Assembly: GCA_023266235.1 (NCBI GenBank)
Contig: JAHFRL010000009.1
Span: forward strand, 1,820 to 65,819
Length of the DNA: 64,000 nucleotides
Direction: 5' to 3'
Source: Betaproteobacteria bacterium
GTDB taxonomy: Bacteria > Pseudomonadota > Gammaproteobacteria > Burkholderiales > SG8-41
Below are positions 1-64,000 of this stretch, in pieces. The position numbers and the translations under genes are program-made. The notes beneath the pieces were generated by a model, which was not told where the DNA came from, did not search any database, and saw only the letters and a program-made list of their open reading frames with translations. How positions within the stretch are numbered: position 1 is the stretch's first letter; each line of letters starts with the position of its first letter.

Positions 1-204
1 GCGGATGTCGACGATGACCTGCTGCCCCCATTTTTCCGTGAGCTTCTGCGCGATCGTGCGCGCTGAAACGTCGCTCGGTCCGCCGGCCGCGAAGCCGACG
101 ACAAGCCGGATCGGTTTGCTCGGATACTGCTGCGCGACAACATCCGGCGCGGCCGCCAGCAGCAGCGCGACGGCAAGCATCGCGCAGACAAAAAATGACT
201 TCAT
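1..204 (-). CDS. Bug/TctC tripartite tricarboxylate transporter substrate-binding protein (5' part; runs off window)
   Basis: Read manually on the minus strand: MKSFFVCAMLAVALLLAAAPDVVAQQYPSKPIRLVVGFAAGGPSDVSARTIAQKLTEKWGQQVIVD; signal peptide plus Bug N-terminal motif; AAGGAGG RBS. Confidence 0.9.
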   Translation of the reverse strand, partial: MKSFFVCAMLAVALLLAAAPDVVAQQYPSKPIRLVVGFAAGGPSDVSARTIAQKLTEKWGQQVIVDIR

Positions 205-213
205 TGTTCCTCC

Positions 214-1578
214 TTAAGCCAACCCTCGCATATTTTCGATTTTCTCCACTGCGGCGATCTGATCGAACATCCGCTCCGCGCCCGCCGCTGACGCTGCGGA
301 GATGACCGCGTCGAATTTTTCGCGCAACTGCTCGCGCGTCAAAGGCTGCTGCGGCATTCCCGGAAAATACTGCTGCTCCCGGGTAAATTCGCTTCCATCT
401 TTCAGTTTCACGCTGACGCGGCTCGCGAGCGGGTTCGAAGCGTCGGTTTCCTTGCGCAGCTCGACCTTGACCTTGCGGGCGAGCGCGCGGACCCTGGGAT
501 CGTCGCGAGACTCCTCGGAAAACACGTTCGGGTCGCGCGGATCGCAGTAGAACGCGAGCGCGACGCAGAACGGCGTCGAGTACTGCGCCATCGTCATGTC
601 CTGCGGCTCGGGAATGTCGTGGTGGCTCACCATTTTTTCGCTGCCCGCGACCGTGATCGATGCAATGTCGTCTCCCGAAATATCGTGCCTGGCTTTGAGT
701 TCCAACACCGCGGTGACCGGCACATGCGCCGAGACGTGGCAGGAGTAGCGCTTGAACGTAAGCTTGAGCAGGTTCCAGGTTTCGCCGAGACCGGCGGTAA
801 AGCGTTTCGCATCGCCGTCGCGGCAAAACACGTTGAGATAACCGAACTTGCCGTCGAGCACCGTCGCCGGGCCGCTGAAGCCGTTCTTCGCGAGCGTCGC
901 CGCGAGCACGCCTGACTCGGCCGCGCGCCCGAGGTGCAGCCGCTTCACCATGCCGCCGCCTCCTTTGGAAAATTCGAGCAATCCCGCGCACAGCGATCCC
1001 GCTATGCCGAGCGCATCGGTCATCTGCCCGGCGTTGAGCTTCAGCAGCCGTCCCGCCGCGACCGCGCCGCCGAACGCTCCCGTCACTCCCGGCGCGTGGA
1101 AACCGATTTTTTCGCTCGACTGCCTCGACGCATCGCCGATGCGGTGCATGACCTCGCCCGCCGCGACGAATGCGGTGATGAATTCCTTGCCGCTCGCGCC
1201 GATTTCCTGCGCGACCGCAAGCCCCGGCGCCGTGAGCGACGCACCCGGATGCACGCCGACGCTGGGCTGCACCAGGCTGTCCATCTCGAACGCGTGCGCG
1301 AGCGCGCCGTTCGCGAGCGCGGCGCAAGGCGCATGCACCTTGAGCGGCGTGCCGAGTATCGCGCACGCGCCGCCCTTGCCGTACTGCCCGGCGTAAGCGA
1401 TGATGATCTTGCTCCACGGCAGCGTGGCTCCGTAAGTGCACGCCGCGACCGTGTCGATCACGCAATCCTTCGCGCGCTCGATCACGGCGGAAGGAATGCT
1501 CTCGTATCGCAGCCCGGTCGCGAATTCGGCCAGCACCTGTGCTGCGGTCGTCACGCTTTTCGCATTGCCGATGTCCAT
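214..1578 (-). CDS. MmgE/PrpD family protein
   Basis: AALANGALAHAFEMD, VHPG, GFH, KRLHLGRAA, FKRYSCH motifs; start trimmed to MDIGNAK. Confidence 0.9.
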   Translation of the reverse strand: MDIGNAKSVTTAAQVLAEFATGLRYESIPSAVIERAKDCVIDTVAACTYGATLPWSKIIIAYAGQYGKGGACAILGTPLKVHAPCAALANGALAHAFEMDSLVQPSVGVHPGASLTAPGLAVAQEIGASGKEFITAFVAAGEVMHRIGDASRQSSEKIGFHAPGVTGAFGGAVAAGRLLKLNAGQMTDALGIAGSLCAGLLEFSKGGGGMVKRLHLGRAAESGVLAATLAKNGFSGPATVLDGKFGYLNVFCRDGDAKRFTAGLGETWNLLKLTFKRYSCHVSAHVPVTAVLELKARHDISGDDIASITVAGSEKMVSHHDIPEPQDMTMAQYSTPFCVALAFYCDPRDPNVFSEESRDDPRVRALARKVKVELRKETDASNPLASRVSVKLKDGSEFTREQQYFPGMPQQPLTREQLREKFDAVISAASAAGAERMFDQIAAVEKIENMRGLA

Positions 1579-1870
1579 GTCAGAGTCCTGCGTCCGGTTG
1601 CGATCCCGGATTATTTCATTCTTCGGCATGCATGGGAAATTTGCCGGAAATCGCTTTCGGCAGTCGGCGATCGGCAAACCAGAGCGGCAGCGCCGCCATG
1701 AAGAAGCTGAACGCTGAATGCCGACCGCTCACAGCCAACAATCCCGGCTTTCGCTATAATCGCGGTTATTCGAGACAGCTCGCGCTGCTCGAATAATTGA
1801 CCGGATACGAACGGACGCAGGCGCCGTTCAATCCGGCGTTCCCCGTAGGACATCGGACAGGAATCTCAGC

Positions 1871-2917
1871 ATGCCGCTAAAAATAATCCTGACCGGCGAC
1901 GTCAATCTGATGAACGTCACCGATGCCGCCGCGCCGTTTGCGCGCCTCGCGTCCGAGTTGCGCGCCGCTGACGTCGTCTTCAGCAACCTCGAATGCTGCC
2001 TGTACGATCCGCCGCACGGCCACGCGGTCGAGAGCGAAGGCTTTTACGCCGATGCGGCGATCGGCGGCGAAGCATTGAAACGCGCCGGCATCCAGGCGGT
2101 CGGCATCGCCAACAACGTCAACTACGGCGAAGCCGCGATCACGGCGTCGATCGCGCGGCTCGATGAATTGGGCATACGTCACGCCGGAGCCGGCGCGAAC
2201 CGCGCGGCGGCGCGCGCGCCGGTGTTGCTCGAGCGCGGCGGCGTGCGCGTCGGTTTTCTGCAGCGCACTTCGGTGTACTGGCCGACCAATCACGAAGCAG
2301 GAGAGCACGCGGCCGGGGTCGCGGTCATCCGCGGCCACACCGCCTACCAGTTGCCGCTGCACAAGACGCGTCCCGAGATTCCACCGTGCAATCGTCCCGG
2401 CTTGCCGCCGATCATCGTGACCTGGGCCGACCCGCAATATCTGCAGTGGTTCAAGGACGACGTCGCGGCGCTGCGCGCGAAGGCCGATATCGTCGTCGCG
2501 TCATGCCATTGGGGGCTGCATCAGGAAGTGCTGCAGTACATGACCGAGATCGCGCACGCGGCGATCGATGCCGGCGCGGACATCGTCATCGGCCACGGGC
2601 CGCACTTCTCGCTGCCGGTCGAAGTTTACAAGAGCAAGCCGATTTTCTACGGGCTCGGCAATTTTTCGTTTCATACCGGCCACGGCGGCCGCAAGCACGG
2701 CGACTGGGTCGGCATGCTCGCGCGCATCGCGCTCGAGGGCAAAGCGGTGCACAGCGCGACGTTCCAGTTCGTGCGGCACAACGACGCCAACGAAACCGTG
2801 CCGTGCGCGCTTGACCACGAACGCGCGATGCTCGATGACATCACGAAGCGCAGCGCTCCGTTCGGGACCAAGCTCACGCCGCGAGGCGACGAAGTCGCGA
2901 TTGCCCTAAAGAATTGA
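1871..2917 (+). CDS. CapA/PgsA-family metallophosphoesterase
   Basis: TGDVNL, FSNLEC, IANN, HWG, IGHGPH, YGLGNF motifs; no signal peptide. Confidence 0.85.
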   Translation: MPLKIILTGDVNLMNVTDAAAPFARLASELRAADVVFSNLECCLYDPPHGHAVESEGFYADAAIGGEALKRAGIQAVGIANNVNYGEAAITASIARLDELGIRHAGAGANRAAARAPVLLERGGVRVGFLQRTSVYWPTNHEAGEHAAGVAVIRGHTAYQLPLHKTRPEIPPCNRPGLPPIIVTWADPQYLQWFKDDVAALRAKADIVVASCHWGLHQEVLQYMTEIAHAAIDAGADIVIGHGPHFSLPVEVYKSKPIFYGLGNFSFHTGHGGRKHGDWVGMLARIALEGKAVHSATFQFVRHNDANETVPCALDHERAMLDDITKRSAPFGTKLTPRGDEVAIALKN

Positions 2918-2920
2918 AGC

Positions 2921-2997
2921 AACCGCCGATGAACGCGGATAAACGCCGATGAAAATCAAGAACAGGGAGTAATTCCCCTCTCGTCTCTCGCCGCTCA
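2921..2997. repeat. Junction repeat: 10-bp-period arm plus 7-bp-period arm
   Basis: aaccgccgat-gaacgcggat-aaacgccgat-gaaaatcaagaa, then ccctctcg-tctctcg-ccgctca, between convergent genes. Confidence 0.8.
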
Positions 2998-3237
2998 GCA
3001 GTGCCGCGCGCGCGGATGGGTATGCGCAAACGCGGCATACATCTGCCGCGCCCCCCGCAGCACGCCGGCCCGGAGCGCGCGCGCAGCCGCAGCGAACATC
3101 GCGGCAATTGCGGCATTGCGCGCGTGGTGCGCATCGCGGACGAGCCGCTCCATTCGGTGCGGGTCGCGCATGACTTCCTCGTAAGTAAGGACAGGACCTT
3201 GTTGCACAGCGGTCGGCGTTGCGTGTTGCCGATTCAT
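2995..3237 (-). CDS. Small hypothetical protein (80 aa) coupled to the DUF2917 gene
   Basis: MNRQHATPT...LVRDAHHARNAAIAAMF; AAGGAG RBS; ATGA overlap with the upstream stop. Confidence 0.65.
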   Translation of the reverse strand: MNRQHATPTAVQQGPVLTYEEVMRDPHRMERLVRDAHHARNAAIAAMFAAAARALRAGVLRGARQMYAAFAHTHPRARHC

Positions 3238-3626
3238 GATGGTCTCCTTGATTGCAGCAGGTAAAGGCGCGAGGTCGCGAGCCAGCGCGCGATTGCGCCT
3301 GGGTGCCGCGGCGCCGGCCGCATCACCAGCGCCGTGCGTTGAAGCCAGCGCTCCAGCATTCCGTCGTATCGCGGCACGGGCCGTGTCACCACGAGCGTGC
3401 CCGGGCCTTCCACGACGGTCACCAGCGTCACGCCGTCGCGGTTCACGGTGAAGTCCTCGCCGGCGCCCACCAAGTGGTCCGCACTGTCGCCTTCCTGCGT
3501 GATCCACAAGGTGCCGCGCAGGCTGCGCACCCGGGCACCGCGCGCGTCCGTGAGCGGCAGCGCCTCGTAGCGCCCGAGCTCGAACGGCTTGCCATAGCTC
3601 TTGAAAGCAGAATTCGCATGTTCCAT
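3234..3626 (-). CDS. DUF2917 domain protein
   Basis: GTLWITQEGDSADHLVGAGE motif; divergent from a LysR gene. Confidence 0.8.
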   Translation of the reverse strand: MEHANSAFKSYGKPFELGRYEALPLTDARGARVRSLRGTLWITQEGDSADHLVGAGEDFTVNRDGVTLVTVVEGPGTLVVTRPVPRYDGMLERWLQRTALVMRPAPRHPGAIARWLATSRLYLLQSRRPS

Positions 3627-3735
3627 AATGGATTCCTTTCCAGCATGTATGTCACGGCCGAGGGGCCGGCGCTGCATGCCTGCAAATATGCAATTTTCGC
3701 AGAATGCGGACAAACGATCATTTTGCGGGTTATGC

Positions 3736-3750
3736 ATGAGAAATACGCAT
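3736..3750. promoter_or_regulatory. Putative LysR recognition box (ATG-N9-CAT, T-N11-A)
   Basis: atgagaaatacgcat overlapping the LysR start in a divergent intergenic region. Confidence 0.45.
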
Positions 3751-4708
3751 GAATAAACGGCGCGATCTGCCCAATCTGGACCTGTTGCGGGGGTTCGAGG
3801 CCGCGGCGCGGCACCTGTCCTTCACGAAGGCGGGGACGGAACTCTTCCTTACCCAGTCGGCGATCAGCCGCCAGGTGCAGGCGCTTGAGCAGCAGCTCGG
3901 CGTGCCGCTATTTCAGCGCCGCACGCGCGCGCTGCTGCTGACCGACGCGGGCCAGCGCTACTACCGCGCGGTGAGCGAGACGCTGGCGCGGCTGCGCGAA
4001 GCGACGGCGCGGCTGGCCGCCGAGCAGGCTTCCGGCGCGCTCACCGTCACCTCCACGGTATCTTTCACCTCGCTATGGCTGGTGCCGCGGCTGGCGGATT
4101 TCCAGCGCCGCCATCCGGACATCACGGTGCGCATCGTTGCCGACAACACGCTGCAGGACCTGCAGCGCGAGCGGCTCGACGTGGCGGTCCGCTACACCAC
4201 CCGCCAGCGCGCGGGCGCGGGGGCGGTGAAACTGTTCGGCGAGCGCATGGTGCCGGTATGCAGCCCGCGGCTGCTCGCGCACGCGCCGCTCGAGCGCCCC
4301 GCCGACCTGGACAAATTCGTGCTGCTGCATTTCGACGACCTCGAGGGTCAGGCGCCTTGGCTGTCGTGGAACGTGTGGTTCGAGGTCATGCAGATGCAGC
4401 CGGTAAAGGGCGCCGGCGCACTGCGCTTCAGTCACTACGACCAGATGATCCGCGCCGCGATCGACGGCCAGGGCGTGGCGCTTGGGCGCGTGCCGCTGGT
4501 GGAAGAACAAATCCGCGTCGGCGCGCTGGCGACGCCGCTCAAGGCAAGCCGCTATGCGGCACCCGCGGCGGACCGCGCCTACTGGGTAATGGTGTCGCCG
4601 CTGGCGGCGGGACGACGCGAAGCCGCAACGTTCGTGGATTGGGTGCGCGAGCAGGCCGGTGCGCCGCCGCCGCAGGGCGATCAGGTGGCGGTCGATCTGA
4701 AAGGATGA
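3749..4708 (+). CDS. LysR family regulator, GcvA-like
   Basis: LRGFEAAARHLSFTKAGTELFLTQSAISRQV HTH; WLVPRLADF; GQGVALGR. Confidence 0.95.
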   Translation: MNKRRDLPNLDLLRGFEAAARHLSFTKAGTELFLTQSAISRQVQALEQQLGVPLFQRRTRALLLTDAGQRYYRAVSETLARLREATARLAAEQASGALTVTSTVSFTSLWLVPRLADFQRRHPDITVRIVADNTLQDLQRERLDVAVRYTTRQRAGAGAVKLFGERMVPVCSPRLLAHAPLERPADLDKFVLLHFDDLEGQAPWLSWNVWFEVMQMQPVKGAGALRFSHYDQMIRAAIDGQGVALGRVPLVEEQIRVGALATPLKASRYAAPAADRAYWVMVSPLAAGRREAATFVDWVREQAGAPPPQGDQVAVDLKG

Positions 4709-4780
4709 AGGATGAGGGATGAGCGATGAAGGATGAAAGGCTAGTCCTCTCACCTCTCCCCTCTCTCCTCTCGCCTCTCA
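4703..4780. repeat. Junction repeat: (GGATGAA)-type x5 arm plus (CCTCTCN) x5 arm
   Basis: ggatgaaggatgagggatgagcgatgaaggatgaa / cctctcacctctcccctctctcctctcgcctctca; each arm contains the stop of one convergent gene. Confidence 0.9.
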
Positions 4781-6184
4781 AGAACATTTCCTGCGGTCGA
4801 GCAAGCGCTTGATCTTTGAGGTCTGCGAGGTGCCCGTATATTGGTCGAGCCCGCCCTTAGCGGCCGGATTGACGGTGACGCGCACGCCAAGCACCTCCTT
4901 CATGCGCCGCTCGAGATCGGTCTTGACCGCCGCGCGATCCGCCGCCGGATCGATCACTTCGACCATCACCGTCATCTCGTCGGTTGCGGCCTCGCCCACG
5001 CGGTCGACGAAACAGAAAAACTCGCCATTGGTGCGGCGGTCGCCGGCCACCACCGCGCCGACCGCTTCGGGAAAGACATTCACGCCGCGCAGCTTCACCA
5101 TGTTGTCGCTGCGCCCGAAGATGCGCGCGAGCCGGCGCAGGGTGCCGCCGCACGCGCAGATTCCGGGAACGTAGGCCGAGATATCGTTCACATTGAAGCG
5201 TATCTGCGGGGCGCCGTACTTGTAGAGCGTGGTGATATACACGGTGCCCTGCTCTCCCTCGGCAAGAATGCGGCCGGACTCCGGATCGGCGATCTCGAGA
5301 ATGTAGGCGTCCTCCTGGACGTGCATGCCCGACTGGCGCTCGCATTCGGCCGCCATCATGCCGCTCTCATGCGTGCCGTACGCGTCGAAACACGGCGCGC
5401 CCCACAGGTCCTCGATCCGGCGCCGATCCTCCATGCCAAGATGCGTGCCGATGAGCCTGATGCCGAGGCTCTTCGGATCGATCCCCATCTCGTCTCTCGC
5501 CGTGAGCGCCATGTGCCGCAAATACGACGGGAAGCCGAGGATGACGCTGATGCCCCAAGCCTGCGCGATCTCGATCTGGCGGCGCGTCGGCGTGGTCGCG
5601 CCGCCGCCGGTCATGACCGGCACCGCGCCGGAATAACGCCACAACGCTTCGCGCGGCGCCGCCGCGCCGTTGGAAAGACCCAGCGCGTAAGTCACCAGCA
5701 CCATATCGCCGGGCCGAATTCCATGCAATGCGAAGCGGCGTCCGCCCATGATCGCCATGGTTTCGCGGTCCCGCGGCGCATAGAGCATCGGGCGCGGCAG
5801 TCCGGTCGTGCCGCCGCTCGTTTGCAGCACGAGCGGCATGCGCTTGCCGTCCGCCGGCGAAATTCCCATGAAATCGCCGAACGGCGGGTTGCGCTCGATG
5901 CTCGCGCGGATGTGGTGGACGTCGTACGGCGGGATTTTCTGCAGATCATCGAGCCCGCGGATGTCGCCGGGCTCCATCCCGGCAGCGCGCCAGTGGCGCT
6001 GGAAGAACGGGATCTCCCAGCCGCGCCGCATGGTCTCCAGGAACCGCCGTTCCTGCAACGTGCGCAGTTCATCCCGCGACACGCGGAAGGTAGTACGGAA
6101 ATAGTCCGGCGGCGGCGGAAACTCCCGCGCCAGTTCTTCGAAATCGAGCGCGCGCCAGTACCAGGGGATAGCTTCGGCGTGCAT
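4778..6184 (-). CDS. Phenylacetate-CoA ligase (PaaK)-like AMP-dependent ligase
   Basis: QTSGGTTGLP P-loop, DAYGTHE, GRSDNMVKLRGVNVFP; start MHAEAIPW. Confidence 0.85.
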   Translation of the reverse strand: MHAEAIPWYWRALDFEELAREFPPPPDYFRTTFRVSRDELRTLQERRFLETMRRGWEIPFFQRHWRAAGMEPGDIRGLDDLQKIPPYDVHHIRASIERNPPFGDFMGISPADGKRMPLVLQTSGGTTGLPRPMLYAPRDRETMAIMGGRRFALHGIRPGDMVLVTYALGLSNGAAAPREALWRYSGAVPVMTGGGATTPTRRQIEIAQAWGISVILGFPSYLRHMALTARDEMGIDPKSLGIRLIGTHLGMEDRRRIEDLWGAPCFDAYGTHESGMMAAECERQSGMHVQEDAYILEIADPESGRILAEGEQGTVYITTLYKYGAPQIRFNVNDISAYVPGICACGGTLRRLARIFGRSDNMVKLRGVNVFPEAVGAVVAGDRRTNGEFFCFVDRVGEAATDEMTVMVEVIDPAADRAAVKTDLERRMKEVLGVRVTVNPAAKGGLDQYTGTSQTSKIKRLLDRRKCS

Positions 6185-6192
6185 CCCGGATT

Positions 6193-6981
6193 TCACAGCA
6201 GGCTCGCGCGGCGGCCGCCGTCGACATGGAAAGTCGAGCCGGTGATATAGGCGGCATGCGGCGAGGCAAGGAACGCAACGAGGCCCGCGATCTCGTCCGG
6301 GGTGCCCACCCGGCGCAGCGGAATTTCCCGCGCCATCTCCGCCAGCATTTTCGCGTCGGGTTCGGCGTGCTTGCCGTCCGCGCCGAACACCGCGCCGAGC
6401 CGGCCGGTCGCGATGCGTCCCGGACAAATGGTGTTCACGGTGATGCCTTCCGCGGCGAGCTCCAGCGACAGCGTCTTCGCATAGCCGATGACACCGGCCC
6501 AGGTGGCGACCGACAGGCCGAAGCGCGGTAGCGGCTGCAGCGCGGAAAGCGCGGCGATGTTGATGATGCGTCCGCCGCCGGCCGCACGCAGATAGGGAAC
6601 CGCGAGCCGCGTGAGCCGCACCACGCTCATGAGGTTCTGCTGCACCGCCTTGTCCCACGCCGCATCGTCGAAGTCAAGCAACGCGCCCAGCGGCGGCGCG
6701 CCGTCGTTGTTCACGAGCACGTCGATACGGCCGAATTCCGCGAGCGTCGATTCGACGATGCGCGCGCAGTCCGCGGCGCGCCGGATATCCGCGGGCACCG
6801 CCAGCGCGTTGCCGCCGGTCTCGCCGGCGACGCGCTTCACGGCATCGCGCAACGGCTCCTCGCGGCGGGCGACCATCGCAACGCCCGCGCCTTCCCCCGC
6901 CAGCAATCGCGCAACCGCGTAGCCGATGCCCTGGCTCGCGCCGCCGACGATCGCGACCTTGTCCTTGAGCGAAAGATCCAT
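6193..6981 (-). CDS. SDR family oxidoreductase
   Basis: GGASQGIG, DVLVNN, VNTICPG, ITGSTFHVDGG. Confidence 0.9.
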   Translation of the reverse strand: MDLSLKDKVAIVGGASQGIGYAVARLLAGEGAGVAMVARREEPLRDAVKRVAGETGGNALAVPADIRRAADCARIVESTLAEFGRIDVLVNNDGAPPLGALLDFDDAAWDKAVQQNLMSVVRLTRLAVPYLRAAGGGRIINIAALSALQPLPRFGLSVATWAGVIGYAKTLSLELAAEGITVNTICPGRIATGRLGAVFGADGKHAEPDAKMLAEMAREIPLRRVGTPDEIAGLVAFLASPHAAYITGSTFHVDGGRRASLL

Positions 6982-6982
6982 G

Positions 6983-7852
6983 CTAGCCGCGCCCGCCGGA
7001 CGCTTCGGCAAAAAGCGCCTCGGCGTTCCGGAAGAACACGTGCTCCAGCGTTTCTTCGTCGTAGCCGAGCGAGCGCCAATCCTCGATCAGCCGCTCATAA
7101 CGAAACAACGGGTAGTCCGCCCCGAACATGACGCGCTTCCTGAGCCGGCGCGAAATCTCGCGCTTCAGCGAATCGGTCAGGTATTTCGGCGACCAGCCAT
7201 GCATCTCGGTCCAGACGTTGGGCTTGTGCAGCATGACCGCGATCATCTCCTCCTGCCACGGCCACGCCGGCCGGCCGGCGATGATTTTCATCTCCGGGTA
7301 ATCGATCGCGAGCTCGTCGACGTAGCGCGGATGGCAGAGCTCGAGCTTCACGCCCTTCCCGCCCGGAATGCCGGCGCCCGCCCCGGTGTAGCCCACCAAC
7401 ACGAGCACCGGGCGCCCCGCGCCGACCGCCACCTCGTAAAACGGGCGGTAGACCGGATCGCTTGCCGGAAATCCCATGCCGGCCGCGGAGATGCACAGAC
7501 CGACGAAGCCGGCGCTTGCCTCGATGCAGCGCGCAAATTCGGCGGCGCCGTCGTGTCCCGTGCGGGGATCGATCTGCAGCCAGTTGCCATGGATCACGTC
7601 CGGAAACCGGCGCTGCGTCGCCAGCGCGTAATCGTGGTATTCCCTCACTTTTTCCAGCGGCATGCTCTTGGTGAAACCGAAATCGAGAATCACGCGCGCC
7701 GCGTGCTGCCGGAAGTATGCGGCCATCTCCTCCTCGGTGTCGTAGCGCGGCGCGGAGCGCCACGTCTTGATCTGCTGCGCGAGTTCCTGCTCCGTCTGCA
7801 GCACGTAGCCGCGCCTGGTTCCCCAGTGCGAATGCAGGTCGAAGAGCCGCAC
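6983..7852 (-). CDS. Amidohydrolase family protein (Amidohydro_2)
   Basis: FDLHSH, PAWPW, MFGADYP, NAEALF; GTG start just after the Bug stop. Confidence 0.85.
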   Translation of the reverse strand: MRLFDLHSHWGTRRGYVLQTEQELAQQIKTWRSAPRYDTEEEMAAYFRQHAARVILDFGFTKSMPLEKVREYHDYALATQRRFPDVIHGNWLQIDPRTGHDGAAEFARCIEASAGFVGLCISAAGMGFPASDPVYRPFYEVAVGAGRPVLVLVGYTGAGAGIPGGKGVKLELCHPRYVDELAIDYPEMKIIAGRPAWPWQEEMIAVMLHKPNVWTEMHGWSPKYLTDSLKREISRRLRKRVMFGADYPLFRYERLIEDWRSLGYDEETLEHVFFRNAEALFAEASGGRG

Positions 7853-7854
7853 GG

Positions 7855-8832
7855 TCAGTTGGCGCTCATGCCGGTCGTCTTGATGATCTGCCGCCAGCGC
7901 TTGATTTCGGAGCGTATGAAAGCGTCGGCCTGCTCCGGCGTGCCGCCGGCAAATTCGACGCCCAGGGCGGACATCCGCGTGCGGATTTCCGCATCGCCCA
8001 TCGCCTTGTTGATCTCGGCGTTCAGCTTCTGGATCACGTCGCGCGGCGTGGCGGCCGGCGCCACCACGACGTACCACGCGCTGATATCGAAATTGCGCAA
8101 TCCCGCTTCGATCATGGTCGGCAGTTCCGGCGCCAGCGGTGAGCGCCTGGCGCTCGTCACGGCGAGCGCCTTCAGTTTCCCGGCTTTCACGTGCGCAAGC
8201 GCGGTGGTGATCGTATCGAACATGATGCTCACCTGGCCGCCCAGCACGTCGTTGAGCGCCGGGGCATTGCCTTTATACGGGATGTGGACAAGGTCGACGC
8301 CCGCCAGGTACTTGAGCAGTTCGCCGGACAGGTGCGCTCCCGCACCGGCCCCGCCGGAAGCAAACTGTACTTCCCCCGGCCGCGCCTTCGCGAGCGCGAT
8401 GAGCTCCTTGACCGAGTTCGCCCGAAACGACGGGTGCGTTACCAGTATCAGCGGAATGTAGCCGACGAACACGATCGCCGCAAAATCCTTTTCGGTGTCG
8501 TAGGGCAGCCTGGGACTGAAAATCGGGTTCGTCGCATGCGCCGAATACCCCATCATGATCGTGTAGCCGTCCGGCGGAGCCTTGGCCACGAACTCGGTGC
8601 CGATCGCGGCGCTTGCGCCCGGCTTGTTGTCGGGGATCACGGGGACGCCCATGCTCTCAGCAATTTTCTGGCCGATCACGCGGGTAAGAATGTCGACGCC
8701 GCCGCCCGCCGGCACCGGCACGACGAACCGTATCGGCCTGCTCGGATACGCCTGGGCCTCGGCCTGCATTGATTGAAGCGCAAACGTCAGCACGAACGTC
8801 AGGCTGAAGCAGAGATGCGACGCTTGTTTCAC
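7855..8832 (-). CDS. Bug/TctC substrate-binding protein
   Basis: YPSRPIRFVVPVPAGGGVD, PDGYT, HIPYKG; GGAGG RBS before GTG. Confidence 0.95.
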   Translation of the reverse strand: MKQASHLCFSLTFVLTFALQSMQAEAQAYPSRPIRFVVPVPAGGGVDILTRVIGQKIAESMGVPVIPDNKPGASAAIGTEFVAKAPPDGYTIMMGYSAHATNPIFSPRLPYDTEKDFAAIVFVGYIPLILVTHPSFRANSVKELIALAKARPGEVQFASGGAGAGAHLSGELLKYLAGVDLVHIPYKGNAPALNDVLGGQVSIMFDTITTALAHVKAGKLKALAVTSARRSPLAPELPTMIEAGLRNFDISAWYVVVAPAATPRDVIQKLNAEINKAMGDAEIRTRMSALGVEFAGGTPEQADAFIRSEIKRWRQIIKTTGMSAN

Positions 8833-9097
8833 GGGCGTTCCTCCGGTGGTTCGTTGACGCGAGCCGCGCGGCGCTCCCCCGCTCCAAGTCTCGGCGATCC
8901 CCGGCGAGGTGGTGCGTAATTCCTGCGATCGGCGCGCGGAAATTATCAGGCAAGGCGCGGGCCGCGTCAAAATTCGTAATGCTGTTCCCTGCGGCCTTGT
9001 CATTTGGCCAGTCCCGGCTCGATCCGCGCTGCCGGGATCCCCGGTGTACCCGGTCCTCCATTGCTTGCCGGTGCCGGCGCGCCCGTCCCGAATTGCT

Positions 9098-9126
9098 TTG
9101 ACCCCGCGCCGTTACTCCTGTATAAG
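9098..9126 (+). promoter_or_regulatory. sigma70-type promoter of the cold-shock gene
   Basis: TTGACC-N17-TATAAG, about 140 nt upstream of the csp ATG. Confidence 0.6.
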
Positions 9127-9270
9127 GGGAGCGCAGGATTCTCAGGTAGTGATAATGGTTGGTCCGTTGTGGCCGCTTCGGCGGTACTCCTCAGGTCGTC
9201 GCTTTTCTCCTCCTTGAATTTCCCGCGTTCAGGCGCAAGCCTTTTTTTAATTTTTTCAGGAACAGCAGAC

Positions 9271-9477
9271 ATGAGTAACGGTACCGTTAAATGGTTCAAC
9301 GACGCCAAAGGCTTCGGCTTTATCACGCCCGATGATGGCGGCAAGGATCTCTTCGCGCACTTCTCGGCGGTTCAGGGCAGCGGCTTCAAAAGCCTGCGCG
9401 AAAACCAGAAGGTATCCTATGACGTCACGACCGGACCCAAAGGCGATCAAGCCGCCAACATCAAGCCGCTCGATTAA
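9271..9477 (+). CDS. cspA: Cold-shock protein
   Basis: [32 protein letters not shown] (RNP1/RNP2); true start at 9271. Confidence 0.95.
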
Positions 9478-9494
9478 CCAGCGCTTGCTGCAGG

Positions 9495-9522
9495 AAAAAG
9501 CCCGGGCGACCGGGCTTTTTTT
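9495..9522. terminator. Bidirectional intrinsic terminator
   Basis: aaaaagcccgg-gcga-ccgggcttttttt between convergent genes. Confidence 0.85.
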
Positions 9523-9543
9523 CGGGCGCACGCGCCGCGCAAC

Positions 9544-9837
9544 CTACTTGCCGCACAGCTCGACGCAGCGGGCCTTGGCATATTGCAGGGCGTTAAAGCC
9601 GAGACCGCTCAACGTGTGGTCTTCACTGCGAAAGATGCACGGCACCTCGCCATAGGCCTGGAACTTGGCATAGAGCTGATCGCCCGCCATGCCCGCCGTG
9701 AATTCGCGCAGCAACGCCTCGTCGATCGTGCGTTTCGAGGCCGCGATCGCCTCCTCGAGCGTTGCGTAGTCGCCGACGTGCCGCAATGCTTTTTCGGCGT
9801 TGTCGGATTTGCTGTAAGCCTCAACGAAGAATGTCAT
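9544..9837 (-). CDS. Hypothetical protein (97 aa)
   Basis: Globular-looking composition (YATLEEAIAASKRTIDE, YGEVPCIF, YAKARCVELC); ends at the shared terminator. Confidence 0.7.
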   Translation of the reverse strand: MTFFVEAYSKSDNAEKALRHVGDYATLEEAIAASKRTIDEALLREFTAGMAGDQLYAKFQAYGEVPCIFRSEDHTLSGLGFNALQYAKARCVELCGK

Positions 9838-9954
9838 CGGTTCACCCGCGCACGAATTGGCCGCTGTTGGGAGCGGCAGTGCTGAAAAGGTTACTACACC
9901 ACGCCGGGTTGTCCTAGTCCCGGTCCAGCTCGCGCTGCCGGGCCGCCCCCCGCC

Positions 9955-11004
9955 TCACTCGACTTTAAGCCTGGCCAGGCGGATCGCCTCGCCGAAGCGC
10001 GCGTATTCCGCATTGATGAATTTGGTGAATTCCGCGGGTGTGCTCGTCACCGGCTCGCCGCCCTGGCGCTCCAGCAGCTCGCGCGTGGCCGGGTTGCTGA
10101 TCACCCTGACGAGCGTCGCATACAGCTTGTCGAAGATCGGCCTGGGGACTCCTTTCGGCACCATCAGCCCGGACCAGCCCGTCGAGACATAACCCGGCAC
10201 GCCGGCCTCGCTGATGGTGGGAAGCTCCGGCGTAATCGACGAGCGCTGCTCGCCGCCGGTCGCCAGCGCGCGCAGCCGCCCCGACCGCACATGGGCGAGC
10301 ACCGCGGGTCCGGGTGCGATCGTGAACTGCGACTCGTTGCCCATCACCGCGATCAACGAGGCGCCGCCTTTGTAGGGCACGTGGTGCACCTCGATGCCGG
10401 TCGCGTGCGTGAACAGCACGCACGCGAGGTGGCTCTGGAAGCCGGAGCCGGCGTTCGACATGTTGAGCTTGCCCGGATTCGCCTTGGCGTAGGCGATCAA
10501 CTCCTTCACGCCATTGACGGGGAGGCTCGGGTGCACGACCAGCATGTTCTGCGTGACCGCGAACAGCGAAAGCGGCGCAAAATCGTTGACCGGATGATAG
10601 TTGAGCTTCTTGTAGATCTGCGGCGTGATCACCTGCATACCGGTCGAATTGATCAAGAGCGTGTAGCCGTCGGGCGCCGCGTGCGCGGCAAGTTCGGCGC
10701 CGATGATGCCGCCCGCGCCGCCGCGATTGTCGGATACGACCTGCTGACCCAGAGCCTCGCCGATGCGCACGCCCATCACCCGGGCCAGCGTGTCAACGGA
10801 AGTCCCGGTCGTGTTCGCGATGATGAGGCGTAGCGGCTTGCTCGGATAGGCGGCAGCGGTTTCGGCCGCCGTCGCCAGCCCCTGGGACAGGCAACACGCT
10901 GCGGCCGATGCCAACGCACCGCGGCACCAAGTGCCGAGTGCAGAGTGATGAGTGCAGAGTGATTTCAGTTCCGCGCTTTGCGCACCGTAATCTGCGATCT
11001 GCAT
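9955..11004 (-). CDS. Bug/TctC substrate-binding protein (start uncertain; repeat arm inside the N-terminus)
   Basis: YPSKPLRLII, DNRGGAGGIIG, PDGYT, HVPYKGG. Confidence 0.9.
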   Translation of the reverse strand: MQIADYGAQSAELKSLCTHHSALGTWCRGALASAAACCLSQGLATAAETAAAYPSKPLRLIIANTTGTSVDTLARVMGVRIGEALGQQVVSDNRGGAGGIIGAELAAHAAPDGYTLLINSTGMQVITPQIYKKLNYHPVNDFAPLSLFAVTQNMLVVHPSLPVNGVKELIAYAKANPGKLNMSNAGSGFQSHLACVLFTHATGIEVHHVPYKGGASLIAVMGNESQFTIAPGPAVLAHVRSGRLRALATGGEQRSSITPELPTISEAGVPGYVSTGWSGLMVPKGVPRPIFDKLYATLVRVISNPATRELLERQGGEPVTSTPAEFTKFINAEYARFGEAIRLARLKVE

Positions 11005-11080
11005 TTTTTCTTTCCTCCTCATCTTTTGTTTTTCACTATTCACTCTTCATTCCGCACTCTGCATTCATCACTCATCACCC
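10925..11080. repeat. 7-bp-period inverted-arm element
   Basis: aagtgcc-gagtgca-gagtgat-gagtgca-gagtga, AT-rich spacer, then cactatt-cactctt-cattccg-cactctg-cattcat-cactcat-cac. Confidence 0.85.
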
Positions 11081-11301
11081 TTTATTCTTCCCTGCGCGCC
11101 GCGCCCATTCTGCCGGTGCCGGCGATGCCGATTTTCAATTGTGCTCCCCGTACGGGATTTCCTTTGAGGTGTTAAGTTGACATGCGCCGCACGCCGAGTC
11201 AAATTAGCGCACCCCAGTCCAAAGCTGAACCGCAAAGGACGCGAACGGCCTCAAACTGAGACACCACCTATTGAGCATCACCTGACTCGGTGACAAAGTT
11301 C

Positions 11302-11327
11302 GTCGTCCCTGCGGAGGCGGGGACCCA
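11302..11327. repeat. REP-like GC hairpin
   Basis: gtcgtccctgc-ggag-gcggggaccca, followed by tggattc. Confidence 0.5.
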
Positions 11328-11351
11328 CGTTTTCCATTCTGGATTCAGCCC

Positions 11352-12356
11352 ATGCAAGCTGCCTGGTACGAAAAAAACGGCCCTGCCCGCGAGGTGATCA
11401 AGGTCGGCGAGCTGCCCGACCCGCAGCCGGGTTCCGGCGAAGTGCGGGTTCGCATCCACGTTTCCGGCGTCAATCCATCGGACGTGAAGCGCCGCCTCGG
11501 CAATCTCGGACAAACGGTCAGCGTGCCGCGCATCGTTCCGCACAGCGATGGCGCGGGCGTGATCGATGCCGTCGGCGACGGCGTGCCGAAAGCGCGCATC
11601 GGCGAGCGCGTGTGGCTCTACAACGCGCAATGGCAGCGCGCGTTCGGCACCTGCGCGGAGTATTGCTGCGTGCCGCAAGCGCTGGCGTGCCGCCTGCCGG
11701 ACAGCGTCGATTTCGCCGCCGGCGCGAACATGGGCATACCGGCGATGACCGCGCATCGCGCGGTGTTCTGCCGCGGCAAAGTGCGCGGGAAGACCGTGCT
11801 GGTCACCGGCGGCGCGGGCGCGGTCGGCCACTACGCAGTGCAAATCGCCAAATGGGCCGGGGCGCGCGTTATCGCGACCGTGAGCTCGGAGCGGAAAGCG
11901 GCACTCGCGCACGCGGCGGGTGCCGATGAAATCATCGACTATCGCCGCGACGATGTTGCCGCGCGCGTGCAGCTGATGACCGTGGGCGCAGGCATTGATC
12001 ACGTCGTCGAGGTCGATTTCGGCGCGAACATCCGGACCAGCGTCAAGGTGCTGAAGCCGAACGGGACGATCGCGGCGTATGCATCCTCGCGGGCACCCGA
12101 GCCGGTATTGCCGTATTACCCCTTGATGACGCGCGGCATCGGCATCGACCTCGTGTACGTCTACATCCTGCCGCCGGAGGCGCGCGCACAGGCGCTGGCC
12201 GATCTCGACACGCTGCTCGGCGCCGGGCTTTTGCAGCATAATATCGGCGCGCGCTTCGCGCTCGCTCAAACCGCGGCTGCGCACGAGGCGCAGGAGTCGG
12301 GTCAGGTGACCGGTAACATCGTGATCGACGTGGCGCGCGCTGCCCCGGCTGGGTGA
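11352..12356 (+). CDS. NADPH:quinone reductase (MDR/zeta-crystallin family)
   Basis: SGVNPSDVK, PHSDGAG, TGGAGAVG. Confidence 0.92.
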   Translation: MQAAWYEKNGPAREVIKVGELPDPQPGSGEVRVRIHVSGVNPSDVKRRLGNLGQTVSVPRIVPHSDGAGVIDAVGDGVPKARIGERVWLYNAQWQRAFGTCAEYCCVPQALACRLPDSVDFAAGANMGIPAMTAHRAVFCRGKVRGKTVLVTGGAGAVGHYAVQIAKWAGARVIATVSSERKAALAHAAGADEIIDYRRDDVAARVQLMTVGAGIDHVVEVDFGANIRTSVKVLKPNGTIAAYASSRAPEPVLPYYPLMTRGIGIDLVYVYILPPEARAQALADLDTLLGAGLLQHNIGARFALAQTAAAHEAQESGQVTGNIVIDVARAAPAG

Positions 12357-12471
12357 TCACGAACGACCAGTTCTACGAGAAGCTCCGCACAGGAGACACG
12401 CCGGCGCGATTGGATTACGCTGCGCCTGTAGCTGCATCCGCAAAATAAACCACTAAAGGAGACAATGCAAA

Positions 12472-13722
12472 ATGACATTCAACCGCAGGCAATTCATACA
12501 AGCGGCCGGTGCCGGGCTCGGCGCATCCGCGCTCGGTATTCCTTCAATCGTGCGCGCGCAGGGCGCACCGATCCGGCTCGGTTTGATGACGGTGAAGACC
12601 GGGCCGCTCGCATCCGGCGGCCTCGACATGGAACGCGCGCTGATCATGTATCTGCGCGAGCGCGACTACACGCTCGCCGGCCGCAAGATCGAGCTCTTCG
12701 TGGGCGACAGCGGCGGCGTGCCGGCACAGGCGCGCAGCAAGATCCAGGAGTTGGTCGAGAAAGACCGCATCAACGTCATGATCGGGCCGCTGGCGGCCGG
12801 CGAAGCGCTCGCCACCGACGACTATATCCGCCAGCAGAGCCTGCCGACGTTGTCGGTCGCCGCCGCCGAGGACATGACGCAGCGCAAACCCAATCCGTGG
12901 TTCGTGCGCGGCACCTCGACCTCCGCGCAGTGCGCGCATCCGCTCGCCGACTACTGCTACAAGACGCTCAAGTACCGGCGCATGGCGGTGATCGCCGACG
13001 ACATTCCTTACGGCCACGAAATGTGCGCCGGCTTCCAGCGCGTGTTCGAGGACCTGGGCGGCAAGATCGTGCAGAAGACGTTCCCGCCGCTGACCGTGCC
13101 GGATTACGGCACTTACCTCGCGCAGCTGAAGACGAACATCGACGGCATCTTCCTCGGTTTCGCGGGCTCCAACGGCTTCCGCTACGTGCGCCAGTTCAAC
13201 GAGTACGGGCTGCGCGGCAAGGTGAATATCGTCGGCGGCATGACCGCGCTCGACGAGGCGGTGCTGCGCAACATGAAATACGAGGCGATCGGGATCATCA
13301 CGACCTGCTGGTACTCGGCCAAGCTCGACACTCCCCTCAACCAGAAATTCGTGGAGGCTTTCCGCGCCGAGGCCAAGTACGACCCGGGCTTCTACGCGGC
13401 CGCGACCTACGTCGAAGCGGCGGTGCTGGAAGCGGCGTTGAAGGCGGTCAAAGGCAGGATCGAGGACAAGACTGCATTCATGAAGGCGTTGCGCGGCATC
13501 AAGGTGGATACGGTGCGCGGACGGGTCGCATTCGACCAGTACGGCAACGTGGTCGGCAACGTCTACATCCGCAAGGTCGAGCGCGAGGAAGGGCGCCTGG
13601 TCAACACGGTGATTTACACCTATCCCAACGTGAGCCAGTTCTGGACCTACAAGCCGGAAGAGTTCCTGAAGAACCCGGTGTATTCGCGCGACTGGCCGCC
13701 AGCGAAAAACCTCGAGGGTTGA
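12472..13722 (+). CDS. Branched-chain amino acid-type ABC transporter substrate-binding protein, Tat-exported
   Basis: NRRQFI twin-arginine signal; TGPLASGG; leads a Liv-like operon. Confidence 0.9.
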   Translation: MTFNRRQFIQAAGAGLGASALGIPSIVRAQGAPIRLGLMTVKTGPLASGGLDMERALIMYLRERDYTLAGRKIELFVGDSGGVPAQARSKIQELVEKDRINVMIGPLAAGEALATDDYIRQQSLPTLSVAAAEDMTQRKPNPWFVRGTSTSAQCAHPLADYCYKTLKYRRMAVIADDIPYGHEMCAGFQRVFEDLGGKIVQKTFPPLTVPDYGTYLAQLKTNIDGIFLGFAGSNGFRYVRQFNEYGLRGKVNIVGGMTALDEAVLRNMKYEAIGIITTCWYSAKLDTPLNQKFVEAFRAEAKYDPGFYAAATYVEAAVLEAALKAVKGRIEDKTAFMKALRGIKVDTVRGRVAFDQYGNVVGNVYIRKVEREEGRLVNTVIYTYPNVSQFWTYKPEEFLKNPVYSRDWPPAKNLEG

Positions 13723-13728
13723 GACCCG

Positions 13729-13806
13729 GCGATTGAGTGATTGGGTGATTGAGCGATTGACTTGAGAAGCAATTCTCAATCGCTCAATCACTGTTCACCC
13801 AATTAC
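13729..13806. repeat. 8-bp-period inverted-arm element
   Basis: gattgagt-gattgggt-gattgagc-gattga ... tcaatcgc-tcaatcac, between the SBP and permease genes. Confidence 0.85.
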
Positions 13807-13818
13807 TCGCGCTAGCAC

Positions 13819-14676
13819 GTGCAGTTCTGGCTCATACAGACGCTCAACAGTCTCGCGCTCGGCGGGCTGCTGTTTCTGCTGTCGGCGGGATTCTCGCTGA
13901 TCTTCGGGCTGCTGCGGATCGCGAACCTCACGCATGGCGCGCTCTACATGCTCGGCGCCTACCTCGGCGCCAGCATCCTGAACTACGCGCCGAACCTGTG
14001 GCTCGCCGCGCTGCTCGGCGGGCTTCTCGTCGCGGCGTTCGGCGGGCTGTTCGAGCGCCTGATCCTGCGCCGGCTTCCCCGCAACGAGCTCGGCCAGGTG
14101 CTCGTGACGCTCGGCGTCGCCTACATCATCGCGGACCTGTGCCTCGTCGTCTGGGGCGGCGACCCGATCCCGGTGCCGACGCCGGAGGCGCTGCAGCAAC
14201 CGCTCGAGGTCGCGGGCTTCATGTTCCCGAGCTACCGGCTGGCCGTGGTCGCGATCGCGCTCGTCACCGGGATCCTGCTCTACCTGCTGATCGAGCGCAC
14301 GCGGCTCGGCGCGATGATACGGGCGGGAGTCGACGACATGCAGATGGCGCGCGCGGTCGGCATCCCGGTGTCCAGGCTGTTCACGACAGTGTTCTGTCTC
14401 GGGGCGGGACTCGCCGGCGCGGGCGGCATCATCGGCGGGCCGATCATGTCCGCTTACCCCGGTCTCGACTTCGACATGCTGCCGCTCGCGCTGATCGTCG
14501 TGATCCTCGGCGGCGTCGGCAGTCTCGTCGGCGCGTTCGTCGGCAGTTTCATCATCGGCTTCATCTATACGTTCGGCATCGCGCTGTTCCCGCAGCTCGC
14601 ATATGTGATTCTCTTTCTGCCGATGATCGTTGTTATCGCGTTCCGCCCGCGCGGACTGTTTGGGCGGGCGACGTGA
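13819..14676 (+). CDS. ABC permease, LivH-like
   Basis: GFSLIFG..NLTHG, TRLGAMIRA, VILGGVGS. Confidence 0.92.
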   Translation: MQFWLIQTLNSLALGGLLFLLSAGFSLIFGLLRIANLTHGALYMLGAYLGASILNYAPNLWLAALLGGLLVAAFGGLFERLILRRLPRNELGQVLVTLGVAYIIADLCLVVWGGDPIPVPTPEALQQPLEVAGFMFPSYRLAVVAIALVTGILLYLLIERTRLGAMIRAGVDDMQMARAVGIPVSRLFTTVFCLGAGLAGAGGIIGGPIMSAYPGLDFDMLPLALIVVILGGVGSLVGAFVGSFIIGFIYTFGIALFPQLAYVILFLPMIVVIAFRPRGLFGRAT

Positions 14677-15605
14677 ACCGCGCCGTATGGCTGACGGGAC
14701 TCGCGATCCTGCTGCTCGGCTACCCGTGGGTCGCCGGCGAGTTCTACATCAACCTGACGAGCCAGATCTTCATCGCGGCGATCTTCGCGGCGAGCCTCAA
14801 TCTGCTGGTCGGCTATGGCGGCCTGCCTTCCCTCGGTCATGCGGCGTTTCTCGGCATGGCGGCCTACATTTCGGCGCTGCTTTACCTGCACTTCGGATTC
14901 GCGCACTGGATCACGGGACCGATCGCGCTGCTCGCGACGACGCTGATGGCGTGCCTGTTCGGCCTCATTGCGCTGCGCGCCACCGGCCTCAGCTTCCTGA
15001 TGCTGACGCTCGCGCTGTCGCAGGTCCTGTGGGGAACCGCCTACCGCTGGGTGGCGGTGACCGAAGGCGATAACGGCCTGCGCGGCCTCACGCGCCCGGC
15101 GCCCTTCGGCATCAATCTCGACGACTCGATGACGTTCTACTACTTCGCGCTCATCGTCACCGCGTTTTCGATCTGGATGATCGCCAGGTTCGTGGCTTCG
15201 CCGTTCGGCACGGTGCTCAAAGGCACCCGCGACCAGCCGCGGCGCATGAGCGCGCTCGGTCACAACGTGTGGCTCGTGCGCTGGATCACTTTCGTCTATG
15301 CGGGGTTCTGGGGCGCCGTCTCGGGATTGTTGTTCGTGTATTACAACAAGTACATCCATCCGGCGTCGCTGTCGCTCACCAGTTCCGCGGAGGCGATCCT
15401 CGCGGTGATCGCCGGTGGCTCCGGTACCCTCGCGGGGCCGATCGTAGGCGCGGCGATCGTGGTGATCCTGAAGAACTACGTATCGGCGTACGTCAGGTAT
15501 TGGAACATGCTGCTCGGCTTCGTGTTCGTCGCGATCGTGATTTTCATGCCCGACGGCATCGTGCCGGGAATCCGCCGTCTGTGGGCGCGTTGGAGACGCC
15601 TATGA
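14673..15605 (+). CDS. ABC permease, LivM-like
   Basis: SLNLLVGYGGLPSLGHAAF, FLMLTLA, SPFG; GTGA overlap. Confidence 0.92.
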   Translation: MNRAVWLTGLAILLLGYPWVAGEFYINLTSQIFIAAIFAASLNLLVGYGGLPSLGHAAFLGMAAYISALLYLHFGFAHWITGPIALLATTLMACLFGLIALRATGLSFLMLTLALSQVLWGTAYRWVAVTEGDNGLRGLTRPAPFGINLDDSMTFYYFALIVTAFSIWMIARFVASPFGTVLKGTRDQPRRMSALGHNVWLVRWITFVYAGFWGAVSGLLFVYYNKYIHPASLSLTSSAEAILAVIAGGSGTLAGPIVGAAIVVILKNYVSAYVRYWNMLLGFVFVAIVIFMPDGIVPGIRRLWARWRRL

Positions 15606-16342
15606 CGCCCGCGCTCGAGATCAGCGGACTGAAGAAATCGTTCGGCGGGCTGCCCGCGATGAACGACGTGTCGCTCGCGGTGATGCCGGGCGAGCGCCGG
15701 CTCATCATCGGGCCGAACGGCGCCGGCAAGACGACGCTGTTCAACCTGATCACCGGCGATCTGCCGCGCGACCGCGGCACCATCAAGCTCTTTGGCGCGG
15801 AGGTTCAGCGGCTCAAGCCGCATCAGCGCGCTCACCGGGGGCTCGCGCGTACCTACCAGATCATCACTTTGTTTGCGCGCGATACCCTCGAGCACAACGT
15901 GGTGCTGTCGCTGCTCGGGCTCTCGGCGTCGCGCTGGAATGCGTTCGCGCCGCTCTCCAAAAACGCCCACCTGCGCGCGGAGGCGCGCCGCGTTCTCGGG
16001 CTGGTCGGGCTCGAGCACCTCGCGCAACGCGCATTGAGCGAAGCGTCGTACGGAGAGAAGCGGCGCGTCGAGATCGCGATGGCGCTCGCGCAGCAGCCGA
16101 AGCTGCTGCTGCTCGACGAGCCGCTCGCCGGGCTCTCGCGCGAGGAACGCGCCGCCGTGAAGCAGTTGATCGCGGGCATTCCGCGCGAAGTGACCGTGGT
16201 CATGATCGAGCACGACATGGACACGGCGCTCGACCTCGCGGAACGCATCACGGTGCTGCACTACGGCAGCGTGATCGTCGAAGGCACGCGCGCCGAAGTG
16301 GTCGCCGATCCAAAGACGCGCGAGGTGTACCTTGGCGACTGA
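15602..16342 (+). CDS. ABC ATPase, LivG-like
   Basis: GPNGAGKT, LLLLDEP, IEHD. Confidence 0.93.
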   Translation: MTPALEISGLKKSFGGLPAMNDVSLAVMPGERRLIIGPNGAGKTTLFNLITGDLPRDRGTIKLFGAEVQRLKPHQRAHRGLARTYQIITLFARDTLEHNVVLSLLGLSASRWNAFAPLSKNAHLRAEARRVLGLVGLEHLAQRALSEASYGEKRRVEIAMALAQQPKLLLLDEPLAGLSREERAAVKQLIAGIPREVTVVMIEHDMDTALDLAERITVLHYGSVIVEGTRAEVVADPKTREVYLGD

Positions 16343-17048
16343 GGCGCTGGGTTTGGCCGGGATCAACGCGCTGTACGGCGACAGCCACGTGCTGCACGAC
16401 GTTTCGTTCTCGTTCCACGCCGGGCGCGTGCTTGCACTGCTCGGCCGCAACGGCGCCGGCAAGACCACGTGCATGCATACGATCATCGGCTTCCTGCCAC
16501 CGCGCGACGGCGAGATCCGGCTCTTCGGCGAGCCAATCGGCGGGCTCGCCTCGGAGACAATCTCGCGCAAGGGCGTCGGTTTCGTGCCGCAGGGGCGGCG
16601 GATTTTCCCGACGCTCACGGTGCGCGAAAATCTGATCGTTGCGCGCCAGGCGCGCGGCGGGGCGCAGAAGTCGTGGACGTTCGAGCGAGTATGCGAGCTG
16701 TTCCCGCCGCTCAAGGCGCGGCTGCAGCAGCCTGCGGGATCGCTTTCCGGCGGCGAGCAGCAGATGCTCGCGATCGGGCGCGCGCTGATGGGCAATCCGC
16801 GCCTGCTGCTGATGGACGAGCCGTCGGAAGGGCTCGCGCCGCGGATCGTCGCCGAGATGCGGCGGACGATCGAGCGCCTGAAGGAGGAGGGACTGTCGAT
16901 CGTGCTCGTCGAGCAGAACGTCAAGCTCGCGCTCGACCTTGCCGATGACGTGGTGATGCTGAACACCGGCCGCGTGGCGTTCACGGGCGGTGTCGCCGAT
17001 GTGCGCGACAATGAGGCGCTGATCACGCAGCACCTCGGCGTATTTTAG
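16332..17048 (+). CDS. ABC ATPase, LivF-like
   Basis: GRNGAGKT, LSGGEQQ, LMDEPSEGL. Confidence 0.93.
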   Translation: MATEALGLAGINALYGDSHVLHDVSFSFHAGRVLALLGRNGAGKTTCMHTIIGFLPPRDGEIRLFGEPIGGLASETISRKGVGFVPQGRRIFPTLTVRENLIVARQARGGAQKSWTFERVCELFPPLKARLQQPAGSLSGGEQQMLAIGRALMGNPRLLLMDEPSEGLAPRIVAEMRRTIERLKEEGLSIVLVEQNVKLALDLADDVVMLNTGRVAFTGGVADVRDNEALITQHLGVF

Positions 17049-17084
17049 CCGTCCAGTTAATGCAAAAAAAGGAAAACCAACATC

Positions 17085-17243
17085 ATGTTCGCTCGCATCG
17101 CGCCGGGCTGCACCGACTACCCGTACGACATGGCCGAGGAAGATCCCATGGGGATGACCCGCAGCGTGCCGCGGCTCAAGCGCGCCGAACAGGACCAGAT
17201 CATGGGGACAAACGCGGCGCGCCTGTTGAAAATCAAAAGCTGA
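17085..17243 (+). pseudogene. C-terminal remnant of an amidohydrolase (ACMSD-like)
   Basis: Manual translation MFARIAPGCTDYPYDMAEEDPMG...DQIMGTNAARLLKIKS*; the TDYPYDM...NAARLL tail only. Confidence 0.7.
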
Positions 17244-17354
17244 CGCCCGGGGCGCTGGTCAACTTTCGCGCTTCGAGTTACAGTTCCCGCCTGGCCTGTC
17301 GCTGGCGGGCGGGCCCGACGTCATTCATTCACGCCTTCTTGCAAAGGAATTCCC

Positions 17355-17996
17355 ATGATTTACGAGGTGAGGACATACGATATCAAGCCGCATTCGCTGG
17401 CCGAAGTCGAAAAGCGCTTCGGCGAAGCCTACGAGCACCGCAAGAAACTCTCGCCGCTCGCGGCGTTCTGGCATACCGAAATCGGCCCGTTAAACCAGAT
17501 CATTCACGTCTGGCCGTACCAGGACCTCGAGGAGCGCGCGCGCATTCGCGCCGCGGCGGTCAAAGACCCCAACTGGCCGCCGAAGATCAGGGAGTTCATC
17601 GTCAATCAGCGCTCGGAAATTTTTATCCCGCTCTCGGTCTCGCCGGAATTGAAACCGGGCAAGATGGGTCCCTGCTTCGAGATGCGCACTTACAAGCTCG
17701 CCAGCGGTGCCGAGGTGCCGAAGCTCGTGAAGCTGTGGGAGCGAGGGATACCGGAACGCACCAAGTTCAGCCCGCTGTGCGCGGCGTGGATCTCTGAATT
17801 CGGGGCGCTCAACCGGTTCGTCCACATCTGGCCCTACAAGTCGGTCGACGAGCGCAACGAGATTCGCAAGAAAGCGCAGGCGACGGGCATGTGGCCGCCG
17901 TCGGTGCTCGCCAAAAAAGAAGGTCTGCCGCCCTATGAGATCATCACGCAGGAAAACAAGATCCTGATGCCGTCCGCGTTCTCGCCGCTGCAATAA
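17355..17996 (+). CDS. Tandem NIPSNAP domain protein
   Basis: Two repeats of YE.RTY...G.LN...H.WPY...ER...R. Confidence 0.9.
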   Translation: MIYEVRTYDIKPHSLAEVEKRFGEAYEHRKKLSPLAAFWHTEIGPLNQIIHVWPYQDLEERARIRAAAVKDPNWPPKIREFIVNQRSEIFIPLSVSPELKPGKMGPCFEMRTYKLASGAEVPKLVKLWERGIPERTKFSPLCAAWISEFGALNRFVHIWPYKSVDERNEIRKKAQATGMWPPSVLAKKEGLPPYEIITQENKILMPSAFSPLQ

Positions 17997-18009
17997 CGCG
18001 GTGGCGGGT

Positions 18010-18141
18010 TCAGCCGCCTGATTTCCTGCGATACTCGGCGATCTTCTTTTTCAGGTCGTCATACTCCTCGCACGGCAGCAGGCAGATTTTCCGCAGCGCC
18101 GCGAGCCGCTGCCTCGCTTCGCGGATCTTGGCGCGACTCAA
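18010..18141 (-). pseudogene. Probable C-terminal remnant of a TPR protein
   Basis: Manual translation (L)SRAKIREARQRLAALRKICLLPCEEYDDLKKKIAEYRRKSGG*. Confidence 0.5.
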
Positions 18142-19724
18142 AGTTGCGCGAGGTACGCCTTCGCGCGCGCGAGTTCCGGCCGCCCGCTGTCGGCGTTTTT
18201 CGACAACGCCACCAGTTTCGCGTAGTAGTCCCTGGCTTTCTGCCGGTCGCCGGCTGCCTCGGCGGCTTGCGCCGCACCGTAGATCCCACGGAACCGGTTC
18301 GGCTCGCGCGCGTGCGTTGCCTCGAATTCCTTGAGCGCCAGCGCCGGCTGCTTGAGCTCGAGCAGCATCTCGCCCAGCAACTCGCGCGCCGGAACGATGC
18401 GCGCGGGCGTGACAATATGCTTCTCGCTCCGGTCCTCCGTGTCGGCGGCGGCGCGCATGAACTTGAGCGCTTCATCCGTTTTGCCCTGGACAAGCGCGAT
18501 CCACCCCGCCACGGCAAGCCGCTGGACTTCGACTTCATTCGCCCAATAATTGTTTTTCGCAGCCTGCAGCGCTTTGTGCAGCGTGGCGAGCTCCTCGGCG
18601 TTCTTTTCCGCGGCGGCAGCGTCGCCGCCGCGGGCCGCGCCGAGCGCTCGTGCGAAGTACGTGATGGCTTCCGTAAACGGGTACTGGGTCGTCTGCGGCT
18701 GCAACTGCATCGCCTCGCGCCATGCGCCGCGCTCGAGCGCGTAGCGCGCGTTCATCGCGGCAATCGCGTAGGGGGCCGTAAATCGCGCAGGGCTGGTCCC
18801 GCTCACCTGAAGGGCTTCCTCTATCGTGCGCCGGGCGTCGCCGTCGCGTGCGAGCTGCAGATAAGCGTAGACCATGTAGTCGCTGGCGTGATATGCCTCG
18901 TCGGGCTCATTCCCCTTTTTCGCTGATTCAGCCGAACGACGATTCGTCGCAACCGATTCCTCCCATGCGCCGACGCGGGTGAAGATGTGCGAAGGCATAT
19001 GGAGCGCGTGCGGCGCCGCGGGCGCGATGCCGGCGTAGCGACGGGCGGCAGTTAAACCTTGTTGCGCGATGGGCGGAGCGTCGTAGCTGTGGATCAGGTA
19101 GTGCGCGACACCCGGGTGGTCGGGGTACTTGGCGAATTGCTTTTCCAGGATCGAGGCCGCCTTGAGGTACGCTGCGTAGGTCTGATCAGTTTGCAACTGG
19201 GTGCCGGCGAGATAGAGCGCGTAGAAAATCTGCGCTTCATCGTCATCCGGATAGCGGGCCGCGAGCGCTTCGTACGCCTTGGCGCGCGTGTCCTGACGCG
19301 CGCGTTCGGAGCGGTTCGACCAATCCTGATAGTAGGTGGCAACTGCCTCGATGTAATCGCGCTCGCGCTGGGTCTTGGCGCCGATCCGGCGGCCCTGCTC
19401 GACTGCCGCCTGCGATTGCTCTGCCCCCTTGGGCGACGCGCCGCCTCCCGCGAGCGGATTCGACATCAGGATCGATGCAATGCCCCAGGTCGCGATGGCG
19501 CAGGAGGGATCCTGCGCCAGCACGTCGCGGAACGTCTTCTCGGCCGCGCTGTACCAGAAAGAGTGCAGCATCGCCACGCCGCGCTCGAACTGCGCCTGCA
19601 CTTTGGGATCGCAGGTGGTGGGGAAACTCACCTTGCCAAGCTTCTCGCCTTGCTGGGCAAACGCTCCGGTGGCGAACGCGCCCGCCAACAGGGTCGCAGC
19701 AAAAATCTGATTTTTCGATATCAT
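18138..19724 (-). CDS. Exported TPR-like all-helical protein with His motifs
   Basis: Signal peptide; GKVSFPTTC, LHSFWY, HYLIHSYD, PHALHMPSHIF; C-terminal TPR-like helices. Confidence 0.85.
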   Translation of the reverse strand: MISKNQIFAATLLAGAFATGAFAQQGEKLGKVSFPTTCDPKVQAQFERGVAMLHSFWYSAAEKTFRDVLAQDPSCAIATWGIASILMSNPLAGGGASPKGAEQSQAAVEQGRRIGAKTQRERDYIEAVATYYQDWSNRSERARQDTRAKAYEALAARYPDDDEAQIFYALYLAGTQLQTDQTYAAYLKAASILEKQFAKYPDHPGVAHYLIHSYDAPPIAQQGLTAARRYAGIAPAAPHALHMPSHIFTRVGAWEESVATNRRSAESAKKGNEPDEAYHASDYMVYAYLQLARDGDARRTIEEALQVSGTSPARFTAPYAIAAMNARYALERGAWREAMQLQPQTTQYPFTEAITYFARALGAARGGDAAAAEKNAEELATLHKALQAAKNNYWANEVEVQRLAVAGWIALVQGKTDEALKFMRAAADTEDRSEKHIVTPARIVPARELLGEMLLELKQPALALKEFEATHAREPNRFRGIYGAAQAAEAAGDRQKARDYYAKLVALSKNADSGRPELARAKAYLAQL

Positions 19725-19983
19725 GAGCAGCCTCCGTCCAGTTAGCTCGCAGATTCAAAGGGATTAAAACACGGAGCTTAACCTCGCGCGCCACGACGGT
19801 CTACAGCCGCCTTGCCCGGTAATTAGATGCCGGCCAGATGAATATGGCGCGTGAATTGAGTCATAGCGCGCGTGTGATCCAATACACACGGTTCCGCTTC
19901 GTATCCCGCTAGTTCGCCTTGATTTTCTGGAAGCGTATGATTTCGCCTCTTTTGGCGCGCCCCGCCGAAAGAAATACTCGATA

Positions 19984-20070
19984 TGCCTGCGGCGAGCCGA
20001 CGACGACATTTACGCCGAGTTCCAGCATGTGCTTGCGATAATCGTTGCCAGGCAGCGGGCGGTTTACTGC
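19984..20070 (-). pseudogene. Remnant of a Bug/TctC C-terminus
   Basis: Manual translation AVNRPLPGNDYRKHMLELGVNVVVGSPQA resembles Bug tails in this window (EINKAM..EIRTRMSALGVEFAGGTPE). Confidence 0.45.
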
Positions 20071-20117
20071 GCTTCAGCATCGCTGTTCGCGGACGCGCGC
20101 GGAGCCTCGCCGCAGCC

Positions 20118-21752
20118 TCAGTCGGCGTCATCCGGCCGGAACTTGGTCTCGGGCTTGAGGCCCTTGCGCCGCAACTTTTCGCTGATGCGGCCGTTCTCGA
20201 GATAACGGCCTGCGACCGCGCGCTGCGCCGCGGCGTCCCATTGCGGCAGCCAGTCGCCGAGCGAATAGCCGTACCACGGCGGCTGCGGGCGCAGCCTGGG
20301 CAAACCGAGCCGTTCCCAGATCGCTTTCGCGCGCTCCATGTACTCCCGCTTCGGCAGCGCGAGCGGCGGCATGTCGCCCTTCATGGTCGCATCCATCAGC
20401 AGCGTGGAGTCTTCATCGTCCTCGCGCTCGCGCTTCGGGCCGTGGCCCTGGCCGCGGTGCGGCAGCGTTTGCACGTCCGCGACCGGATTCATGCGGTACG
20501 CGAGCGCCCACAGCAGCGCATCCGCATTGTCGGGATCGATGTCGTCGTTGACGGCGACGCAGATCTTGCCGCAGTCGCCCTTGAAGTACGCCGCCCCGTA
20601 CAACGCGCGCCACACTTCGGTCGGCGGCGTGCCTTTCTCGACGGTAATGATGGTGACACGCAGCAACCCGGTCAGCGGTTCGTGCAACGACACGCGTTTG
20701 ACGCCGCGCACGCCGAGCGCATCGCGCAGGTGCGCGAGGAACAGCGGCTCATACGCAACGCGCTTGATCACGCTCGACTCGGAGGGTGCCACCTGGCTGA
20801 TGTAGGACGGGATGACCGGTTTCTTGCGATGCGTGATCGCGGTAACCCGCATCGGCATGTTGTACTCTTCGAGCGCGACGTGGCCGTGTGATTCGCCGAA
20901 CGGCGCCTCCGGCTCGACGTATTCGGTATCGATCAGGCCCTCGATCACGACCTCGGCTTCGGCCGGAACGAGCAGGTCGACGGTTTTCGCCCGTACGACG
21001 TTAATCGGCGCGCCGGCGAGTCCGCCCGCCACCGTGAACTCGTCGACGCCGAGCGGCAGCTTCTGCGGACCCATGAATGCGACATACGGCGGGCAGCCGA
21101 GCACGATCGCGCACGGCATGGTCTGGTCGCCGCGCTGCTGGTGCTTGAGATAATGCTGATAGCCGCCGGCGCCGCCGACGCGCGTCGCCATGCGCACGAC
21201 CAGACGATCCGGCGCTTTCAGCGCGGCGCGATAAGTGCCCATGTTCTGCACGCCGGTTTCCGGATCGCGCGTAATGACATTGGTCGCGGTCAGCGTGGGC
21301 GCGCTGTCGAAGCCGGGCGTCGAGATCGGGATCGGCAGCAGGTCGAGCCCGTGGCCCTCGCCCTGCAGCGCCGCGCCTTCGATGACGACTTCCTGGCACA
21401 CGCCATCGGTGACGACCCGCGGCGGGATGGGATGGGCGATCGCGTGCTCCCACTTCGCCTGGATCCCGTCGACCGGCACGCCCATGCCAGCGCTGTAAAT
21501 CGCGCGGTTGGCGGCGATCGCGCCGACCACCACCGGAATCGCATACTTGCGGCCGCGGCCGTCGCTGATATTCGTGAACAGGAACGCCTTGCGCTCTGGC
21601 TCGTCGAGGCCGCCGACGAATTGCCAGCGCACCAGCGGGTGCAGCTCCGCGTCCTTGTCGATCGGCTCGTCGACGGTCAGCAGCAGCCCGCGCTGCTTCA
21701 GCGTATCCAAGTGTTCGTGCAGATCGGGATAGCCGCGCGGGGCGTCGGTCAT
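20118..21752 (-). CDS. UbiD-family (prFMN-dependent) decarboxylase
   Basis: AFLFTN, QNMGTYR, VPAEAEVVIEG, EAPFGESHG, VNDDIDP..LLWAL. Confidence 0.92.
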   Translation of the reverse strand: MTDAPRGYPDLHEHLDTLKQRGLLLTVDEPIDKDAELHPLVRWQFVGGLDEPERKAFLFTNISDGRGRKYAIPVVVGAIAANRAIYSAGMGVPVDGIQAKWEHAIAHPIPPRVVTDGVCQEVVIEGAALQGEGHGLDLLPIPISTPGFDSAPTLTATNVITRDPETGVQNMGTYRAALKAPDRLVVRMATRVGGAGGYQHYLKHQQRGDQTMPCAIVLGCPPYVAFMGPQKLPLGVDEFTVAGGLAGAPINVVRAKTVDLLVPAEAEVVIEGLIDTEYVEPEAPFGESHGHVALEEYNMPMRVTAITHRKKPVIPSYISQVAPSESSVIKRVAYEPLFLAHLRDALGVRGVKRVSLHEPLTGLLRVTIITVEKGTPPTEVWRALYGAAYFKGDCGKICVAVNDDIDPDNADALLWALAYRMNPVADVQTLPHRGQGHGPKREREDDEDSTLLMDATMKGDMPPLALPKREYMERAKAIWERLGLPRLRPQPPWYGYSLGDWLPQWDAAAQRAVAGRYLENGRISEKLRRKGLKPETKFRPDDAD

Positions 21753-21855
21753 GTGAAGTTGCTCCGGGAAACGTGTGAGATAATCCGCTTTCCTGCAACA
21801 TTCGATTTTAAGCCAAAGCGCACCTTTGCGCCCGATACCCTCCTGAGGTCGTGTT

Positions 21856-22734
21856 GTGAAAGCCGCCCCGTTCGAATACGTGCGCGCGAAGTCCGTCGCC
21901 GAAGCGTGCGCGCTGCTGCGCCAGGACGGCGGCGACGTCAAGCTGATCGCCGGCGGCCAGAGCCTGGTGCCGATGATGGCCATGCGCCTGACGCGGCCGG
22001 CCCGCCTTGTCGATATCAACGAAATCGCCGCGCTGAAATTCGTCGCACTGGAACCGGATGCAGCTCGCACCGGCGCATGCACGCGGCAATGCGTGATCGA
22101 ACGCGATGACGCCATTGCTGCGCGCGTGCCGCTGCTGCGGCAGGCGCTGGCGTGGGTGGGCCACATTCAGACCCGCAATCGCGGCACCATCGGCGGCAGC
22201 CTCGCGCACGCTGATCCCGCCGCCGAGCTGCCGCTCGCGGCACAGGTGCTCGGCGCGAAGATGGTGCTGCGCTCGACGGCCGGCACGCGCAGCGTCACCG
22301 CCGCCGAATTTTTCGCCGGGCCGCTGACGACCGCGATCGAGCCGCACGAATGCCTCGAGGAGATTCACTGGCCGGTGTGGTCCGAGCGGCGCACGGGGTC
22401 GGCTTTCACCGAAATCAGCCGGCGGCACGGCGATTTCGCGATCGTCGCGGCGGCCGCGCAAATTGCGCTGGACGAAAATGAGCGTTGTGTCCGCGCAAGC
22501 CTTGGTTTGGGCGGGGGTGGAACGACGCCGCTCGCGTTTCCCAAGCTCGCCGCGCAGCTGATCGGCACCCGGCTCGAAGACGCCGTGGTGCAAAGCATCG
22601 CGCACGACGCCGCGGTCGAACTCGATCCGGGCGGTGATCTGCACGCAAGTCCGGGCTATCGCAAACAGCTGGCCGGTGTGCTCGCCGCGCGCGTGCTGCG
22701 CGCCGCGCATGAACAGGCAAGGAACAAACAGTGA
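21856..22734 (+). CDS. Mo-hydroxylase FAD-binding (medium, CoxM-like) subunit
   Basis: AGGQSL, RNRGTIGGS, ADPAAE, RRHGDFA. Confidence 0.92.
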   Translation: MKAAPFEYVRAKSVAEACALLRQDGGDVKLIAGGQSLVPMMAMRLTRPARLVDINEIAALKFVALEPDAARTGACTRQCVIERDDAIAARVPLLRQALAWVGHIQTRNRGTIGGSLAHADPAAELPLAAQVLGAKMVLRSTAGTRSVTAAEFFAGPLTTAIEPHECLEEIHWPVWSERRTGSAFTEISRRHGDFAIVAAAAQIALDENERCVRASLGLGGGGTTPLAFPKLAAQLIGTRLEDAVVQSIAHDAAVELDPGGDLHASPGYRKQLAGVLAARVLRAAHEQARNKQ

Positions 22735-23222
22735 GCGAAACTCTGTACCCGATCGCGGTCGAGGTCAACGGCGTGCAGCGCATGGCGCAAGTACCGGCGC
22801 GGCTCTCGCTCGTCGACTGGCTGCGCGAAGAATTGCGTCTGACCGGCACGCACGTCGGCTGCGAACACGGCATCTGCGGCGCGTGCTCGATCATGCTCGA
22901 CGGCGAGCCGGTCCGCTCGTGCCTCATGTATGCAGTGCAGGCGAACGGACACCGCGTGACCACGGTGGAAGGGCTCGGCAAGCCCGACGGATCGTTGAGC
23001 GTATTGCAGGACAGTTTCTGCCACCTGCACGGTCTGCAGTGCGGCTACTGCACGCCGGGCATGCTGATCGCGGCGCAGGGATTGCTCAACACCACGCCGC
23101 GCCCGACGGACGAGCAGATCCGCGAGGCGATCGGCGGCAACCTGTGCCGCTGCACCGGCTACCAGCAGATCGTGGACGCGGTGAAGCACGCCGCCGGGCG
23201 GCTCGCCGCGGCAAATAAGTGA
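22731..23222 (+). CDS. Mo-hydroxylase 2Fe-2S (small, CoxS-like) subunit
   Basis: GCEHGICGAC, SC, QCGYCTPG, CRCTGY. Confidence 0.95.
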   Translation: MSETLYPIAVEVNGVQRMAQVPARLSLVDWLREELRLTGTHVGCEHGICGACSIMLDGEPVRSCLMYAVQANGHRVTTVEGLGKPDGSLSVLQDSFCHLHGLQCGYCTPGMLIAAQGLLNTTPRPTDEQIREAIGGNLCRCTGYQQIVDAVKHAAGRLAAANK

Positions 23223-23239
23223 CTCAACTGCAACCCTTC

Positions 23240-23342
23240 GACGCAAAGTCGCAAAGACAATCAAGAGATACAAATCGACATCACGCATTACGTAGCCGAC
23301 ATTCATTCCTGCTTTCCTTTGCGGCTTTGCGCCTCTGCGTCA
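23240..23342. repeat. 8-bp-period inverted-arm element
   Basis: gacgcaaagt-cgcaaaga ... ctttgcgg-ctttgcgc-ctctgcgtc, between the S and L subunit genes. Confidence 0.8.
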
Positions 23343-23364
23343 AGGTCTTGGGGTTGATCCGGTC

Positions 23365-25767
23365 GTGACTCAGCTATTTCGTTACATCGGGAAAAAGCGC
23401 CGGACCAAGGAGGACCCGCGTTTCGTGATGGGCCGCGGCCGCTTTGTCGCCGACATCGCGCTGCCCGGAATGAAGCATGTTGCGCTGGTCGCCTCGCCGT
23501 ATCCAAGCGCGCGGATACTCGCGATCAAAGCCGCGGCCGCGCTGGCGGTGCCGGGCGTGCATTACGTGCTGACCGGCGAGGAATTCTGCGCCGCCACCGA
23601 CTCGCTCGCGATCGGCGTCGACACGCCCAAGGTGACGCGCTATGCGCTCGCCAAAGACGTCGTGCGCTACACCGGCGAGTGGGTCGCCGCGGTCGTCGCC
23701 GACACGCGCGCGATCGCCGAGGACGCCGCGGAACTGGTCGAAGTCGATTACGCGCCGATGCCGCACGTGATCGACCCCGAACAGGCGGTAGCAGCCAGCA
23801 GCCCGCTCGTGCACCCGGCGCACGGCTCGAATATCCTGTTTCACCGGCGCTTTGTATGGGGGCCGGTCGAGCAGGCATTCGCAACAGCCGAGCACAAGCT
23901 TGCGCTGCGCGCGGTATGGGGACGCAGCTCGACGGTGCCGATCGAAACGTTCGGCGTCGCGGCGCAGTGGGACCCGGGCCAGCAAATGCTCGACATCTGG
24001 GCGTCGATCCAGATGCCCAAGTATCCCGACCAGGCGGCGCGCGCGCTGCGGCTGCCCGGCAACGCGGTGCGCGTGCATTACGACGTGGACGTCGGCGGCA
24101 GCTACGGCGTCAAGCGCGGCATCAAGCACACGGTGCTCGTCGGCTATCTCGCGAAACGCCTCGGCATGCCGGTGCGGCTGATCGAAGACCGGCTCGAGAA
24201 CATGCGCGGCGGCGACGCGCACGGCCCCGACCGGATTTTCGACATGCAGGTCGCGTTCGATCGCGACGGCACCATCCGCGCGCTCAAGATCCGCGCGCTC
24301 GACGACGTCGGCGCGTATGCGGGCCGCTCGCCGCTGCAGCTCGGCAAGCCGGTCTCCGCGATCTGCGGTCCTTACCGCATCGCCGCCGTCGAATACGAAC
24401 CGACTTCCGTGATGACGAACAAAACGCCGCAGGAAGCGGTGCGCGGGTTCGGCCAGTCGCCGACCAATTTCGCGCTCGAGCGCACCATCGACCACGTCGC
24501 GCGCCATCTCGGCATGGACCGCATCGAGCTGCGCCGCAAAAACCTGATCCGCAAGGAAGAGTTCCCGTACCGCATCCCGAGCGGCTCGACTTACGACTCG
24601 GGCGACTACCACACCGTGCTCGACAAGGCACTCGCCGCAATCGATTACCCGGCGCTCGTCGCCGAGCGCGACCGGGCGCGCCGCGCGGGACAGCTCGCCG
24701 GCATCGGGATTTCGACCTGCCTCGAGCCGAGCGGCGGCAATTCCGCGTTCGAGCCGCTGTTCAATCCAAAAAACGACACCACCACCTGGATGGACTCGTG
24801 CCTGGTGCGCGTCGATCTCTCGGGCGCGATCACCGGCGTGATGGGCACTTCCTCTGCCGGCCAGGGCCACGAGACCCTCGTGTCCACCGTGATCGGCGAA
24901 GTGCTCGAGCGCGATCCGGCGGGCATCCGCGTCGTGCGCGCCGATTCGCTGTCGGCGCTGCCTTCCAACAGCCCCGTCGGCAGCCGCATGGCGATCATGC
25001 TCGGCGGCGCGGCGGCGGGCGCCGCGCGCAAGATCAAGGAAGCGCTGATCGAAATCGCCGCGCACAATCTTGGCTGCACGGCCGAGGCGATCGAATACCA
25101 CGAGGGCAACGTCGCGGTGCGCGGCCATCCGGAAAAGCGCATGACGTGGGACGAGCTCGTCGCCATCGCGCACCGCAAATACCACCAGATGCCGGCGGGG
25201 CTGGAGCCCGGGCTGCAGGCGAAATTCGTGTGGGAAGTCCCCACCGGCGGCGCGCTGCCGACCGCCGACGGCATAATCCAGATCTACCCGTGCTACGCAT
25301 TTGAAACCCATATCGTGTACGTCGAAATCGATCCCGAGACCGCCAAGCCGTCGCTGCGTAAGTACGTGTGCGGACACGATTGCGGCGTGATGATCAATCC
25401 CGACATCGTGCACGGCATGACCTACGGCGGCATCGCACACGGCATCGGCGCCGCGCTCTACGAGAAATTCGCCTACACCGAGGACGGCCAGCTCGAGAGC
25501 GGCACCTTCGTGGACTACCTGATTCCGAGCGCCATGGAAATACCGGCGATCGCCATCGTCGATCACTGCACGCCCTCGCCGCTCACGACCTTCGGGCAGA
25601 AAGGCTCGGGCGAGGCTGGCTATCTCGGCGCGCCCGCCGCGGTCGCCAACGCGATCAACGATGCACTCGCTCCGCTCGGCGCGAGCATTGAAACCCTGCC
25701 GATCACGCAGGACGCGCTGTGGCACGTTATCGAAACCGGCAAAACCAAAACACCTGTTCCCGCTTGA
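23365..25767 (+). CDS. Xanthine-dehydrogenase-family molybdopterin-binding (large) subunit
   Basis: VGGSYG, AVRGFG, GQGHET, DCGVMINP, KGSGEAG; lacks the CODH AYxCSFR motif. Confidence 0.92.
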   Translation: MTQLFRYIGKKRRTKEDPRFVMGRGRFVADIALPGMKHVALVASPYPSARILAIKAAAALAVPGVHYVLTGEEFCAATDSLAIGVDTPKVTRYALAKDVVRYTGEWVAAVVADTRAIAEDAAELVEVDYAPMPHVIDPEQAVAASSPLVHPAHGSNILFHRRFVWGPVEQAFATAEHKLALRAVWGRSSTVPIETFGVAAQWDPGQQMLDIWASIQMPKYPDQAARALRLPGNAVRVHYDVDVGGSYGVKRGIKHTVLVGYLAKRLGMPVRLIEDRLENMRGGDAHGPDRIFDMQVAFDRDGTIRALKIRALDDVGAYAGRSPLQLGKPVSAICGPYRIAAVEYEPTSVMTNKTPQEAVRGFGQSPTNFALERTIDHVARHLGMDRIELRRKNLIRKEEFPYRIPSGSTYDSGDYHTVLDKALAAIDYPALVAERDRARRAGQLAGIGISTCLEPSGGNSAFEPLFNPKNDTTTWMDSCLVRVDLSGAITGVMGTSSAGQGHETLVSTVIGEVLERDPAGIRVVRADSLSALPSNSPVGSRMAIMLGGAAAGAARKIKEALIEIAAHNLGCTAEAIEYHEGNVAVRGHPEKRMTWDELVAIAHRKYHQMPAGLEPGLQAKFVWEVPTGGALPTADGIIQIYPCYAFETHIVYVEIDPETAKPSLRKYVCGHDCGVMINPDIVHGMTYGGIAHGIGAALYEKFAYTEDGQLESGTFVDYLIPSAMEIPAIAIVDHCTPSPLTTFGQKGSGEAGYLGAPAAVANAINDALAPLGASIETLPITQDALWHVIETGKTKTPVPA

Positions 25768-25804
25768 TGCAGTATCGCGAGGCGGCACGGGATGCAGCGC
25801 ACGC

Positions 25805-25855
25805 TTGACGGCCCGTCACTGGGTGGGGTACGATTTCAGAAAATACGAATTCTGA
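25805..25855 (+). promoter_or_regulatory. Putative TA promoter with inverted-repeat operator
   Basis: TTGACG-N18-TACGAT, then TCAGAA-N8-TTCTGA (25836-25855). Confidence 0.5.
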
Positions 25856-25860
25856 CTATT

Positions 25861-26103
25861 ATGGAAACGACCGAACTGGACACCTCCGAAATCGAACTGC
25901 GTGAGCGCGGGCAACTAACGCTGCCCAAATCGCTGCGCGACGCCCTGCATCTCGAAACCGGCGACGCGCTGCGCGCGGTTAAGATCGCCAACGCCATCGT
26001 CTTGACTCCCCAGCGCATGGATCTCGACGCTCTGCGCAAGCAGATGCGCAAGCTCATGAAACAACACGGCGTGAGCGCCGAAGAGCTGCTGCGCGATTTG
26101 TGA
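25861..26103 (+). CDS. AbrB/MazE-type antitoxin
   Basis: LRERGQLTLPKSLRDALHLETGD. Confidence 0.85.
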   Translation: METTELDTSEIELRERGQLTLPKSLRDALHLETGDALRAVKIANAIVLTPQRMDLDALRKQMRKLMKQHGVSAEELLRDL

Positions 26104-26519
26104 TCACGGTTTTTCTCGATAGCAACGTTCTCATTTCCACCTTGATCGGCTCGGCGCACTCAGCGCCCGTGGTGCTGGTGGATTGGCTCGCCAGCAGCCA
26201 CGCCGCCACGCTGATAACGGGCCGCTGCTGTATTCAAGAAGTGGAAAAGAATCTCGCGCGTAAACTGCCGCAAGCGCAGCCGCTGTGGCGACAATTTATG
26301 ATCGCAAGCGGTATTCGCATCGTGCCTTGCCCGCGCAAATCCATCGCCGGCATTAACGCCAAGGATGCGGCCATTATCGCCGCCGCCGTTGCTGCCGCTG
26401 CAACACATTTTGTGACGGGCGATAAGCGCCTGCTTGCGGAAATGCGCGCCGCGAAATCCAAGTTGCCGCAAGCGCTGATGCCGCGAGAGATGCTGGAGGC
26501 GCTGCTCACGCAAGGCTAG
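26100..26519 (+). CDS. PIN-domain (VapC-like) toxin
   Basis: VFLDSNVL, QEV, KDAAI, FVTGDK; GTGA overlap with the antitoxin. Confidence 0.85.
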   Translation: MITVFLDSNVLISTLIGSAHSAPVVLVDWLASSHAATLITGRCCIQEVEKNLARKLPQAQPLWRQFMIASGIRIVPCPRKSIAGINAKDAAIIAAAVAAAATHFVTGDKRLLAEMRAAKSKLPQALMPREMLEALLTQG

Positions 26520-26526
26520 TTTAACC

Positions 26527-27540
26527 ATGAAACCCATCGTCATCGACATCCATGCGCACTTCACTCCCAAATTCCTGTTTGAGCGCTTCGACGCGCACGC
26601 CGCGAAATTTCCCGGCGTGAAGCTCCTGCGCGATGACAAAGGAATGCGCATGCAGTTTCCGGGCACCGAGCCCACGCGCCCGCTCATGCCCAGGCTCTCG
26701 GATCTCGCCGACCGCCGCGCATGGATGGACAGGAATGGCATCGACCATCAACTGGTCGGCGGCTGGCTCGACAGCTTCGGCTACGAACTGCCCGCGAAGG
26801 AAGGACTCGCGTGGAGCCGCTTCATGAACATTTGCATGCGGGAGCAGCTGCGCGACGAGCCACGCTTCACGCCGCTCGCGACCGTGCCGCTGCAGGACGG
26901 CAAGCTCGCCGCCGAGGTGCTGGGCGAGGCGATGGCCGAAGACTTCGGCGGCGTGATGATAGGCACGCTGCCGAAAGGCATAGCCGGCGGCAACCTCGAC
27001 GATCCGTCGCTCGACCCGTTCTGGGACACGGCGTCCAGACTCGGCGCCGCGGTCTACCTGCACCCGATGTTCGTCTGCGGCGAGCCGCGGCTGGGCGACT
27101 ACGACCTCGTGAACGCAATCGGGCGCCTGGTTGACACCTCGATCGCGGCGTCGCGGCTGCTGTGCTCGGGGCACCTGCTCAAGTACCCGGGCATGAAGTT
27201 CATCCTGTCGCACGGCGGCGGCACTCTGCCGTACGCGCTCGGGCGGCTTGCGCGCAGCCACCAGGCCGCGCCGGGCAAGGTCGCCGATCCGCGCCAGGGC
27301 TTCGCGACGATGTACTTCGACTCGTGCGTGTTCGACGTCGACTCGCTCGAATACCTGGCCCGCAAAGCCGGCGTTGAGCGCGTAATGCTCGGCTCCGACG
27401 CGCCGTTCCCGATCGGCGACCCGGAGCCGAAGAAAGTCATAGCGAACGGGAACTTCACGGCGGCGCAGAAAAACGACATGCTCAGCGCGACCGCGCAGAG
27501 CGTATTTCGCGTACGATCCGATTGCTGGTGCGGGAGCTGA
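26527..27540 (+). CDS. Amidohydrolase-superfamily decarboxylase (ACMSD-like)
   Basis: IDIHAH, YLHP, HGGGTLPY..GR, LGSDAPF. Confidence 0.88.
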   Translation: MKPIVIDIHAHFTPKFLFERFDAHAAKFPGVKLLRDDKGMRMQFPGTEPTRPLMPRLSDLADRRAWMDRNGIDHQLVGGWLDSFGYELPAKEGLAWSRFMNICMREQLRDEPRFTPLATVPLQDGKLAAEVLGEAMAEDFGGVMIGTLPKGIAGGNLDDPSLDPFWDTASRLGAAVYLHPMFVCGEPRLGDYDLVNAIGRLVDTSIAASRLLCSGHLLKYPGMKFILSHGGGTLPYALGRLARSHQAAPGKVADPRQGFATMYFDSCVFDVDSLEYLARKAGVERVMLGSDAPFPIGDPEPKKVIANGNFTAAQKNDMLSATAQSVFRVRSDCWCGS

Positions 27541-27542
27541 CC

Positions 27543-28646
27543 ATGACACATCTCGGAAAACAAAAACAACAGTTTGCCCCCGATGAACGCCGATGGACAC
27601 AGATAAGATCAAAGGCGCTGACGGTTTTTCCTGAGTCGTCTCGATTTTCATCGGCGTCAATCGGCGTTCATCGGCGGTTGCATTGGCTTTGGGGATTTTG
27701 CGCCGGCGCGGCGGCAGTGACAGTGGTGCAGGCAAGCGCATGGGCCCAGAGTTGGCCGACGAAAACGCTGCGGGTGGTCGTGCCGTTTACGGCCGGCAGC
27801 GCCACCGACATCACCGCGCGCCTGGTTGCCGAACGGCTCTCGGCGCAGCTCGGCCAGATCATCGTGGTCGAAAACCGCCCGGGCGCGGGAGGCACCATCG
27901 GCGTGGGAGTCGTCGCCAGGGCGGAACCCGACGGCTACACGATACTCGTGCACTCCTCCTCGTTTACCGTAACGCCGTCCACCTATCCCAACCAGCCGTA
28001 CGACACCGCGCGCGACTTCTCCGGCATCACGCCGCTCGCCAACCTGCCCAACGTGCTCGTGATCGCGCCGTCGAAAGGCCTGCGCTCGGTGAAGGAACTG
28101 GTGGCCGCCGCCAAGGCGAAGCCGGGCGCGCTGACCTACGCGTCCGCGGGCGCCGGCAGCGCAACGCAGCTCAACGCCGAACGCTTCCGTCTCGGCGCCG
28201 GATTCGAGGCGGTGCACGTGCCGTTCAAGGGTACGCCCGAAGCGCTCACGGAAATACTGACCGGGCGCGTGGATTATTACTTCTGTCCCGTGCTGTCGGT
28301 GCTGCAGTTCATCAAGGAAGGCAAGCTGCTCGCGCTGGCGGCCGGCAGCACCAAACGCTCATCGGCGCTGCCGGACCTGCTCACCACGCTCGAGGCGGGA
28401 ATCCCGAACTCGGACTACAACTTCTGGGTCGGCATGATCGTGCCCGCAAAAACCTCGCGCGACATCGTGGCGAAGCTGCACCAGCAGACGCTGCAAGCGC
28501 TGCAGGCGCCGGACATGAAGGAGCGCATGGCGAAACTCGGCGCCGAGCCGATGATCATGACGCCGGCGCAGTTCGACGCCTATATCCGCAACGAGATCGC
28601 CTCCAACGCGGGGCTCGTCAAGGCCGCCGCGATCAAGGTGAATTGA
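27543..28646 (+). CDS. Bug/TctC substrate-binding protein with repeat-derived N-terminus
   Basis: WPTKTLRVVVPFTAGSATD, PDGYT, HVPFKG; start uncertain. Confidence 0.9.
   Translation: MTHLGKQKQQFAPDERRWTQIRSKALTVFPESSRFSSASIGVHRRLHWLWGFCAGAAAVTVVQASAWAQSWPTKTLRVVVPFTAGSATDITARLVAERLSAQLGQIIVVENRPGAGGTIGVGVVARAEPDGYTILVHSSSFTVTPSTYPNQPYDTARDFSGITPLANLPNVLVIAPSKGLRSVKELVAAAKAKPGALTYASAGAGSATQLNAERFRLGAGFEAVHVPFKGTPEALTEILTGRVDYYFCPVLSVLQFIKEGKLLALAAGSTKRSSALPDLLTTLEAGIPNSDYNFWVGMIVPAKTSRDIVAKLHQQTLQALQAPDMKERMAKLGAEPMIMTPAQFDAYIRNEIASNAGLVKAAAIKVN
27576..27679. repeat. 10-bp-period inverted-arm element
   Basis: ccgatgaacg-ccgatggaca-cagat ... atcggcgtca-atcggcgttc-atcggcggtt. Confidence 0.9.
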
Positions 28647-28669
28647 ACCGCATGAGGAAGGAAAAAAGG

Positions 28670-29644
28670 ATGAAAATCTCCGGGCTGATGGCGAAAGTAT
28701 TTGCGGGCTGCGTTGCGACGGGGCTGTTTTCCGGTGCCTGCGCCCAGCCGTATCCGTCGAAACCGATCCGGTTGCTGGTGCCGTTCGGCCCCGGCGGCGT
28801 CGGCGACATCACTTCCCGCGCGGTCACGCAGAAAATGGGCGAGGCGATGGGCCAGCAGATCATCATCGACAACCGTCCGAGCGCGGGCGGCATCGTCGCC
28901 ACCGAGCTGGTCGCGAAATCCGAGCCCGACGGCTACACGCTGATGCTGCTGAACAACACCAATGCAGTGAGCGCGGCGATGTTCAAGAAGCTGCCCTACG
29001 ACACGGTCAGGGATTTCGCGATGGTCTCCACCCTCGGTGCGTTCAGTCTCGGCGTGCTGGTGAGCCCCGATTCGCCCGTCAGGACGCTCAAGGACCTGAT
29101 CGCGCAGGCCAACGCCAGCCCGGGCAAGTTCAATATCGGCACCATCAACATCGGCACCACGCAGTACCTGTCGGCCGAGTTGCTCAAGTCGATGGCGGGG
29201 CTGGACGCGGTGACGGTGCCGTTCAACAACACGGCGGGCGTGCTCACGGCGTTGCGGGGCAACAACGTGCAGGTGGCGTTCGAGTTCCTGCCGCCGGTGA
29301 TCGGACAGATCAAGGCCGGCGGCCTGCGCGCCATCGCGGTAACGTCGGGCACCCGCTTCGCGCTGCTGCCCGAGGTACCGACGTTGGCCCAAAGCGGCCT
29401 GCCCGGCTACGAGGTCACTTCGTGGAACGGCATTGCCGTGCCGGCGAAAACGCCCAGGGCGGTCGTCGAGCGCCTGAACAAGGAAATCCGCGCGGCGGTC
29501 GACTCACCGCAGATCAGGAGCCGTTTCCAGGAACTCGGCGTCGAGCAGAACGTGAGTACGCCCGAAGGCATGCGCAAGTTCCTGGTCGACGAGATCGCCA
29601 AGTGGAACGCGCTCATCGACAAGGCGAAGATACAAAGGCAGTGA
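28670..29644 (+). CDS. Bug/TctC substrate-binding protein
   Basis: YPSKPIRLLVPFGPGGVGD, PDGYT; start MKISG. Confidence 0.93.
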   Translation: MKISGLMAKVFAGCVATGLFSGACAQPYPSKPIRLLVPFGPGGVGDITSRAVTQKMGEAMGQQIIIDNRPSAGGIVATELVAKSEPDGYTLMLLNNTNAVSAAMFKKLPYDTVRDFAMVSTLGAFSLGVLVSPDSPVRTLKDLIAQANASPGKFNIGTINIGTTQYLSAELLKSMAGLDAVTVPFNNTAGVLTALRGNNVQVAFEFLPPVIGQIKAGGLRAIAVTSGTRFALLPEVPTLAQSGLPGYEVTSWNGIAVPAKTPRAVVERLNKEIRAAVDSPQIRSRFQELGVEQNVSTPEGMRKFLVDEIAKWNALIDKAKIQRQ

Positions 29645-29667
29645 CCAGGCAAAGTGGGGAATCTTTT

Positions 29668-29891
29668 GCCACAGAGGGTGCGGAGAACACCGAGAAAAGC
29701 AGCCCAAGCGCTCAACGCAGTGGACGCAGAGGACGCAGAGGTGCGCGGGGTAAGAATACGGGGGCGGTTTCAGAGCAGTGCACGAGGCTATACCTGGTTC
29801 GTGAGCCATCCTGGGTCGCGCTATTTCACAAAGACGTGTCTTGTCGGCTTTCCTCTGCGAGCCACCGCGTCCTCTGCGACCTCTGCATTGA
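29668..29891. repeat. 9-bp-period inverted-arm element with an extra arm
   Basis: ccacagagg-gtgcggaga-acaccgaga; acgcagtgg-acgcagagg-acgcagagg ... cctctgcga-gccaccgcgt-cctctgcga-cctctgcattga. Confidence 0.85.
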
Positions 29892-29964
29892 GAGTTTCAG
29901 CAACCGGTCTGCTGTCCTTGACGTAAGCGAGCATAATAGACGCGCAGATTGGAGGGGGGAGTGA

Positions 29965-30960
29965 ATGAACAATCGCCGCAAACTTCTTGTTGCGCTTGGC
30001 GCAGGCGCGCTCACTGCGCCGTTCGCTTCTTTCGCTCAACAATCTGGCAAAGTCTGGCGCGTTGGCTGGCTGATATACATTCGTCGGCCGGATATTCTCG
30101 ACTCCCACTTTACAGGTGCGTTCCCGCGGGGCATGCGCGAGCTCGGCTATGTCGAGGGCAAGAACCTGGTGATCGAGTCGCGCTTTGCCGATTTCAAGCC
30201 GGAGCGGCTTCCGGGCCTAGCAGCCGAATTGGTGCAACTGAAAGTAGACGTGATCGTCTCTGGAAGCTCCCCAGCAACCAGGGCGGCACAGAAAGCGACC
30301 AGCACGATTCCAATTGTCATGTTGGCCGACTCAGACCCGGTCGGCAATGGCTTCGTCGCCAGCCTGGCGCGCCCCGGAGGCAACATCACCGGGCTCTCGA
30401 CCATCGGTGTGGACACCAGTCCCAAGCTCCTGGAAATGCTCCGTAGCATGGTGCCCAAGCTCTCGCGTGTGGCCGTATTGGTGAATCCTGACGACCAGGT
30501 GGGGCAAACCTCGATTCTGAAGAGCGTCCGAGCCGCAGGCCAGAGAACCGGCGTAACGATCCTATCCTTTGACGCACGAGTTCCCCAGGAAATCGAGAAT
30601 GCCTTTGCCCAGATGGTCCGCTGGAAAGCGGGAGCATTGATCGTGGCGCGTGGCCCGTTTCTCAACAACCAACCGCGCCTAATCGCGGAGCTGGCGGCCA
30701 AGCATCGGCTACCGACAATTGCCGGCCTTACGGAATATGTGGAGGCCGGCGGTCTGATCAGCTATGGCCCGAGCCTCACCGACCTGTTCCGGCGCGGAGC
30801 AACTTATGTGGACAAAATCTTCAAGGGCGCGAAGCCCGGCGATCTGCCGGTGGAGCAGCCCACGAAATTCGAGCTGTTCATCAACCGCAAGACCGCGAAA
30901 GCGCTGGGCCTCGCTATCCCGCAGTCACTCCTGATAAGCGCCGATCAGGTGATCGAGTGA
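29965..30960 (+). CDS. Orphan ABC substrate-binding protein (ABC_sub_bind type)
   Basis: LGYVEGKNL, TSTIPIV, DPVGNGFVASLARPGGNITG, PGDLPVEQPTKFEL. Confidence 0.9.
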   Translation: MNNRRKLLVALGAGALTAPFASFAQQSGKVWRVGWLIYIRRPDILDSHFTGAFPRGMRELGYVEGKNLVIESRFADFKPERLPGLAAELVQLKVDVIVSGSSPATRAAQKATSTIPIVMLADSDPVGNGFVASLARPGGNITGLSTIGVDTSPKLLEMLRSMVPKLSRVAVLVNPDDQVGQTSILKSVRAAGQRTGVTILSFDARVPQEIENAFAQMVRWKAGALIVARGPFLNNQPRLIAELAAKHRLPTIAGLTEYVEAGGLISYGPSLTDLFRRGATYVDKIFKGAKPGDLPVEQPTKFELFINRKTAKALGLAIPQSLLISADQVIE

Positions 30961-30965
30961 ATGTG

Positions 30966-31376
30966 CTATTTCGTTACCCAGTTCTCCACGCGCAAGCTGC
31001 GTACCTTGGAGAATTCCCGTACGTTGTTCGTTACCAGCGTCAGATCAAGGCTCAACGCATGCGCGGCGATCAGCGTGTCGAGCGGACCGATAGGCTTGCC
31101 TTCGGCCTCGAGGCTGGTGCGCACCGATCCGTAAATCTGCGCGGCCTTCGCATCAAACGCGGCCACATTGAGAGCGTCGAGCACGCGTTGCAAGACCCTG
31201 CGGCTCGTCTCGGGCTGCCGGCTTTTCTCAATTCCGAAACGCAGTTCAGCCAGTGTGATCGAGGACACCACCATGTCATGCGGTTCTTCGCGGTCGAAAC
31301 GGTCGAGTACCGCCTGATGATGCGGCCGCGCGTTGAGAACATACACCAGGATATTGGTGTCCAGCATGTACCGCAT
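30966..31376 (-). CDS. vapC: VapC PIN-domain toxin
   Basis: YMLDTNI, SSITLAEL, IGPLDTLIAAHA, LVTNNVREF. Confidence 0.92.
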   Translation of the reverse strand: MRYMLDTNILVYVLNARPHHQAVLDRFDREEPHDMVVSSITLAELRFGIEKSRQPETSRRVLQRVLDALNVAAFDAKAAQIYGSVRTSLEAEGKPIGPLDTLIAAHALSLDLTLVTNNVREFSKVRSLRVENWVTK

Positions 31377-31609
31377 TAGCGCTTCCAGTCGCGCTTGTCG
31401 GCGGCCGGCGGCTGTTCCCGCCCGATCCCGAACCCGCGGGGTGTTTTGGAAAGTGCGTGCCGGATCGCGGTCCCGAGCTTCGGATGCTGCGGTTTCAGGA
31501 AGGCGGTCAGCGCATCATGGATCAGGGCCGAGCGGCTTTTGCGATCGCGCCGGCTGGCTTTGTCGAGCAGCTGTTCAAGCTCGGGCTTCAAGCGCACGGA
31601 AATGGGCAT
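31376..31609 (-). CDS. Ribbon-helix-helix (CopG-like) antitoxin
   Basis: ISVRLKPEL...SRSALIHDAL; TAATG overlap with vapC. Confidence 0.82.
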   Translation of the reverse strand: MPISVRLKPELEQLLDKASRRDRKSRSALIHDALTAFLKPQHPKLGTAIRHALSKTPRGFGIGREQPPAADKRDWKR

Positions 31610-31634
31610 GGCCGGACTCCTTCGGTATTCACAA

Positions 31635-31654
31635 TGTATGACAAGTGTATCACA
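31635..31654. promoter_or_regulatory. Putative RHH antitoxin operator
   Basis: TGTATGACA-ag-TGTATCACA tandem TGT-N3-ACA sites just upstream of the antitoxin. Confidence 0.55.
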
Positions 31655-31675
31655 TCGATTTTCTGCCGATAAAGT

Positions 31676-31733
31676 GATCGGGTGAAGGGTGACAAATCAT
31701 AACGCCTCTCTCCTCTCGCCTCTCGCCTCTCGC
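31676..31733. repeat. 7-bp-period junction repeat with mismatched arms
   Basis: gggtgaa-gggtga ... gcctctc-tcctctc-gcctctc-gcctctc-gc directly before ATG 31734. Confidence 0.8.
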
Positions 31734-32594
31734 ATGAAACCCATCCTTCCCCCCGATCCGAACCCGGTGAAGCCGAACTACGTGCCGCCGCCCGGCGCGT
31801 GCGACGCGCACTGCCACGTGTTCGGCCCGGGCGACCGCTTTCCGTACGCGGCGAGCCGCACTTACACGCCGCCCGATGCCCCGAAGGAAAAGCTCGCCGC
31901 GCTGCATCGCCATCTCGGCCTCAGCCGCGCGGTGCTGGTGCAGGCGAGCTGCCACGGCACCGACAATAGCGCGGTACTCGATGCGATCGCGTCATCGCAC
32001 GGCGCATGGCGCGGTGTGGGCATGGTCAGCCAGGACGTCAGCGAGCGCGAACTCGAGCAGCTGCATGCGGGCGGCGTGCGCGGCGTGCGGTTCAATTTCG
32101 TGGCGCACCTGGGCGGCGCGCCCGATCTCAAGACGGTCGACGGCGTGCTCGCGCGCGTCGCAACGCTCGGCTGGCACGTCGTGCTGCACCTCGATGCCGC
32201 GGACATTTCCACGTACGGAGATTTCCTCAACCGCCTGCGCGTGCCGTTCATCATCGACCACATGGGACGCGTCCAGGCGCAACACGGCCTCGATCAGCAG
32301 CCGTTCAAACTGCTGCTCGGGCTGCTGAAAAACGAACTCGCGTGGGTGAAAGTGAGCGGATGTGACCGCATCTCATCGGCAGGCAAGCCCTATCACGATG
32401 CGATCCCGTTTGCGCGCACGCTGATCGAAGCCGCGCCCGACCACGTGCTGTGGGGCACCGACTTCCCGCACCCCAACGTCAAGGTAATGCCGAACGACGG
32501 CGAACTCGTCGACCTGTTCGCGAAATTCTGCGATGACGACGCGTTGCGCCGGAAAGTGCTGATCGACAATCCGGCCCGGCTCTACTGGGCCTGA
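31734..32594 (+). CDS. Amidohydrolase, LigI / 2-pyrone-4,6-dicarboxylate lactonase-like
   Basis: CDAHCHVFGP, QASCHGTDN, RGVRFNF, IDHMG, WVKVS, WGTDFPHP. Confidence 0.88.
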   Translation: MKPILPPDPNPVKPNYVPPPGACDAHCHVFGPGDRFPYAASRTYTPPDAPKEKLAALHRHLGLSRAVLVQASCHGTDNSAVLDAIASSHGAWRGVGMVSQDVSERELEQLHAGGVRGVRFNFVAHLGGAPDLKTVDGVLARVATLGWHVVLHLDAADISTYGDFLNRLRVPFIIDHMGRVQAQHGLDQQPFKLLLGLLKNELAWVKVSGCDRISSAGKPYHDAIPFARTLIEAAPDHVLWGTDFPHPNVKVMPNDGELVDLFAKFCDDDALRRKVLIDNPARLYWA

Positions 32595-32730
32595 GCATTG
32601 ACCGGCGCACATTCTTCAAGACCGCCGCCGCCATGCGCTGCGATGGCCGGCCGTTCATCTCATGGCATATAATCAGCCGCTCTCGGCGGGTAATTTCAGC
32701 GCGTAGCCGCAACGAAAACGAAGCGCGGAC

Positions 32731-33210
32731 ATGCATATTAAATTCAGGCTCAACGGTGATCCGGTCGAGGTAACACTGCAAACGGGCGATCGTTTGCTGG
32801 TCGACGTGCTGCGCGAAGACCTGCGGATGACGGGCACCAAGCACGGCTGCGGCATCGGCGCCTGCGGCACCTGCACCGTGCTGGTGGACGGATATCCGGT
32901 CGCCTCGTGCCTGCAGCTCGCCGCGTTGATCGACGGCGCCGAAATCCGCACGATCGAAGGCCTGGCGGGCGCATCCGCGCTGCATCCGGTGCAGCAGGCT
33001 TTCGTGAACAAGTCCGCGCTGCAATGCGGAATCTGCACGCCGGGCCACATCATGGCCGCGTGCGCGCTGCTGGAAAAAACACCGCAACCCACCGACGAGC
33101 AGATCCGCGCCAGCATGGACAGCGTCTATTGCCGCTGCACGGGTTACGCCCGGATCGCCGAGGCCTATAAGGAAGCGGTGACGCTCGCGCGCAAGGCGGG
33201 GAAAGCATGA
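32731..33210 (+). CDS. Mo-hydroxylase 2Fe-2S subunit
   Basis: GCGIGACGTC, QCGICTPG, CRCTGY. Confidence 0.95.
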   Translation: MHIKFRLNGDPVEVTLQTGDRLLVDVLREDLRMTGTKHGCGIGACGTCTVLVDGYPVASCLQLAALIDGAEIRTIEGLAGASALHPVQQAFVNKSALQCGICTPGHIMAACALLEKTPQPTDEQIRASMDSVYCRCTGYARIAEAYKEAVTLARKAGKA

Positions 33211-36200
33211 ACCGGCGCGATTACCGCTCGAACGCGACCGCCGGCCTGCTCGTCGTCGGCAAGGACGTGCCGCGCACCGATGCGCTGCCGAAAGTCACCG
33301 GGGCGGCGCAGTACGTCGCCGATCTGCACTTGCCCGGCATGCTGCACGCGGCCGTGCTGCGCAGCCCGCATCCGCACGCCCGGATCGTCAGCATCGACAC
33401 GCGCGGCGCGGCAGCATTGCCGGGCGTCAAGGCGGTCGTGACCGGCGCCGACACGGCGCAACGCAAATGGGGTTGCTTCCGTCCCGACCTGTATCCGCTC
33501 GCGATCGAAAAAGTGCGCTATGTCGGCGATGAAGTCGCGGCGGTCGCCGCGATGGACCTGGAAACGGCGCGCGCCGCCGTCGATCAAATCAAAGTCGAAT
33601 ACGCGGTGCTGCCCGCGGTGCTCTCGCTCGATGCGGCGCTCGCGCCGGGAGCGCCGCTGGTGCACGACGATGCCGCAGGCAACGTCGCGCATCATTTTGC
33701 GTTTGAACGCGGCGACGTCGACGCGGGCTTCAAAGCGAGCGATATCATCGTCGAGGGTACCTGGCAAAGCGCGCGCCAGTGGCACGCTGCGCTCGAAACC
33801 ATCGGGTGCGTCTCGCGCTGGACCGGGGGCCGCGTGACGATGTGGTGCAACACGCAGACGCCGTTTCTCGCGCGCGGCCGCTATGCGATCGGATTGGGCG
33901 TGCCGGAGGGCCGGGTGCGCGTGATCCAGACCGAGGTCGGCGGCGGCTTCGGCGGCAAGTCCGGAGACGACAACGCGTCGGTCATCTGCGCCATCCTCGC
34001 GCTGAAGGCAGGCAAACCGGTGAAACTCGTCCACACGCGCGAAGAGGAGTTTCTCGCGAGCCACCCGCGCATGCCGATGCGTTACTGGGTGCGACTCGGC
34101 TTCAGCCGCGACGGCCGCGTCAAGGCGAAAGAAATCAAACTGCTCGCCGACAATGGCGCCTATACCGGCAAGTCGCAGGCGATACTCGGCGCGGCGACGG
34201 TGCGCCACGATGCGCTCTACAAATATCCGTGCGCGCGGGCGGACTCCACTCTCGTCTACACCAACCTGGTGCCGACCGGCGCCTTCCGCGGGTTCGGCAA
34301 TCCCTCCGCGGACTGGGCGGTGGAACAGGCGTGGGATCTCGCCGCGGAAAAGCTCGGCATCGACGTCGTCGACCTGCTGCGCATGAACGCGGTCGAGCCG
34401 GGCGACGTCTCGCTGCACAACCACCGGATCACGAGTTGCGAACTCAAGCAATGCATCGACCAAGCCGCGCGGCTGATCGGGTGGGACGAAAAACGCAAAC
34501 ATCGCACGCCGAACCGCGGACTCGGCATCGGCTGCAGCGTGCACGTCAACGGCCGCCGCAGCTTTGGCGACTGGGACGGCAGCTCCGCGATTGTCCGCAT
34601 CAACGACGATGGCCGCGCGGCCATCATCACCGGCGAAGGCGAAATCGGCACGGGCACGCTGACGGTATTGCGCCAGATCGCGGCGGAGGAGCTCGGAATG
34701 CCCTACGCCGACGTGGACATCACGCGCCCCGACACCGACGTGCAGCCCTATGCGCTCGGGGCGCTCGCGAGCCGCCTGACCTATGTGGCAGGCAATGCCG
34801 TCAAGCTCGCCGCCGCGGCAGCCCGGACGCAGCTGCTCGCAGCGGCGTCGATGCAGTTCGGGCTGCCGCCGGAAGAACTGACGATCATCAACGGTGAAAT
34901 CGGTCCCGGCCGCGGCCGCGAAACCGAATTCAAGCCGGTTGCAGCCGTCGTGCGCGCGCACATCTATCAGCCCGAAGGGCAACCGATCATCGGCGTCGGC
35001 AGCTTCGACAACCCTTCGGAATTTCCCGACCACAGCCGCTACGGCAACGAGTCGGGCGCCTACAACTTCGCGGCGCAGGCGGTGGAAGTCGAAGTCGATC
35101 CCGGCACCGGCAAGGTCACCGTGCTGGAAATCGCTTCCGCGGTCGATTGCGGCACGGTCATCCATCCCGCCGCCGCCGAGGGCCAGGTGCAAGGCGCAGT
35201 GACCCAGGGGCTCGGCCTCGCGCTGACCGAGTACTTCGACTGCTACAACGGCACGCCGACCGACCCGCAATTTATCGACTATCCTGTTCCTGCTGCAGCC
35301 ATGATGCCCAAAATACACGTGGCCTTCGCAGACTCCTACGAACCTTCCGGCCCGTTTGGCGCAAAAGGCCTGGGCGAAATCGGTCTCGATGCGATACCGG
35401 CCGCGATTGCCAACGCAATCGCCGACGCGGTTGGCGTACGCATCACCGAATTGCCAATCACCGCGGAGAAAATATATCGCGCGATGAATCCGCAATTATT
35501 CCGTGATGAGCCGGCGCCGCCGGCGCCCCCCAAGGGCGCCGTATGGACGCGGCTTAGCGAGGGCAAGCCCTCGGGCGCACGCCCTGTCAAGACGGAATTC
35601 GTCTACGCGCGCAGCGTAGGCGAGGTCGTCGGCGAACTTGCCAAAGGCGATGCCGCGATCGTCGCCGGCGGGATGTCGCATGCCGTGCGTCGCGAGCGCA
35701 CGGGCTTCCCGCAGGCCAAGCGCCTCGTCGCGATAGGACGGATTCCCGAGCTCAGTGCATGGTCGATCGACGGCCGCGGTACGCTGCGCGTCGGCGCGGC
35801 AGTGCGCCAGCAAACGCTCTACGAAGATCAGCGGGTGTGCAATAGCTGGGAGGCGCTCGGGGACGCGCTGGAGTCGGCCGGTCACACGCGAATCCGGCAA
35901 ATGACGACCGTGGGCGGCAGTGTGGCGCCATTGATAGGAGGTTTCGACCTGCCGGTCGCCCTCCTCGCGGTGCACGGCAAAGTCGGCGTGACTGGACCCC
36001 AAGGTGCGCGCACGATGCAATTGCAGGCATTGTTCGAAGCGCGCCTTGCCAAGGACGAGCTCGTAACCGGGATCGAGGTTGACGCGCTCCCGCCGCACGT
36101 TGGCTCGAGCTTCTACAAATACCTGCCGCGCAGCGTGATCGAGACACCGGCAGTGAACACGGCTGCCATGGTGCGGCTCGACGCCGCCGGCAAATGCGCT

Positions 36201-36437
36201 GATGCGCGCGTCGTGGTTGGTTCCGTGAGCTGGAAACCCGTAGTCCTCGAGTTGCCGCAGCTTAACGGCCACGCACTTGACCCCAAGCGGGTGCGTGCAG
36301 CCGTGCAGGGCCTGCGCGCGCTGGTGCAACCCGTATCGAATGTACGGGGATCGGCCGCCTACAAGCGCGAGATGGCGGTAGAATTCGCCGCGCGCGCACT
36401 GATTACAGCCTGGCAGCGTGCCCTGGAGACCCAATGA
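33207..36437 (+). CDS. Xanthine-dehydrogenase-family molybdopterin subunit fused to a C-terminal FAD-binding subunit
   Basis: GGGFGGK, AFRGFG, GAKGLGE; PAPPAPP linker; then AGGMS, IRQMTTVGGS, VRGSAAYKR. Confidence 0.9.
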   Translation: MNRRDYRSNATAGLLVVGKDVPRTDALPKVTGAAQYVADLHLPGMLHAAVLRSPHPHARIVSIDTRGAAALPGVKAVVTGADTAQRKWGCFRPDLYPLAIEKVRYVGDEVAAVAAMDLETARAAVDQIKVEYAVLPAVLSLDAALAPGAPLVHDDAAGNVAHHFAFERGDVDAGFKASDIIVEGTWQSARQWHAALETIGCVSRWTGGRVTMWCNTQTPFLARGRYAIGLGVPEGRVRVIQTEVGGGFGGKSGDDNASVICAILALKAGKPVKLVHTREEEFLASHPRMPMRYWVRLGFSRDGRVKAKEIKLLADNGAYTGKSQAILGAATVRHDALYKYPCARADSTLVYTNLVPTGAFRGFGNPSADWAVEQAWDLAAEKLGIDVVDLLRMNAVEPGDVSLHNHRITSCELKQCIDQAARLIGWDEKRKHRTPNRGLGIGCSVHVNGRRSFGDWDGSSAIVRINDDGRAAIITGEGEIGTGTLTVLRQIAAEELGMPYADVDITRPDTDVQPYALGALASRLTYVAGNAVKLAAAAARTQLLAAASMQFGLPPEELTIINGEIGPGRGRETEFKPVAAVVRAHIYQPEGQPIIGVGSFDNPSEFPDHSRYGNESGAYNFAAQAVEVEVDPGTGKVTVLEIASAVDCGTVIHPAAAEGQVQGAVTQGLGLALTEYFDCYNGTPTDPQFIDYPVPAAAMMPKIHVAFADSYEPSGPFGAKGLGEIGLDAIPAAIANAIADAVGVRITELPITAEKIYRAMNPQLFRDEPAPPAPPKGAVWTRLSEGKPSGARPVKTEFVYARSVGEVVGELAKGDAAIVAGGMSHAVRRERTGFPQAKRLVAIGRIPELSAWSIDGRGTLRVGAAVRQQTLYEDQRVCNSWEALGDALESAGHTRIRQMTTVGGSVAPLIGGFDLPVALLAVHGKVGVTGPQGARTMQLQALFEARLAKDELVTGIEVDALPPHVGSSFYKYLPRSVIETPAVNTAAMVRLDAAGKCADARVVVGSVSWKPVVLELPQLNGHALDPKRVRAAVQGLRALVQPVSNVRGSAAYKREMAVEFAARALITAWQRALETQ

Positions 36438-37405
36438 GAATCTCCGGACTGCTCAGCACGCTCACCGCAATGACGCTGATGGCGTTCACCCAGTCCGTGC
36501 CCGCGCAAGGCTATCCGGGCGGCCCGGTGCGCATGATCGTGCCGTTCCCGGCCGGCGGGGGCGTGGACAGCGCGGGCCGCATCCTCGCGCAGAAGCTCAG
36601 CGAGAGCTTCGGCAAGTCCTTCTTCATCGAGAACCGCGGCGGCGCGAACGGCAACATCGGCACCGAGGTCGCCGCCAAGTCGGCAAAAGACGGGTACACG
36701 CTGCTCTTCACCGGCGCGGGCTTCGTCACCAACCCGAGCCTCTACGCCAGGATTCCTTACGATGCGGTGAAGGACTTCGACCCCGTCAGCCTGATGGCGC
36801 TGGGGCCCAACGTGCTGGTGGTGCATCCGTCGTTGCCGGTGAAGTCGGTGAAAGAACTCATCGCGCTCGCGAAGGCCAAACCCGGCGAGGTCGGATTCGC
36901 CGGATCGGGCAGCGGCAGCACGCCGCACCTCGCGGGGGAACTCTTCAACACCCTGGCCGGAGTCAAAATGGTGCACATCCCGTATCGCGGCTCGGGCCCG
37001 GCGATGATCGGGGTTCTGGGCGGCGAGACGCCCGTCATGTTCCTGCCCGCGATCAACGCCGGCCCGCACGTAAAAACGGGACGGCTGCGCGCAATCGCCG
37101 TAACGAGCACGAGCCGCCTGCCGGCCATGCCCGATCTGCCGACGGTGGCTGAATCGGGTCTGCGCGGCTACGAATCGAGCCAGTGGTATGGCCTGCTCGC
37201 GCCCGCCGGAACGCCGGAAGACATCCTGAACCCGCTTAACGCGCACGTCGTGAAGATCATGCAGGCTGCCGACATGAAGAGCCGCCTGACCGAGGATGGC
37301 TTGGTCCCTATCGGCGGCACCCGCGAGCAATTCGCCGCCCACATCAAGACCGAAATCGCGAAGTGGGCGAAAGTCATCAAGCAGTCGGGCGCCCGTATCG
37401 ATTGA
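36434..37405 (+). CDS. Bug/TctC substrate-binding protein
   Basis: PVRMIVPFPAGGGVD, DGYT, HIPYRG. Confidence 0.95.
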   Translation: MRISGLLSTLTAMTLMAFTQSVPAQGYPGGPVRMIVPFPAGGGVDSAGRILAQKLSESFGKSFFIENRGGANGNIGTEVAAKSAKDGYTLLFTGAGFVTNPSLYARIPYDAVKDFDPVSLMALGPNVLVVHPSLPVKSVKELIALAKAKPGEVGFAGSGSGSTPHLAGELFNTLAGVKMVHIPYRGSGPAMIGVLGGETPVMFLPAINAGPHVKTGRLRAIAVTSTSRLPAMPDLPTVAESGLRGYESSQWYGLLAPAGTPEDILNPLNAHVVKIMQAADMKSRLTEDGLVPIGGTREQFAAHIKTEIAKWAKVIKQSGARID

Positions 37406-37407
37406 TT

Positions 37408-37590
37408 CCGCGGCCTGCGACCGCGCGTTTCGCCGCCTCGTCCCATTGCGGCAGCCAGTCGCCGATGACGGATCCGAACCACGGCGACTGCGGGCGCAAC
37501 GTCGGCAGGCCAAGCTCGTGCCAGATCTTCTGCGCGCGCTCCATGTACTCCCGCTTCGGCAGCGCGAGCGGCGTCATGTTGCCCTTCATG
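37408..37590 (-). pseudogene. 3' remnant of a UbiD paralog
   Basis: MKGNMTPLALPKREYMERAQKIWHELGLP...GDWLPQWDEAAKRAVAG closely matches the C-terminus of the UbiD at 20118-21752. Confidence 0.85.
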
Positions 37591-37621
37591 GATTGCAGGA
37601 CGCCCGCGTCGCGCAATGAAA

Positions 37622-38614
37622 TCACCGCGCCGACTCGACGCTGATTCCCGCGTCCTTGATCACCTTGCGCCAGCGCGCGAGCTCGCTGCGTATCATCTCG
37701 TGCATGCCCGCCGGCGTGCTGGTCGTGACCTCGACGCCCTGCAACAGCAGGCGCTGGCCGAACTCGGGCACCGCGAGCGCCCGGTTCATCGCGGCGTTGA
37801 TCTGGTTGACGATCGCTGTGGGCGTGCCGGCCGGCGCGAGCAGGCCGTACCAGGACGTGTTGTTGAAGCCGGGCAGCACGTCGGCAACCGGCGGCGCATC
37901 CGGCAGCGAGCGGATGCGGGTCGGGTGTCCGATCGCGATTGCCTTCAAGCGCCCGGTCTTGATGTGCGGCAGAATCTGCGGAACGCCCGAGAACATCATC
38001 TGCGTCTGGCCGCTGATCAGATCGGTCAACGCCGGCCCGCCGCCCTTGTACGGCACGTGCACGATGTCGATGCCGGCGAGCGCCTTGAGCAGTTCACCGC
38101 CGAGGTGGTTGGGCGTGCCGGTGCCGGGCGAGGCGAAATTGAGCTTGCCCGGATTCGCCTTGGCGAGATCGATAAACTCCCGCGTGCTGTTGGCCGGCAC
38201 CGCGGCGTTCAGCGTCAGCGCGAACGGCGCGTACACCGCGAGACCGACCGGCGCGAAGTCTTTCAGCGAATCGTAGGGGACCTTGATGCCGAGCGCGGGA
38301 CCGACTACCAGCCCCGCCGACGTGCCGAGCAGCAAGGTGTAGCCGTCAGGCGTGGCCTTGGCGGCGAGGTCGTGCCCGAGTGTCGCCCCCGCGCCGGCGC
38401 GGTTGTCGATCACCACCTGCACCTGCCACGCATCGGCCAGCTTCTGCGCAACTTCGCGCGCGGTGAAGTCGACCGATCCCCCGGGCGGGTAAGGAACGAT
38501 CAGGCGGATCGGCTTGGACGGATACCGGTCCTGCGCCTGCGCGAACGGGGCGAGCGCAATGCCGGACAGAATGCCAAGCACAGCGGCAACCGCTGTCAGC
38601 CGCGAGCGTTTCAT
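37622..38614 (-). CDS. Bug/TctC substrate-binding protein
   Basis: YPSKPIRLIVPYPPGGSVD, PDGYT, HVPYKGGG. Confidence 0.95.
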   Translation of the reverse strand: MKRSRLTAVAAVLGILSGIALAPFAQAQDRYPSKPIRLIVPYPPGGSVDFTAREVAQKLADAWQVQVVIDNRAGAGATLGHDLAAKATPDGYTLLLGTSAGLVVGPALGIKVPYDSLKDFAPVGLAVYAPFALTLNAAVPANSTREFIDLAKANPGKLNFASPGTGTPNHLGGELLKALAGIDIVHVPYKGGGPALTDLISGQTQMMFSGVPQILPHIKTGRLKAIAIGHPTRIRSLPDAPPVADVLPGFNNTSWYGLLAPAGTPTAIVNQINAAMNRALAVPEFGQRLLLQGVEVTTSTPAGMHEMIRSELARWRKVIKDAGISVESAR

Positions 38615-38684
38615 TCGAGACTCCTGCAAAGGCCGTCTGCCGGGCAAGGTGCGCTTGCGCACCGGGGTTCAGGAAATTCATTCC

Positions 38685-39167
38685 TCACTGCGGCCGCCGG
38701 GCCGATTTGGCCGCGACCACGATCTGGGTCTGCGTGACGATCGCAACCCGGCGCCGCCCGGAATTCCTGATCGTCGTCTGCCACACCATCGTGGTGCGGC
38801 CGATGTGCAATGGGATCGATACGGCCGTGAGCGCCGGCCCCGTGCCCGCGGCGAAAAAATTGGTCTTCGATTCGAGCGTCGCGGTGACATAGCCGGGCGG
38901 CAGATTGGCGATCGTGCCGGCGGCGCCGAGCGCATCCGCGAACGCCATGATGGCGCCGCCGTTCACGCGGCCGTTGCGATTGATGTGCAACGGTTTGATG
39001 CGCATCTCGGCCACCACTTTTTTGCGGGTGAGCGAGAGCAGGCGCACGCCGAGCGCGCGCGAAGTCGCGCCGCGCACAACCTCGCGGGCGCCCGCCACGC
39101 CGTTCGGCCTGACCTTGCTTTGAGTTTTGGTGCGTTGCTTCAAGCGGGGTCTCTTCTCATTCATCAT
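38685..39167 (-). CDS. PaaI-family hotdog thioesterase
   Basis: NGRVNGGAIMAFAD, TLESKTNF, HIGRTTMVW. Confidence 0.85.
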   Translation of the reverse strand: MMNEKRPRLKQRTKTQSKVRPNGVAGAREVVRGATSRALGVRLLSLTRKKVVAEMRIKPLHINRNGRVNGGAIMAFADALGAAGTIANLPPGYVTATLESKTNFFAAGTGPALTAVSIPLHIGRTTMVWQTTIRNSGRRRVAIVTQTQIVVAAKSARRPQ

Positions 39168-39174
39168 TCATCAC
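39156..39174. repeat. Single 7-bp-period arm overlapping the PaaI start
   Basis: Minus strand gtgatgaatgatgaatgag contains ATG ATG. Confidence 0.55.
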
Positions 39175-39178
39175 TGGT

Positions 39179-40009
39179 TCACGCTTTCCACCCCAGCCAC
39201 TCGCACACGCCGCGGCCCATGATCCATTCCTTATCTGCAGCGCTGAGCCACGGGATTTCTTCCGTGAACAAGGTGACGTGCTGGCGATACGGGATCGGCG
39301 AGCGCGACAGATCGGTGCCCCAGAACAGGCGCTTGGGGCCGAACGCGTCGTAGGCCTGGCGGAGGTATCCGTGCAGCGAGCGATACGGATACGTGTCCGT
39401 CGAGTAGCACGGCAGCGCGCTCGCCTTCGCCGCGACGTTGGGGCGCTTGGCGATCGCCAACAACAGGTCGAACTCGCGGAACGCCGCCTCGTCCTTCTTC
39501 GTGCTCGAGAGCGCGAGGTGGTCCATCACGAGCTTGAGGCCCGGGTAGCGCTGCGCGACGCGGTCGATCAGGTGCACCATCGAATGCGGTACCAGCACGT
39601 AGACCGGCACGCCGGCTTTCTCCGCCTCCGCCCACACCCAGTCCATATGGCCTTCGGTCAGCAGCGGCGCGAGGATCGGCGTATGGAAGGTAAAGCGCAG
39701 CCCGAGCATGCCGGGCTGCTTGCGCCAAGCGGCAAGCGATCCGCGCGCGCCCGGCGCCGCCGGATCGAGCCGGCCCATGGTGGCGAAACGCCCCGGGTGG
39801 GCGAGTGCGGCTGCGCTGGCGAGGTCATTGCGGTCGCCCTCCCACGACGGCGGCACGATCACGACGCGATCGACGCCGGCCGCGTCCATTTCGCGCAGAA
39901 GGTCGTCCGCGCTCAGCGGCACAGGTCTTTGCGGTGCCGCCCGCTGCGGCCACGGCCGCTCGGGCGTATTGGCGCCCCAGATGTGCACTTGCGAATCAAC
40001 GATCAGCAT
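39179..40009 (-). CDS. Amidohydrolase family protein (lactonase-like)
   Basis: VDSQVHIW, VMDHL, AFGPKRLFWGTD. Confidence 0.88.
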   Translation of the reverse strand: MLIVDSQVHIWGANTPERPWPQRAAPQRPVPLSADDLLREMDAAGVDRVVIVPPSWEGDRNDLASAAALAHPGRFATMGRLDPAAPGARGSLAAWRKQPGMLGLRFTFHTPILAPLLTEGHMDWVWAEAEKAGVPVYVLVPHSMVHLIDRVAQRYPGLKLVMDHLALSSTKKDEAAFREFDLLLAIAKRPNVAAKASALPCYSTDTYPYRSLHGYLRQAYDAFGPKRLFWGTDLSRSPIPYRQHVTLFTEEIPWLSAADKEWIMGRGVCEWLGWKA

Positions 40010-40245
40010 CGCGGTTTGCTCCGGTTAGATGTCGCCTGACTGCAGACGAGTGTAGTGCGGCTCTCCCGGACCGCCGGGCGCCTGCACGCAACAAGAACAC
40101 GCCGCCCCCATTTTCATTTACCGGCGCGGATAGTGCAATAATCCGGGGCACCCAAAAGTGCCGGCCGGGCTTATCATGTCTATGCCCGACCGCCGTAGAC
40201 CAGCCGTCACGCATGGCTGCGCGCACACCAGGGTACCGAGGAAAA

Positions 40246-41187
40246 ATGATGCGCATGAGACACCTGTTGTTGAGTTTTCTGCTGGCGCCGGGTGGAGTCG
40301 CTTGCGCCCAAAGCTATCCGGACAGGCCGATCCGGGTGCTCGTGCCGTTTGCCGCTGGCAGCGGGACCGACATCCTGGCGCGGATCGTGACCGAGGAGCT
40401 GCGCACCGCGATGGGCGCCAATTTCGTGATCGACAACCGGGCCGGCGCTTCGGGCCAGATCGCGGCGGAGCTGGCGGCCAGGGCCAGCCCCGATGGCTAC
40501 ACGCTGTTCCTGAGCACCAACACGCCGCATTCGGCGAATCCGTTCCTGTTCAAGAAGCTCAACTACGATCCGGTCAAGGACTTTGCGGCAGTCTCGCGCA
40601 TGATCTACTACGTGTTCATCCTGGTGGCGAACCCGAATTCGGGCATCAAGACCGTCCCCGACCTTATCGCCTACGTCAAAGCGAACCCCGGCAAGATTTC
40701 TTACGCGTTCGGCAACAGCACGGGGCAGGTCAACGGCGCGTACTTCGTCAGCGCTGCGAAGCTCGATGCGCTGCCCGTGCCGTACAAGAGCACGCCGCCC
40801 GCGATGACGGACCTGATCGCCGGGCAGGTTCACTACATGTTCGTCGACGCGGCGTCGAGTCAGGGACACGTCAAGTCGGGCCGGCTGCGCGCAATCGCGG
40901 TCATGTCCGACAAGTGGTCCGACGTGCTGCCCGAGCTGCCGGCCGTCGGCGAAACAGTGCCGGGCTTCGACACCGTGCCGTGGGCCGGCATGTTTGTTCC
41001 GGCCGGCACGCCGAATACCATCATTACAAGACTGAACCGGGAAATCGTGAAGGCGATCAATCAACGGCTGGCGGAAACGGGCCTGCAGCCGGCGCCGAGC
41101 ACGCCAGTCGAACTCGACCAATTCGTCAAACAGCAGCGTGCGGCCTGGGGCAAGAAAATCAAAGACGCCGGTATTCAGCCCGAGTAG
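40246..41187 (+). CDS. Bug/TctC substrate-binding protein
   Basis: YPDRPIRVLVPFAAGSGTD, PDGYT, VPYKS. Confidence 0.93.
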   Translation: MMRMRHLLLSFLLAPGGVACAQSYPDRPIRVLVPFAAGSGTDILARIVTEELRTAMGANFVIDNRAGASGQIAAELAARASPDGYTLFLSTNTPHSANPFLFKKLNYDPVKDFAAVSRMIYYVFILVANPNSGIKTVPDLIAYVKANPGKISYAFGNSTGQVNGAYFVSAAKLDALPVPYKSTPPAMTDLIAGQVHYMFVDAASSQGHVKSGRLRAIAVMSDKWSDVLPELPAVGETVPGFDTVPWAGMFVPAGTPNTIITRLNREIVKAINQRLAETGLQPAPSTPVELDQFVKQQRAAWGKKIKDAGIQPE

Positions 41188-41192
41188 CAGCC

Positions 41193-42458
41193 ATGCTCAA
41201 CCGCGTCGGCAAGTACGAGTTGAAAAGCACGCTGGGCACCGGCGCGTCCGGCACGGTGTATCTCGCGGTCGACACCTTTTCCAACACCGAGGTCGCGCTC
41301 AAAGTGATCAATCCGGCGGTATTCGAGGATCCCGCCATCCGCGCGCAGTTTTTGAACGAGGCCTCTCTTGCCGGCCAGCTGCACCACCCGCATATCGTTT
41401 CAATTCTCGATGCCGTGGTGACCGATGATTCCGGGCACATTGCGATGGAGTACGTGCCGGGAGGGAATCTCGCGAAGCGCGCGAGCGCGCCGAACCTGTT
41501 CTCCATCGAGGACGCAATCCAGGTTGGGTTCAAGTGTTGCGGCGCGCTCGACTACGCGTTTCGCCAGGGCATTGTGCACCGCGATGTAAAGCCCGCAAAT
41601 ATCATGGTGGTCAAGGGTACGGACGTGAAAATCGCCGACTTTGGCGCCGCTTATCTGCGCAAGAACCCGGCGGCCGAAATCATAACCATCGGCTCCCCCG
41701 CTTATATGTCGCCGGAGCAAATCGGCGCGCAACCGTTGACGCTCCAGAGCGACATGTTCTCGCTGGGCACGGTGCTCTACGAACTGCTTACCGGACAGCG
41801 GCCGTTTATTGCGCCGACCGTGCAGGCAACGCTCGACAAAATAACGACCGGGGAGCCGCTGCCGCCGAGCCGCGTGCGGCCGGCGCTGCCCTCCGAGCTC
41901 GACCGGATATTACTGAAGGTCTTGCACAAAACCCCCGCGGCGCGCTTTACGACGTGGGCCGAGTTCGCGCTTGAGCTGGCGAAAGTGGGAAGGCTCAGTT
42001 TCCATCAGCAGATTATCCAGGACAGCGAGAAATATGATGCGCTCAGGCGCGTCGAGATGCTGCAAAAGCTCGACGACGCCCAGATCTGGGAATTGGTCCA
42101 GGCCGGACGCTGGATGCGTTTGCCGGCGCGCAGTTCGATCATTCGGGAAAACGATGCCGGCCAAAGTCTTTTCTTCCTGGCAAAAGGGCAAGCCAAGGCC
42201 ACCAGGCAAGGGCGCTTGCTCAACTTGATCGGGGCGGGCGAATGTTTCGGCGAAATGAGTTACATCCGCGGCGGCGAAATGCCGCGACAGGCGACGATTG
42301 ATTCCTTGACGGAAGTGACGTTTGCCGAATTTGAGGCCGCCTCATTGGAGCAAATGAGCGCCGGCTGCCAACTCCACTTCATGCGGGCATTGGTGCGCAC
42401 CCTGGTGGAACGCCTGCAACTCGCCAATACCCGGATTTCTCCGGCGGCCAGCCCTTGA
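41193..42458 (+). CDS. Hanks-type Ser/Thr kinase with C-terminal cyclic-nucleotide-binding domain
   Basis: LGTGASGTVY, VALK, HRDVKPAN, DFG, GSPAYMSPE; then GECFGEMSY..PRQAT. Confidence 0.9.
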   Translation: MLNRVGKYELKSTLGTGASGTVYLAVDTFSNTEVALKVINPAVFEDPAIRAQFLNEASLAGQLHHPHIVSILDAVVTDDSGHIAMEYVPGGNLAKRASAPNLFSIEDAIQVGFKCCGALDYAFRQGIVHRDVKPANIMVVKGTDVKIADFGAAYLRKNPAAEIITIGSPAYMSPEQIGAQPLTLQSDMFSLGTVLYELLTGQRPFIAPTVQATLDKITTGEPLPPSRVRPALPSELDRILLKVLHKTPAARFTTWAEFALELAKVGRLSFHQQIIQDSEKYDALRRVEMLQKLDDAQIWELVQAGRWMRLPARSSIIRENDAGQSLFFLAKGQAKATRQGRLLNLIGAGECFGEMSYIRGGEMPRQATIDSLTEVTFAEFEAASLEQMSAGCQLHFMRALVRTLVERLQLANTRISPAASP

Positions 42459-42549
42459 TCCGTCGTCGCGCTTGCCGCAAGCGCGCGCTGACGACGAGGT
42501 GCTGCGTGACAGCGGGCTGCGGCTGCGCCAAAGAGGGCGGCCAGCCGGT

Positions 42550-42579
42550 AAAAAAAGCCGGGCTATCCCGGCTTTTTTT
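42550..42579. terminator. Bidirectional intrinsic terminator
   Basis: aaaaaaagccggg-ctat-cccggcttttttt. Confidence 0.85.
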
Positions 42580-42593
42580 CGGCCTGAATTTTC

Positions 42594-43250
42594 TCAGAAT
42601 TTGTACAGCAGACTGGCCGAAAATACATCCACGTCGGCACGCCCGCTGAAGCCGTCGCTGATGCGGTAGCGCTCCCATTCTCCGCGCACGCCGACATTCT
42701 TCGTGAAATCAAATTCCGCCCCGAGGCCGAATTTGTAATTCACCTGGTTCCTGCTCGGAGTCGGATTGGCCAGCGGCGCGGCGGCGCCGGTGCCGAAGAA
42801 CAAATCACTGGTTTTCGAAGACTGGACCCCGACTCTGCCCAACAGCGAAAATCTGTCCGCCACCACCGGGATCATGCCGAGGAGATCAAGGTTCCAGCCA
42901 TGGTTATTTTTCACGTCGCCGTGCAGGCTGCCGGCGGGAGTTGTCGTCGAGTTGAAGCTGAATTTACCCAGATTGAAGTATCCGCCTTCGACCGCGAAGT
43001 AGCGGTTGAACTGGTAACCGAGGAACGCCTTGTACTCGAGGCTGTGTTCGCTTTTGGCCGTCGCGGTTGCAGTCGCCCCCGTGCCGACCAGCACGGCATT
43101 GATGCTGGAGTCCTCGATCTTTCCCCGCGACTGGCCGGCGCCCGCCCCCAGGTACCATGTTCCGGCTGGTTCGGCGGCCAGTGCGGCCGGACCCATGATC
43201 GCCGTACCGGCGATCAATGCCACAGTCAAAACAAGTTTCCTCGCTTGCAT
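42594..43250 (-). CDS. OmpA-like outer-membrane beta-barrel protein
   Basis: Signal peptide; WYLGAGAGQS, GYQFNRYFAVEGGY, VRGEWERY; terminal F. Confidence 0.88.
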   Translation of the reverse strand: MQARKLVLTVALIAGTAIMGPAALAAEPAGTWYLGAGAGQSRGKIEDSSINAVLVGTGATATATAKSEHSLEYKAFLGYQFNRYFAVEGGYFNLGKFSFNSTTTPAGSLHGDVKNNHGWNLDLLGMIPVVADRFSLLGRVGVQSSKTSDLFFGTGAAAPLANPTPSRNQVNYKFGLGAEFDFTKNVGVRGEWERYRISDGFSGRADVDVFSASLLYKF

Positions 43251-43367
43251 TTGTCCCCCTCCCGTTGCAACACCCGATTTGGCGGTCCCGCCAGGCTGCT
43301 CAAATTGCAGGAACCGCGACGCGAACCATAGTGTATCCGAATTCATGGAATATGCTCCAATATCGCG

Positions 43368-45155
<1,788 letters not shown>

Positions 45156-45295
45156 GCGGCTATCCTAGCACTCCGGCCACCGGCGGTGAGAGAACGCGGC
45201 TGCCCGCGCCAGATGTTAAAATCCACGACATCCACCTGCCGGCGCTCGACGCAAGCCCGCACCGTCCGCGCCCGCACATCACCAGGAGGGGCGCC

Positions 45296-45742
45296 ATGCC
45301 CGTCGGCAAACTCGATCACTACTCGATCCGCACCCTCGACATCGAGGCTTCACGCAAGTTCTACACCGAGGTGATGGGTTTCGAAGTCGGTTTCCGGCCG
45401 CCGTTCAATTTTCCCGGCCTGTGGCTCTACAACGGCGCGCCCCACCCCGAATCGTACGGCGTGGTGCATCTCATCGGCGTGGACCTGAACAATCCGGCAG
45501 GCCTCAAGGAATATCTCGGCGACCGCGACCTCGATTCGCTCAAGGGCACCGGCACTGTCGATCACATCGCGTTCAGCGCTACGGGTCTTGCCGACATGCG
45601 CGAGCGTCTGCAGCGTCATGCCGCGCCCTGCCGCGAGCGCACCGTGCCCGCGCTCGGCCTGCACCAGGTGTTCTTCGAGGACCCGAGCGGCGTCACCATC
45701 GAGCTGAATTTCCCCGCCGCCGAAGCGCAGCGTGCGACGTAG
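45296..45742 (+). CDS. VOC/glyoxalase family protein
   Basis: LDHYSI, VHLI, VDHIAF, FEDPSGVTIELN; AGGAGG RBS. Confidence 0.88.
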   Translation: MPVGKLDHYSIRTLDIEASRKFYTEVMGFEVGFRPPFNFPGLWLYNGAPHPESYGVVHLIGVDLNNPAGLKEYLGDRDLDSLKGTGTVDHIAFSATGLADMRERLQRHAAPCRERTVPALGLHQVFFEDPSGVTIELNFPAAEAQRAT

Positions 45743-45775
45743 GGCCGGTTTGGCCGCGCCGGACGACAGCCGTTC

Positions 45776-46990
45776 ATGCCGCCCACCGCCCACCGGCCGC
45801 GCGCGCTCGTCATCGGGGGCTCGCTCGGCGGTCTCTTCACCGCCAATCTGCTGCTGCGTTGCGGCTGGGACGTGGAAGTATTTGAACAATCCGGCGCGGA
45901 ACTGGCGGGGCGGGGCGCCGGCATCATCACGCATCCCGAGCTCTTCGCTGCGCTGGAACGCATCGGCGTCCCGCTCGACGACAGCTTCGGCGTCGACATT
46001 CCGGAGCGCGTGACCTTCGACCGCAGCGGCGCGGTCATCGGCACCCTGCCGCTGCCGCAATGCCTCACGACCTGGGGCCGGCTGTACCAGTTGCTGCGCG
46101 AGGCATTCCCGCGCGAGCGCTACCACTTCGGCTGTTCCTTCCGGCGCCTCGCGCAGGACGCCAACTGCGTCACCGCCCGCTTCGCCAACGGCGCCACCGC
46201 GCGCGGCGATCTGCTGGTCGGCGCCGACGGCATCCGCTCCGCCGTGCGCGGGCAACTCCTGCCCGGGGTGAAGCCCGTTTACGCGGGCTATGTCGCATGG
46301 CGCGGACTCGCCGCCGAAAACCTCTTTTCGCCCGCCGTGCACCACGATCTGTTCCCGAAGTTCGCCTTTTGCCTGCCGCCGCGCGAGCACATGCTCGGAT
46401 ACCCGGTCGCCGGCTTCACCAACTCGACGCGCCCCGGCGAGCGCTGTTTCAATTTCGTGTGGTACCGCCCGGCCGAGGAGTCGCGCGAACTGACGCGCCT
46501 GTGCACCGACGCCCTGGGCGGACTCCACCCCATGTCGATCCCGCCCCCGCTCATTCGTCCCGAGGTGCTGGCCGAAATGCACCATGCGGCGCAAGCGCTG
46601 CTCTCGCCGCAATTTGTCGAAGTCGTGCGCCACGCCCGGCAGCCGTTTTTCCAGCCGATTTTCGACCTCGAATCGCCGCAGATGGCTTGCGGACGGGTCG
46701 CGTTGCTCGGCGATGCCGCCTACGTCGCGCGACCGCACTGCGGCATGGGCGTCACCAAGGCGGCCGGCGACGCGCTGCTGCTCGCCGATGCGCTGCGCGA
46801 TGCGGATGAGAAAATCCCGGTGGCGCTCGACCGCTATCAGACCGGGCGGGCGCGGTTCGGCCCGGCGGTCGTCGGCCGCGCCCGCGAACTGGGCTCCTAT
46901 CTGCAGGGCAGCAACGCGCCCGCAGCCGCGCGCCATCACACGCCCGAAGCGGTGATGCGCGAGATCGCCGTAGAGATGAAATTCGCGTGA
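45776..46990 (+). CDS. FAD-dependent monooxygenase, 2,6-dihydroxypyridine hydroxylase-like
   Basis: IGGSLGG, GADGIRS, YAGYVAWRG, LGDAA..RPH.GMG. Confidence 0.85.
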   Translation: MPPTAHRPRALVIGGSLGGLFTANLLLRCGWDVEVFEQSGAELAGRGAGIITHPELFAALERIGVPLDDSFGVDIPERVTFDRSGAVIGTLPLPQCLTTWGRLYQLLREAFPRERYHFGCSFRRLAQDANCVTARFANGATARGDLLVGADGIRSAVRGQLLPGVKPVYAGYVAWRGLAAENLFSPAVHHDLFPKFAFCLPPREHMLGYPVAGFTNSTRPGERCFNFVWYRPAEESRELTRLCTDALGGLHPMSIPPPLIRPEVLAEMHHAAQALLSPQFVEVVRHARQPFFQPIFDLESPQMACGRVALLGDAAYVARPHCGMGVTKAAGDALLLADALRDADEKIPVALDRYQTGRARFGPAVVGRARELGSYLQGSNAPAAARHHTPEAVMREIAVEMKFA

Positions 46991-47099
46991 ATGAACGGTA
47001 TCGCCGCGGCGAGCGGGGGATCGACCCTTCGCATGGACGACGGGGGCATGCGCGATGAGTGACGGGGAACACTCCCCCACACCCATCCCGCCTCACCCC

Positions 47100-47879
47100 T
47101 CACTGCTTGTACGACGGATCGAGCCTGTCGAGCATGCGCAGCAGCGCCCGCCACTCGCCTTTCTTCTCCTGGTAGCCGGGGCGCTCGAACTGGCGCGCAA
47201 CCTTTTCGGCGATTGCGGGCGGCGCAATGCGCAGCTTCGCGCCGCCGGCCAGCGCGCTGATCTGCGCCTGGCATGCGCGCTCGAGATAGTACATGTAATC
47301 GAAAGCCTGGCGCACGGTGGTGCCGCACGCGAGCAGGCCGTGATTGCGCAGAATCATCGTCATGCGGCTGCCGAGATCGCGGACCAGGCGCTGCTGCTCG
47401 TCGAGGTCGAGCGCCACCCCTTCATAATCGTGGTAAGAAACGTTGCCCGTCAGCCGCATCGCATGCTGCGAGATCGGCAGCAGACCCTGCTCCTGGGCCG
47501 CAACGCCGATGCCGGCGGCGGTATGCGTGTGCATCACGCAGTTGATCTCGGCGCGGGCGCGGTGCACGGCGCTGTGGATTACGTAGCCGGCCTGATTGAT
47601 CCCCAGGCCCGTCGGGTCGTCGACGATCTCGCCGTCGAGCGTGACCTTGACCAGATTCGACGCACGGATTTCATCCCACATCAGGCCGAAGGCGTTGATC
47701 AGGAAATGATGATCGGGACCGGGCACGCGCGCCGAGATGTGCGTGTAGATCAGGTCAGTCATGCGGAAGTAAGCCGCAGCGCGATAACACGCAGCGAGGT
47801 CGACACGCACTTCCCATTCATCGGCGCTGACGCGCTCCCTGACGGGCGTTTCGGCCAGCCTGCGGACCTTGGAACTCAT
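47100..47879 (-). CDS. Class II aldolase/adducin family protein
   Basis: HISAR, IHSAVH, MHTHT, LRNHG. Confidence 0.9.
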   Translation of the reverse strand: MSSKVRRLAETPVRERVSADEWEVRVDLAACYRAAAYFRMTDLIYTHISARVPGPDHHFLINAFGLMWDEIRASNLVKVTLDGEIVDDPTGLGINQAGYVIHSAVHRARAEINCVMHTHTAAGIGVAAQEQGLLPISQHAMRLTGNVSYHDYEGVALDLDEQQRLVRDLGSRMTMILRNHGLLACGTTVRQAFDYMYYLERACQAQISALAGGAKLRIAPPAIAEKVARQFERPGYQEKKGEWRALLRMLDRLDPSYKQ

Positions 47880-48124
47880 CTGCCGTCTCCTCAGCGGGTT
47901 GGACAATCGCCGAATGCGCACGCGTAGCTATCGTAACACCATGGCTACGGCGAGCGGGAGATCGACCCCGATCCTGTCTTGCTTTGCGCCAAACGATGGC
48001 CAGGGGTTTGGACCTGAGTAGGTAGCCCGGGATATCGCCGCTGGCCCCAATTTTTGAAAATATTGCTTCCGGGGATCGAGTTGGCTAAAGTACCTGTGGC
48101 ACATCACGCATGACGGGAGGGTGC

Positions 48125-48655
48125 ATGAAAAAAAACGGTTCAATCCTGGCAATTCTTCTGACGTTGCTCTTGTTCGCGTATCCAGGCCTGGTGGCTGCCG
48201 TGGAGGTAGGCGACAAGGCGCCGGATTTCGAGCTGCCGAGCACCCAGGCAGGAAAATTCAGGCTCAGCGCTCTTGCCGGCAGGAAAAACGTCGTCGTCCA
48301 GTTCTACGTGCTCGACTTCACGCCGACGTGAATACAGGAACTGTCGTCCAGTCGGGACGACTATTCGAAGTTCGAGGCGGCCGATGCCGAGATCGTGGGG
48401 ATCAGCGCGAACGTAGGCTTCTCCCAGAAAGCGTTTGCCGATTTTCTCAAGCTCAATTTCCCGCTGCTGAGCGATTTCCCGGAGCTGAAGGCGATGCAGG
48501 CTTACGGGGTGTTGAATGCCGAGCGCAAACTGGCGCAGCGCTCCTACTTCATCGTCGACAAGCAGGGAGTCATCCGCTACAAGAAAATACTGGGGCGCGG
48601 TGAGCCGCTGGTGCCGAACGATACGCTTATCGCGGAACTGAAAAAGATCAACTAA
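48125..48655 (+). CDS. Selenocysteine-containing peroxiredoxin-like (AhpC/TSA) protein with signal peptide; in-frame UGA at 48329-48331
   Basis: ORFs 48110-48331 and 48395-48655 share a frame and join through a single TGA: VGDKAPDFEL...FYVLDFTPT-U-IQELSS...GISAN..FPLLSD..AQRSYFIVDKQG; UGA sits at the peroxidatic Cys position. Confidence 0.85.
48330..48366 (+). promoter_or_regulatory. Bacterial SECIS-like stem-loop
   Basis: GAATA...GTCGTCC-AGTCG-GGACGAC-TATTC; apical loop 18 nt after the UGA with G at loop position 2. Confidence 0.75.
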
Positions 48656-48668
48656 GGCTGCGGTTGTG

Positions 48669-49232
48669 ATGCCTATTGTTTCCCGCGGCTGGCTGCTTGT
48701 CATGCTGGCCGCCCTCCTCCCTGGCAGCGGCCCGCTCTACGCCCAGGCGCCCCGCAACCCGCCAGTTGACTACAAGGTAATTCCCAAACTCGAGGAGATG
48801 AAGGATCATCCGGCCGCTCCCGATTTCACGCTCGCCAGCCCGGACGGCAAAAAGCTCTCCCTCAAGAACTATCGCGGCAAGCTGGTGTTCCTGAATTTCT
48901 GGGCCACGTGGTGCACGTTCTGCCGGGAAGAGATGCCGGCCATGGAAAACCTCTACCGCGAATTCAGGAGCAGCGGATTTGTGATCGTGGCGGTGAACGT
49001 CAAAGACAAGCGGCAGGATGCGCTGGCCTTTGTCAAGGAATTGAAGCTGAGCTACCCGATCATGCTGGACCCCGACGGGGAAATAGGGCTGCTGTACGGC
49101 GCCTGGGGCATGCCCGCCACCTACCTGATCGACGAAAAGGGCATGGTGCTGGCGCGCCTGTGGGGCCCGGCTGACTGGTACAGCCCGTCCGCAAGGGGGC
49201 TCATCAAGGCGCTGTTGGAAAAAAAGCAATGA
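48669..49232 (+). CDS. TlpA-like exported thioredoxin (disulfide reductase)
   Basis: N-terminal hydrophobic segment; APDFTL, LNFWATWCTFCREEMP, MPATYLID. Confidence 0.9.
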   Translation: MPIVSRGWLLVMLAALLPGSGPLYAQAPRNPPVDYKVIPKLEEMKDHPAAPDFTLASPDGKKLSLKNYRGKLVFLNFWATWCTFCREEMPAMENLYREFRSSGFVIVAVNVKDKRQDALAFVKELKLSYPIMLDPDGEIGLLYGAWGMPATYLIDEKGMVLARLWGPADWYSPSARGLIKALLEKKQ

Positions 49233-49286
49233 CCGGTTGGATCATGCATGCATTGGTCTTGCATGCAGGCTACCCGCCGAGGAAAT

Positions 49287-50150
49287 TCAGAATTTGAACA
49301 GCTGTTGCGGGTTGTCGACCAGAATCTTGCGCCGCATCGCCGCATCCGGCGCCCACTGGCCGAACAGGTTGAACAGCTCGACCGAACCCACCTGGTCGGC
49401 GAATGAGAGATGCGGATAGTCGCTGCCCCAGATAATCCGGCCGGGGGCCGCCTCGATCAGCGCGCGCGCGAGCGGCGCCGCATCGGCGAATTCGGCCGCC
49501 ACCGACATGCGGTACACCCCGGTAAGCTTGATCCAGCAATGCCCGTCGCCGTGACGCAGCAGATCGAGCAGCTGCTGGAACCCCGGCTGCTCAACGCCAT
49601 CCTTGGCGAGGAACATGCCCATATGCGCGACGGTAAAGTCGCACGTCAGTTTCTTCAGCGCGGGCATCAGCTCGCTGGTCAGCCAGCCCGGGGTCAGGAA
49701 ATCGAGCTGCCAGCCGAGTTCGGCGCAGCGCGCGTGCAGGCGCTCGATGCGCGGCAGCAGGGTTGCCGCGAAGCCCGCCGCCGGCGGTTTGACCGGCGAC
49801 ACATTGACGCGCACGCCGCGCACGCCCGCCGCATGCAACCGCGCGAGCCCGGCATCGGGAGCGTTCTCGTCGACATCGACGATCCCGCGGCATTGCGGCC
49901 CGACTTCGCGCATGGCGTCGAGCATGCACGCATTGTCGCGGCCGTACGCGCTCGGCTGCACGAATACGAAGCGCTCGAACCCGAGGCGGCGTGACAGCGC
50001 GAGATAGTCCGCGAGCGGCGCGAGCGGCGGCGGGTAGCGCAGGTCGGAGCCATACGGATAACGCGCGGCCGGGCCGAACACGTGGAAGTGACAATCGCAG
50101 CTCAGCGGCGGCGCCTTGAAAGCGGGCTCGCCTTCATCACGTAGCGACAA
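49287..50150 (-). CDS. Amidohydrolase, LigI-like
   Basis: CDCHFHVFGP, QPSAYGRDN, RGVRVN, HMG, WGSDYPH. Confidence 0.88.
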   Translation of the reverse strand: MSLRDEGEPAFKAPPLSCDCHFHVFGPAARYPYGSDLRYPPPLAPLADYLALSRRLGFERFVFVQPSAYGRDNACMLDAMREVGPQCRGIVDVDENAPDAGLARLHAAGVRGVRVNVSPVKPPAAGFAATLLPRIERLHARCAELGWQLDFLTPGWLTSELMPALKKLTCDFTVAHMGMFLAKDGVEQPGFQQLLDLLRHGDGHCWIKLTGVYRMSVAAEFADAAPLARALIEAAPGRIIWGSDYPHLSFADQVGSVELFNLFGQWAPDAAMRRKILVDNPQQLFKF

Positions 50151-50167
50151 CGCGTTCCCCTTTCAGA

Positions 50168-51145
50168 TCACTCCAGCCTGATGCCGGCGTCGCGCGCGAG
50201 CTTGCCTTTCTTCTCGAATTCGGCCTTGATGTGCGCGGTGAACTCCTCCGGCGACGCGCTCGCTTTCAGCTCGACACCGCGTTCCAGGAAGCGATTGCGC
50301 AGAGCCGGCATGCGCACGATCTTCGCGACTTCTTCGTTCAGGCGCACGAGGATTTCGCGCGGGGTTCCCGCCGGCGCCACCAATCCATTGAAGGTGATGT
50401 CTTCGAAGCCCGGCACTCCCGCCTCGTCGATGGTCGGCAGATCCGGAAACAGCGGCGAGCGCGTGCGGCTCGTGACGGCCAGGGGGCGCAGCTTGCCGGC
50501 TTTGATGTGGGGTTCCGAGGTGCTCACCTGGTCGAACATCAGCATGACCTGCCCGCCGATCACATCGATGATGGCCTGCGCATTGCCCTTGTAAGGCACG
50601 TGCAGCATTTTCACGCCGACCTGACGGCTGAAGAGTTCGGTGGCCATGTGCCCGGTGCCGCCCGGGCCCGACGTCGCGTAGGAGATTTCCCCCGGCCGCG
50701 ACTTGGCCAGCGCGATCAGCTGCTTCACCGAGCGCACCGGCAGCGCGGGGTTCACGACCAGCACCTGCGGCACCAGGCAGGTCAGCGTGACGCCGGTGAA
50801 ATCCTTCAGCGGATCGTAGCCGGGGTTGGCGACGATCGAAGGCACCATGGCAAAAGTGTTCGCCATCGCGAGCAGCGTATAACCGTCGGGCGCCGCTTTG
50901 GCGGCCAGCTGGGTGCCGACCAGGCTGCTCGCGCCGGGCCGGTTCTCGACGATGACCTGCTGCCCGAGGTTTTCGGTGAGCTGCTGGGCGAGCGAGCGGA
51001 CGACGAGATCGACGTTGCCGCCCGGCGCCAGCGGCACGATGATGCGGAGCGGCCGCGCGGGGTATCCGCCCGCGGTCTGGCCGTGGACGCCGGTCGCGTA
51101 AATCGCGGCAAGCGCCGCCGCCACGACGAATTTCGCTTTTTTCAT
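50168..51145 (-). CDS. Bug/TctC substrate-binding protein
   Basis: YPARPLRIIVPLAPGGNVD, PDGYT, HVPYKG. Confidence 0.95.
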   Translation of the reverse strand: MKKAKFVVAAALAAIYATGVHGQTAGGYPARPLRIIVPLAPGGNVDLVVRSLAQQLTENLGQQVIVENRPGASSLVGTQLAAKAAPDGYTLLAMANTFAMVPSIVANPGYDPLKDFTGVTLTCLVPQVLVVNPALPVRSVKQLIALAKSRPGEISYATSGPGGTGHMATELFSRQVGVKMLHVPYKGNAQAIIDVIGGQVMLMFDQVSTSEPHIKAGKLRPLAVTSRTRSPLFPDLPTIDEAGVPGFEDITFNGLVAPAGTPREILVRLNEEVAKIVRMPALRNRFLERGVELKASASPEEFTAHIKAEFEKKGKLARDAGIRLE

Positions 51146-51346
51146 TGCTCGATCCTCCCCGGAGACGCACATCGCGGCATCGCACCATTCGCGTGCGGAC
51201 CGTGCTTATTCTAGCGGAATATCCGGGGCGGGTTCGCGCTGCGTCGCGCATTTTTTCAGGCGCGCCGTGCAACGAACTGTTGGGTCGACGGCCTCACAAG
51301 ACTGCTTATTAACGACGCAGTGCACCGCCTCCCCGCCGCGGCCTCC

Positions 51347-52315
51347 CTACTGCGGCTGGAAGCCGATGTCGCGGATCAGCTTGCCGTACTTGGCATAATC
51401 GCTCTTGATCGTTGCCGCGAAATACTCCGGCGGCTCGGTGACAATGATCAGACCGGCCGAAACCAGTTTTTCTTTCACGTCCGGCAGCGCTATCGCCCGA
51501 TTGATCTCCTGGTTCAGCAGCGTGACGATCTCGCGCGGCGTCCCGGCCGGCGCGAGAAAACCGAACCAGCCGCGCGAGTCGTAGCCCGGCAAGGTTTCGG
51601 CGATCGTGGGCGTGCCGTCGAACTGCGGCACGCGCGTCGGGTTGGTGATGGCGAGCAGGCGCAGCTTGCCGGAGCGTATGTGCGGCGTCAGGCCGGTAAT
51701 GCCGTCGATCGCCGCATCAATATGCCCGCCGATCAGATCGGTCGCAATCTGGGCGCTGCCTTTGTACGGAACATGCACATACGTGAAGCCTCCCATGACA
51801 CGCAGCAGCTCGATCGTCATGTGCGGGAAGCCGCCCTCGCCGTTCGACGCGAAGGTCAGCCGGTTGGGGTTGGCCTTCGCATAAGCGATCAGGTCCTTCA
51901 CGCTCCTGAACGGCACGCTCGGATGCACGACCAGCGCCAGAAAATTCGTCGTCGACAGCGCGATCGGCGCAAAATCCTTGATCGGATCGTACGGGATCTT
52001 CTTGTAGGTGTGCGGCATGACAACGAGATTGCCGCCCTGCCCGGCGATGAGAGTGTAGCCGTCCGGCGCGGCGCGCGCGCCAAGCTCCAGGCCGAGCTGT
52101 CCGCTCGCCCCGGCACGGTTGTCGACAATCACGTTCTGCCCGAGACGCTCGGTCATCTTCGGTCCGATCAGCCGGGCCATGATGTCGATAGTGTTGCCGG
52201 GTGGAAACGGAATGATGATGCGGATCGGTTTGGACGGATAATTCTGCGCCACCACCACGCCCGCAAACCCGAACGCAACTACTGACACCAACGCGTACAA
52301 TATCAATTGTTTCAT
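51347..52315 (-). CDS. Bug/TctC substrate-binding protein
   Basis: YPSKPIRIIIPFPPG, PDGYT, HVPYKG. Confidence 0.95.
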   Translation of the reverse strand: MKQLILYALVSVVAFGFAGVVVAQNYPSKPIRIIIPFPPGNTIDIMARLIGPKMTERLGQNVIVDNRAGASGQLGLELGARAAPDGYTLIAGQGGNLVVMPHTYKKIPYDPIKDFAPIALSTTNFLALVVHPSVPFRSVKDLIAYAKANPNRLTFASNGEGGFPHMTIELLRVMGGFTYVHVPYKGSAQIATDLIGGHIDAAIDGITGLTPHIRSGKLRLLAITNPTRVPQFDGTPTIAETLPGYDSRGWFGFLAPAGTPREIVTLLNQEINRAIALPDVKEKLVSAGLIIVTEPPEYFAATIKSDYAKYGKLIRDIGFQPQ

Positions 52316-52339
52316 GACGTTCCTCCTCGACCCACGGTC

Positions 52340-53206
52340 TCAGGCGGCTTTCACCACATAGCCGGACGGCGTTCCGAGCACGGTAGTCCGCTCCATGTGC
52401 CTGAGCTGGGTTTCGTCGAAATCGCCCAGCGCGCAATGCATCGTGCAGCGGTTATCCCAGACCAGGATATCGTTGGCCTGCCACTGGTGCCGGTATACGA
52501 ATTCAGGCCGCGTGGCGTGCTGTACCAGATATTCGATCAAAGGGCGGCTTTCCTCCTCCGTCATGCCGTCGAAGGACTTTACTTTGTCGCCGATATACAG
52601 CGCCTTCCGGCCGGTCTCGGGATGCATGCGAACCACCGGCTGCGCGACCGGCGGGTTGATGCGTTTCTGTTCCTCGGCACGGGGAATGCCGGTCGTGCTG
52701 TTAGCGATCTTGCGCGTCCCCGACATGTGTATGCCGTGCAGGCCGGCGATCAGCTTCTTCATTCCCGCGGAAAGCGCGTCATACGCCATGTACATATTGG
52801 CGAACATCGTATCGCCGCCGACCGGGGGCGCGGTGATGCACCGCAAAAGAGATCCCGACGACGGCACCAGGGTGAAGGACATGTCGGAGTGCCATTGGCG
52901 CCCGGTATATTTGCTGTCGGATGGCGCGCCATTGAGTTTGGGCTCGTTCGTAACCATGAGGATCTCCGGATGGTCCGGATGGCGGTCGCGCGGCAGCGCG
53001 TCGTGCTTGTCGAGCTCGCCGAAGCGGCGGCTGAATTCGATGTGCTGCTCGCGGGTAATGTGTTGGTCCCTGAACAACAGGATGCCGTGTTCGAGGAAGG
53101 CCCGGTATACGTCGCCGAAATCGTGCTCGCTCATCTTGCGCGAGACATCGATAGCGCAGACCTCGGCGCCCAGACTGTAGGAAAGAGGGCGCAGCTTCAG
53201 AGCCAT
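52340..53206 (-). CDS. TauD/TfdA Fe(II)/2-oxoglutarate dioxygenase
   Basis: WHSD, GGDTMFAN, HPETGRKALY, WDNRCTMH, R. Confidence 0.92.
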   Translation of the reverse strand: MALKLRPLSYSLGAEVCAIDVSRKMSEHDFGDVYRAFLEHGILLFRDQHITREQHIEFSRRFGELDKHDALPRDRHPDHPEILMVTNEPKLNGAPSDSKYTGRQWHSDMSFTLVPSSGSLLRCITAPPVGGDTMFANMYMAYDALSAGMKKLIAGLHGIHMSGTRKIANSTTGIPRAEEQKRINPPVAQPVVRMHPETGRKALYIGDKVKSFDGMTEEESRPLIEYLVQHATRPEFVYRHQWQANDILVWDNRCTMHCALGDFDETQLRHMERTTVLGTPSGYVVKAA

Positions 53207-53268
53207 TGATCTCTGCCGCGCCGATAACTGCCGCAAGTTATATCCCGCACTTTCACGGGAACCCCGGA

Positions 53269-53766
53269 TCAGACTTGTCCGGCTTTGCGTTTCCTGACGT
53301 GTTCCACCACGCCCTGCTTGCCGGCTTCGGTCTCCGGCTGCCAGGTGTTCGCGTGCTTGAGGAGCTCTGCTTTCTCCCACACGTGCGTCGCATCGCCCAT
53401 GTAGACGATGAACACCTCGCATCCGTCCGGATATTCATAGGGTCCGTGGCGTATGTCCCAGCCGAATACGTAGTCGCCGGGGCGCAGGTCCTTGCCGGCC
53501 ACGCACATGCGGCCCTTGGTCACCAGGATCGAATGCCAGCTCTTGTGGGTATGCGCGGGCTCGACATATCCCGGCGGGAACTGCTGCTTCATGTCGATGC
53601 GCTTCATCACCGGGTCGTAGTTCAAAACCTTGACCTTGACGCCGGGCGGCAGCTTGAGCAGCCCGCGCACGTCATCGCTTTCCCATTCGACCTCGTGATC
53701 GTAAATCGCCTTGAACGTGTGATCGCAGCCGCCCGCAGCCGCGCTTTTTTTCGCTGTCATCTTCAT
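53269..53766 (-). CDS. Cupin-domain protein
   Basis: FPPGYVEPAHTH..H, GRM, LRPGDYV, HGP. Confidence 0.75.
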   Translation of the reverse strand: MKMTAKKSAAAGGCDHTFKAIYDHEVEWESDDVRGLLKLPPGVKVKVLNYDPVMKRIDMKQQFPPGYVEPAHTHKSWHSILVTKGRMCVAGKDLRPGDYVFGWDIRHGPYEYPDGCEVFIVYMGDATHVWEKAELLKHANTWQPETEAGKQGVVEHVRKRKAGQV

Positions 53767-53794
53767 CGTGCAGATTCTCCCATTCTTTTCAGGT

Positions 53795-54793
53795 TCAATT
53801 CACTTCCACCTTGATCCCGGCGTCCTTGATGACCTTCAGATACTTCGTCCGATCCGACTTGATGATGCCGGCAAATTCCTGCGGCGTGCTGGTCACCGAC
53901 TCGATGCCAAGGGCGGTGTAGCGTTCTATCACATCCGGCTGCTTCAAGGCCTTGACGATTTCGGCGTTGACCTTGTTGATTATCTTCTGCGGCACCCCTT
54001 TCATTGTCAACAGTCCCCACCAGTTATCCAGGACCAGACCCGGCAATCCGGCTTCGATTGCGGTCGGTATGCCGGGCGTCAGCGGGAACGGCCTGGCGCC
54101 GGCCACCGCGACCGCCCGCAGCTTGCCCGATTTGACATAGGGCAGGGCAACCGGCATGTCGGCGAAGACCACTTGCACCTGCCCGGCCATGAGATCCAGC
54201 AGTGCGGGCGGAGAACCCTTGTACGGGACATGCGTAATTCTTGCCCCGGTCATGGTCGCGAACATCTCGCCGCCGAGATGGGGCAGCGTGCCGGTGCCGC
54301 TGCTGCCGTAATTGATTGAACCGGGTTTCGATTTGCCAAGCGCGATCAGGTCCTCCATCGACTTTACCGGCAGCGCCGGGTTGACCACGATCAATTGCGG
54401 AGCGGCGGCGATGACCGATACCGGCTCAAAGTCGCGCAGCGACTGATAGCCGGTCTTGTAGAAAAGCGGGTTGAGCACGATTGGGGCAACGCTGCCGACC
54501 ACCCACGTATAGCCGTCCGCCGCTGCAGTGGCCGCGATCCCCGTGCCCAGACTGCCGCCGGCGCCCGGACGATTGTCGACAATGATGCGCTGCCCCAACG
54601 GTTCAGTCAGCTTCTCGCCGAGAATGCGCGCCAGAATATCGGAAGAACCGCCGGGCGGATACGGCGCTATGAGCCGGATCGGTTTGTTGGGGTAAGTCTG
54701 TGCTGCGGCCTGGCCTGCCGCCGGACCGGCTGTCAATGCGCAGACCGCTGCCCCCGACAGAAATACCATTCGTCGTACGGTCTGGCTTCGCAT
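53795..54793 (-). CDS. Bug/TctC substrate-binding protein
   Basis: YPNKPIRLIAPYPPGGSSD, DGYT, HVPYKG. Confidence 0.95.
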   Translation of the reverse strand: MRSQTVRRMVFLSGAAVCALTAGPAAGQAAAQTYPNKPIRLIAPYPPGGSSDILARILGEKLTEPLGQRIIVDNRPGAGGSLGTGIAATAAADGYTWVVGSVAPIVLNPLFYKTGYQSLRDFEPVSVIAAAPQLIVVNPALPVKSMEDLIALGKSKPGSINYGSSGTGTLPHLGGEMFATMTGARITHVPYKGSPPALLDLMAGQVQVVFADMPVALPYVKSGKLRAVAVAGARPFPLTPGIPTAIEAGLPGLVLDNWWGLLTMKGVPQKIINKVNAEIVKALKQPDVIERYTALGIESVTSTPQEFAGIIKSDRTKYLKVIKDAGIKVEVN

Positions 54794-55034
54794 GGATTTC
54801 TCCTCCCGCCGGTCGCAGGGTCCGGACTGCTTATTGATTACATCAATTTTCTCAGGCTGATCGCAGCATGCCGCGCACCAACACCGAAGTCAAATTTCTG
54901 CGGGTTGCGAAACCCGCGGCGCCGGCGCACTATCACGCGTCGCGCTTTCGCGCAGAGTATTTTTCCCGAAGCAGTGTCGCGCGACGCGCAATCGCGGCTA
55001 CGCTGTTCACAACTTGTCAGCAGGAGATCAGGAA

Positions 55035-56018
55035 ATGTTGAACGCCGCAATTTACGGCATCGGGCGCTGGGGCGGCCGGCTGGTTGATTCAGTGAAAGCA
55101 AGCGACAAGATCCGCATCGTCAAGGGGATTTCCCGCAATCCCGACAAGCACCGCGAATTCTCCGCGAAAACCGGCATTCCGGTCGTCTCCTCGTATGCGG
55201 ACGTGCTCAAAGACCCGCAAATCGACGCCGTCGTGCTCGCCACGCCGCACTCGCTGCACCACGGGCATATCGTGGCCGCAGCCAGGGCCGGCAAGCATGT
55301 GTTCTGCGAGAAACCGCTCACGCTGACGCGCGCTACCGCCGAGTCGGCGGTGGCTGCCTGCCGCGCGGCGGGCGTGACGCTGGGGCTGGGTTTTAACCGC
55401 AGACATGTGCCGGCGTCCCTGGAGATGATGCGCCGGATTGACGCCGGCGAAATCGGCGAGGTACTGCACCTCGAGGGACAGCATTCCGGGCCCACCGGCT
55501 ATCGGCTCAAAGCGGGCGACTGGCGGGCAACCCGGTCCGAGTCCCCCGGCGGCGGCATGACGGCACGCGGCATTCACGCCCTCGATTCGATGATCCACAT
55601 CGCCGGCCTGGTGAGTTCGGTCTATGCGTTCAGCGGGAAACGCAAGCTGCCTGCGGACATCGACATGGACGACACCACTTCGCTGCTGCTGAAATTCTCG
55701 GGCGGCGCCACCGGCTATCTGGCCACGGTCTTTGTCACCGGCGAATTGTGGCGGGTGCATGTGTTCGGCACCAAGGGCTGGCTCGAGATGCGCGGCGACA
55801 CCGAACTCGTGGCGTGCGCTCTGGAAGGAAAGCCGGAGCGCATCACGCTGCCGGCGATCGACAGGGAGCAGGCGACGCTCGAGGCGTTCGCCGCTACCGT
55901 GGCCGCCAAAAAGCCATGCATGGTGCCGCCCGAGCAGGCGGTCAACGGCATTGCCGTGCTCGAAGCAATCGTGGCGTCGGCCGCCAGCGGCAGCCCGGTC
56001 CGGATCGATCAGCCGTGA
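55035..56018 (+). CDS. Gfo/Idh/MocA oxidoreductase
   Basis: GIGRWG, DAVVLATPHSLH, GKHVFCEKP, GIHALD. Confidence 0.9.
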   Translation: MLNAAIYGIGRWGGRLVDSVKASDKIRIVKGISRNPDKHREFSAKTGIPVVSSYADVLKDPQIDAVVLATPHSLHHGHIVAAARAGKHVFCEKPLTLTRATAESAVAACRAAGVTLGLGFNRRHVPASLEMMRRIDAGEIGEVLHLEGQHSGPTGYRLKAGDWRATRSESPGGGMTARGIHALDSMIHIAGLVSSVYAFSGKRKLPADIDMDDTTSLLLKFSGGATGYLATVFVTGELWRVHVFGTKGWLEMRGDTELVACALEGKPERITLPAIDREQATLEAFAATVAAKKPCMVPPEQAVNGIAVLEAIVASAASGSPVRIDQP

Positions 56019-56041
56019 GGTTGCAAGACCGGGAATACGCA

Positions 56042-56884
56042 ATGACCGCGAACCCGCATTTCGCCACGGTGGGCGATCTCGCCATCCACTACGATCTGGC
56101 TGACTACACCGACCCGTGGCGAACGGACGAGCCGGCAACGTTCCTGCTCTACCCCGGCTATTGCCGGAACATCGAATTCTGGCGCGCGTGGGTGCCGTTG
56201 CTGGGGCGCGACTATCGCGTGTTGAGAATGGACGCCCGCGGCTATGGCGAGACGGGCAAGCCGCCGCCCGGCTCGCCGCTGACCACGGACATGCTGGCCG
56301 ATGACGCCATCGGCCTCATGGATGTGCTGGGCATACAACGCGCGCACTGGGTCGGCGAATCGACCGGCGGCGCCGTGGGCCTGGTCGCGGCACTCAATCA
56401 TCCGGAGCGCATCGCCTCGATCACGCTGTGCAACACGGCTGCCAGGATGGGCGACGAGACCGTATCCACCTATGCGATCGGCGAGGCGAACCAGGGCGCG
56501 GCGATCGAGAAATACGGCGTCGCCGAGTGGTGCCGCAGAACATTGCAGTACCGGATGGATGTGAGCCACGCGCCCGCGGGACTCGCCGAATTCGTGCCCA
56601 GGGAGATGGCGAAGACCCCGGCGCATATCGCGGTGGCCGCGTTCAAACTTTTCTCCACCGTGAACCTGATGCCGCGCCTGCCGAAAGTCAAGGCGCCCAC
56701 GTTGCTGATCGTCGGCAGCAAATGCACCGAGCGCCGCAAGCGGCACATGGCGGAGATGCGCGACAAGCTGCAGCGCGCGAAGCTGGTTGAGCTCGAGGGT
56801 TACGATTACGGCATCCACTTCCTCGCCCCGGATGCGGTGGTTGCCGAGATCCGCAAGTTTCTGCGAGAAACCAAGGACCAATGA
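56042..56884 (+). CDS. Alpha/beta-hydrolase-fold protein
   Basis: DARGYG, GESTGG nucleophile elbow, APTLLIVG. Confidence 0.85.
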   Translation: MTANPHFATVGDLAIHYDLADYTDPWRTDEPATFLLYPGYCRNIEFWRAWVPLLGRDYRVLRMDARGYGETGKPPPGSPLTTDMLADDAIGLMDVLGIQRAHWVGESTGGAVGLVAALNHPERIASITLCNTAARMGDETVSTYAIGEANQGAAIEKYGVAEWCRRTLQYRMDVSHAPAGLAEFVPREMAKTPAHIAVAAFKLFSTVNLMPRLPKVKAPTLLIVGSKCTERRKRHMAEMRDKLQRAKLVELEGYDYGIHFLAPDAVVAEIRKFLRETKDQ

Positions 56885-57999
56885 AGCCGCCGATGGACGC
56901 AGATAGAGTCAAAAACAAATACCGAAACGTCACCTATAGCGAGCACAGAAAAATGATTGCTTCGAAATTTTCTGCATTTTTATTTTCCTCTGCGGTTCGA
57001 TTCTTGATTTTCATCGGCGTTTATCGGCGTTTATCGGCGGTTACAGTTTTCGCTGCGCTGCTGTGCGGGGCCGCGCTTCACGTCGCATCGGCGCAGCCCT
57101 ACCCCACCCGGCCGATCAGGCTGATCGTCCCGTATCCGCCCGGCGCCAGCACCAACGACATCCTTGGCCGCGCGCTCGCGGTGCGCCTGTCCGAGGCGTT
57201 GGGACAGCAAATCGTCGTGGACAACCGCTCGGGCGCCAGCGGCAACATGGGTTCCGAGCTCGTGGCGAAATCGACGCCCGATGGTTACACGCTGCTGATC
57301 GGCGTCGCCGGCCCGCTGGCGGTCGGCCCGAGCGTGTATGCCAAGCTCGGCTACGATCCGATCAAGGACTTGGCACCCATCGCGATGTTTGCGTCGATAC
57401 CGTACGTGCTGGTCGTCAACCCCTCGGTGCCGGCGACCAACATCAAGGAACTGATCGCGCTCGCCAAAGCCAAACCGGGCCAGCTGAACTTCGCGTCGAG
57501 CGGCAACGGCGGCTCGCCGCACCTGTGCGGGGAACTGTTCAAGACCATGGCCGGCATCGACATCGTGCATATCCCGTACAAGGGCGCCGCCATCGCGATG
57601 ATCGACGTCTTGAGCGGGCAGATACCCATGATTTGCACTGGCGCGACGGCGCTCGCCGCGCACATCAAGGCCGGCCGGGTGCGCCCGCTCGGCGTGGCGA
57701 CGCTCAAGCGCACGGCGCTGATGCCGGAGTTGCCGACCATCAGCGAGCAGGGACTGACCGGTTTCGAGGTCAACTCGTGGAGCGGCCTGCTCGCGCCGGC
57801 AAAGACGCCGGAGCCGATCATCCGCCGCCTCTACGAAGCGGTGGCAAAGATCGTCAACAGCGACGACATGAAAAACTTTCTCGCGAACGTCGGTGCCGAG
57901 CCGGCGCTGATGGACCCGCGCGAGTTCGGCGCCTACCTTAAAGCCGATACCGCCAAGTGGGCGAAGGTAGTGAAAGCGGCGAACCTGAAGGTGGACTAG
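56881..57999 (+). CDS. Bug/TctC substrate-binding protein with repeat-derived N-terminus (start 56881 or 56953)
   Basis: YPTRPIRLIVPYPPGASTND, PDGYT, HIPYKG. Confidence 0.92.
   Translation: MKPPMDADRVKNKYRNVTYSEHRKMIASKFSAFLFSSAVRFLIFIGVYRRLSAVTVFAALLCGAALHVASAQPYPTRPIRLIVPYPPGASTNDILGRALAVRLSEALGQQIVVDNRSGASGNMGSELVAKSTPDGYTLLIGVAGPLAVGPSVYAKLGYDPIKDLAPIAMFASIPYVLVVNPSVPATNIKELIALAKAKPGQLNFASSGNGGSPHLCGELFKTMAGIDIVHIPYKGAAIAMIDVLSGQIPMICTGATALAAHIKAGRVRPLGVATLKRTALMPELPTISEQGLTGFEVNSWSGLLAPAKTPEPIIRRLYEAVAKIVNSDDMKNFLANVGAEPALMDPREFGAYLKADTAKWAKVVKAANLKVD
56886..57042. repeat. 10-bp-period inverted-arm element
   Basis: ccgccgatgg-acgcagat, AT-rich spacer, then ttcttgattttc-atcggcgttt-atcggcgttt-atcggcggtt. 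Confidence 0.88.
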
Positions 58000-58018
58000 A
58001 GTGATTCAGCGATTGAGT
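57999..58018. repeat. Short 8-bp-period arm (same unit as 13729)
   Basis: gagt-gattcagc-gattgagt directly after the Bug stop. Confidence 0.5.
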
Positions 58019-58086
58019 ACCCGTCATTGCAGCAAATCGCCTTTGGCGGCCGCTGAACTCAAACGCTTAGGCGTTCGATTTCGTTG

Positions 58087-59463
58087 TTACATAAGATGGG
58101 GCCTGCCGGGTTTCGGCAGAAGTTCTTCGATGCTCTGAGAAATCGACAACAGCGTCGCCTCGCAGCCTGGGGCGCACATCAGCTGGATACCTACGGGCAG
58201 GTCGGTCCCGACTGGTTTTACCGGTATGGAAATGCCGCACTGTCCGAACAGATTTCCCGGGCGCGTATTGCGCGTGCTCTTGTGAGTCCATGCGATCGCG
58301 GTTTCTACAGTCGCGCACTCGTCTACTGCCACCGCAGTGCTGAACGTCGTCGGACTGATCCAGCCGTCCAGCCACTGCATGCGCTTGCGCGCGATGCCGC
58401 GGAGCGCGTTTGCTCGATGCAGTTGACGAATGTAATCCACCGCTGTCAACGCGAACGCACCTTGCAGGCGGCTCCGCACGATGGGATCGAGCACCCCTTG
58501 TCCCGCTTGCACCCGTTCGCGGCCCAAGTGAGCCAGCAGCTCGGCTGCCATGATCGGGACGATGATTTCATTCGTTTCACGCACTTCCGGAATTTCGATT
58601 GGCACGAGTTCGACGCCCGCCTTTTCGAGTACTGTCAAGGCAGATTCAACGGATTGCCGAACGGTTGCAGTCAAGTCATCGAAATAGTGATTGGCCGGCC
58701 GACCCAGCTTAATACCGCGTATGGGCTTGGACGATGATGGAGGTTCGTTGCTCAGCGCGGCATACGCAATTGCCGCTTCCTCCGCAGAGCGGGAAAAGAA
58801 ACCAATAGAATCGAATGAATGCGATAGAGGGAAGACCCCGTCGAGCGACCACCGCCCGGCGGTCGCCTTGAATCCACACACGCCACATAGCGCAGCCGGC
58901 TGCCGCACGGAGCCGCCAGTGTCCGAACCAAATGCGAGAGCACACATGCCCGCCGCGAGCGCGACCGCCGAGCCGCTGCTCGAGCCGCCCGGCATGCGAT
59001 GCACTTTGGTATCCCACGGATTGCGCGGCGGCTTCTGATTCAAATTCACGAGCCCAAACGCGAACTCCGTCATCCGCGTCTTTCCCAAAATGACGCAACC
59101 GGCGCGCTTCAGTTTCCTGATGAAAGTGCCTTCGGGTTCGACGAGGTCACTGACATCGAGCCGTGAGCCAACCCTTGACTGCGGCATGCCGGCGACGGTG
59201 TACAAGTCCTTGACCGCAACGGGAACACCCATGAGCGGCCCGAGATCGACTCCGCCTGCCAGCAATCGGTCGACCCCGCGCGCTGTCTCAAGCGCTTGTT
59301 CGGATGCGACGTGCGTGAATGCCTCGAGTCCCGGATCGAGCGCAGCGATTCGCGCCAGATAAAGTCCGGTCGCCCGCTCCGAAGTGATCTCGCCTCGCCG
59401 CAAGCGGGCACCGAACTGCGCGATGCTTGATCCCGCGAGAGGATCTGCGGCAAGGTCATTCAT
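58087..59463 (-). CDS. Amidase-signature family amidase
   Basis: GVPVAVKD, PGGSSSGS, GSDTGGSVRQPA. Confidence 0.93.
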   Translation of the reverse strand: MNDLAADPLAGSSIAQFGARLRRGEITSERATGLYLARIAALDPGLEAFTHVASEQALETARGVDRLLAGGVDLGPLMGVPVAVKDLYTVAGMPQSRVGSRLDVSDLVEPEGTFIRKLKRAGCVILGKTRMTEFAFGLVNLNQKPPRNPWDTKVHRMPGGSSSGSAVALAAGMCALAFGSDTGGSVRQPAALCGVCGFKATAGRWSLDGVFPLSHSFDSIGFFSRSAEEAAIAYAALSNEPPSSSKPIRGIKLGRPANHYFDDLTATVRQSVESALTVLEKAGVELVPIEIPEVRETNEIIVPIMAAELLAHLGRERVQAGQGVLDPIVRSRLQGAFALTAVDYIRQLHRANALRGIARKRMQWLDGWISPTTFSTAVAVDECATVETAIAWTHKSTRNTRPGNLFGQCGISIPVKPVGTDLPVGIQLMCAPGCEATLLSISQSIEELLPKPGRPHLM

Positions 59464-59475
59464 GCAAGCGTGCCT

Positions 59476-60384
59476 CTAATCGCGCGGCGGCGGAATGGTG
59501 AGGAAACCCTTGAGCAAGTGATAGAAGCGATGTCGGTTGATTCCCAGCGGCGCGATGTGCGCGGAATGCGCCAATATCGAGAAGTGCTTATCGGGATTCG
59601 GCAACTCGCGGTAGAAGTTCAGGATGTCCTCGATTGTCGAAATGGCGTCGTGTGCGCCACGCATAATGTAAACGGGACAGGTGATCTTCTTCGGATCCAC
59701 CAACGGGAGCTTCGTGCACATGTCCAGGAACGTCCCCGTAGGAACGCTATCGCCGTCCTTCAGGGCCGCATCGGCCAGCGCCTGGACGACTTCCTCCTCG
59801 CAGGTGCGAACACCGGGCGCATCTCGCGTTAAGGACTGACGGAACGTGTCGCGCTTGACCGGCCGCATATTGCTGCTCCGATAGACGTCGAGCCCTTCGC
59901 GCCGCTTGGCGAGCGTCACGGATCCTTCGCCAGTCCATACGAACGCATCCAGTATCAGGCGCTCGACCTTGGCCGGATTGAGTTGCGCAAAGAGCGCTGC
60001 ACGCAACGCGCCGGATGACTGGCCATAAAAAGTGTATCTGCCCAGACCGGTTTCGCGATCGAGGACGACCGTGGCAGCTTTGAGGTCCTCGGCGCCCGTC
60101 GCGATGTCCGAATTGCTCGCAGTCCTCGAAGACCGGCCATAGCATTCGTGGTCCACAGTCCAGACGTCGAAGCCCATCTTCGCGCATTCGTCCATCACCG
60201 AATAGTCGTCGCGCCCTGGCACCTGCATGTCGTAACCCGGTTTACTCGAAAATGACGAGCCGTGAACCAAGAACAGCACCGGTGGGTTCTTGCCCTTCGC
60301 GGGCGGGTTAAGGCATTTGCGGAACATGTAGAGGTCGACGTTACCCTTCTTCGCCCAGTACTCCGCGCTCCAGATCTTCGCCAT
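59476..60384 (-). CDS. Alpha/beta hydrolase
   Basis: LVHGSS, YGRS, GQSSG, RGAHD, SAH. Confidence 0.85.
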   Translation of the reverse strand: MAKIWSAEYWAKKGNVDLYMFRKCLNPPAKGKNPPVLFLVHGSSFSSKPGYDMQVPGRDDYSVMDECAKMGFDVWTVDHECYGRSSRTASNSDIATGAEDLKAATVVLDRETGLGRYTFYGQSSGALRAALFAQLNPAKVERLILDAFVWTGEGSVTLAKRREGLDVYRSSNMRPVKRDTFRQSLTRDAPGVRTCEEEVVQALADAALKDGDSVPTGTFLDMCTKLPLVDPKKITCPVYIMRGAHDAISTIEDILNFYRELPNPDKHFSILAHSAHIAPLGINRHRFYHLLKGFLTIPPPRD

Positions 60385-60434
60385 TCGCAAAACTCCCGTA
60401 GGTTTCATACATACTGCGCGCGGATGCGCGCGAA

Positions 60435-61355
60435 TTATTCCGATTTCAGCCCCCCCGGCAGGATGTCCTTATCCAGGGTGTGGCAATAATCCGCGATATC
60501 GGCGGGTTTGCAGAACCACACCCTATCCTTCAGCTTGTGCGACACGCAATGTTTCAGCGCCTCGCGCAGCGGACGCAAGCGGAAGGGCTGACCATAAATG
60601 TACGGATGTATGGAGATGTTGTACACCAACGGGTGCTTCTCGGACTGCTCGATCATTTCGTCGAACTGGTCCACGAGCATGTCGCAGAATTCGCGCGCGG
60701 TGTGCTGGCGATGCATGACTTGGGACGCGTCGTTCAACTCTACCGGATAGGGTACTGAAAGCAGCGGGCCCGACCGCGTCCTTATCCAGAACGGCTGATC
60801 GTCGCAGGGCCAATCCATGATGTAGGTATAGCCGGCCTCCTTGATGAGGTCGGGCGTGGTCGCGCTCTCAGTGGCGCCGGCGCCCATCCAGCCTTTCGGA
60901 GCTTTACCTTCTTTCTCGGTAAAGGTCTTGGTCACCTGGCGGATGATCTCTTCCTCGTCGCCCTCCCACCTGAAATCGCTCAGATTTTCCGAGTTCGTCC
61001 GGCCGTGGCTCACGATCTCGTCGCCCCGCCGGCGTATCGCGTCAAACATCTGAGGACAATAGTCGTAGAGGAGGCTATTGGCGTTGTGGGCGACCGGCAG
61101 GTTGAGTTCGTCGAACAGGTCAAATAGCCGCCAGATTCCGATCCGGTTGCCGTAATCCCGCCACGAGTAGTTGCGGTGCGTCTGTGGTTCGTTGTGCTTG
61201 GCGTTGTCGTGGCCGCGTCCTTTCAAGAAAGCCCAACACTCGATGTTGGTCGTGATACAGAACGCGAGGCGCCTGCGGTTAGGCCAACTGTAATCTTTGC
61301 GTTCAATGATGGGCGAATAGTCGTAGCGGTTGTGGCGCGGTAGCTTCAGGCTCAT
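60435..61355 (-). CDS. Polysaccharide-deacetylase-fold protein (PuuE allantoinase-like)
   Basis: WPNRRRLA..NIE, WRDYGNRIGIWR, SHG, DDQPFW, VPYPVELND, SIHP. Confidence 0.85.
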   Translation of the reverse strand: MSLKLPRHNRYDYSPIIERKDYSWPNRRRLAFCITTNIECWAFLKGRGHDNAKHNEPQTHRNYSWRDYGNRIGIWRLFDLFDELNLPVAHNANSLLYDYCPQMFDAIRRRGDEIVSHGRTNSENLSDFRWEGDEEEIIRQVTKTFTEKEGKAPKGWMGAGATESATTPDLIKEAGYTYIMDWPCDDQPFWIRTRSGPLLSVPYPVELNDASQVMHRQHTAREFCDMLVDQFDEMIEQSEKHPLVYNISIHPYIYGQPFRLRPLREALKHCVSHKLKDRVWFCKPADIADYCHTLDKDILPGGLKSE

Positions 61356-61407
61356 TGTTTCCTCATGAATTCGTGGTTGTGGGTGGGAAAGATCGATGCA
61401 CGGTATT

Positions 61408-62388
61408 TCAGTCGGCGCGCGCGCCAGAATCTTTCACGGCAAGCCCCAGCTTGACCATTTCCGAGACCATGTGTGCGGCGAATTCTTCTGGCGTGCTCGT
61501 GATGGGCTCGGCGCTGATGCTGTTGTAGTACGCCCTGGCTTCCGGTGCGTTCACTGCTTTCACGACTTCGCTGTTCAGGCGAGCCAATATTTCTTTGGGT
61601 AGTCCGGCAGGCGCGAGGAGGCCGCTATAGAGGACCACTTCGTAGCCCGGGACACCCGCCTCGGCAATTGTGGGCACACCGGGAATCGCCGATGCGCGCT
61701 TTAAAGTCGTCACCCCGAGTGCGCGCACTTTTTCCGCCTGCATCATCGGAATCGCGGACGGCATCGTTGCGAAGGTCAACGCGATTTCTCCGCCGATGAT
61801 CCCGAGGATGGCCAAGGTGCCGCTCTTGTATGGGACATGCATGAGGTTGATGGCGGCGCGTTTCTTGAACATCTCGCCGGCGAGATGAATGACTGTTCCG
61901 ACGCCGGAGGAACCGTAGCTCACCTCACGGGGCCTGGCCTTCGCCAGCGCTATGAGCTCCTTGACGCTCTTCACGGGGAGCGACGGATGGATCACGAGCA
62001 CAAGCGGCGTCGAAGCAACCAGGCTGATCGGCGTGAAATCGTTGATCGAGTCGTACGGCAGCTTGCGATACAGGCTGGCGTTGATCGCGTGCGTAGTCAT
62101 GTCCTGCATGAAAAGCGTGTAACCGTCAGCCGGAGACTTCGCGACGAGATTGGCGGCGAGCGTCGTGCCGGCGCCCGGCCGGTTATCGATGACGACCTGT
62201 TTGCCCATTTCCTGGGACAGCGGCTTGGCCAGCGTGCGTGCAAGCCCGTCGGAGACGCCGGCTGCGGGAAAGCCGACGACAATACGTAGGGGCTTGGTGG
62301 GATAAGAGCTGTCGGCATTCGCCCCAGCGGTGCTGAGCGAAAGCAGTAAACCAGCGAAAACGGCAAAAGCGGGGGGTCTTTGTTGCAT
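61408..62388 (-). CDS. Bug/TctC substrate-binding protein
   Basis: YPTKPLRIVVGFPAAGVSD, ADGYT, HVPYK; AAGGAG RBS. Confidence 0.95.
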   Translation of the reverse strand: MQQRPPAFAVFAGLLLSLSTAGANADSSYPTKPLRIVVGFPAAGVSDGLARTLAKPLSQEMGKQVVIDNRPGAGTTLAANLVAKSPADGYTLFMQDMTTHAINASLYRKLPYDSINDFTPISLVASTPLVLVIHPSLPVKSVKELIALAKARPREVSYGSSGVGTVIHLAGEMFKKRAAINLMHVPYKSGTLAILGIIGGEIALTFATMPSAIPMMQAEKVRALGVTTLKRASAIPGVPTIAEAGVPGYEVVLYSGLLAPAGLPKEILARLNSEVVKAVNAPEARAYYNSISAEPITSTPEEFAAHMVSEMVKLGLAVKDSGARAD

Positions 62389-62418
62389 GTGATTCTCCTT
62401 GCATCAATTCCGCTAGTA

Positions 62419-62453
62419 TTCTAATATATTGAACATAATTCAAGTATACTGAA
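62419..62453. promoter_or_regulatory. Two tandem TTC-N9-GAA palindromes (putative IclR operators)
   Basis: TTCtaatatattGAA (62419-62433) and TTCaagtatactGAA (62439-62453), 20 bp apart. Confidence 0.6.
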
Positions 62454-62502
62454 TACATCTTAGGTGAGAGGTTGTGGCGGGTCAAGGGGAAACTCGGTTT
62501 CA

Positions 62503-63306
62503 ATGGCACAAACGATTTCTAATGGGGGTACATCGGGGCATAAGCGGCTGATGGCGAAGACGTTTTTGAAAGGATTGGATTTGTTGGAGACGCTGGCGAA
62601 CGCCGGGCGGCCCCTAAGCCTGTCGGAGATTTCAACGCTGCTCGAGGCGCCGAAGCCTAGCGTGCATTTCCTCCTCTCGGCGCTGACCGCACGGGGATAC
62701 GCCGAGCAGGACCCGGTCACGAAACGATATTTCCTTACCCTCAAGCTCTGGGAAATCGGCACGAAGGTGCTCGGACGCCTTGATCTGCGGCGTCTGGCAT
62801 CGGCCCATCTTGCGTCCCTGGCCGACGCCACCTCCGAAACCGTCAATCTCGCCATCCTCGATCACGACGACGTGCTGTACCTCGAGAAAATTGATAGCCC
62901 CATGCCCGTGCGCGCCTATACACCCGTAGGTCAACGCGCGCCCGCATACTGCACGGCCACAGGCAAGGCGCTAATTGCGTACGAGTCGGAGGAAATCATC
63001 AGCCGCGCGACGCGCAATATGAAGGCGCATTCACCGACCACGATTACCAGTGCCCATGCGCTGAGGAAGGAATTGGAGCGCGTGAAGAAAATGGGGTACG
63101 CGATTACTCGAGGAGAGTGGCAGGAGTCGGTCCGTGGGGTGGCAGTGCCGATCTGGGATAGCACAGGTAAAGTCGTCGCTGCCGTCGGCGTCTACGGACC
63201 TGCGTCTCGTCTCCCTCCGAAAACACTGCGCAAACTGGCGCTCAAGGTCAAGAAAACCGGAGCTGCAATATCAAGCGCTTTGGGTTATCGAAATCTCACG
63301 CCTTGA
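62503..63306 (+). CDS. IclR family regulator
   Basis: KGLDLLE, LSEIS HTH, ETVNLA, VGQRAPAYCTATGKAL, GVAVPI. Confidence 0.93.
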   Translation: MAQTISNGGTSGHKRLMAKTFLKGLDLLETLANAGRPLSLSEISTLLEAPKPSVHFLLSALTARGYAEQDPVTKRYFLTLKLWEIGTKVLGRLDLRRLASAHLASLADATSETVNLAILDHDDVLYLEKIDSPMPVRAYTPVGQRAPAYCTATGKALIAYESEEIISRATRNMKAHSPTTITSAHALRKELERVKKMGYAITRGEWQESVRGVAVPIWDSTGKVVAAVGVYGPASRLPPKTLRKLALKVKKTGAAISSALGYRNLTP

Positions 63307-63309
63307 GGA

Positions 63310-63462
63310 AGAAGATCGCCAAGCGACCGCCGCGACGGCCCTCGCTTGCTGCGAAGAATTAGTACCCCCTGCCGGAAATGCCAGCTCGACGGGTGACGTC
63401 GCGATTACCCATGGCCAGTCAGAAAAGGCGTACTTTGCCGAGGCAGGCAACAAAAGTAACAT
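63310..63462 (-). pseudogene. Possible degenerate 5' fragment of a Bug gene
   Basis: Strong GAGGAGG RBS; AFSDWP..PVELAFPAGGT..ARAVA resembles the Bug N-terminal motif. Confidence 0.35.
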
Positions 63463-63591
63463 TATCTACCTCCTCACTGCGTAGCTTTATGAACTCCACC
63501 CGAGTGCCCGCTTCGGATCATTTCCAAAAATTGGCGTTCGGACACGGCTGGTCAGATCAAGCCGGAACTGCTACACCAGAAGCGCCAAAAG

Positions 63592-63630
63592 CGTGAGGAG
63601 TGAACGAGTGAAGGAGTGAAGGAGTAACGA
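63592..63630. repeat. 8-bp-period arm
   Basis: gtgag-gagtgaac-gagtgaag-gagtgaag-gagtaac. Confidence 0.8.
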
Positions 63631-63631
63631 T

Positions 63632-64000
63632 TCAGGAAGCGTCCAGCTTTGCCGGCATCCCGAGCGGAAGTCGGACTGGCCCTGCGGCGCGTATTTCGCA
63701 ATCAAGAACCTCCTGCGCGGTAAGCGGGCGACCCACATATCCACCCTGGATGCGCTCGCAGCCGAGCGTCGACAGCGCAGCCGCAGTCTCGGCGTCCTCC
63801 ACGCCTTCAGCCGTCACTCGAAGCCCGAGGTCCCGCGCCAGATGAGCCAGCGAACGAACGATCTTCGCGTGGAACGTCGCTTGCCGCATGTCGCTCACGA
63901 ACTTGGCGCCGACCTTCACCTCGTCGAGCGGCAGTTGCGCCAGGTTGCTCAGGGAGGATGAACCGGTGCCGAAGCCGTCGATCCCGAGACGCAGCCCGAG
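63632..64000 (-). CDS. EAL domain protein, C-terminal part (runs off window)
   Basis: LGIDGFGTGSSSL, LPLDEVKV, AEGVE, IQG. Confidence 0.85.
   Translation of the reverse strand, partial: LGLRLGIDGFGTGSSSLSNLAQLPLDEVKVGAKFVSDMRQATFHAKIVRSLAHLARDLGLRVTAEGVEDAETAAALSTLGCERIQGGYVGRPLTAQEVLDCEIRAAGPVRLPLGMPAKLDAS

Follow-up and report, generated by a model that had tools for sequence, protein, structure and literature searches.

Tandem-repeat hairpins at gene junctions of a groundwater Burkholderiales genome as probable gene-less members of small gene cassettes

Repeat elements in the window

The window, a stretch of 64,000 nucleotides, belongs to a 4.63 Mb MAG (98.9% complete, 7% contamination) of an uncultured groundwater Burkholderiales. 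The original prediction had named 14 loci in it as carrying tandem arrays, with a layout of repeat units, spacer and reverse complement of the units. TRF, used here for array detection, reports arrays at 11 of the 14, but none at 2921, 11231 and 57999, where just two to three degenerate units are seen by eye. When each locus was folded as RNA and scored (z) against 100 dinucleotide shuffles, the predicted layout stood at seven of 14 (10925, 13729, 23240, 27576, 29668, 47088 and 56886), with 47088 counted on its fold as a short hairpin adjoining a weak array, and the idea of about 14 complete-type loci had to be given up. The remaining seven depart from it: at 2921, 4703 and 31676 two unlike arrays that are not complementary adjoin each other, 39156, 57999 and 63592 each have a solo array, and 11231 has a two-unit left-end remnant. 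The features are as follows, with no strand assigned to the elements and with gene coordinates, here and throughout, from a crude gene caller made for the analysis.

2918..2992: 10-mer-family left end, AACCGCCGATGAA CGCGGATAAA CGCCGATGAA, by sequence reading, then an unrelated pyrimidine heptamer array (CCTCTCG TCTCTCG); complementary right arm absent; z +0.9, no better than shuffles; begins 1-4 nt past the stop of gene 1871-2917
4701..4780: two adjoining non-complementary heptamer arrays, AAGGATG x5.3 then CCTCTCN x5 (TRF 4701-4737 and 4746-4780, period 7); z -1.6; between convergent genes 3749-4708 (+) and 4778-6196 (-), each array purine-rich on the sense strand of the gene preceding it
10925..11080: heptamer hairpin, GAGTGCA/GAGTGAT arm, 77-nt spacer, reverse-complement arm (TRF 10930-10961 and 11041-11077, period 7/14); dG -47.1, z -5.3
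11228..11246: 9-mer-family left-end remnant AACCGCAAAGGACGCGAA, two units, partner absent, not reported by TRF; z +0.3; terminus that of the GxxExxY cassette L087
13729..13812: complete 8-mer hairpin, GATTGAGN x4, 15-nt loop, reverse complement (TRF 13731-13760, period 8); dG -42.0, z -7.8; fills the gap between genes 12550-13722 and 13819-14676
23238..23345: 8-mer hairpin GACGCAAAG TCGCAAAG ... CTTTGCGG CTTTGCGC (TRF right arm only, 23316-23339, period 8); dG -27.3 on + and -42.1 on -, z -2.0; flanked by genes 22731-23222 and 23365-25767
27574..27680: complete 10-mer-family element CCGATGAACGCCGATGGA ... TCATCGGCGTCAATCGGCGTTCATCGGCGG (TRF 27650-27676, period 10); dG -53.1, z -6.1; flanked by genes 26527-27540 and 27717-28646; covered without difference by a 358-nt contig of run X3
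29700..29892: 9-mer element, ACGCAGAGG x3, 110-nt spacer, CCTCTGCGN x3.8 (TRF 29715-29741 and 29852-29886, period 9), with outer inverted CTCAACGCAG / CTGCATTGAG; dG -81.8, z -2.1; downstream of gene 28643-29644
31664..31733: purine array GGGTGAW x3, then non-complementary pyrimidine array CGCCTCT x4.4 (TRF 31703-31733, period 7) running up to the ATG of gene 31734-32594; z -1.0
39150..39185: solo heptamer array, TGATGAA on the minus strand (TRF 39157-39173, period 7, 2.4 copies); no fold; directly past the stop of minus-strand gene 39179-39922
47050..47105: short hairpin and weak CCCNTCA array (TRF 47075-47103, period 7, 68% matches only); z -4.4; between convergent genes 45776-46990 (+) and 47100-47879 (-)
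56884..57047: complete 10-mer-family element GCCGCCGATGGACGCAGATAGAG ... TCATCGGCGTTTATCGGCGTTTATCGGCGGTT (TRF 57013-57043, period 10); dG -51.4, z -3.6; begins at the stop of gene 56015-56884, right arm overlapping what may be the 5' end of the next ORF
57999..58070: about 2.5 units of GATTGAGN with a weak partner, not reported by TRF; z -1.1; follows the stop of gene 57004-57999
63598..63630: solo 8-mer array GAGTGAAS x4.2 (TRF, period 8); no fold; abuts the stop of minus-strand gene 63632-65338 and is a polarity exception, pyrimidine-rich on that gene's sense strand

Abundance, order and placement in the genome

Similar arrays occur throughout the genome, where intergenic counts lie far above those of five dinucleotide shuffles, the comparison with shuffled DNA by which the original prediction was to be judged: 440 against 8-20 at period 7, 80 against 2-4 at period 14, 86 against 12-24 at period 8, 118 against 10-22 at period 9 and 77 against 16-28 at period 10. 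Genome-wide, a chance origin of the arrays is excluded. Period-7 arrays are 11.6 times as dense in intergenic as in coding DNA, and the claim that the elements never lie inside enzyme cores holds within the window but not genome-wide, where in-frame arrays are present in variable linkers or loops of PolA, ValRS, UvrA and others.

About 670 purine- or pyrimidine-rich arrays are found in total, forming at least 119 complementary pairs, in which each arm consists of 2-7 degenerate units, 7-10 bp long, in tandem. Heptamer arrays have a median of 3.9 copies, and the most abundant unit families, by count, include AATCCTC (46), AGAGGCG (33), AATGGTG (21), AGGATCG (17) and AAACGTG (14). GGG runs are present in some families (e.g. 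AATAGGG, AAGGGTG), and these runs, with the purine/pyrimidine strand asymmetry, would suit a role as non-B DNA regulators (G-quadruplex or triplex) like that proposed for Xanthomonas GGGAATC arrays; such a role is nevertheless very improbable, as the most abundant units are without a G3 tract, the complementary partner points to a duplex stem, and a link to cargo genes (see below) would be left unexplained.

The purine arm comes first in 115 of 119 complementary pairs. By alignment, the complement of purine arrays lies downstream in 120 of 337 and upstream in one, and that of pyrimidine arrays upstream in 111 of 331 and downstream in none (overall 231 partners purine-first, 1 reversed), and intergenic patterns are RY in 137 cases and plain YR in none. 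Roughly two thirds of the arrays (217 of 337 purine, 220 of 331 pyrimidine) are without a complementary partner. Among 110 pairs with flanking genes, 95 lie in co-directional gaps, 12 in convergent and 3 in divergent ones. The purine arm starts at a median of 5 nt past the stop codon (IQR -2 to 11), the pyrimidine arm ends at a median of 20 nt ahead of the next start, and the stem of about 100 nt has a mean energy of -45 kcal/mol. Strong stems near stop codons could be read as intrinsic transcription terminators, but six or more T in the 10 nt past the stem on the sense strand were found in 0 of 95 co-directional hairpins, and most hairpins are placed within apparent operons just ahead of the next start, which leaves termination with scarcely any likelihood.

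Placement also bears on a different alternative, according to which the hairpins were born in the host by microsatellite slippage in place and are kept between cistrons as stems that protect or partition mRNA, in a REP/BIME-like manner, with small genes settling there. The high share of solo arrays and the depletion in divergent gaps (0.37 arrays per kb, versus 1.41 in co-directional and 1.04 in convergent gaps) are in keeping with such an origin; the strict purine-first order is not, and neither is the folding energy, which has no sense-strand preference (44 vs 50, p 0.58) and therefore lends no support to selection at the RNA level. In 35 of 119 pairs (7.6 expected from shuffles) every frame of the purine arm is closed by a stop, in 110 of 119 the opposite strand of that arm is stop-free, and a third of all arrays (223 of 668), including the entire 9-mer family, are without any stop.

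Genes enclosed by the arms

Within the window there is no four-helix-bundle or GxxExxY gene. Elsewhere in the genome (G000), genes of both families, which the original prediction had proposed to test, lie between matched arms. PF05635 (four-helix-bundle, 23S-rRNA-IVS/Avd-type) has one match, C236, which is enclosed by AGGATYG heptamer arms and placed precisely in the space from the ruvA TAG to the ruvB ATG, and PF13366/TIGR04256 (GxxExxY, PD-(D/E)XK nuclease-like) has two, C39 and C162, with 9-mer and 10-mer arms. Among solved structures, that of Xanthomonas campestris XCC0516 comes nearest to the four-helix-bundle protein (2gsc, E 9.7e-27). We take the four-helix-bundle '23S rRNA IVS' proteins to be relatives of the diversity-generating retroelement Avd protein.

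Across the order, inverted arms (alignment score of at least 28) are present at 23 of 29 four-helix-bundle loci (20 purine-first) and at 26 of 31 GxxExxY loci (25 purine-first), and at none of 27 ruvA loci used as a control. The arm period is 7 at 21 of the 23 armed four-helix-bundle loci; at the 26 GxxExxY loci it is 8 in eight, 9 in three, 10 in two, 11 in one and 7 in none, and 12 have no period assigned. None of the heptamer unit families of the window has a gene-bearing copy in this genome, and since one four-helix-bundle gene stands against more than 10 heptamer families, sequence-specific service in trans is doubtful.

Termini, interiors and mobility

Gene-less and gene-bearing copies have common ends: the terminus AACCGCCGAT is common to the 10-mer loci 2921, 27576 and 56886 and the C162 cassette, and AACCGCAAAGGACGC to locus 11231 and the C39 cassette. 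In the 9-mer family, 26 complete copies have A(A/C)AGCYTNGCCGC...GCGGCNNRGCTKT termini and unrelated interiors, six of which have only short matches, to nested arrays. Between gene-less copies the interior shows no relationship, nor can any trace of a cargo gene be recognised in it, and copies are found nested within each other.

Orthologous junctions were found both filled and empty, the comparison that had been proposed. The ruvA-ruvB spacer measures 409 bp in G000, with the cassette inside; of 26 other genomes, five, G055 of the same family among them, have a spacer of -4, the two genes overlapping by ATGA. At the junction orthologous to window 29644/31734, L017 has a GGGATTG hairpin, and in L003, L013, L014 and L019 the gap is at most 30 bp or the genes overlap. 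These states suggest that the elements are mobile. No direct copy-and-paste event was observed, and no target-site duplication of 3 bp or more was seen by eye in the 26 9-mer-family copies, whose A/T-rich ends could mask 1-2 bp.

Neither a transposase, Y1 transposases included, nor a reverse transcriptase turned up in the MAG, and PF01797 (RAYT) has no match in it, the identical search being positive in 6 of 14 control genomes; the RAYT partner considered earlier is not supported. Many palindromic intergenic copies located after genes would be expected of REP/REPIN elements mobilised by RAYT; that origin is hardly credible, however, given the missing PF01797, arms made of tandem 7-10 bp units rather than single 20-40 bp palindromes, and element sequences in which inspection by eye noticed no GTAG/CGTC head.

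The arms of one element can be homogenised separately (e.g. a left arm of GGATCGA throughout and a right arm of GGATTGA-complement throughout), which shows slippage in place, and this, together with the unique interiors and the lack of a detected target duplication or transposase, speaks for hairpins born in the host. Against it stand conserved non-repeat termini at 26 or more unrelated sites, identical termini of gene-bearing and gene-less copies, nested copies and an arm period that follows the cargo family over many genera, and a host origin is accordingly held to be unlikely.

Proposed origin of the elements

The window loci belong to a genome-wide population of palindromic elements. Because like arms enclose two tiny-gene families elsewhere, they look like stripped-down insertable gene cassettes of a little-described kind, and they are probably gene-less (MITE-like) copies of these small cassettes. 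The elements behave like non-autonomous ones, as had been predicted. The heptamer loci appear to have four-helix-bundle-type arms and the 9- and 10-mer loci GxxExxY-type arms, and the 8-mer loci may be grouped with the latter by period. Gene-less copies would either insert into the short gap of a few bases that separates a stop codon from the following start, or persist nowhere else. The leading arm, TGA-rich on either strand and often in all three frames, and the stop-free trailing arm would make them tolerable, since flanking frames could thereby be closed or left open, undamaged. The stem, transcribed within an operon, is probably cut by RNase III, by analogy with ORF-bearing 23S rRNA intervening sequences, and the GxxExxY nuclease is the sole enzyme candidate for copy-making.

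A further step, which is offered tentatively as a possibility of lower likelihood, is that the arms are working sites of the cargo proteins, which together with host repair would make up a mobile element of a class not yet described, using neither transposase nor reverse transcriptase. In such a scheme the register read would be 7 nt for a pentameric Avd-like four-helix-bundle protein and 8-10 nt for the GxxExxY nuclease, and reiterative copying onto both 3' ends of a break might generate the arrays as the element inserts; the fixed purine-first order and the separate homogenisation of the arms would each be explained by this. The cassettes would then be the source of the long-noted heptamer-repeat excess in bacterial genomes.

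Three matters are tied together by these elements: the heptamer-repeat excess of many bacterial genomes, so far unexplained; the Xanthomonas inverted heptamer arrays, for which no function has been found so far; and the four-helix-bundle '23S rRNA IVS' and GxxExxY nuclease-like families, both very large and made up of tiny genes to which no role has been assigned. If the arms are handles of mobile cassettes, hundreds of intergenic spacers in such genomes are what past invasions left behind, not regulatory DNA, and annotation should treat them accordingly, and the cargo-dependent arm period and strict purine-first order are concrete, testable constraints on mechanism.

Comparison with known systems

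The earlier view that the elements are neither REP, CRISPR nor plain microsatellite was borne out. CRISPR was rejected, as the units are 7-10 bp and contiguous, compared with 23-47 bp repeats with unique spacers of similar length. REP/BIME/REPIN sequences are likewise extragenic palindromes past genes and within operons, but the arms here are tandem arrays that are not palindromic in themselves and RAYT was not found, whereas each REP consists of one imperfect palindrome of 20-40 bp, headed by GTAG or CGTC (PMC3733652). Like MITEs, the elements are short, non-coding and multicopy, with conserved terminal inverted repeats and gene-bearing relatives with identical ends; unlike in MITEs, interiors are unrelated between copies, and the gene-bearing relatives carry PF05635 or PF13366 genes and no known transposase. 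Target-site duplications of 3 bp or more were not seen. Cyanobacterial STRR and Beggiatoaceae TAACTGA repeats, in the parts of the account used here, are also abundant intergenic heptamer direct repeats oriented relative to genes, of unexplained origin, but the TAACTGA sets are nearly all direct (one inverted among 170) and lie upstream of start codons (MacGregor, 2015, PMC4679880).

Of published systems, two come closest: the ORF-bearing 23S rRNA intervening sequences and the Xanthomonas GGGAATC inverted heptamer arrays. In the former, as outlined for Coxiella burnetii, RNase III excises a stem-forming inverted repeat, and the likeness lies in a small selfish element with an S23p/PF05635-family gene within such a repeat (Warrier et al., 2016, PMC4990558). 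This holds for the gene-bearing cassette C236 but not for the gene-less copies of the window, and the intervening sequences lie in 23S rRNA helix 45, whereas the cassette here lies between ruvA and ruvB and the window loci between protein-coding genes.

In Xanthomonas, GGGAATC heptamers form 186 and 183 arrays per genome of about four units each, and convergent inverted pairs number 70 to 75; the G-rich strand is either sense and no more than 50 bp past a stop, or antisense and ahead of an ORF, and the arrays are rare between divergent ORFs, transcribed and at different genes in sister species (Rehm et al., 2015, PMC4692102). Both systems have heptamers of about four units, a purine strand past stops, inverted pairs and few copies in divergent gaps. 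The arrays of Rehm et al. are of one unit type, read as a G-quadruplex motif, and an association with mobile elements was stated not to be found; here, in contrast, the heptamer families number more than 10 and are joined by families of 8-, 9- and 10-mers whose non-repeat termini are defined, GGG is absent from most of the abundant units, and the elements are linked to two cargo gene families. A term search of the main text gave no mention of XCC0516, 23S or four-helix. The supplementary table places GGGAATC array #15 six nt past XCC0517, overlapping the start of XCC0516 (PMC4692102).

Abundance of the arrays

The arrays of short tandem units in this genome are most likely gene-less copies of cassettes in which inverted arms of such units enclose a small gene, either of the four-helix-bundle (PF05635) or of the GxxExxY (PF13366/TIGR04256) type. 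The window, positions 1820-65819 of contig C83, comes from a metagenome-assembled genome (MAG), G000, that comprises 4.63 Mb in 259 contigs at 62.9% G+C and is the sole member of its genus; its closest relatives are uncultured Betaproteobacteria/Burkholderiales MAGs, and groundwater metagenomes gave the best DNA matches to the window among public sequencing runs. Genes were called with a frame-discriminating codon model of our own (4331 genes, 85.8% coding). The arrays together make up a system; they are genuine and exceed chance by far: when the 2481 intergenic regions of G000 were set against five dinucleotide-preserving shuffles, a control proposed with the original prediction, arrays lay far above the shuffles at every period.

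Intergenic arrays in G000, observed and shuffled
Period 7: 440 observed vs 8-20 shuffled
Period 14: 80 observed vs 2-4 shuffled
Period 8: 86 observed vs 12-24 shuffled
Period 9: 118 observed vs 10-22 shuffled
Period 10: 77 observed vs 16-28 shuffled

Of the non-redundant period-7 arrays detected with Tandem Repeats Finder (TRF), 403 lie in intergenic and 207 in coding DNA, and their density is 11.6 times as high in intergenic as in coding DNA; the corresponding factors are 11.3 (period 14), 3.1 (period 8), 2.7 (period 10) and 1.1 (period 9). The heptamer arrays are built of some 90 different units, among which a few families dominate. Neither unit-number variants nor presence/absence joints at arrays were seen among the matches listed (four DNA runs, short Logan contigs), and no RNA run is among the listed matches to the window.

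Principal unit families in G000
AAGGGTG: 49 arrays
AATCCTC: 46 arrays
AGAGGCG: 33 arrays
AATGGTG: 21 arrays
AGGATCG: 17 arrays
9-mer, unit AAGGACGCN: about 60 arrays
10-mer, unit CGCCGATRAA: about 30 arrays

Loci in the window

Fourteen loci in the window had been predicted to carry such arrays, complete copies sharing a layout of units, spacer and reverse-complement units. TRF recovered short-period arrays at 11 of these loci, while 2921, 11231 and 57999 have only two or three degenerate units, discerned by eye. The layout held for half of the loci: in a folding test of each against 100 dinucleotide shuffles, seven were complementary hairpins and seven were non-pairing, solo or remnant.

The 14 window loci, with folding z-scores for hairpins
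13729: complementary hairpin, z -7.8
27576: complementary hairpin, z -6.1
10925: complementary hairpin, z -5.3
47088: short hairpin by fold only, beside a weak array, z -4.4
56886: complementary hairpin, z -3.6
29668: complementary hairpin, z -2.1
23240: complementary hairpin, z -2.0
2921, 4703, 31676: two unlike adjacent arrays, non-pairing
39156, 57999, 63592: solo arrays
11231: two-unit remnant

No Rfam family matches the window elements; the sole Rfam match in the window is the cspA thermoregulator RF01766 (9125-9522, + strand; 84.7 bits vs a gathering score of 78), upstream of a small ORF (9271-9477). Beside the arrays upstream of the gene at 31734-32594, TRF also detects a period-11 repeat of TCACAATGTA in 2.5 copies (31629-31654), which is possibly an operator.

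Anatomy and placement

Arrays were paired where their units were reverse complements within one mismatch and lay within 300 bp, which yielded 119 pairs in G000; their spacers have a median length of 37 bp. In 115 of these pairs the purine-rich arm leads, and since the order is the same on either strand, this is a genuine constraint and no orientation artefact. By alignment, 120 of 337 purine arrays have a complement downstream and one has it upstream, and 111 of 331 pyrimidine arrays have theirs upstream and none downstream, with zero complements in shuffled flanks under the same test; by pattern, 137 intergenic regions are purine-then-pyrimidine (RY) and none is plain YR. From this strict order it follows that purine arrays follow gene 3' ends, read on the sense strand, and pyrimidine arrays precede 5' ends, a rule to which 274 and 244 arrays conform, respectively, and 69 and 56 do not.

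The genes flanking 110 pairs are co-directional in 95 cases, convergent in 12 and divergent in 3. The purine arm begins a median of 5 nt past the stop (IQR -2 to 11) and the pyrimidine arm ends a median of 20 nt upstream of the next start, distances to starts being approximate because the gene caller is crude; thus, intercistronic gaps are filled almost exactly by the elements. The stems have a mean folding energy of -45 kcal/mol over 105 nt, the sense strand folds no better than the antisense (44 vs 50, Wilcoxon p 0.58), and a U-tract past the stem was found in 0 of 95 hairpins, so the elements are not canonical terminators. Spacers and arms have a G+C content of 52-53%, below that of the genome, and the purine bias extends into the left half of the spacers (66 vs 28, p 3e-4).

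Ends and interiors

The 9-mer family is represented by 26 complete copies, whose termini are A(A/C)AGCYTNGCCGC(NAAGGACGC)n ... GCGGCNNRGCTKT, and by 50 left and 39 right ends when all matches in G000, complete copies included, are counted. The flanks of the 26 copies are unrelated to one another, no target duplication is visible at them, and their interiors match neither each other nor anything else, bar nested arrays of other families, to which short matches occur in 6 of the 26. The 10-mer family starts with AACCGCCGAT, and elements of the AGGATYG heptamer family are delimited by a GC immediately before AGGAT and another immediately after ATCCT. The two arms of one element may differ in unit variant throughout, for instance one being all GGATCGA and the other all the complement of GGATTGA, which indicates that slippage also reshapes arrays where they stand. 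Several GTGAAGG-family spacers hold a separate, nested, G+C-rich REP-like hairpin, CCCTCTCCCCCGTTACCGGGGGAGAGGG then GGGTGAGGGGG (e.g. C205:7265, C205:23060, C69:10660, C149:7108, C77:20258, C115:20527 and C222:1776, by contig).

Cassettes and their cargo genes

The original prediction had suggested looking for four-helix-bundle, GxxExxY and RAYT-type genes between matched arms. For the first two this proved right: whole-genome family searches found one PF05635 gene and two PF13366/TIGR04256 genes in G000, and all three are enclosed by arms.

Arm-enclosed genes of G000
C236:28394-28708: four-helix bundle ('23S rRNA IVS protein')
C39:5511-5861: GxxExxY, 9-mer arms
C162:20550-20891: GxxExxY, 10-mer arms

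The four-helix-bundle cassette occupies precisely the interval from the ruvA stop to the ruvB start, reading gcTAG, GATTGAGGATCGAGGAGTGAGGATTGAGG, the ORF, CCTCAATCCTCGATCCTCAATCCTCGATCCTGCCCC and then ATG. The C39 cassette has the terminus AAAGTCTTGAACCGCAAAGGACGC, in common with window locus 11231, and a duplicated right end; the C162 cassette has arms of AACCGCCGATAAACGCCGAT... with repeated ends, and its terminus is common to window loci 2921, 27576 and 56886. Two right ends are present in the former (1870-2015 of locus L087), and two left and three right ends in the latter (1420-1960 of L086), which suggests repeated or abortive end formation. Among 23 gene candidates between matched arms 300-6000 bp apart, only those on C39 and C236 are true cassettes, most of the others being ordinary genes amid neighbouring elements, such as those for L10, an SdhB-like protein and a Bug-family binding protein. 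The RAYT-type partner was not borne out, as a search of G000 (98.9% complete, 7% contamination) detected no Y1 transposase; nor was a reverse transcriptase detected. MAG assemblies often miss repeats and mobile genes.

The association extends across the order, where PF05635 is present in 53 and PF13366 in 32 of 201 genomes (G000 included; one, G026, unpublished). Left flanks were aligned to the reverse complement of right flanks at a threshold score of at least 28, leaving out locus L115 (from G026) and, from the control set, L145. Inverted arms were found at 23 of 29 four-helix-bundle loci, the left arm being purine-rich in 20, and at 26 of 31 GxxExxY loci, of which 25 are purine-first and 1 pyrimidine-first; ruvA-centred control loci gave 0 of 27, with a top score of 27. 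The arms have a period of 7 at 21 of the 23 armed four-helix-bundle loci and at none of the 26 armed GxxExxY loci, where the period is 8 in 8, 9 in 3, 10 in 2 and 11 in 1, a crude estimator assigning none to 12. A stricter periodicity filter, which passed 19/29 and 12/31 loci, respectively, is too strict for degenerate 8-10-mers and was replaced by the score test plus period estimate. Arm units vary between genomes, and some units of relatives' cassettes belong to families that are gene-less in G000, as with GTGAAGG (L105) and GTGAGGC (L100).

Filled and empty junctions

Comparing empty and filled sites had also been proposed. For the window's own loci, the four genomes of the same family proved too distant (best 23-61% identity, mostly paralogues); given this distance, and G000 being alone in its genus, the conserved ruvA-ruvB junction and relatives' loci were used instead, and both states were found there, which speaks for insertion. 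Thirty ruvA loci were available, of which two lack ruvB and one (L145, unpublished) was left out, so that 26 other genomes were compared with G000. Five of the 26, including G055 from the family of G000, show an ATGA overlap of ruvA and ruvB; in G000 the junction holds a 409-bp cassette; and others hold gene-less purine-then-pyrimidine arrays (L134, L143), a lone pyrimidine array (L132) or other small genes. Likewise, locus L017 has a GGGATTG hairpin after the orthologue of window gene 28643-29644, between the stop and the ATG of an amidohydrolase gene, and the same gene pair overlaps or has a gap of at most 30 bp in L003, L013, L014 and L019.

The ruvA-ruvB junction is a hot spot of other small insertions too, with other small ORFs in L137, L150 and L154 and, in L158, two ORFs that by eye resemble a nucleotidyltransferase/HEPN pair. 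Genome G057 has a four-helix-bundle gene (C1:466064-466351) closely upstream of ruvA (C1:466970-467542). In the window, about 2.1 kb (29645-31733) separates two genes that in many relatives abut or overlap, and contains a 9-mer element, a gene (30133-30960, + strand), two small minus-strand genes (30966-31609) and two arrays.

Stop codons and polarity

In 70 of 119 pairs the purine arm has a stop in two or more frames, and in 35 (7.6 expected from shuffles) all three frames have one; read on the opposite strand, the purine arms are stop-free in 110 of 119. TGA is by far the commonest stop (1193, against 171 TAA and 147 TAG). Since none of the periods 7, 8 and 10 is divisible by 3, a single stop in each unit suffices for all three frames. 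An element of this kind would close frames entering from either side and leave those going out open, which may be a reason for the purine-first polarity; this reading fails for a third of arrays (223/668 without a stop), including the whole 9-mer family.

Relation to known systems

In Xanthomonas, 186 and 183 GGGAATC arrays occur per genome; most have about 4 units, and they form 70-75 convergent inverted pairs. Their G-rich strand is sense within 50 bp past stops or antisense before ORFs. These arrays are scarce between divergent ORFs and transcribed, their function was not identified, and the authors report no association with mobile elements (Rehm et al., 2015; PMC4692102). Array #15 lies six nt past XCC0517 and overlaps the start codon of XCC0516 (PMC4692102, supplementary file 2), and among solved relatives, X. 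campestris XCC0516 (2gsc, E 9.7e-27) comes nearest to the four-helix-bundle protein of G000; the link between arms and cargo is thus contained in the data of Rehm et al. A term search of the main text of that paper found no mention of XCC0516, 23S or four-helix. A literature search, with most subscription journals outside its coverage, returned no published description of the link, and none of the 'GxxExxY' papers it found is about repeats. For the GxxExxY protein, a PDB sequence search gave no match. ORF-bearing 23S rRNA intervening sequences of Coxiella are selfish, RNase III-excised elements that carry a gene of the same family as the G000 four-helix-bundle cassette (PMC4990558).

Arrays within coding sequences

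Outside the window, in-frame arrays of the same unit families occur inside conserved G000 genes.

In-frame array sites (contig:positions)
C205:36207-36293
C115:8533-8562
C72:13216-13244, 13988-14014 and 15278-15307
C12:6738-6766
C164:19033-19059

The linker of DNA polymerase I is a whole translated AGGATCG hairpin (LEDRGSRIEYRGDSAAVKLSQSSILNPQSY), and a variable loop of ValRS is a CGCCTCA array; further arrays occur in a UvrA-like gene, in a long one taken by eye for Mfd and in one taken for TypA. At the array position, orthologues of PolA and ValRS carry a variable stretch of about the same length.
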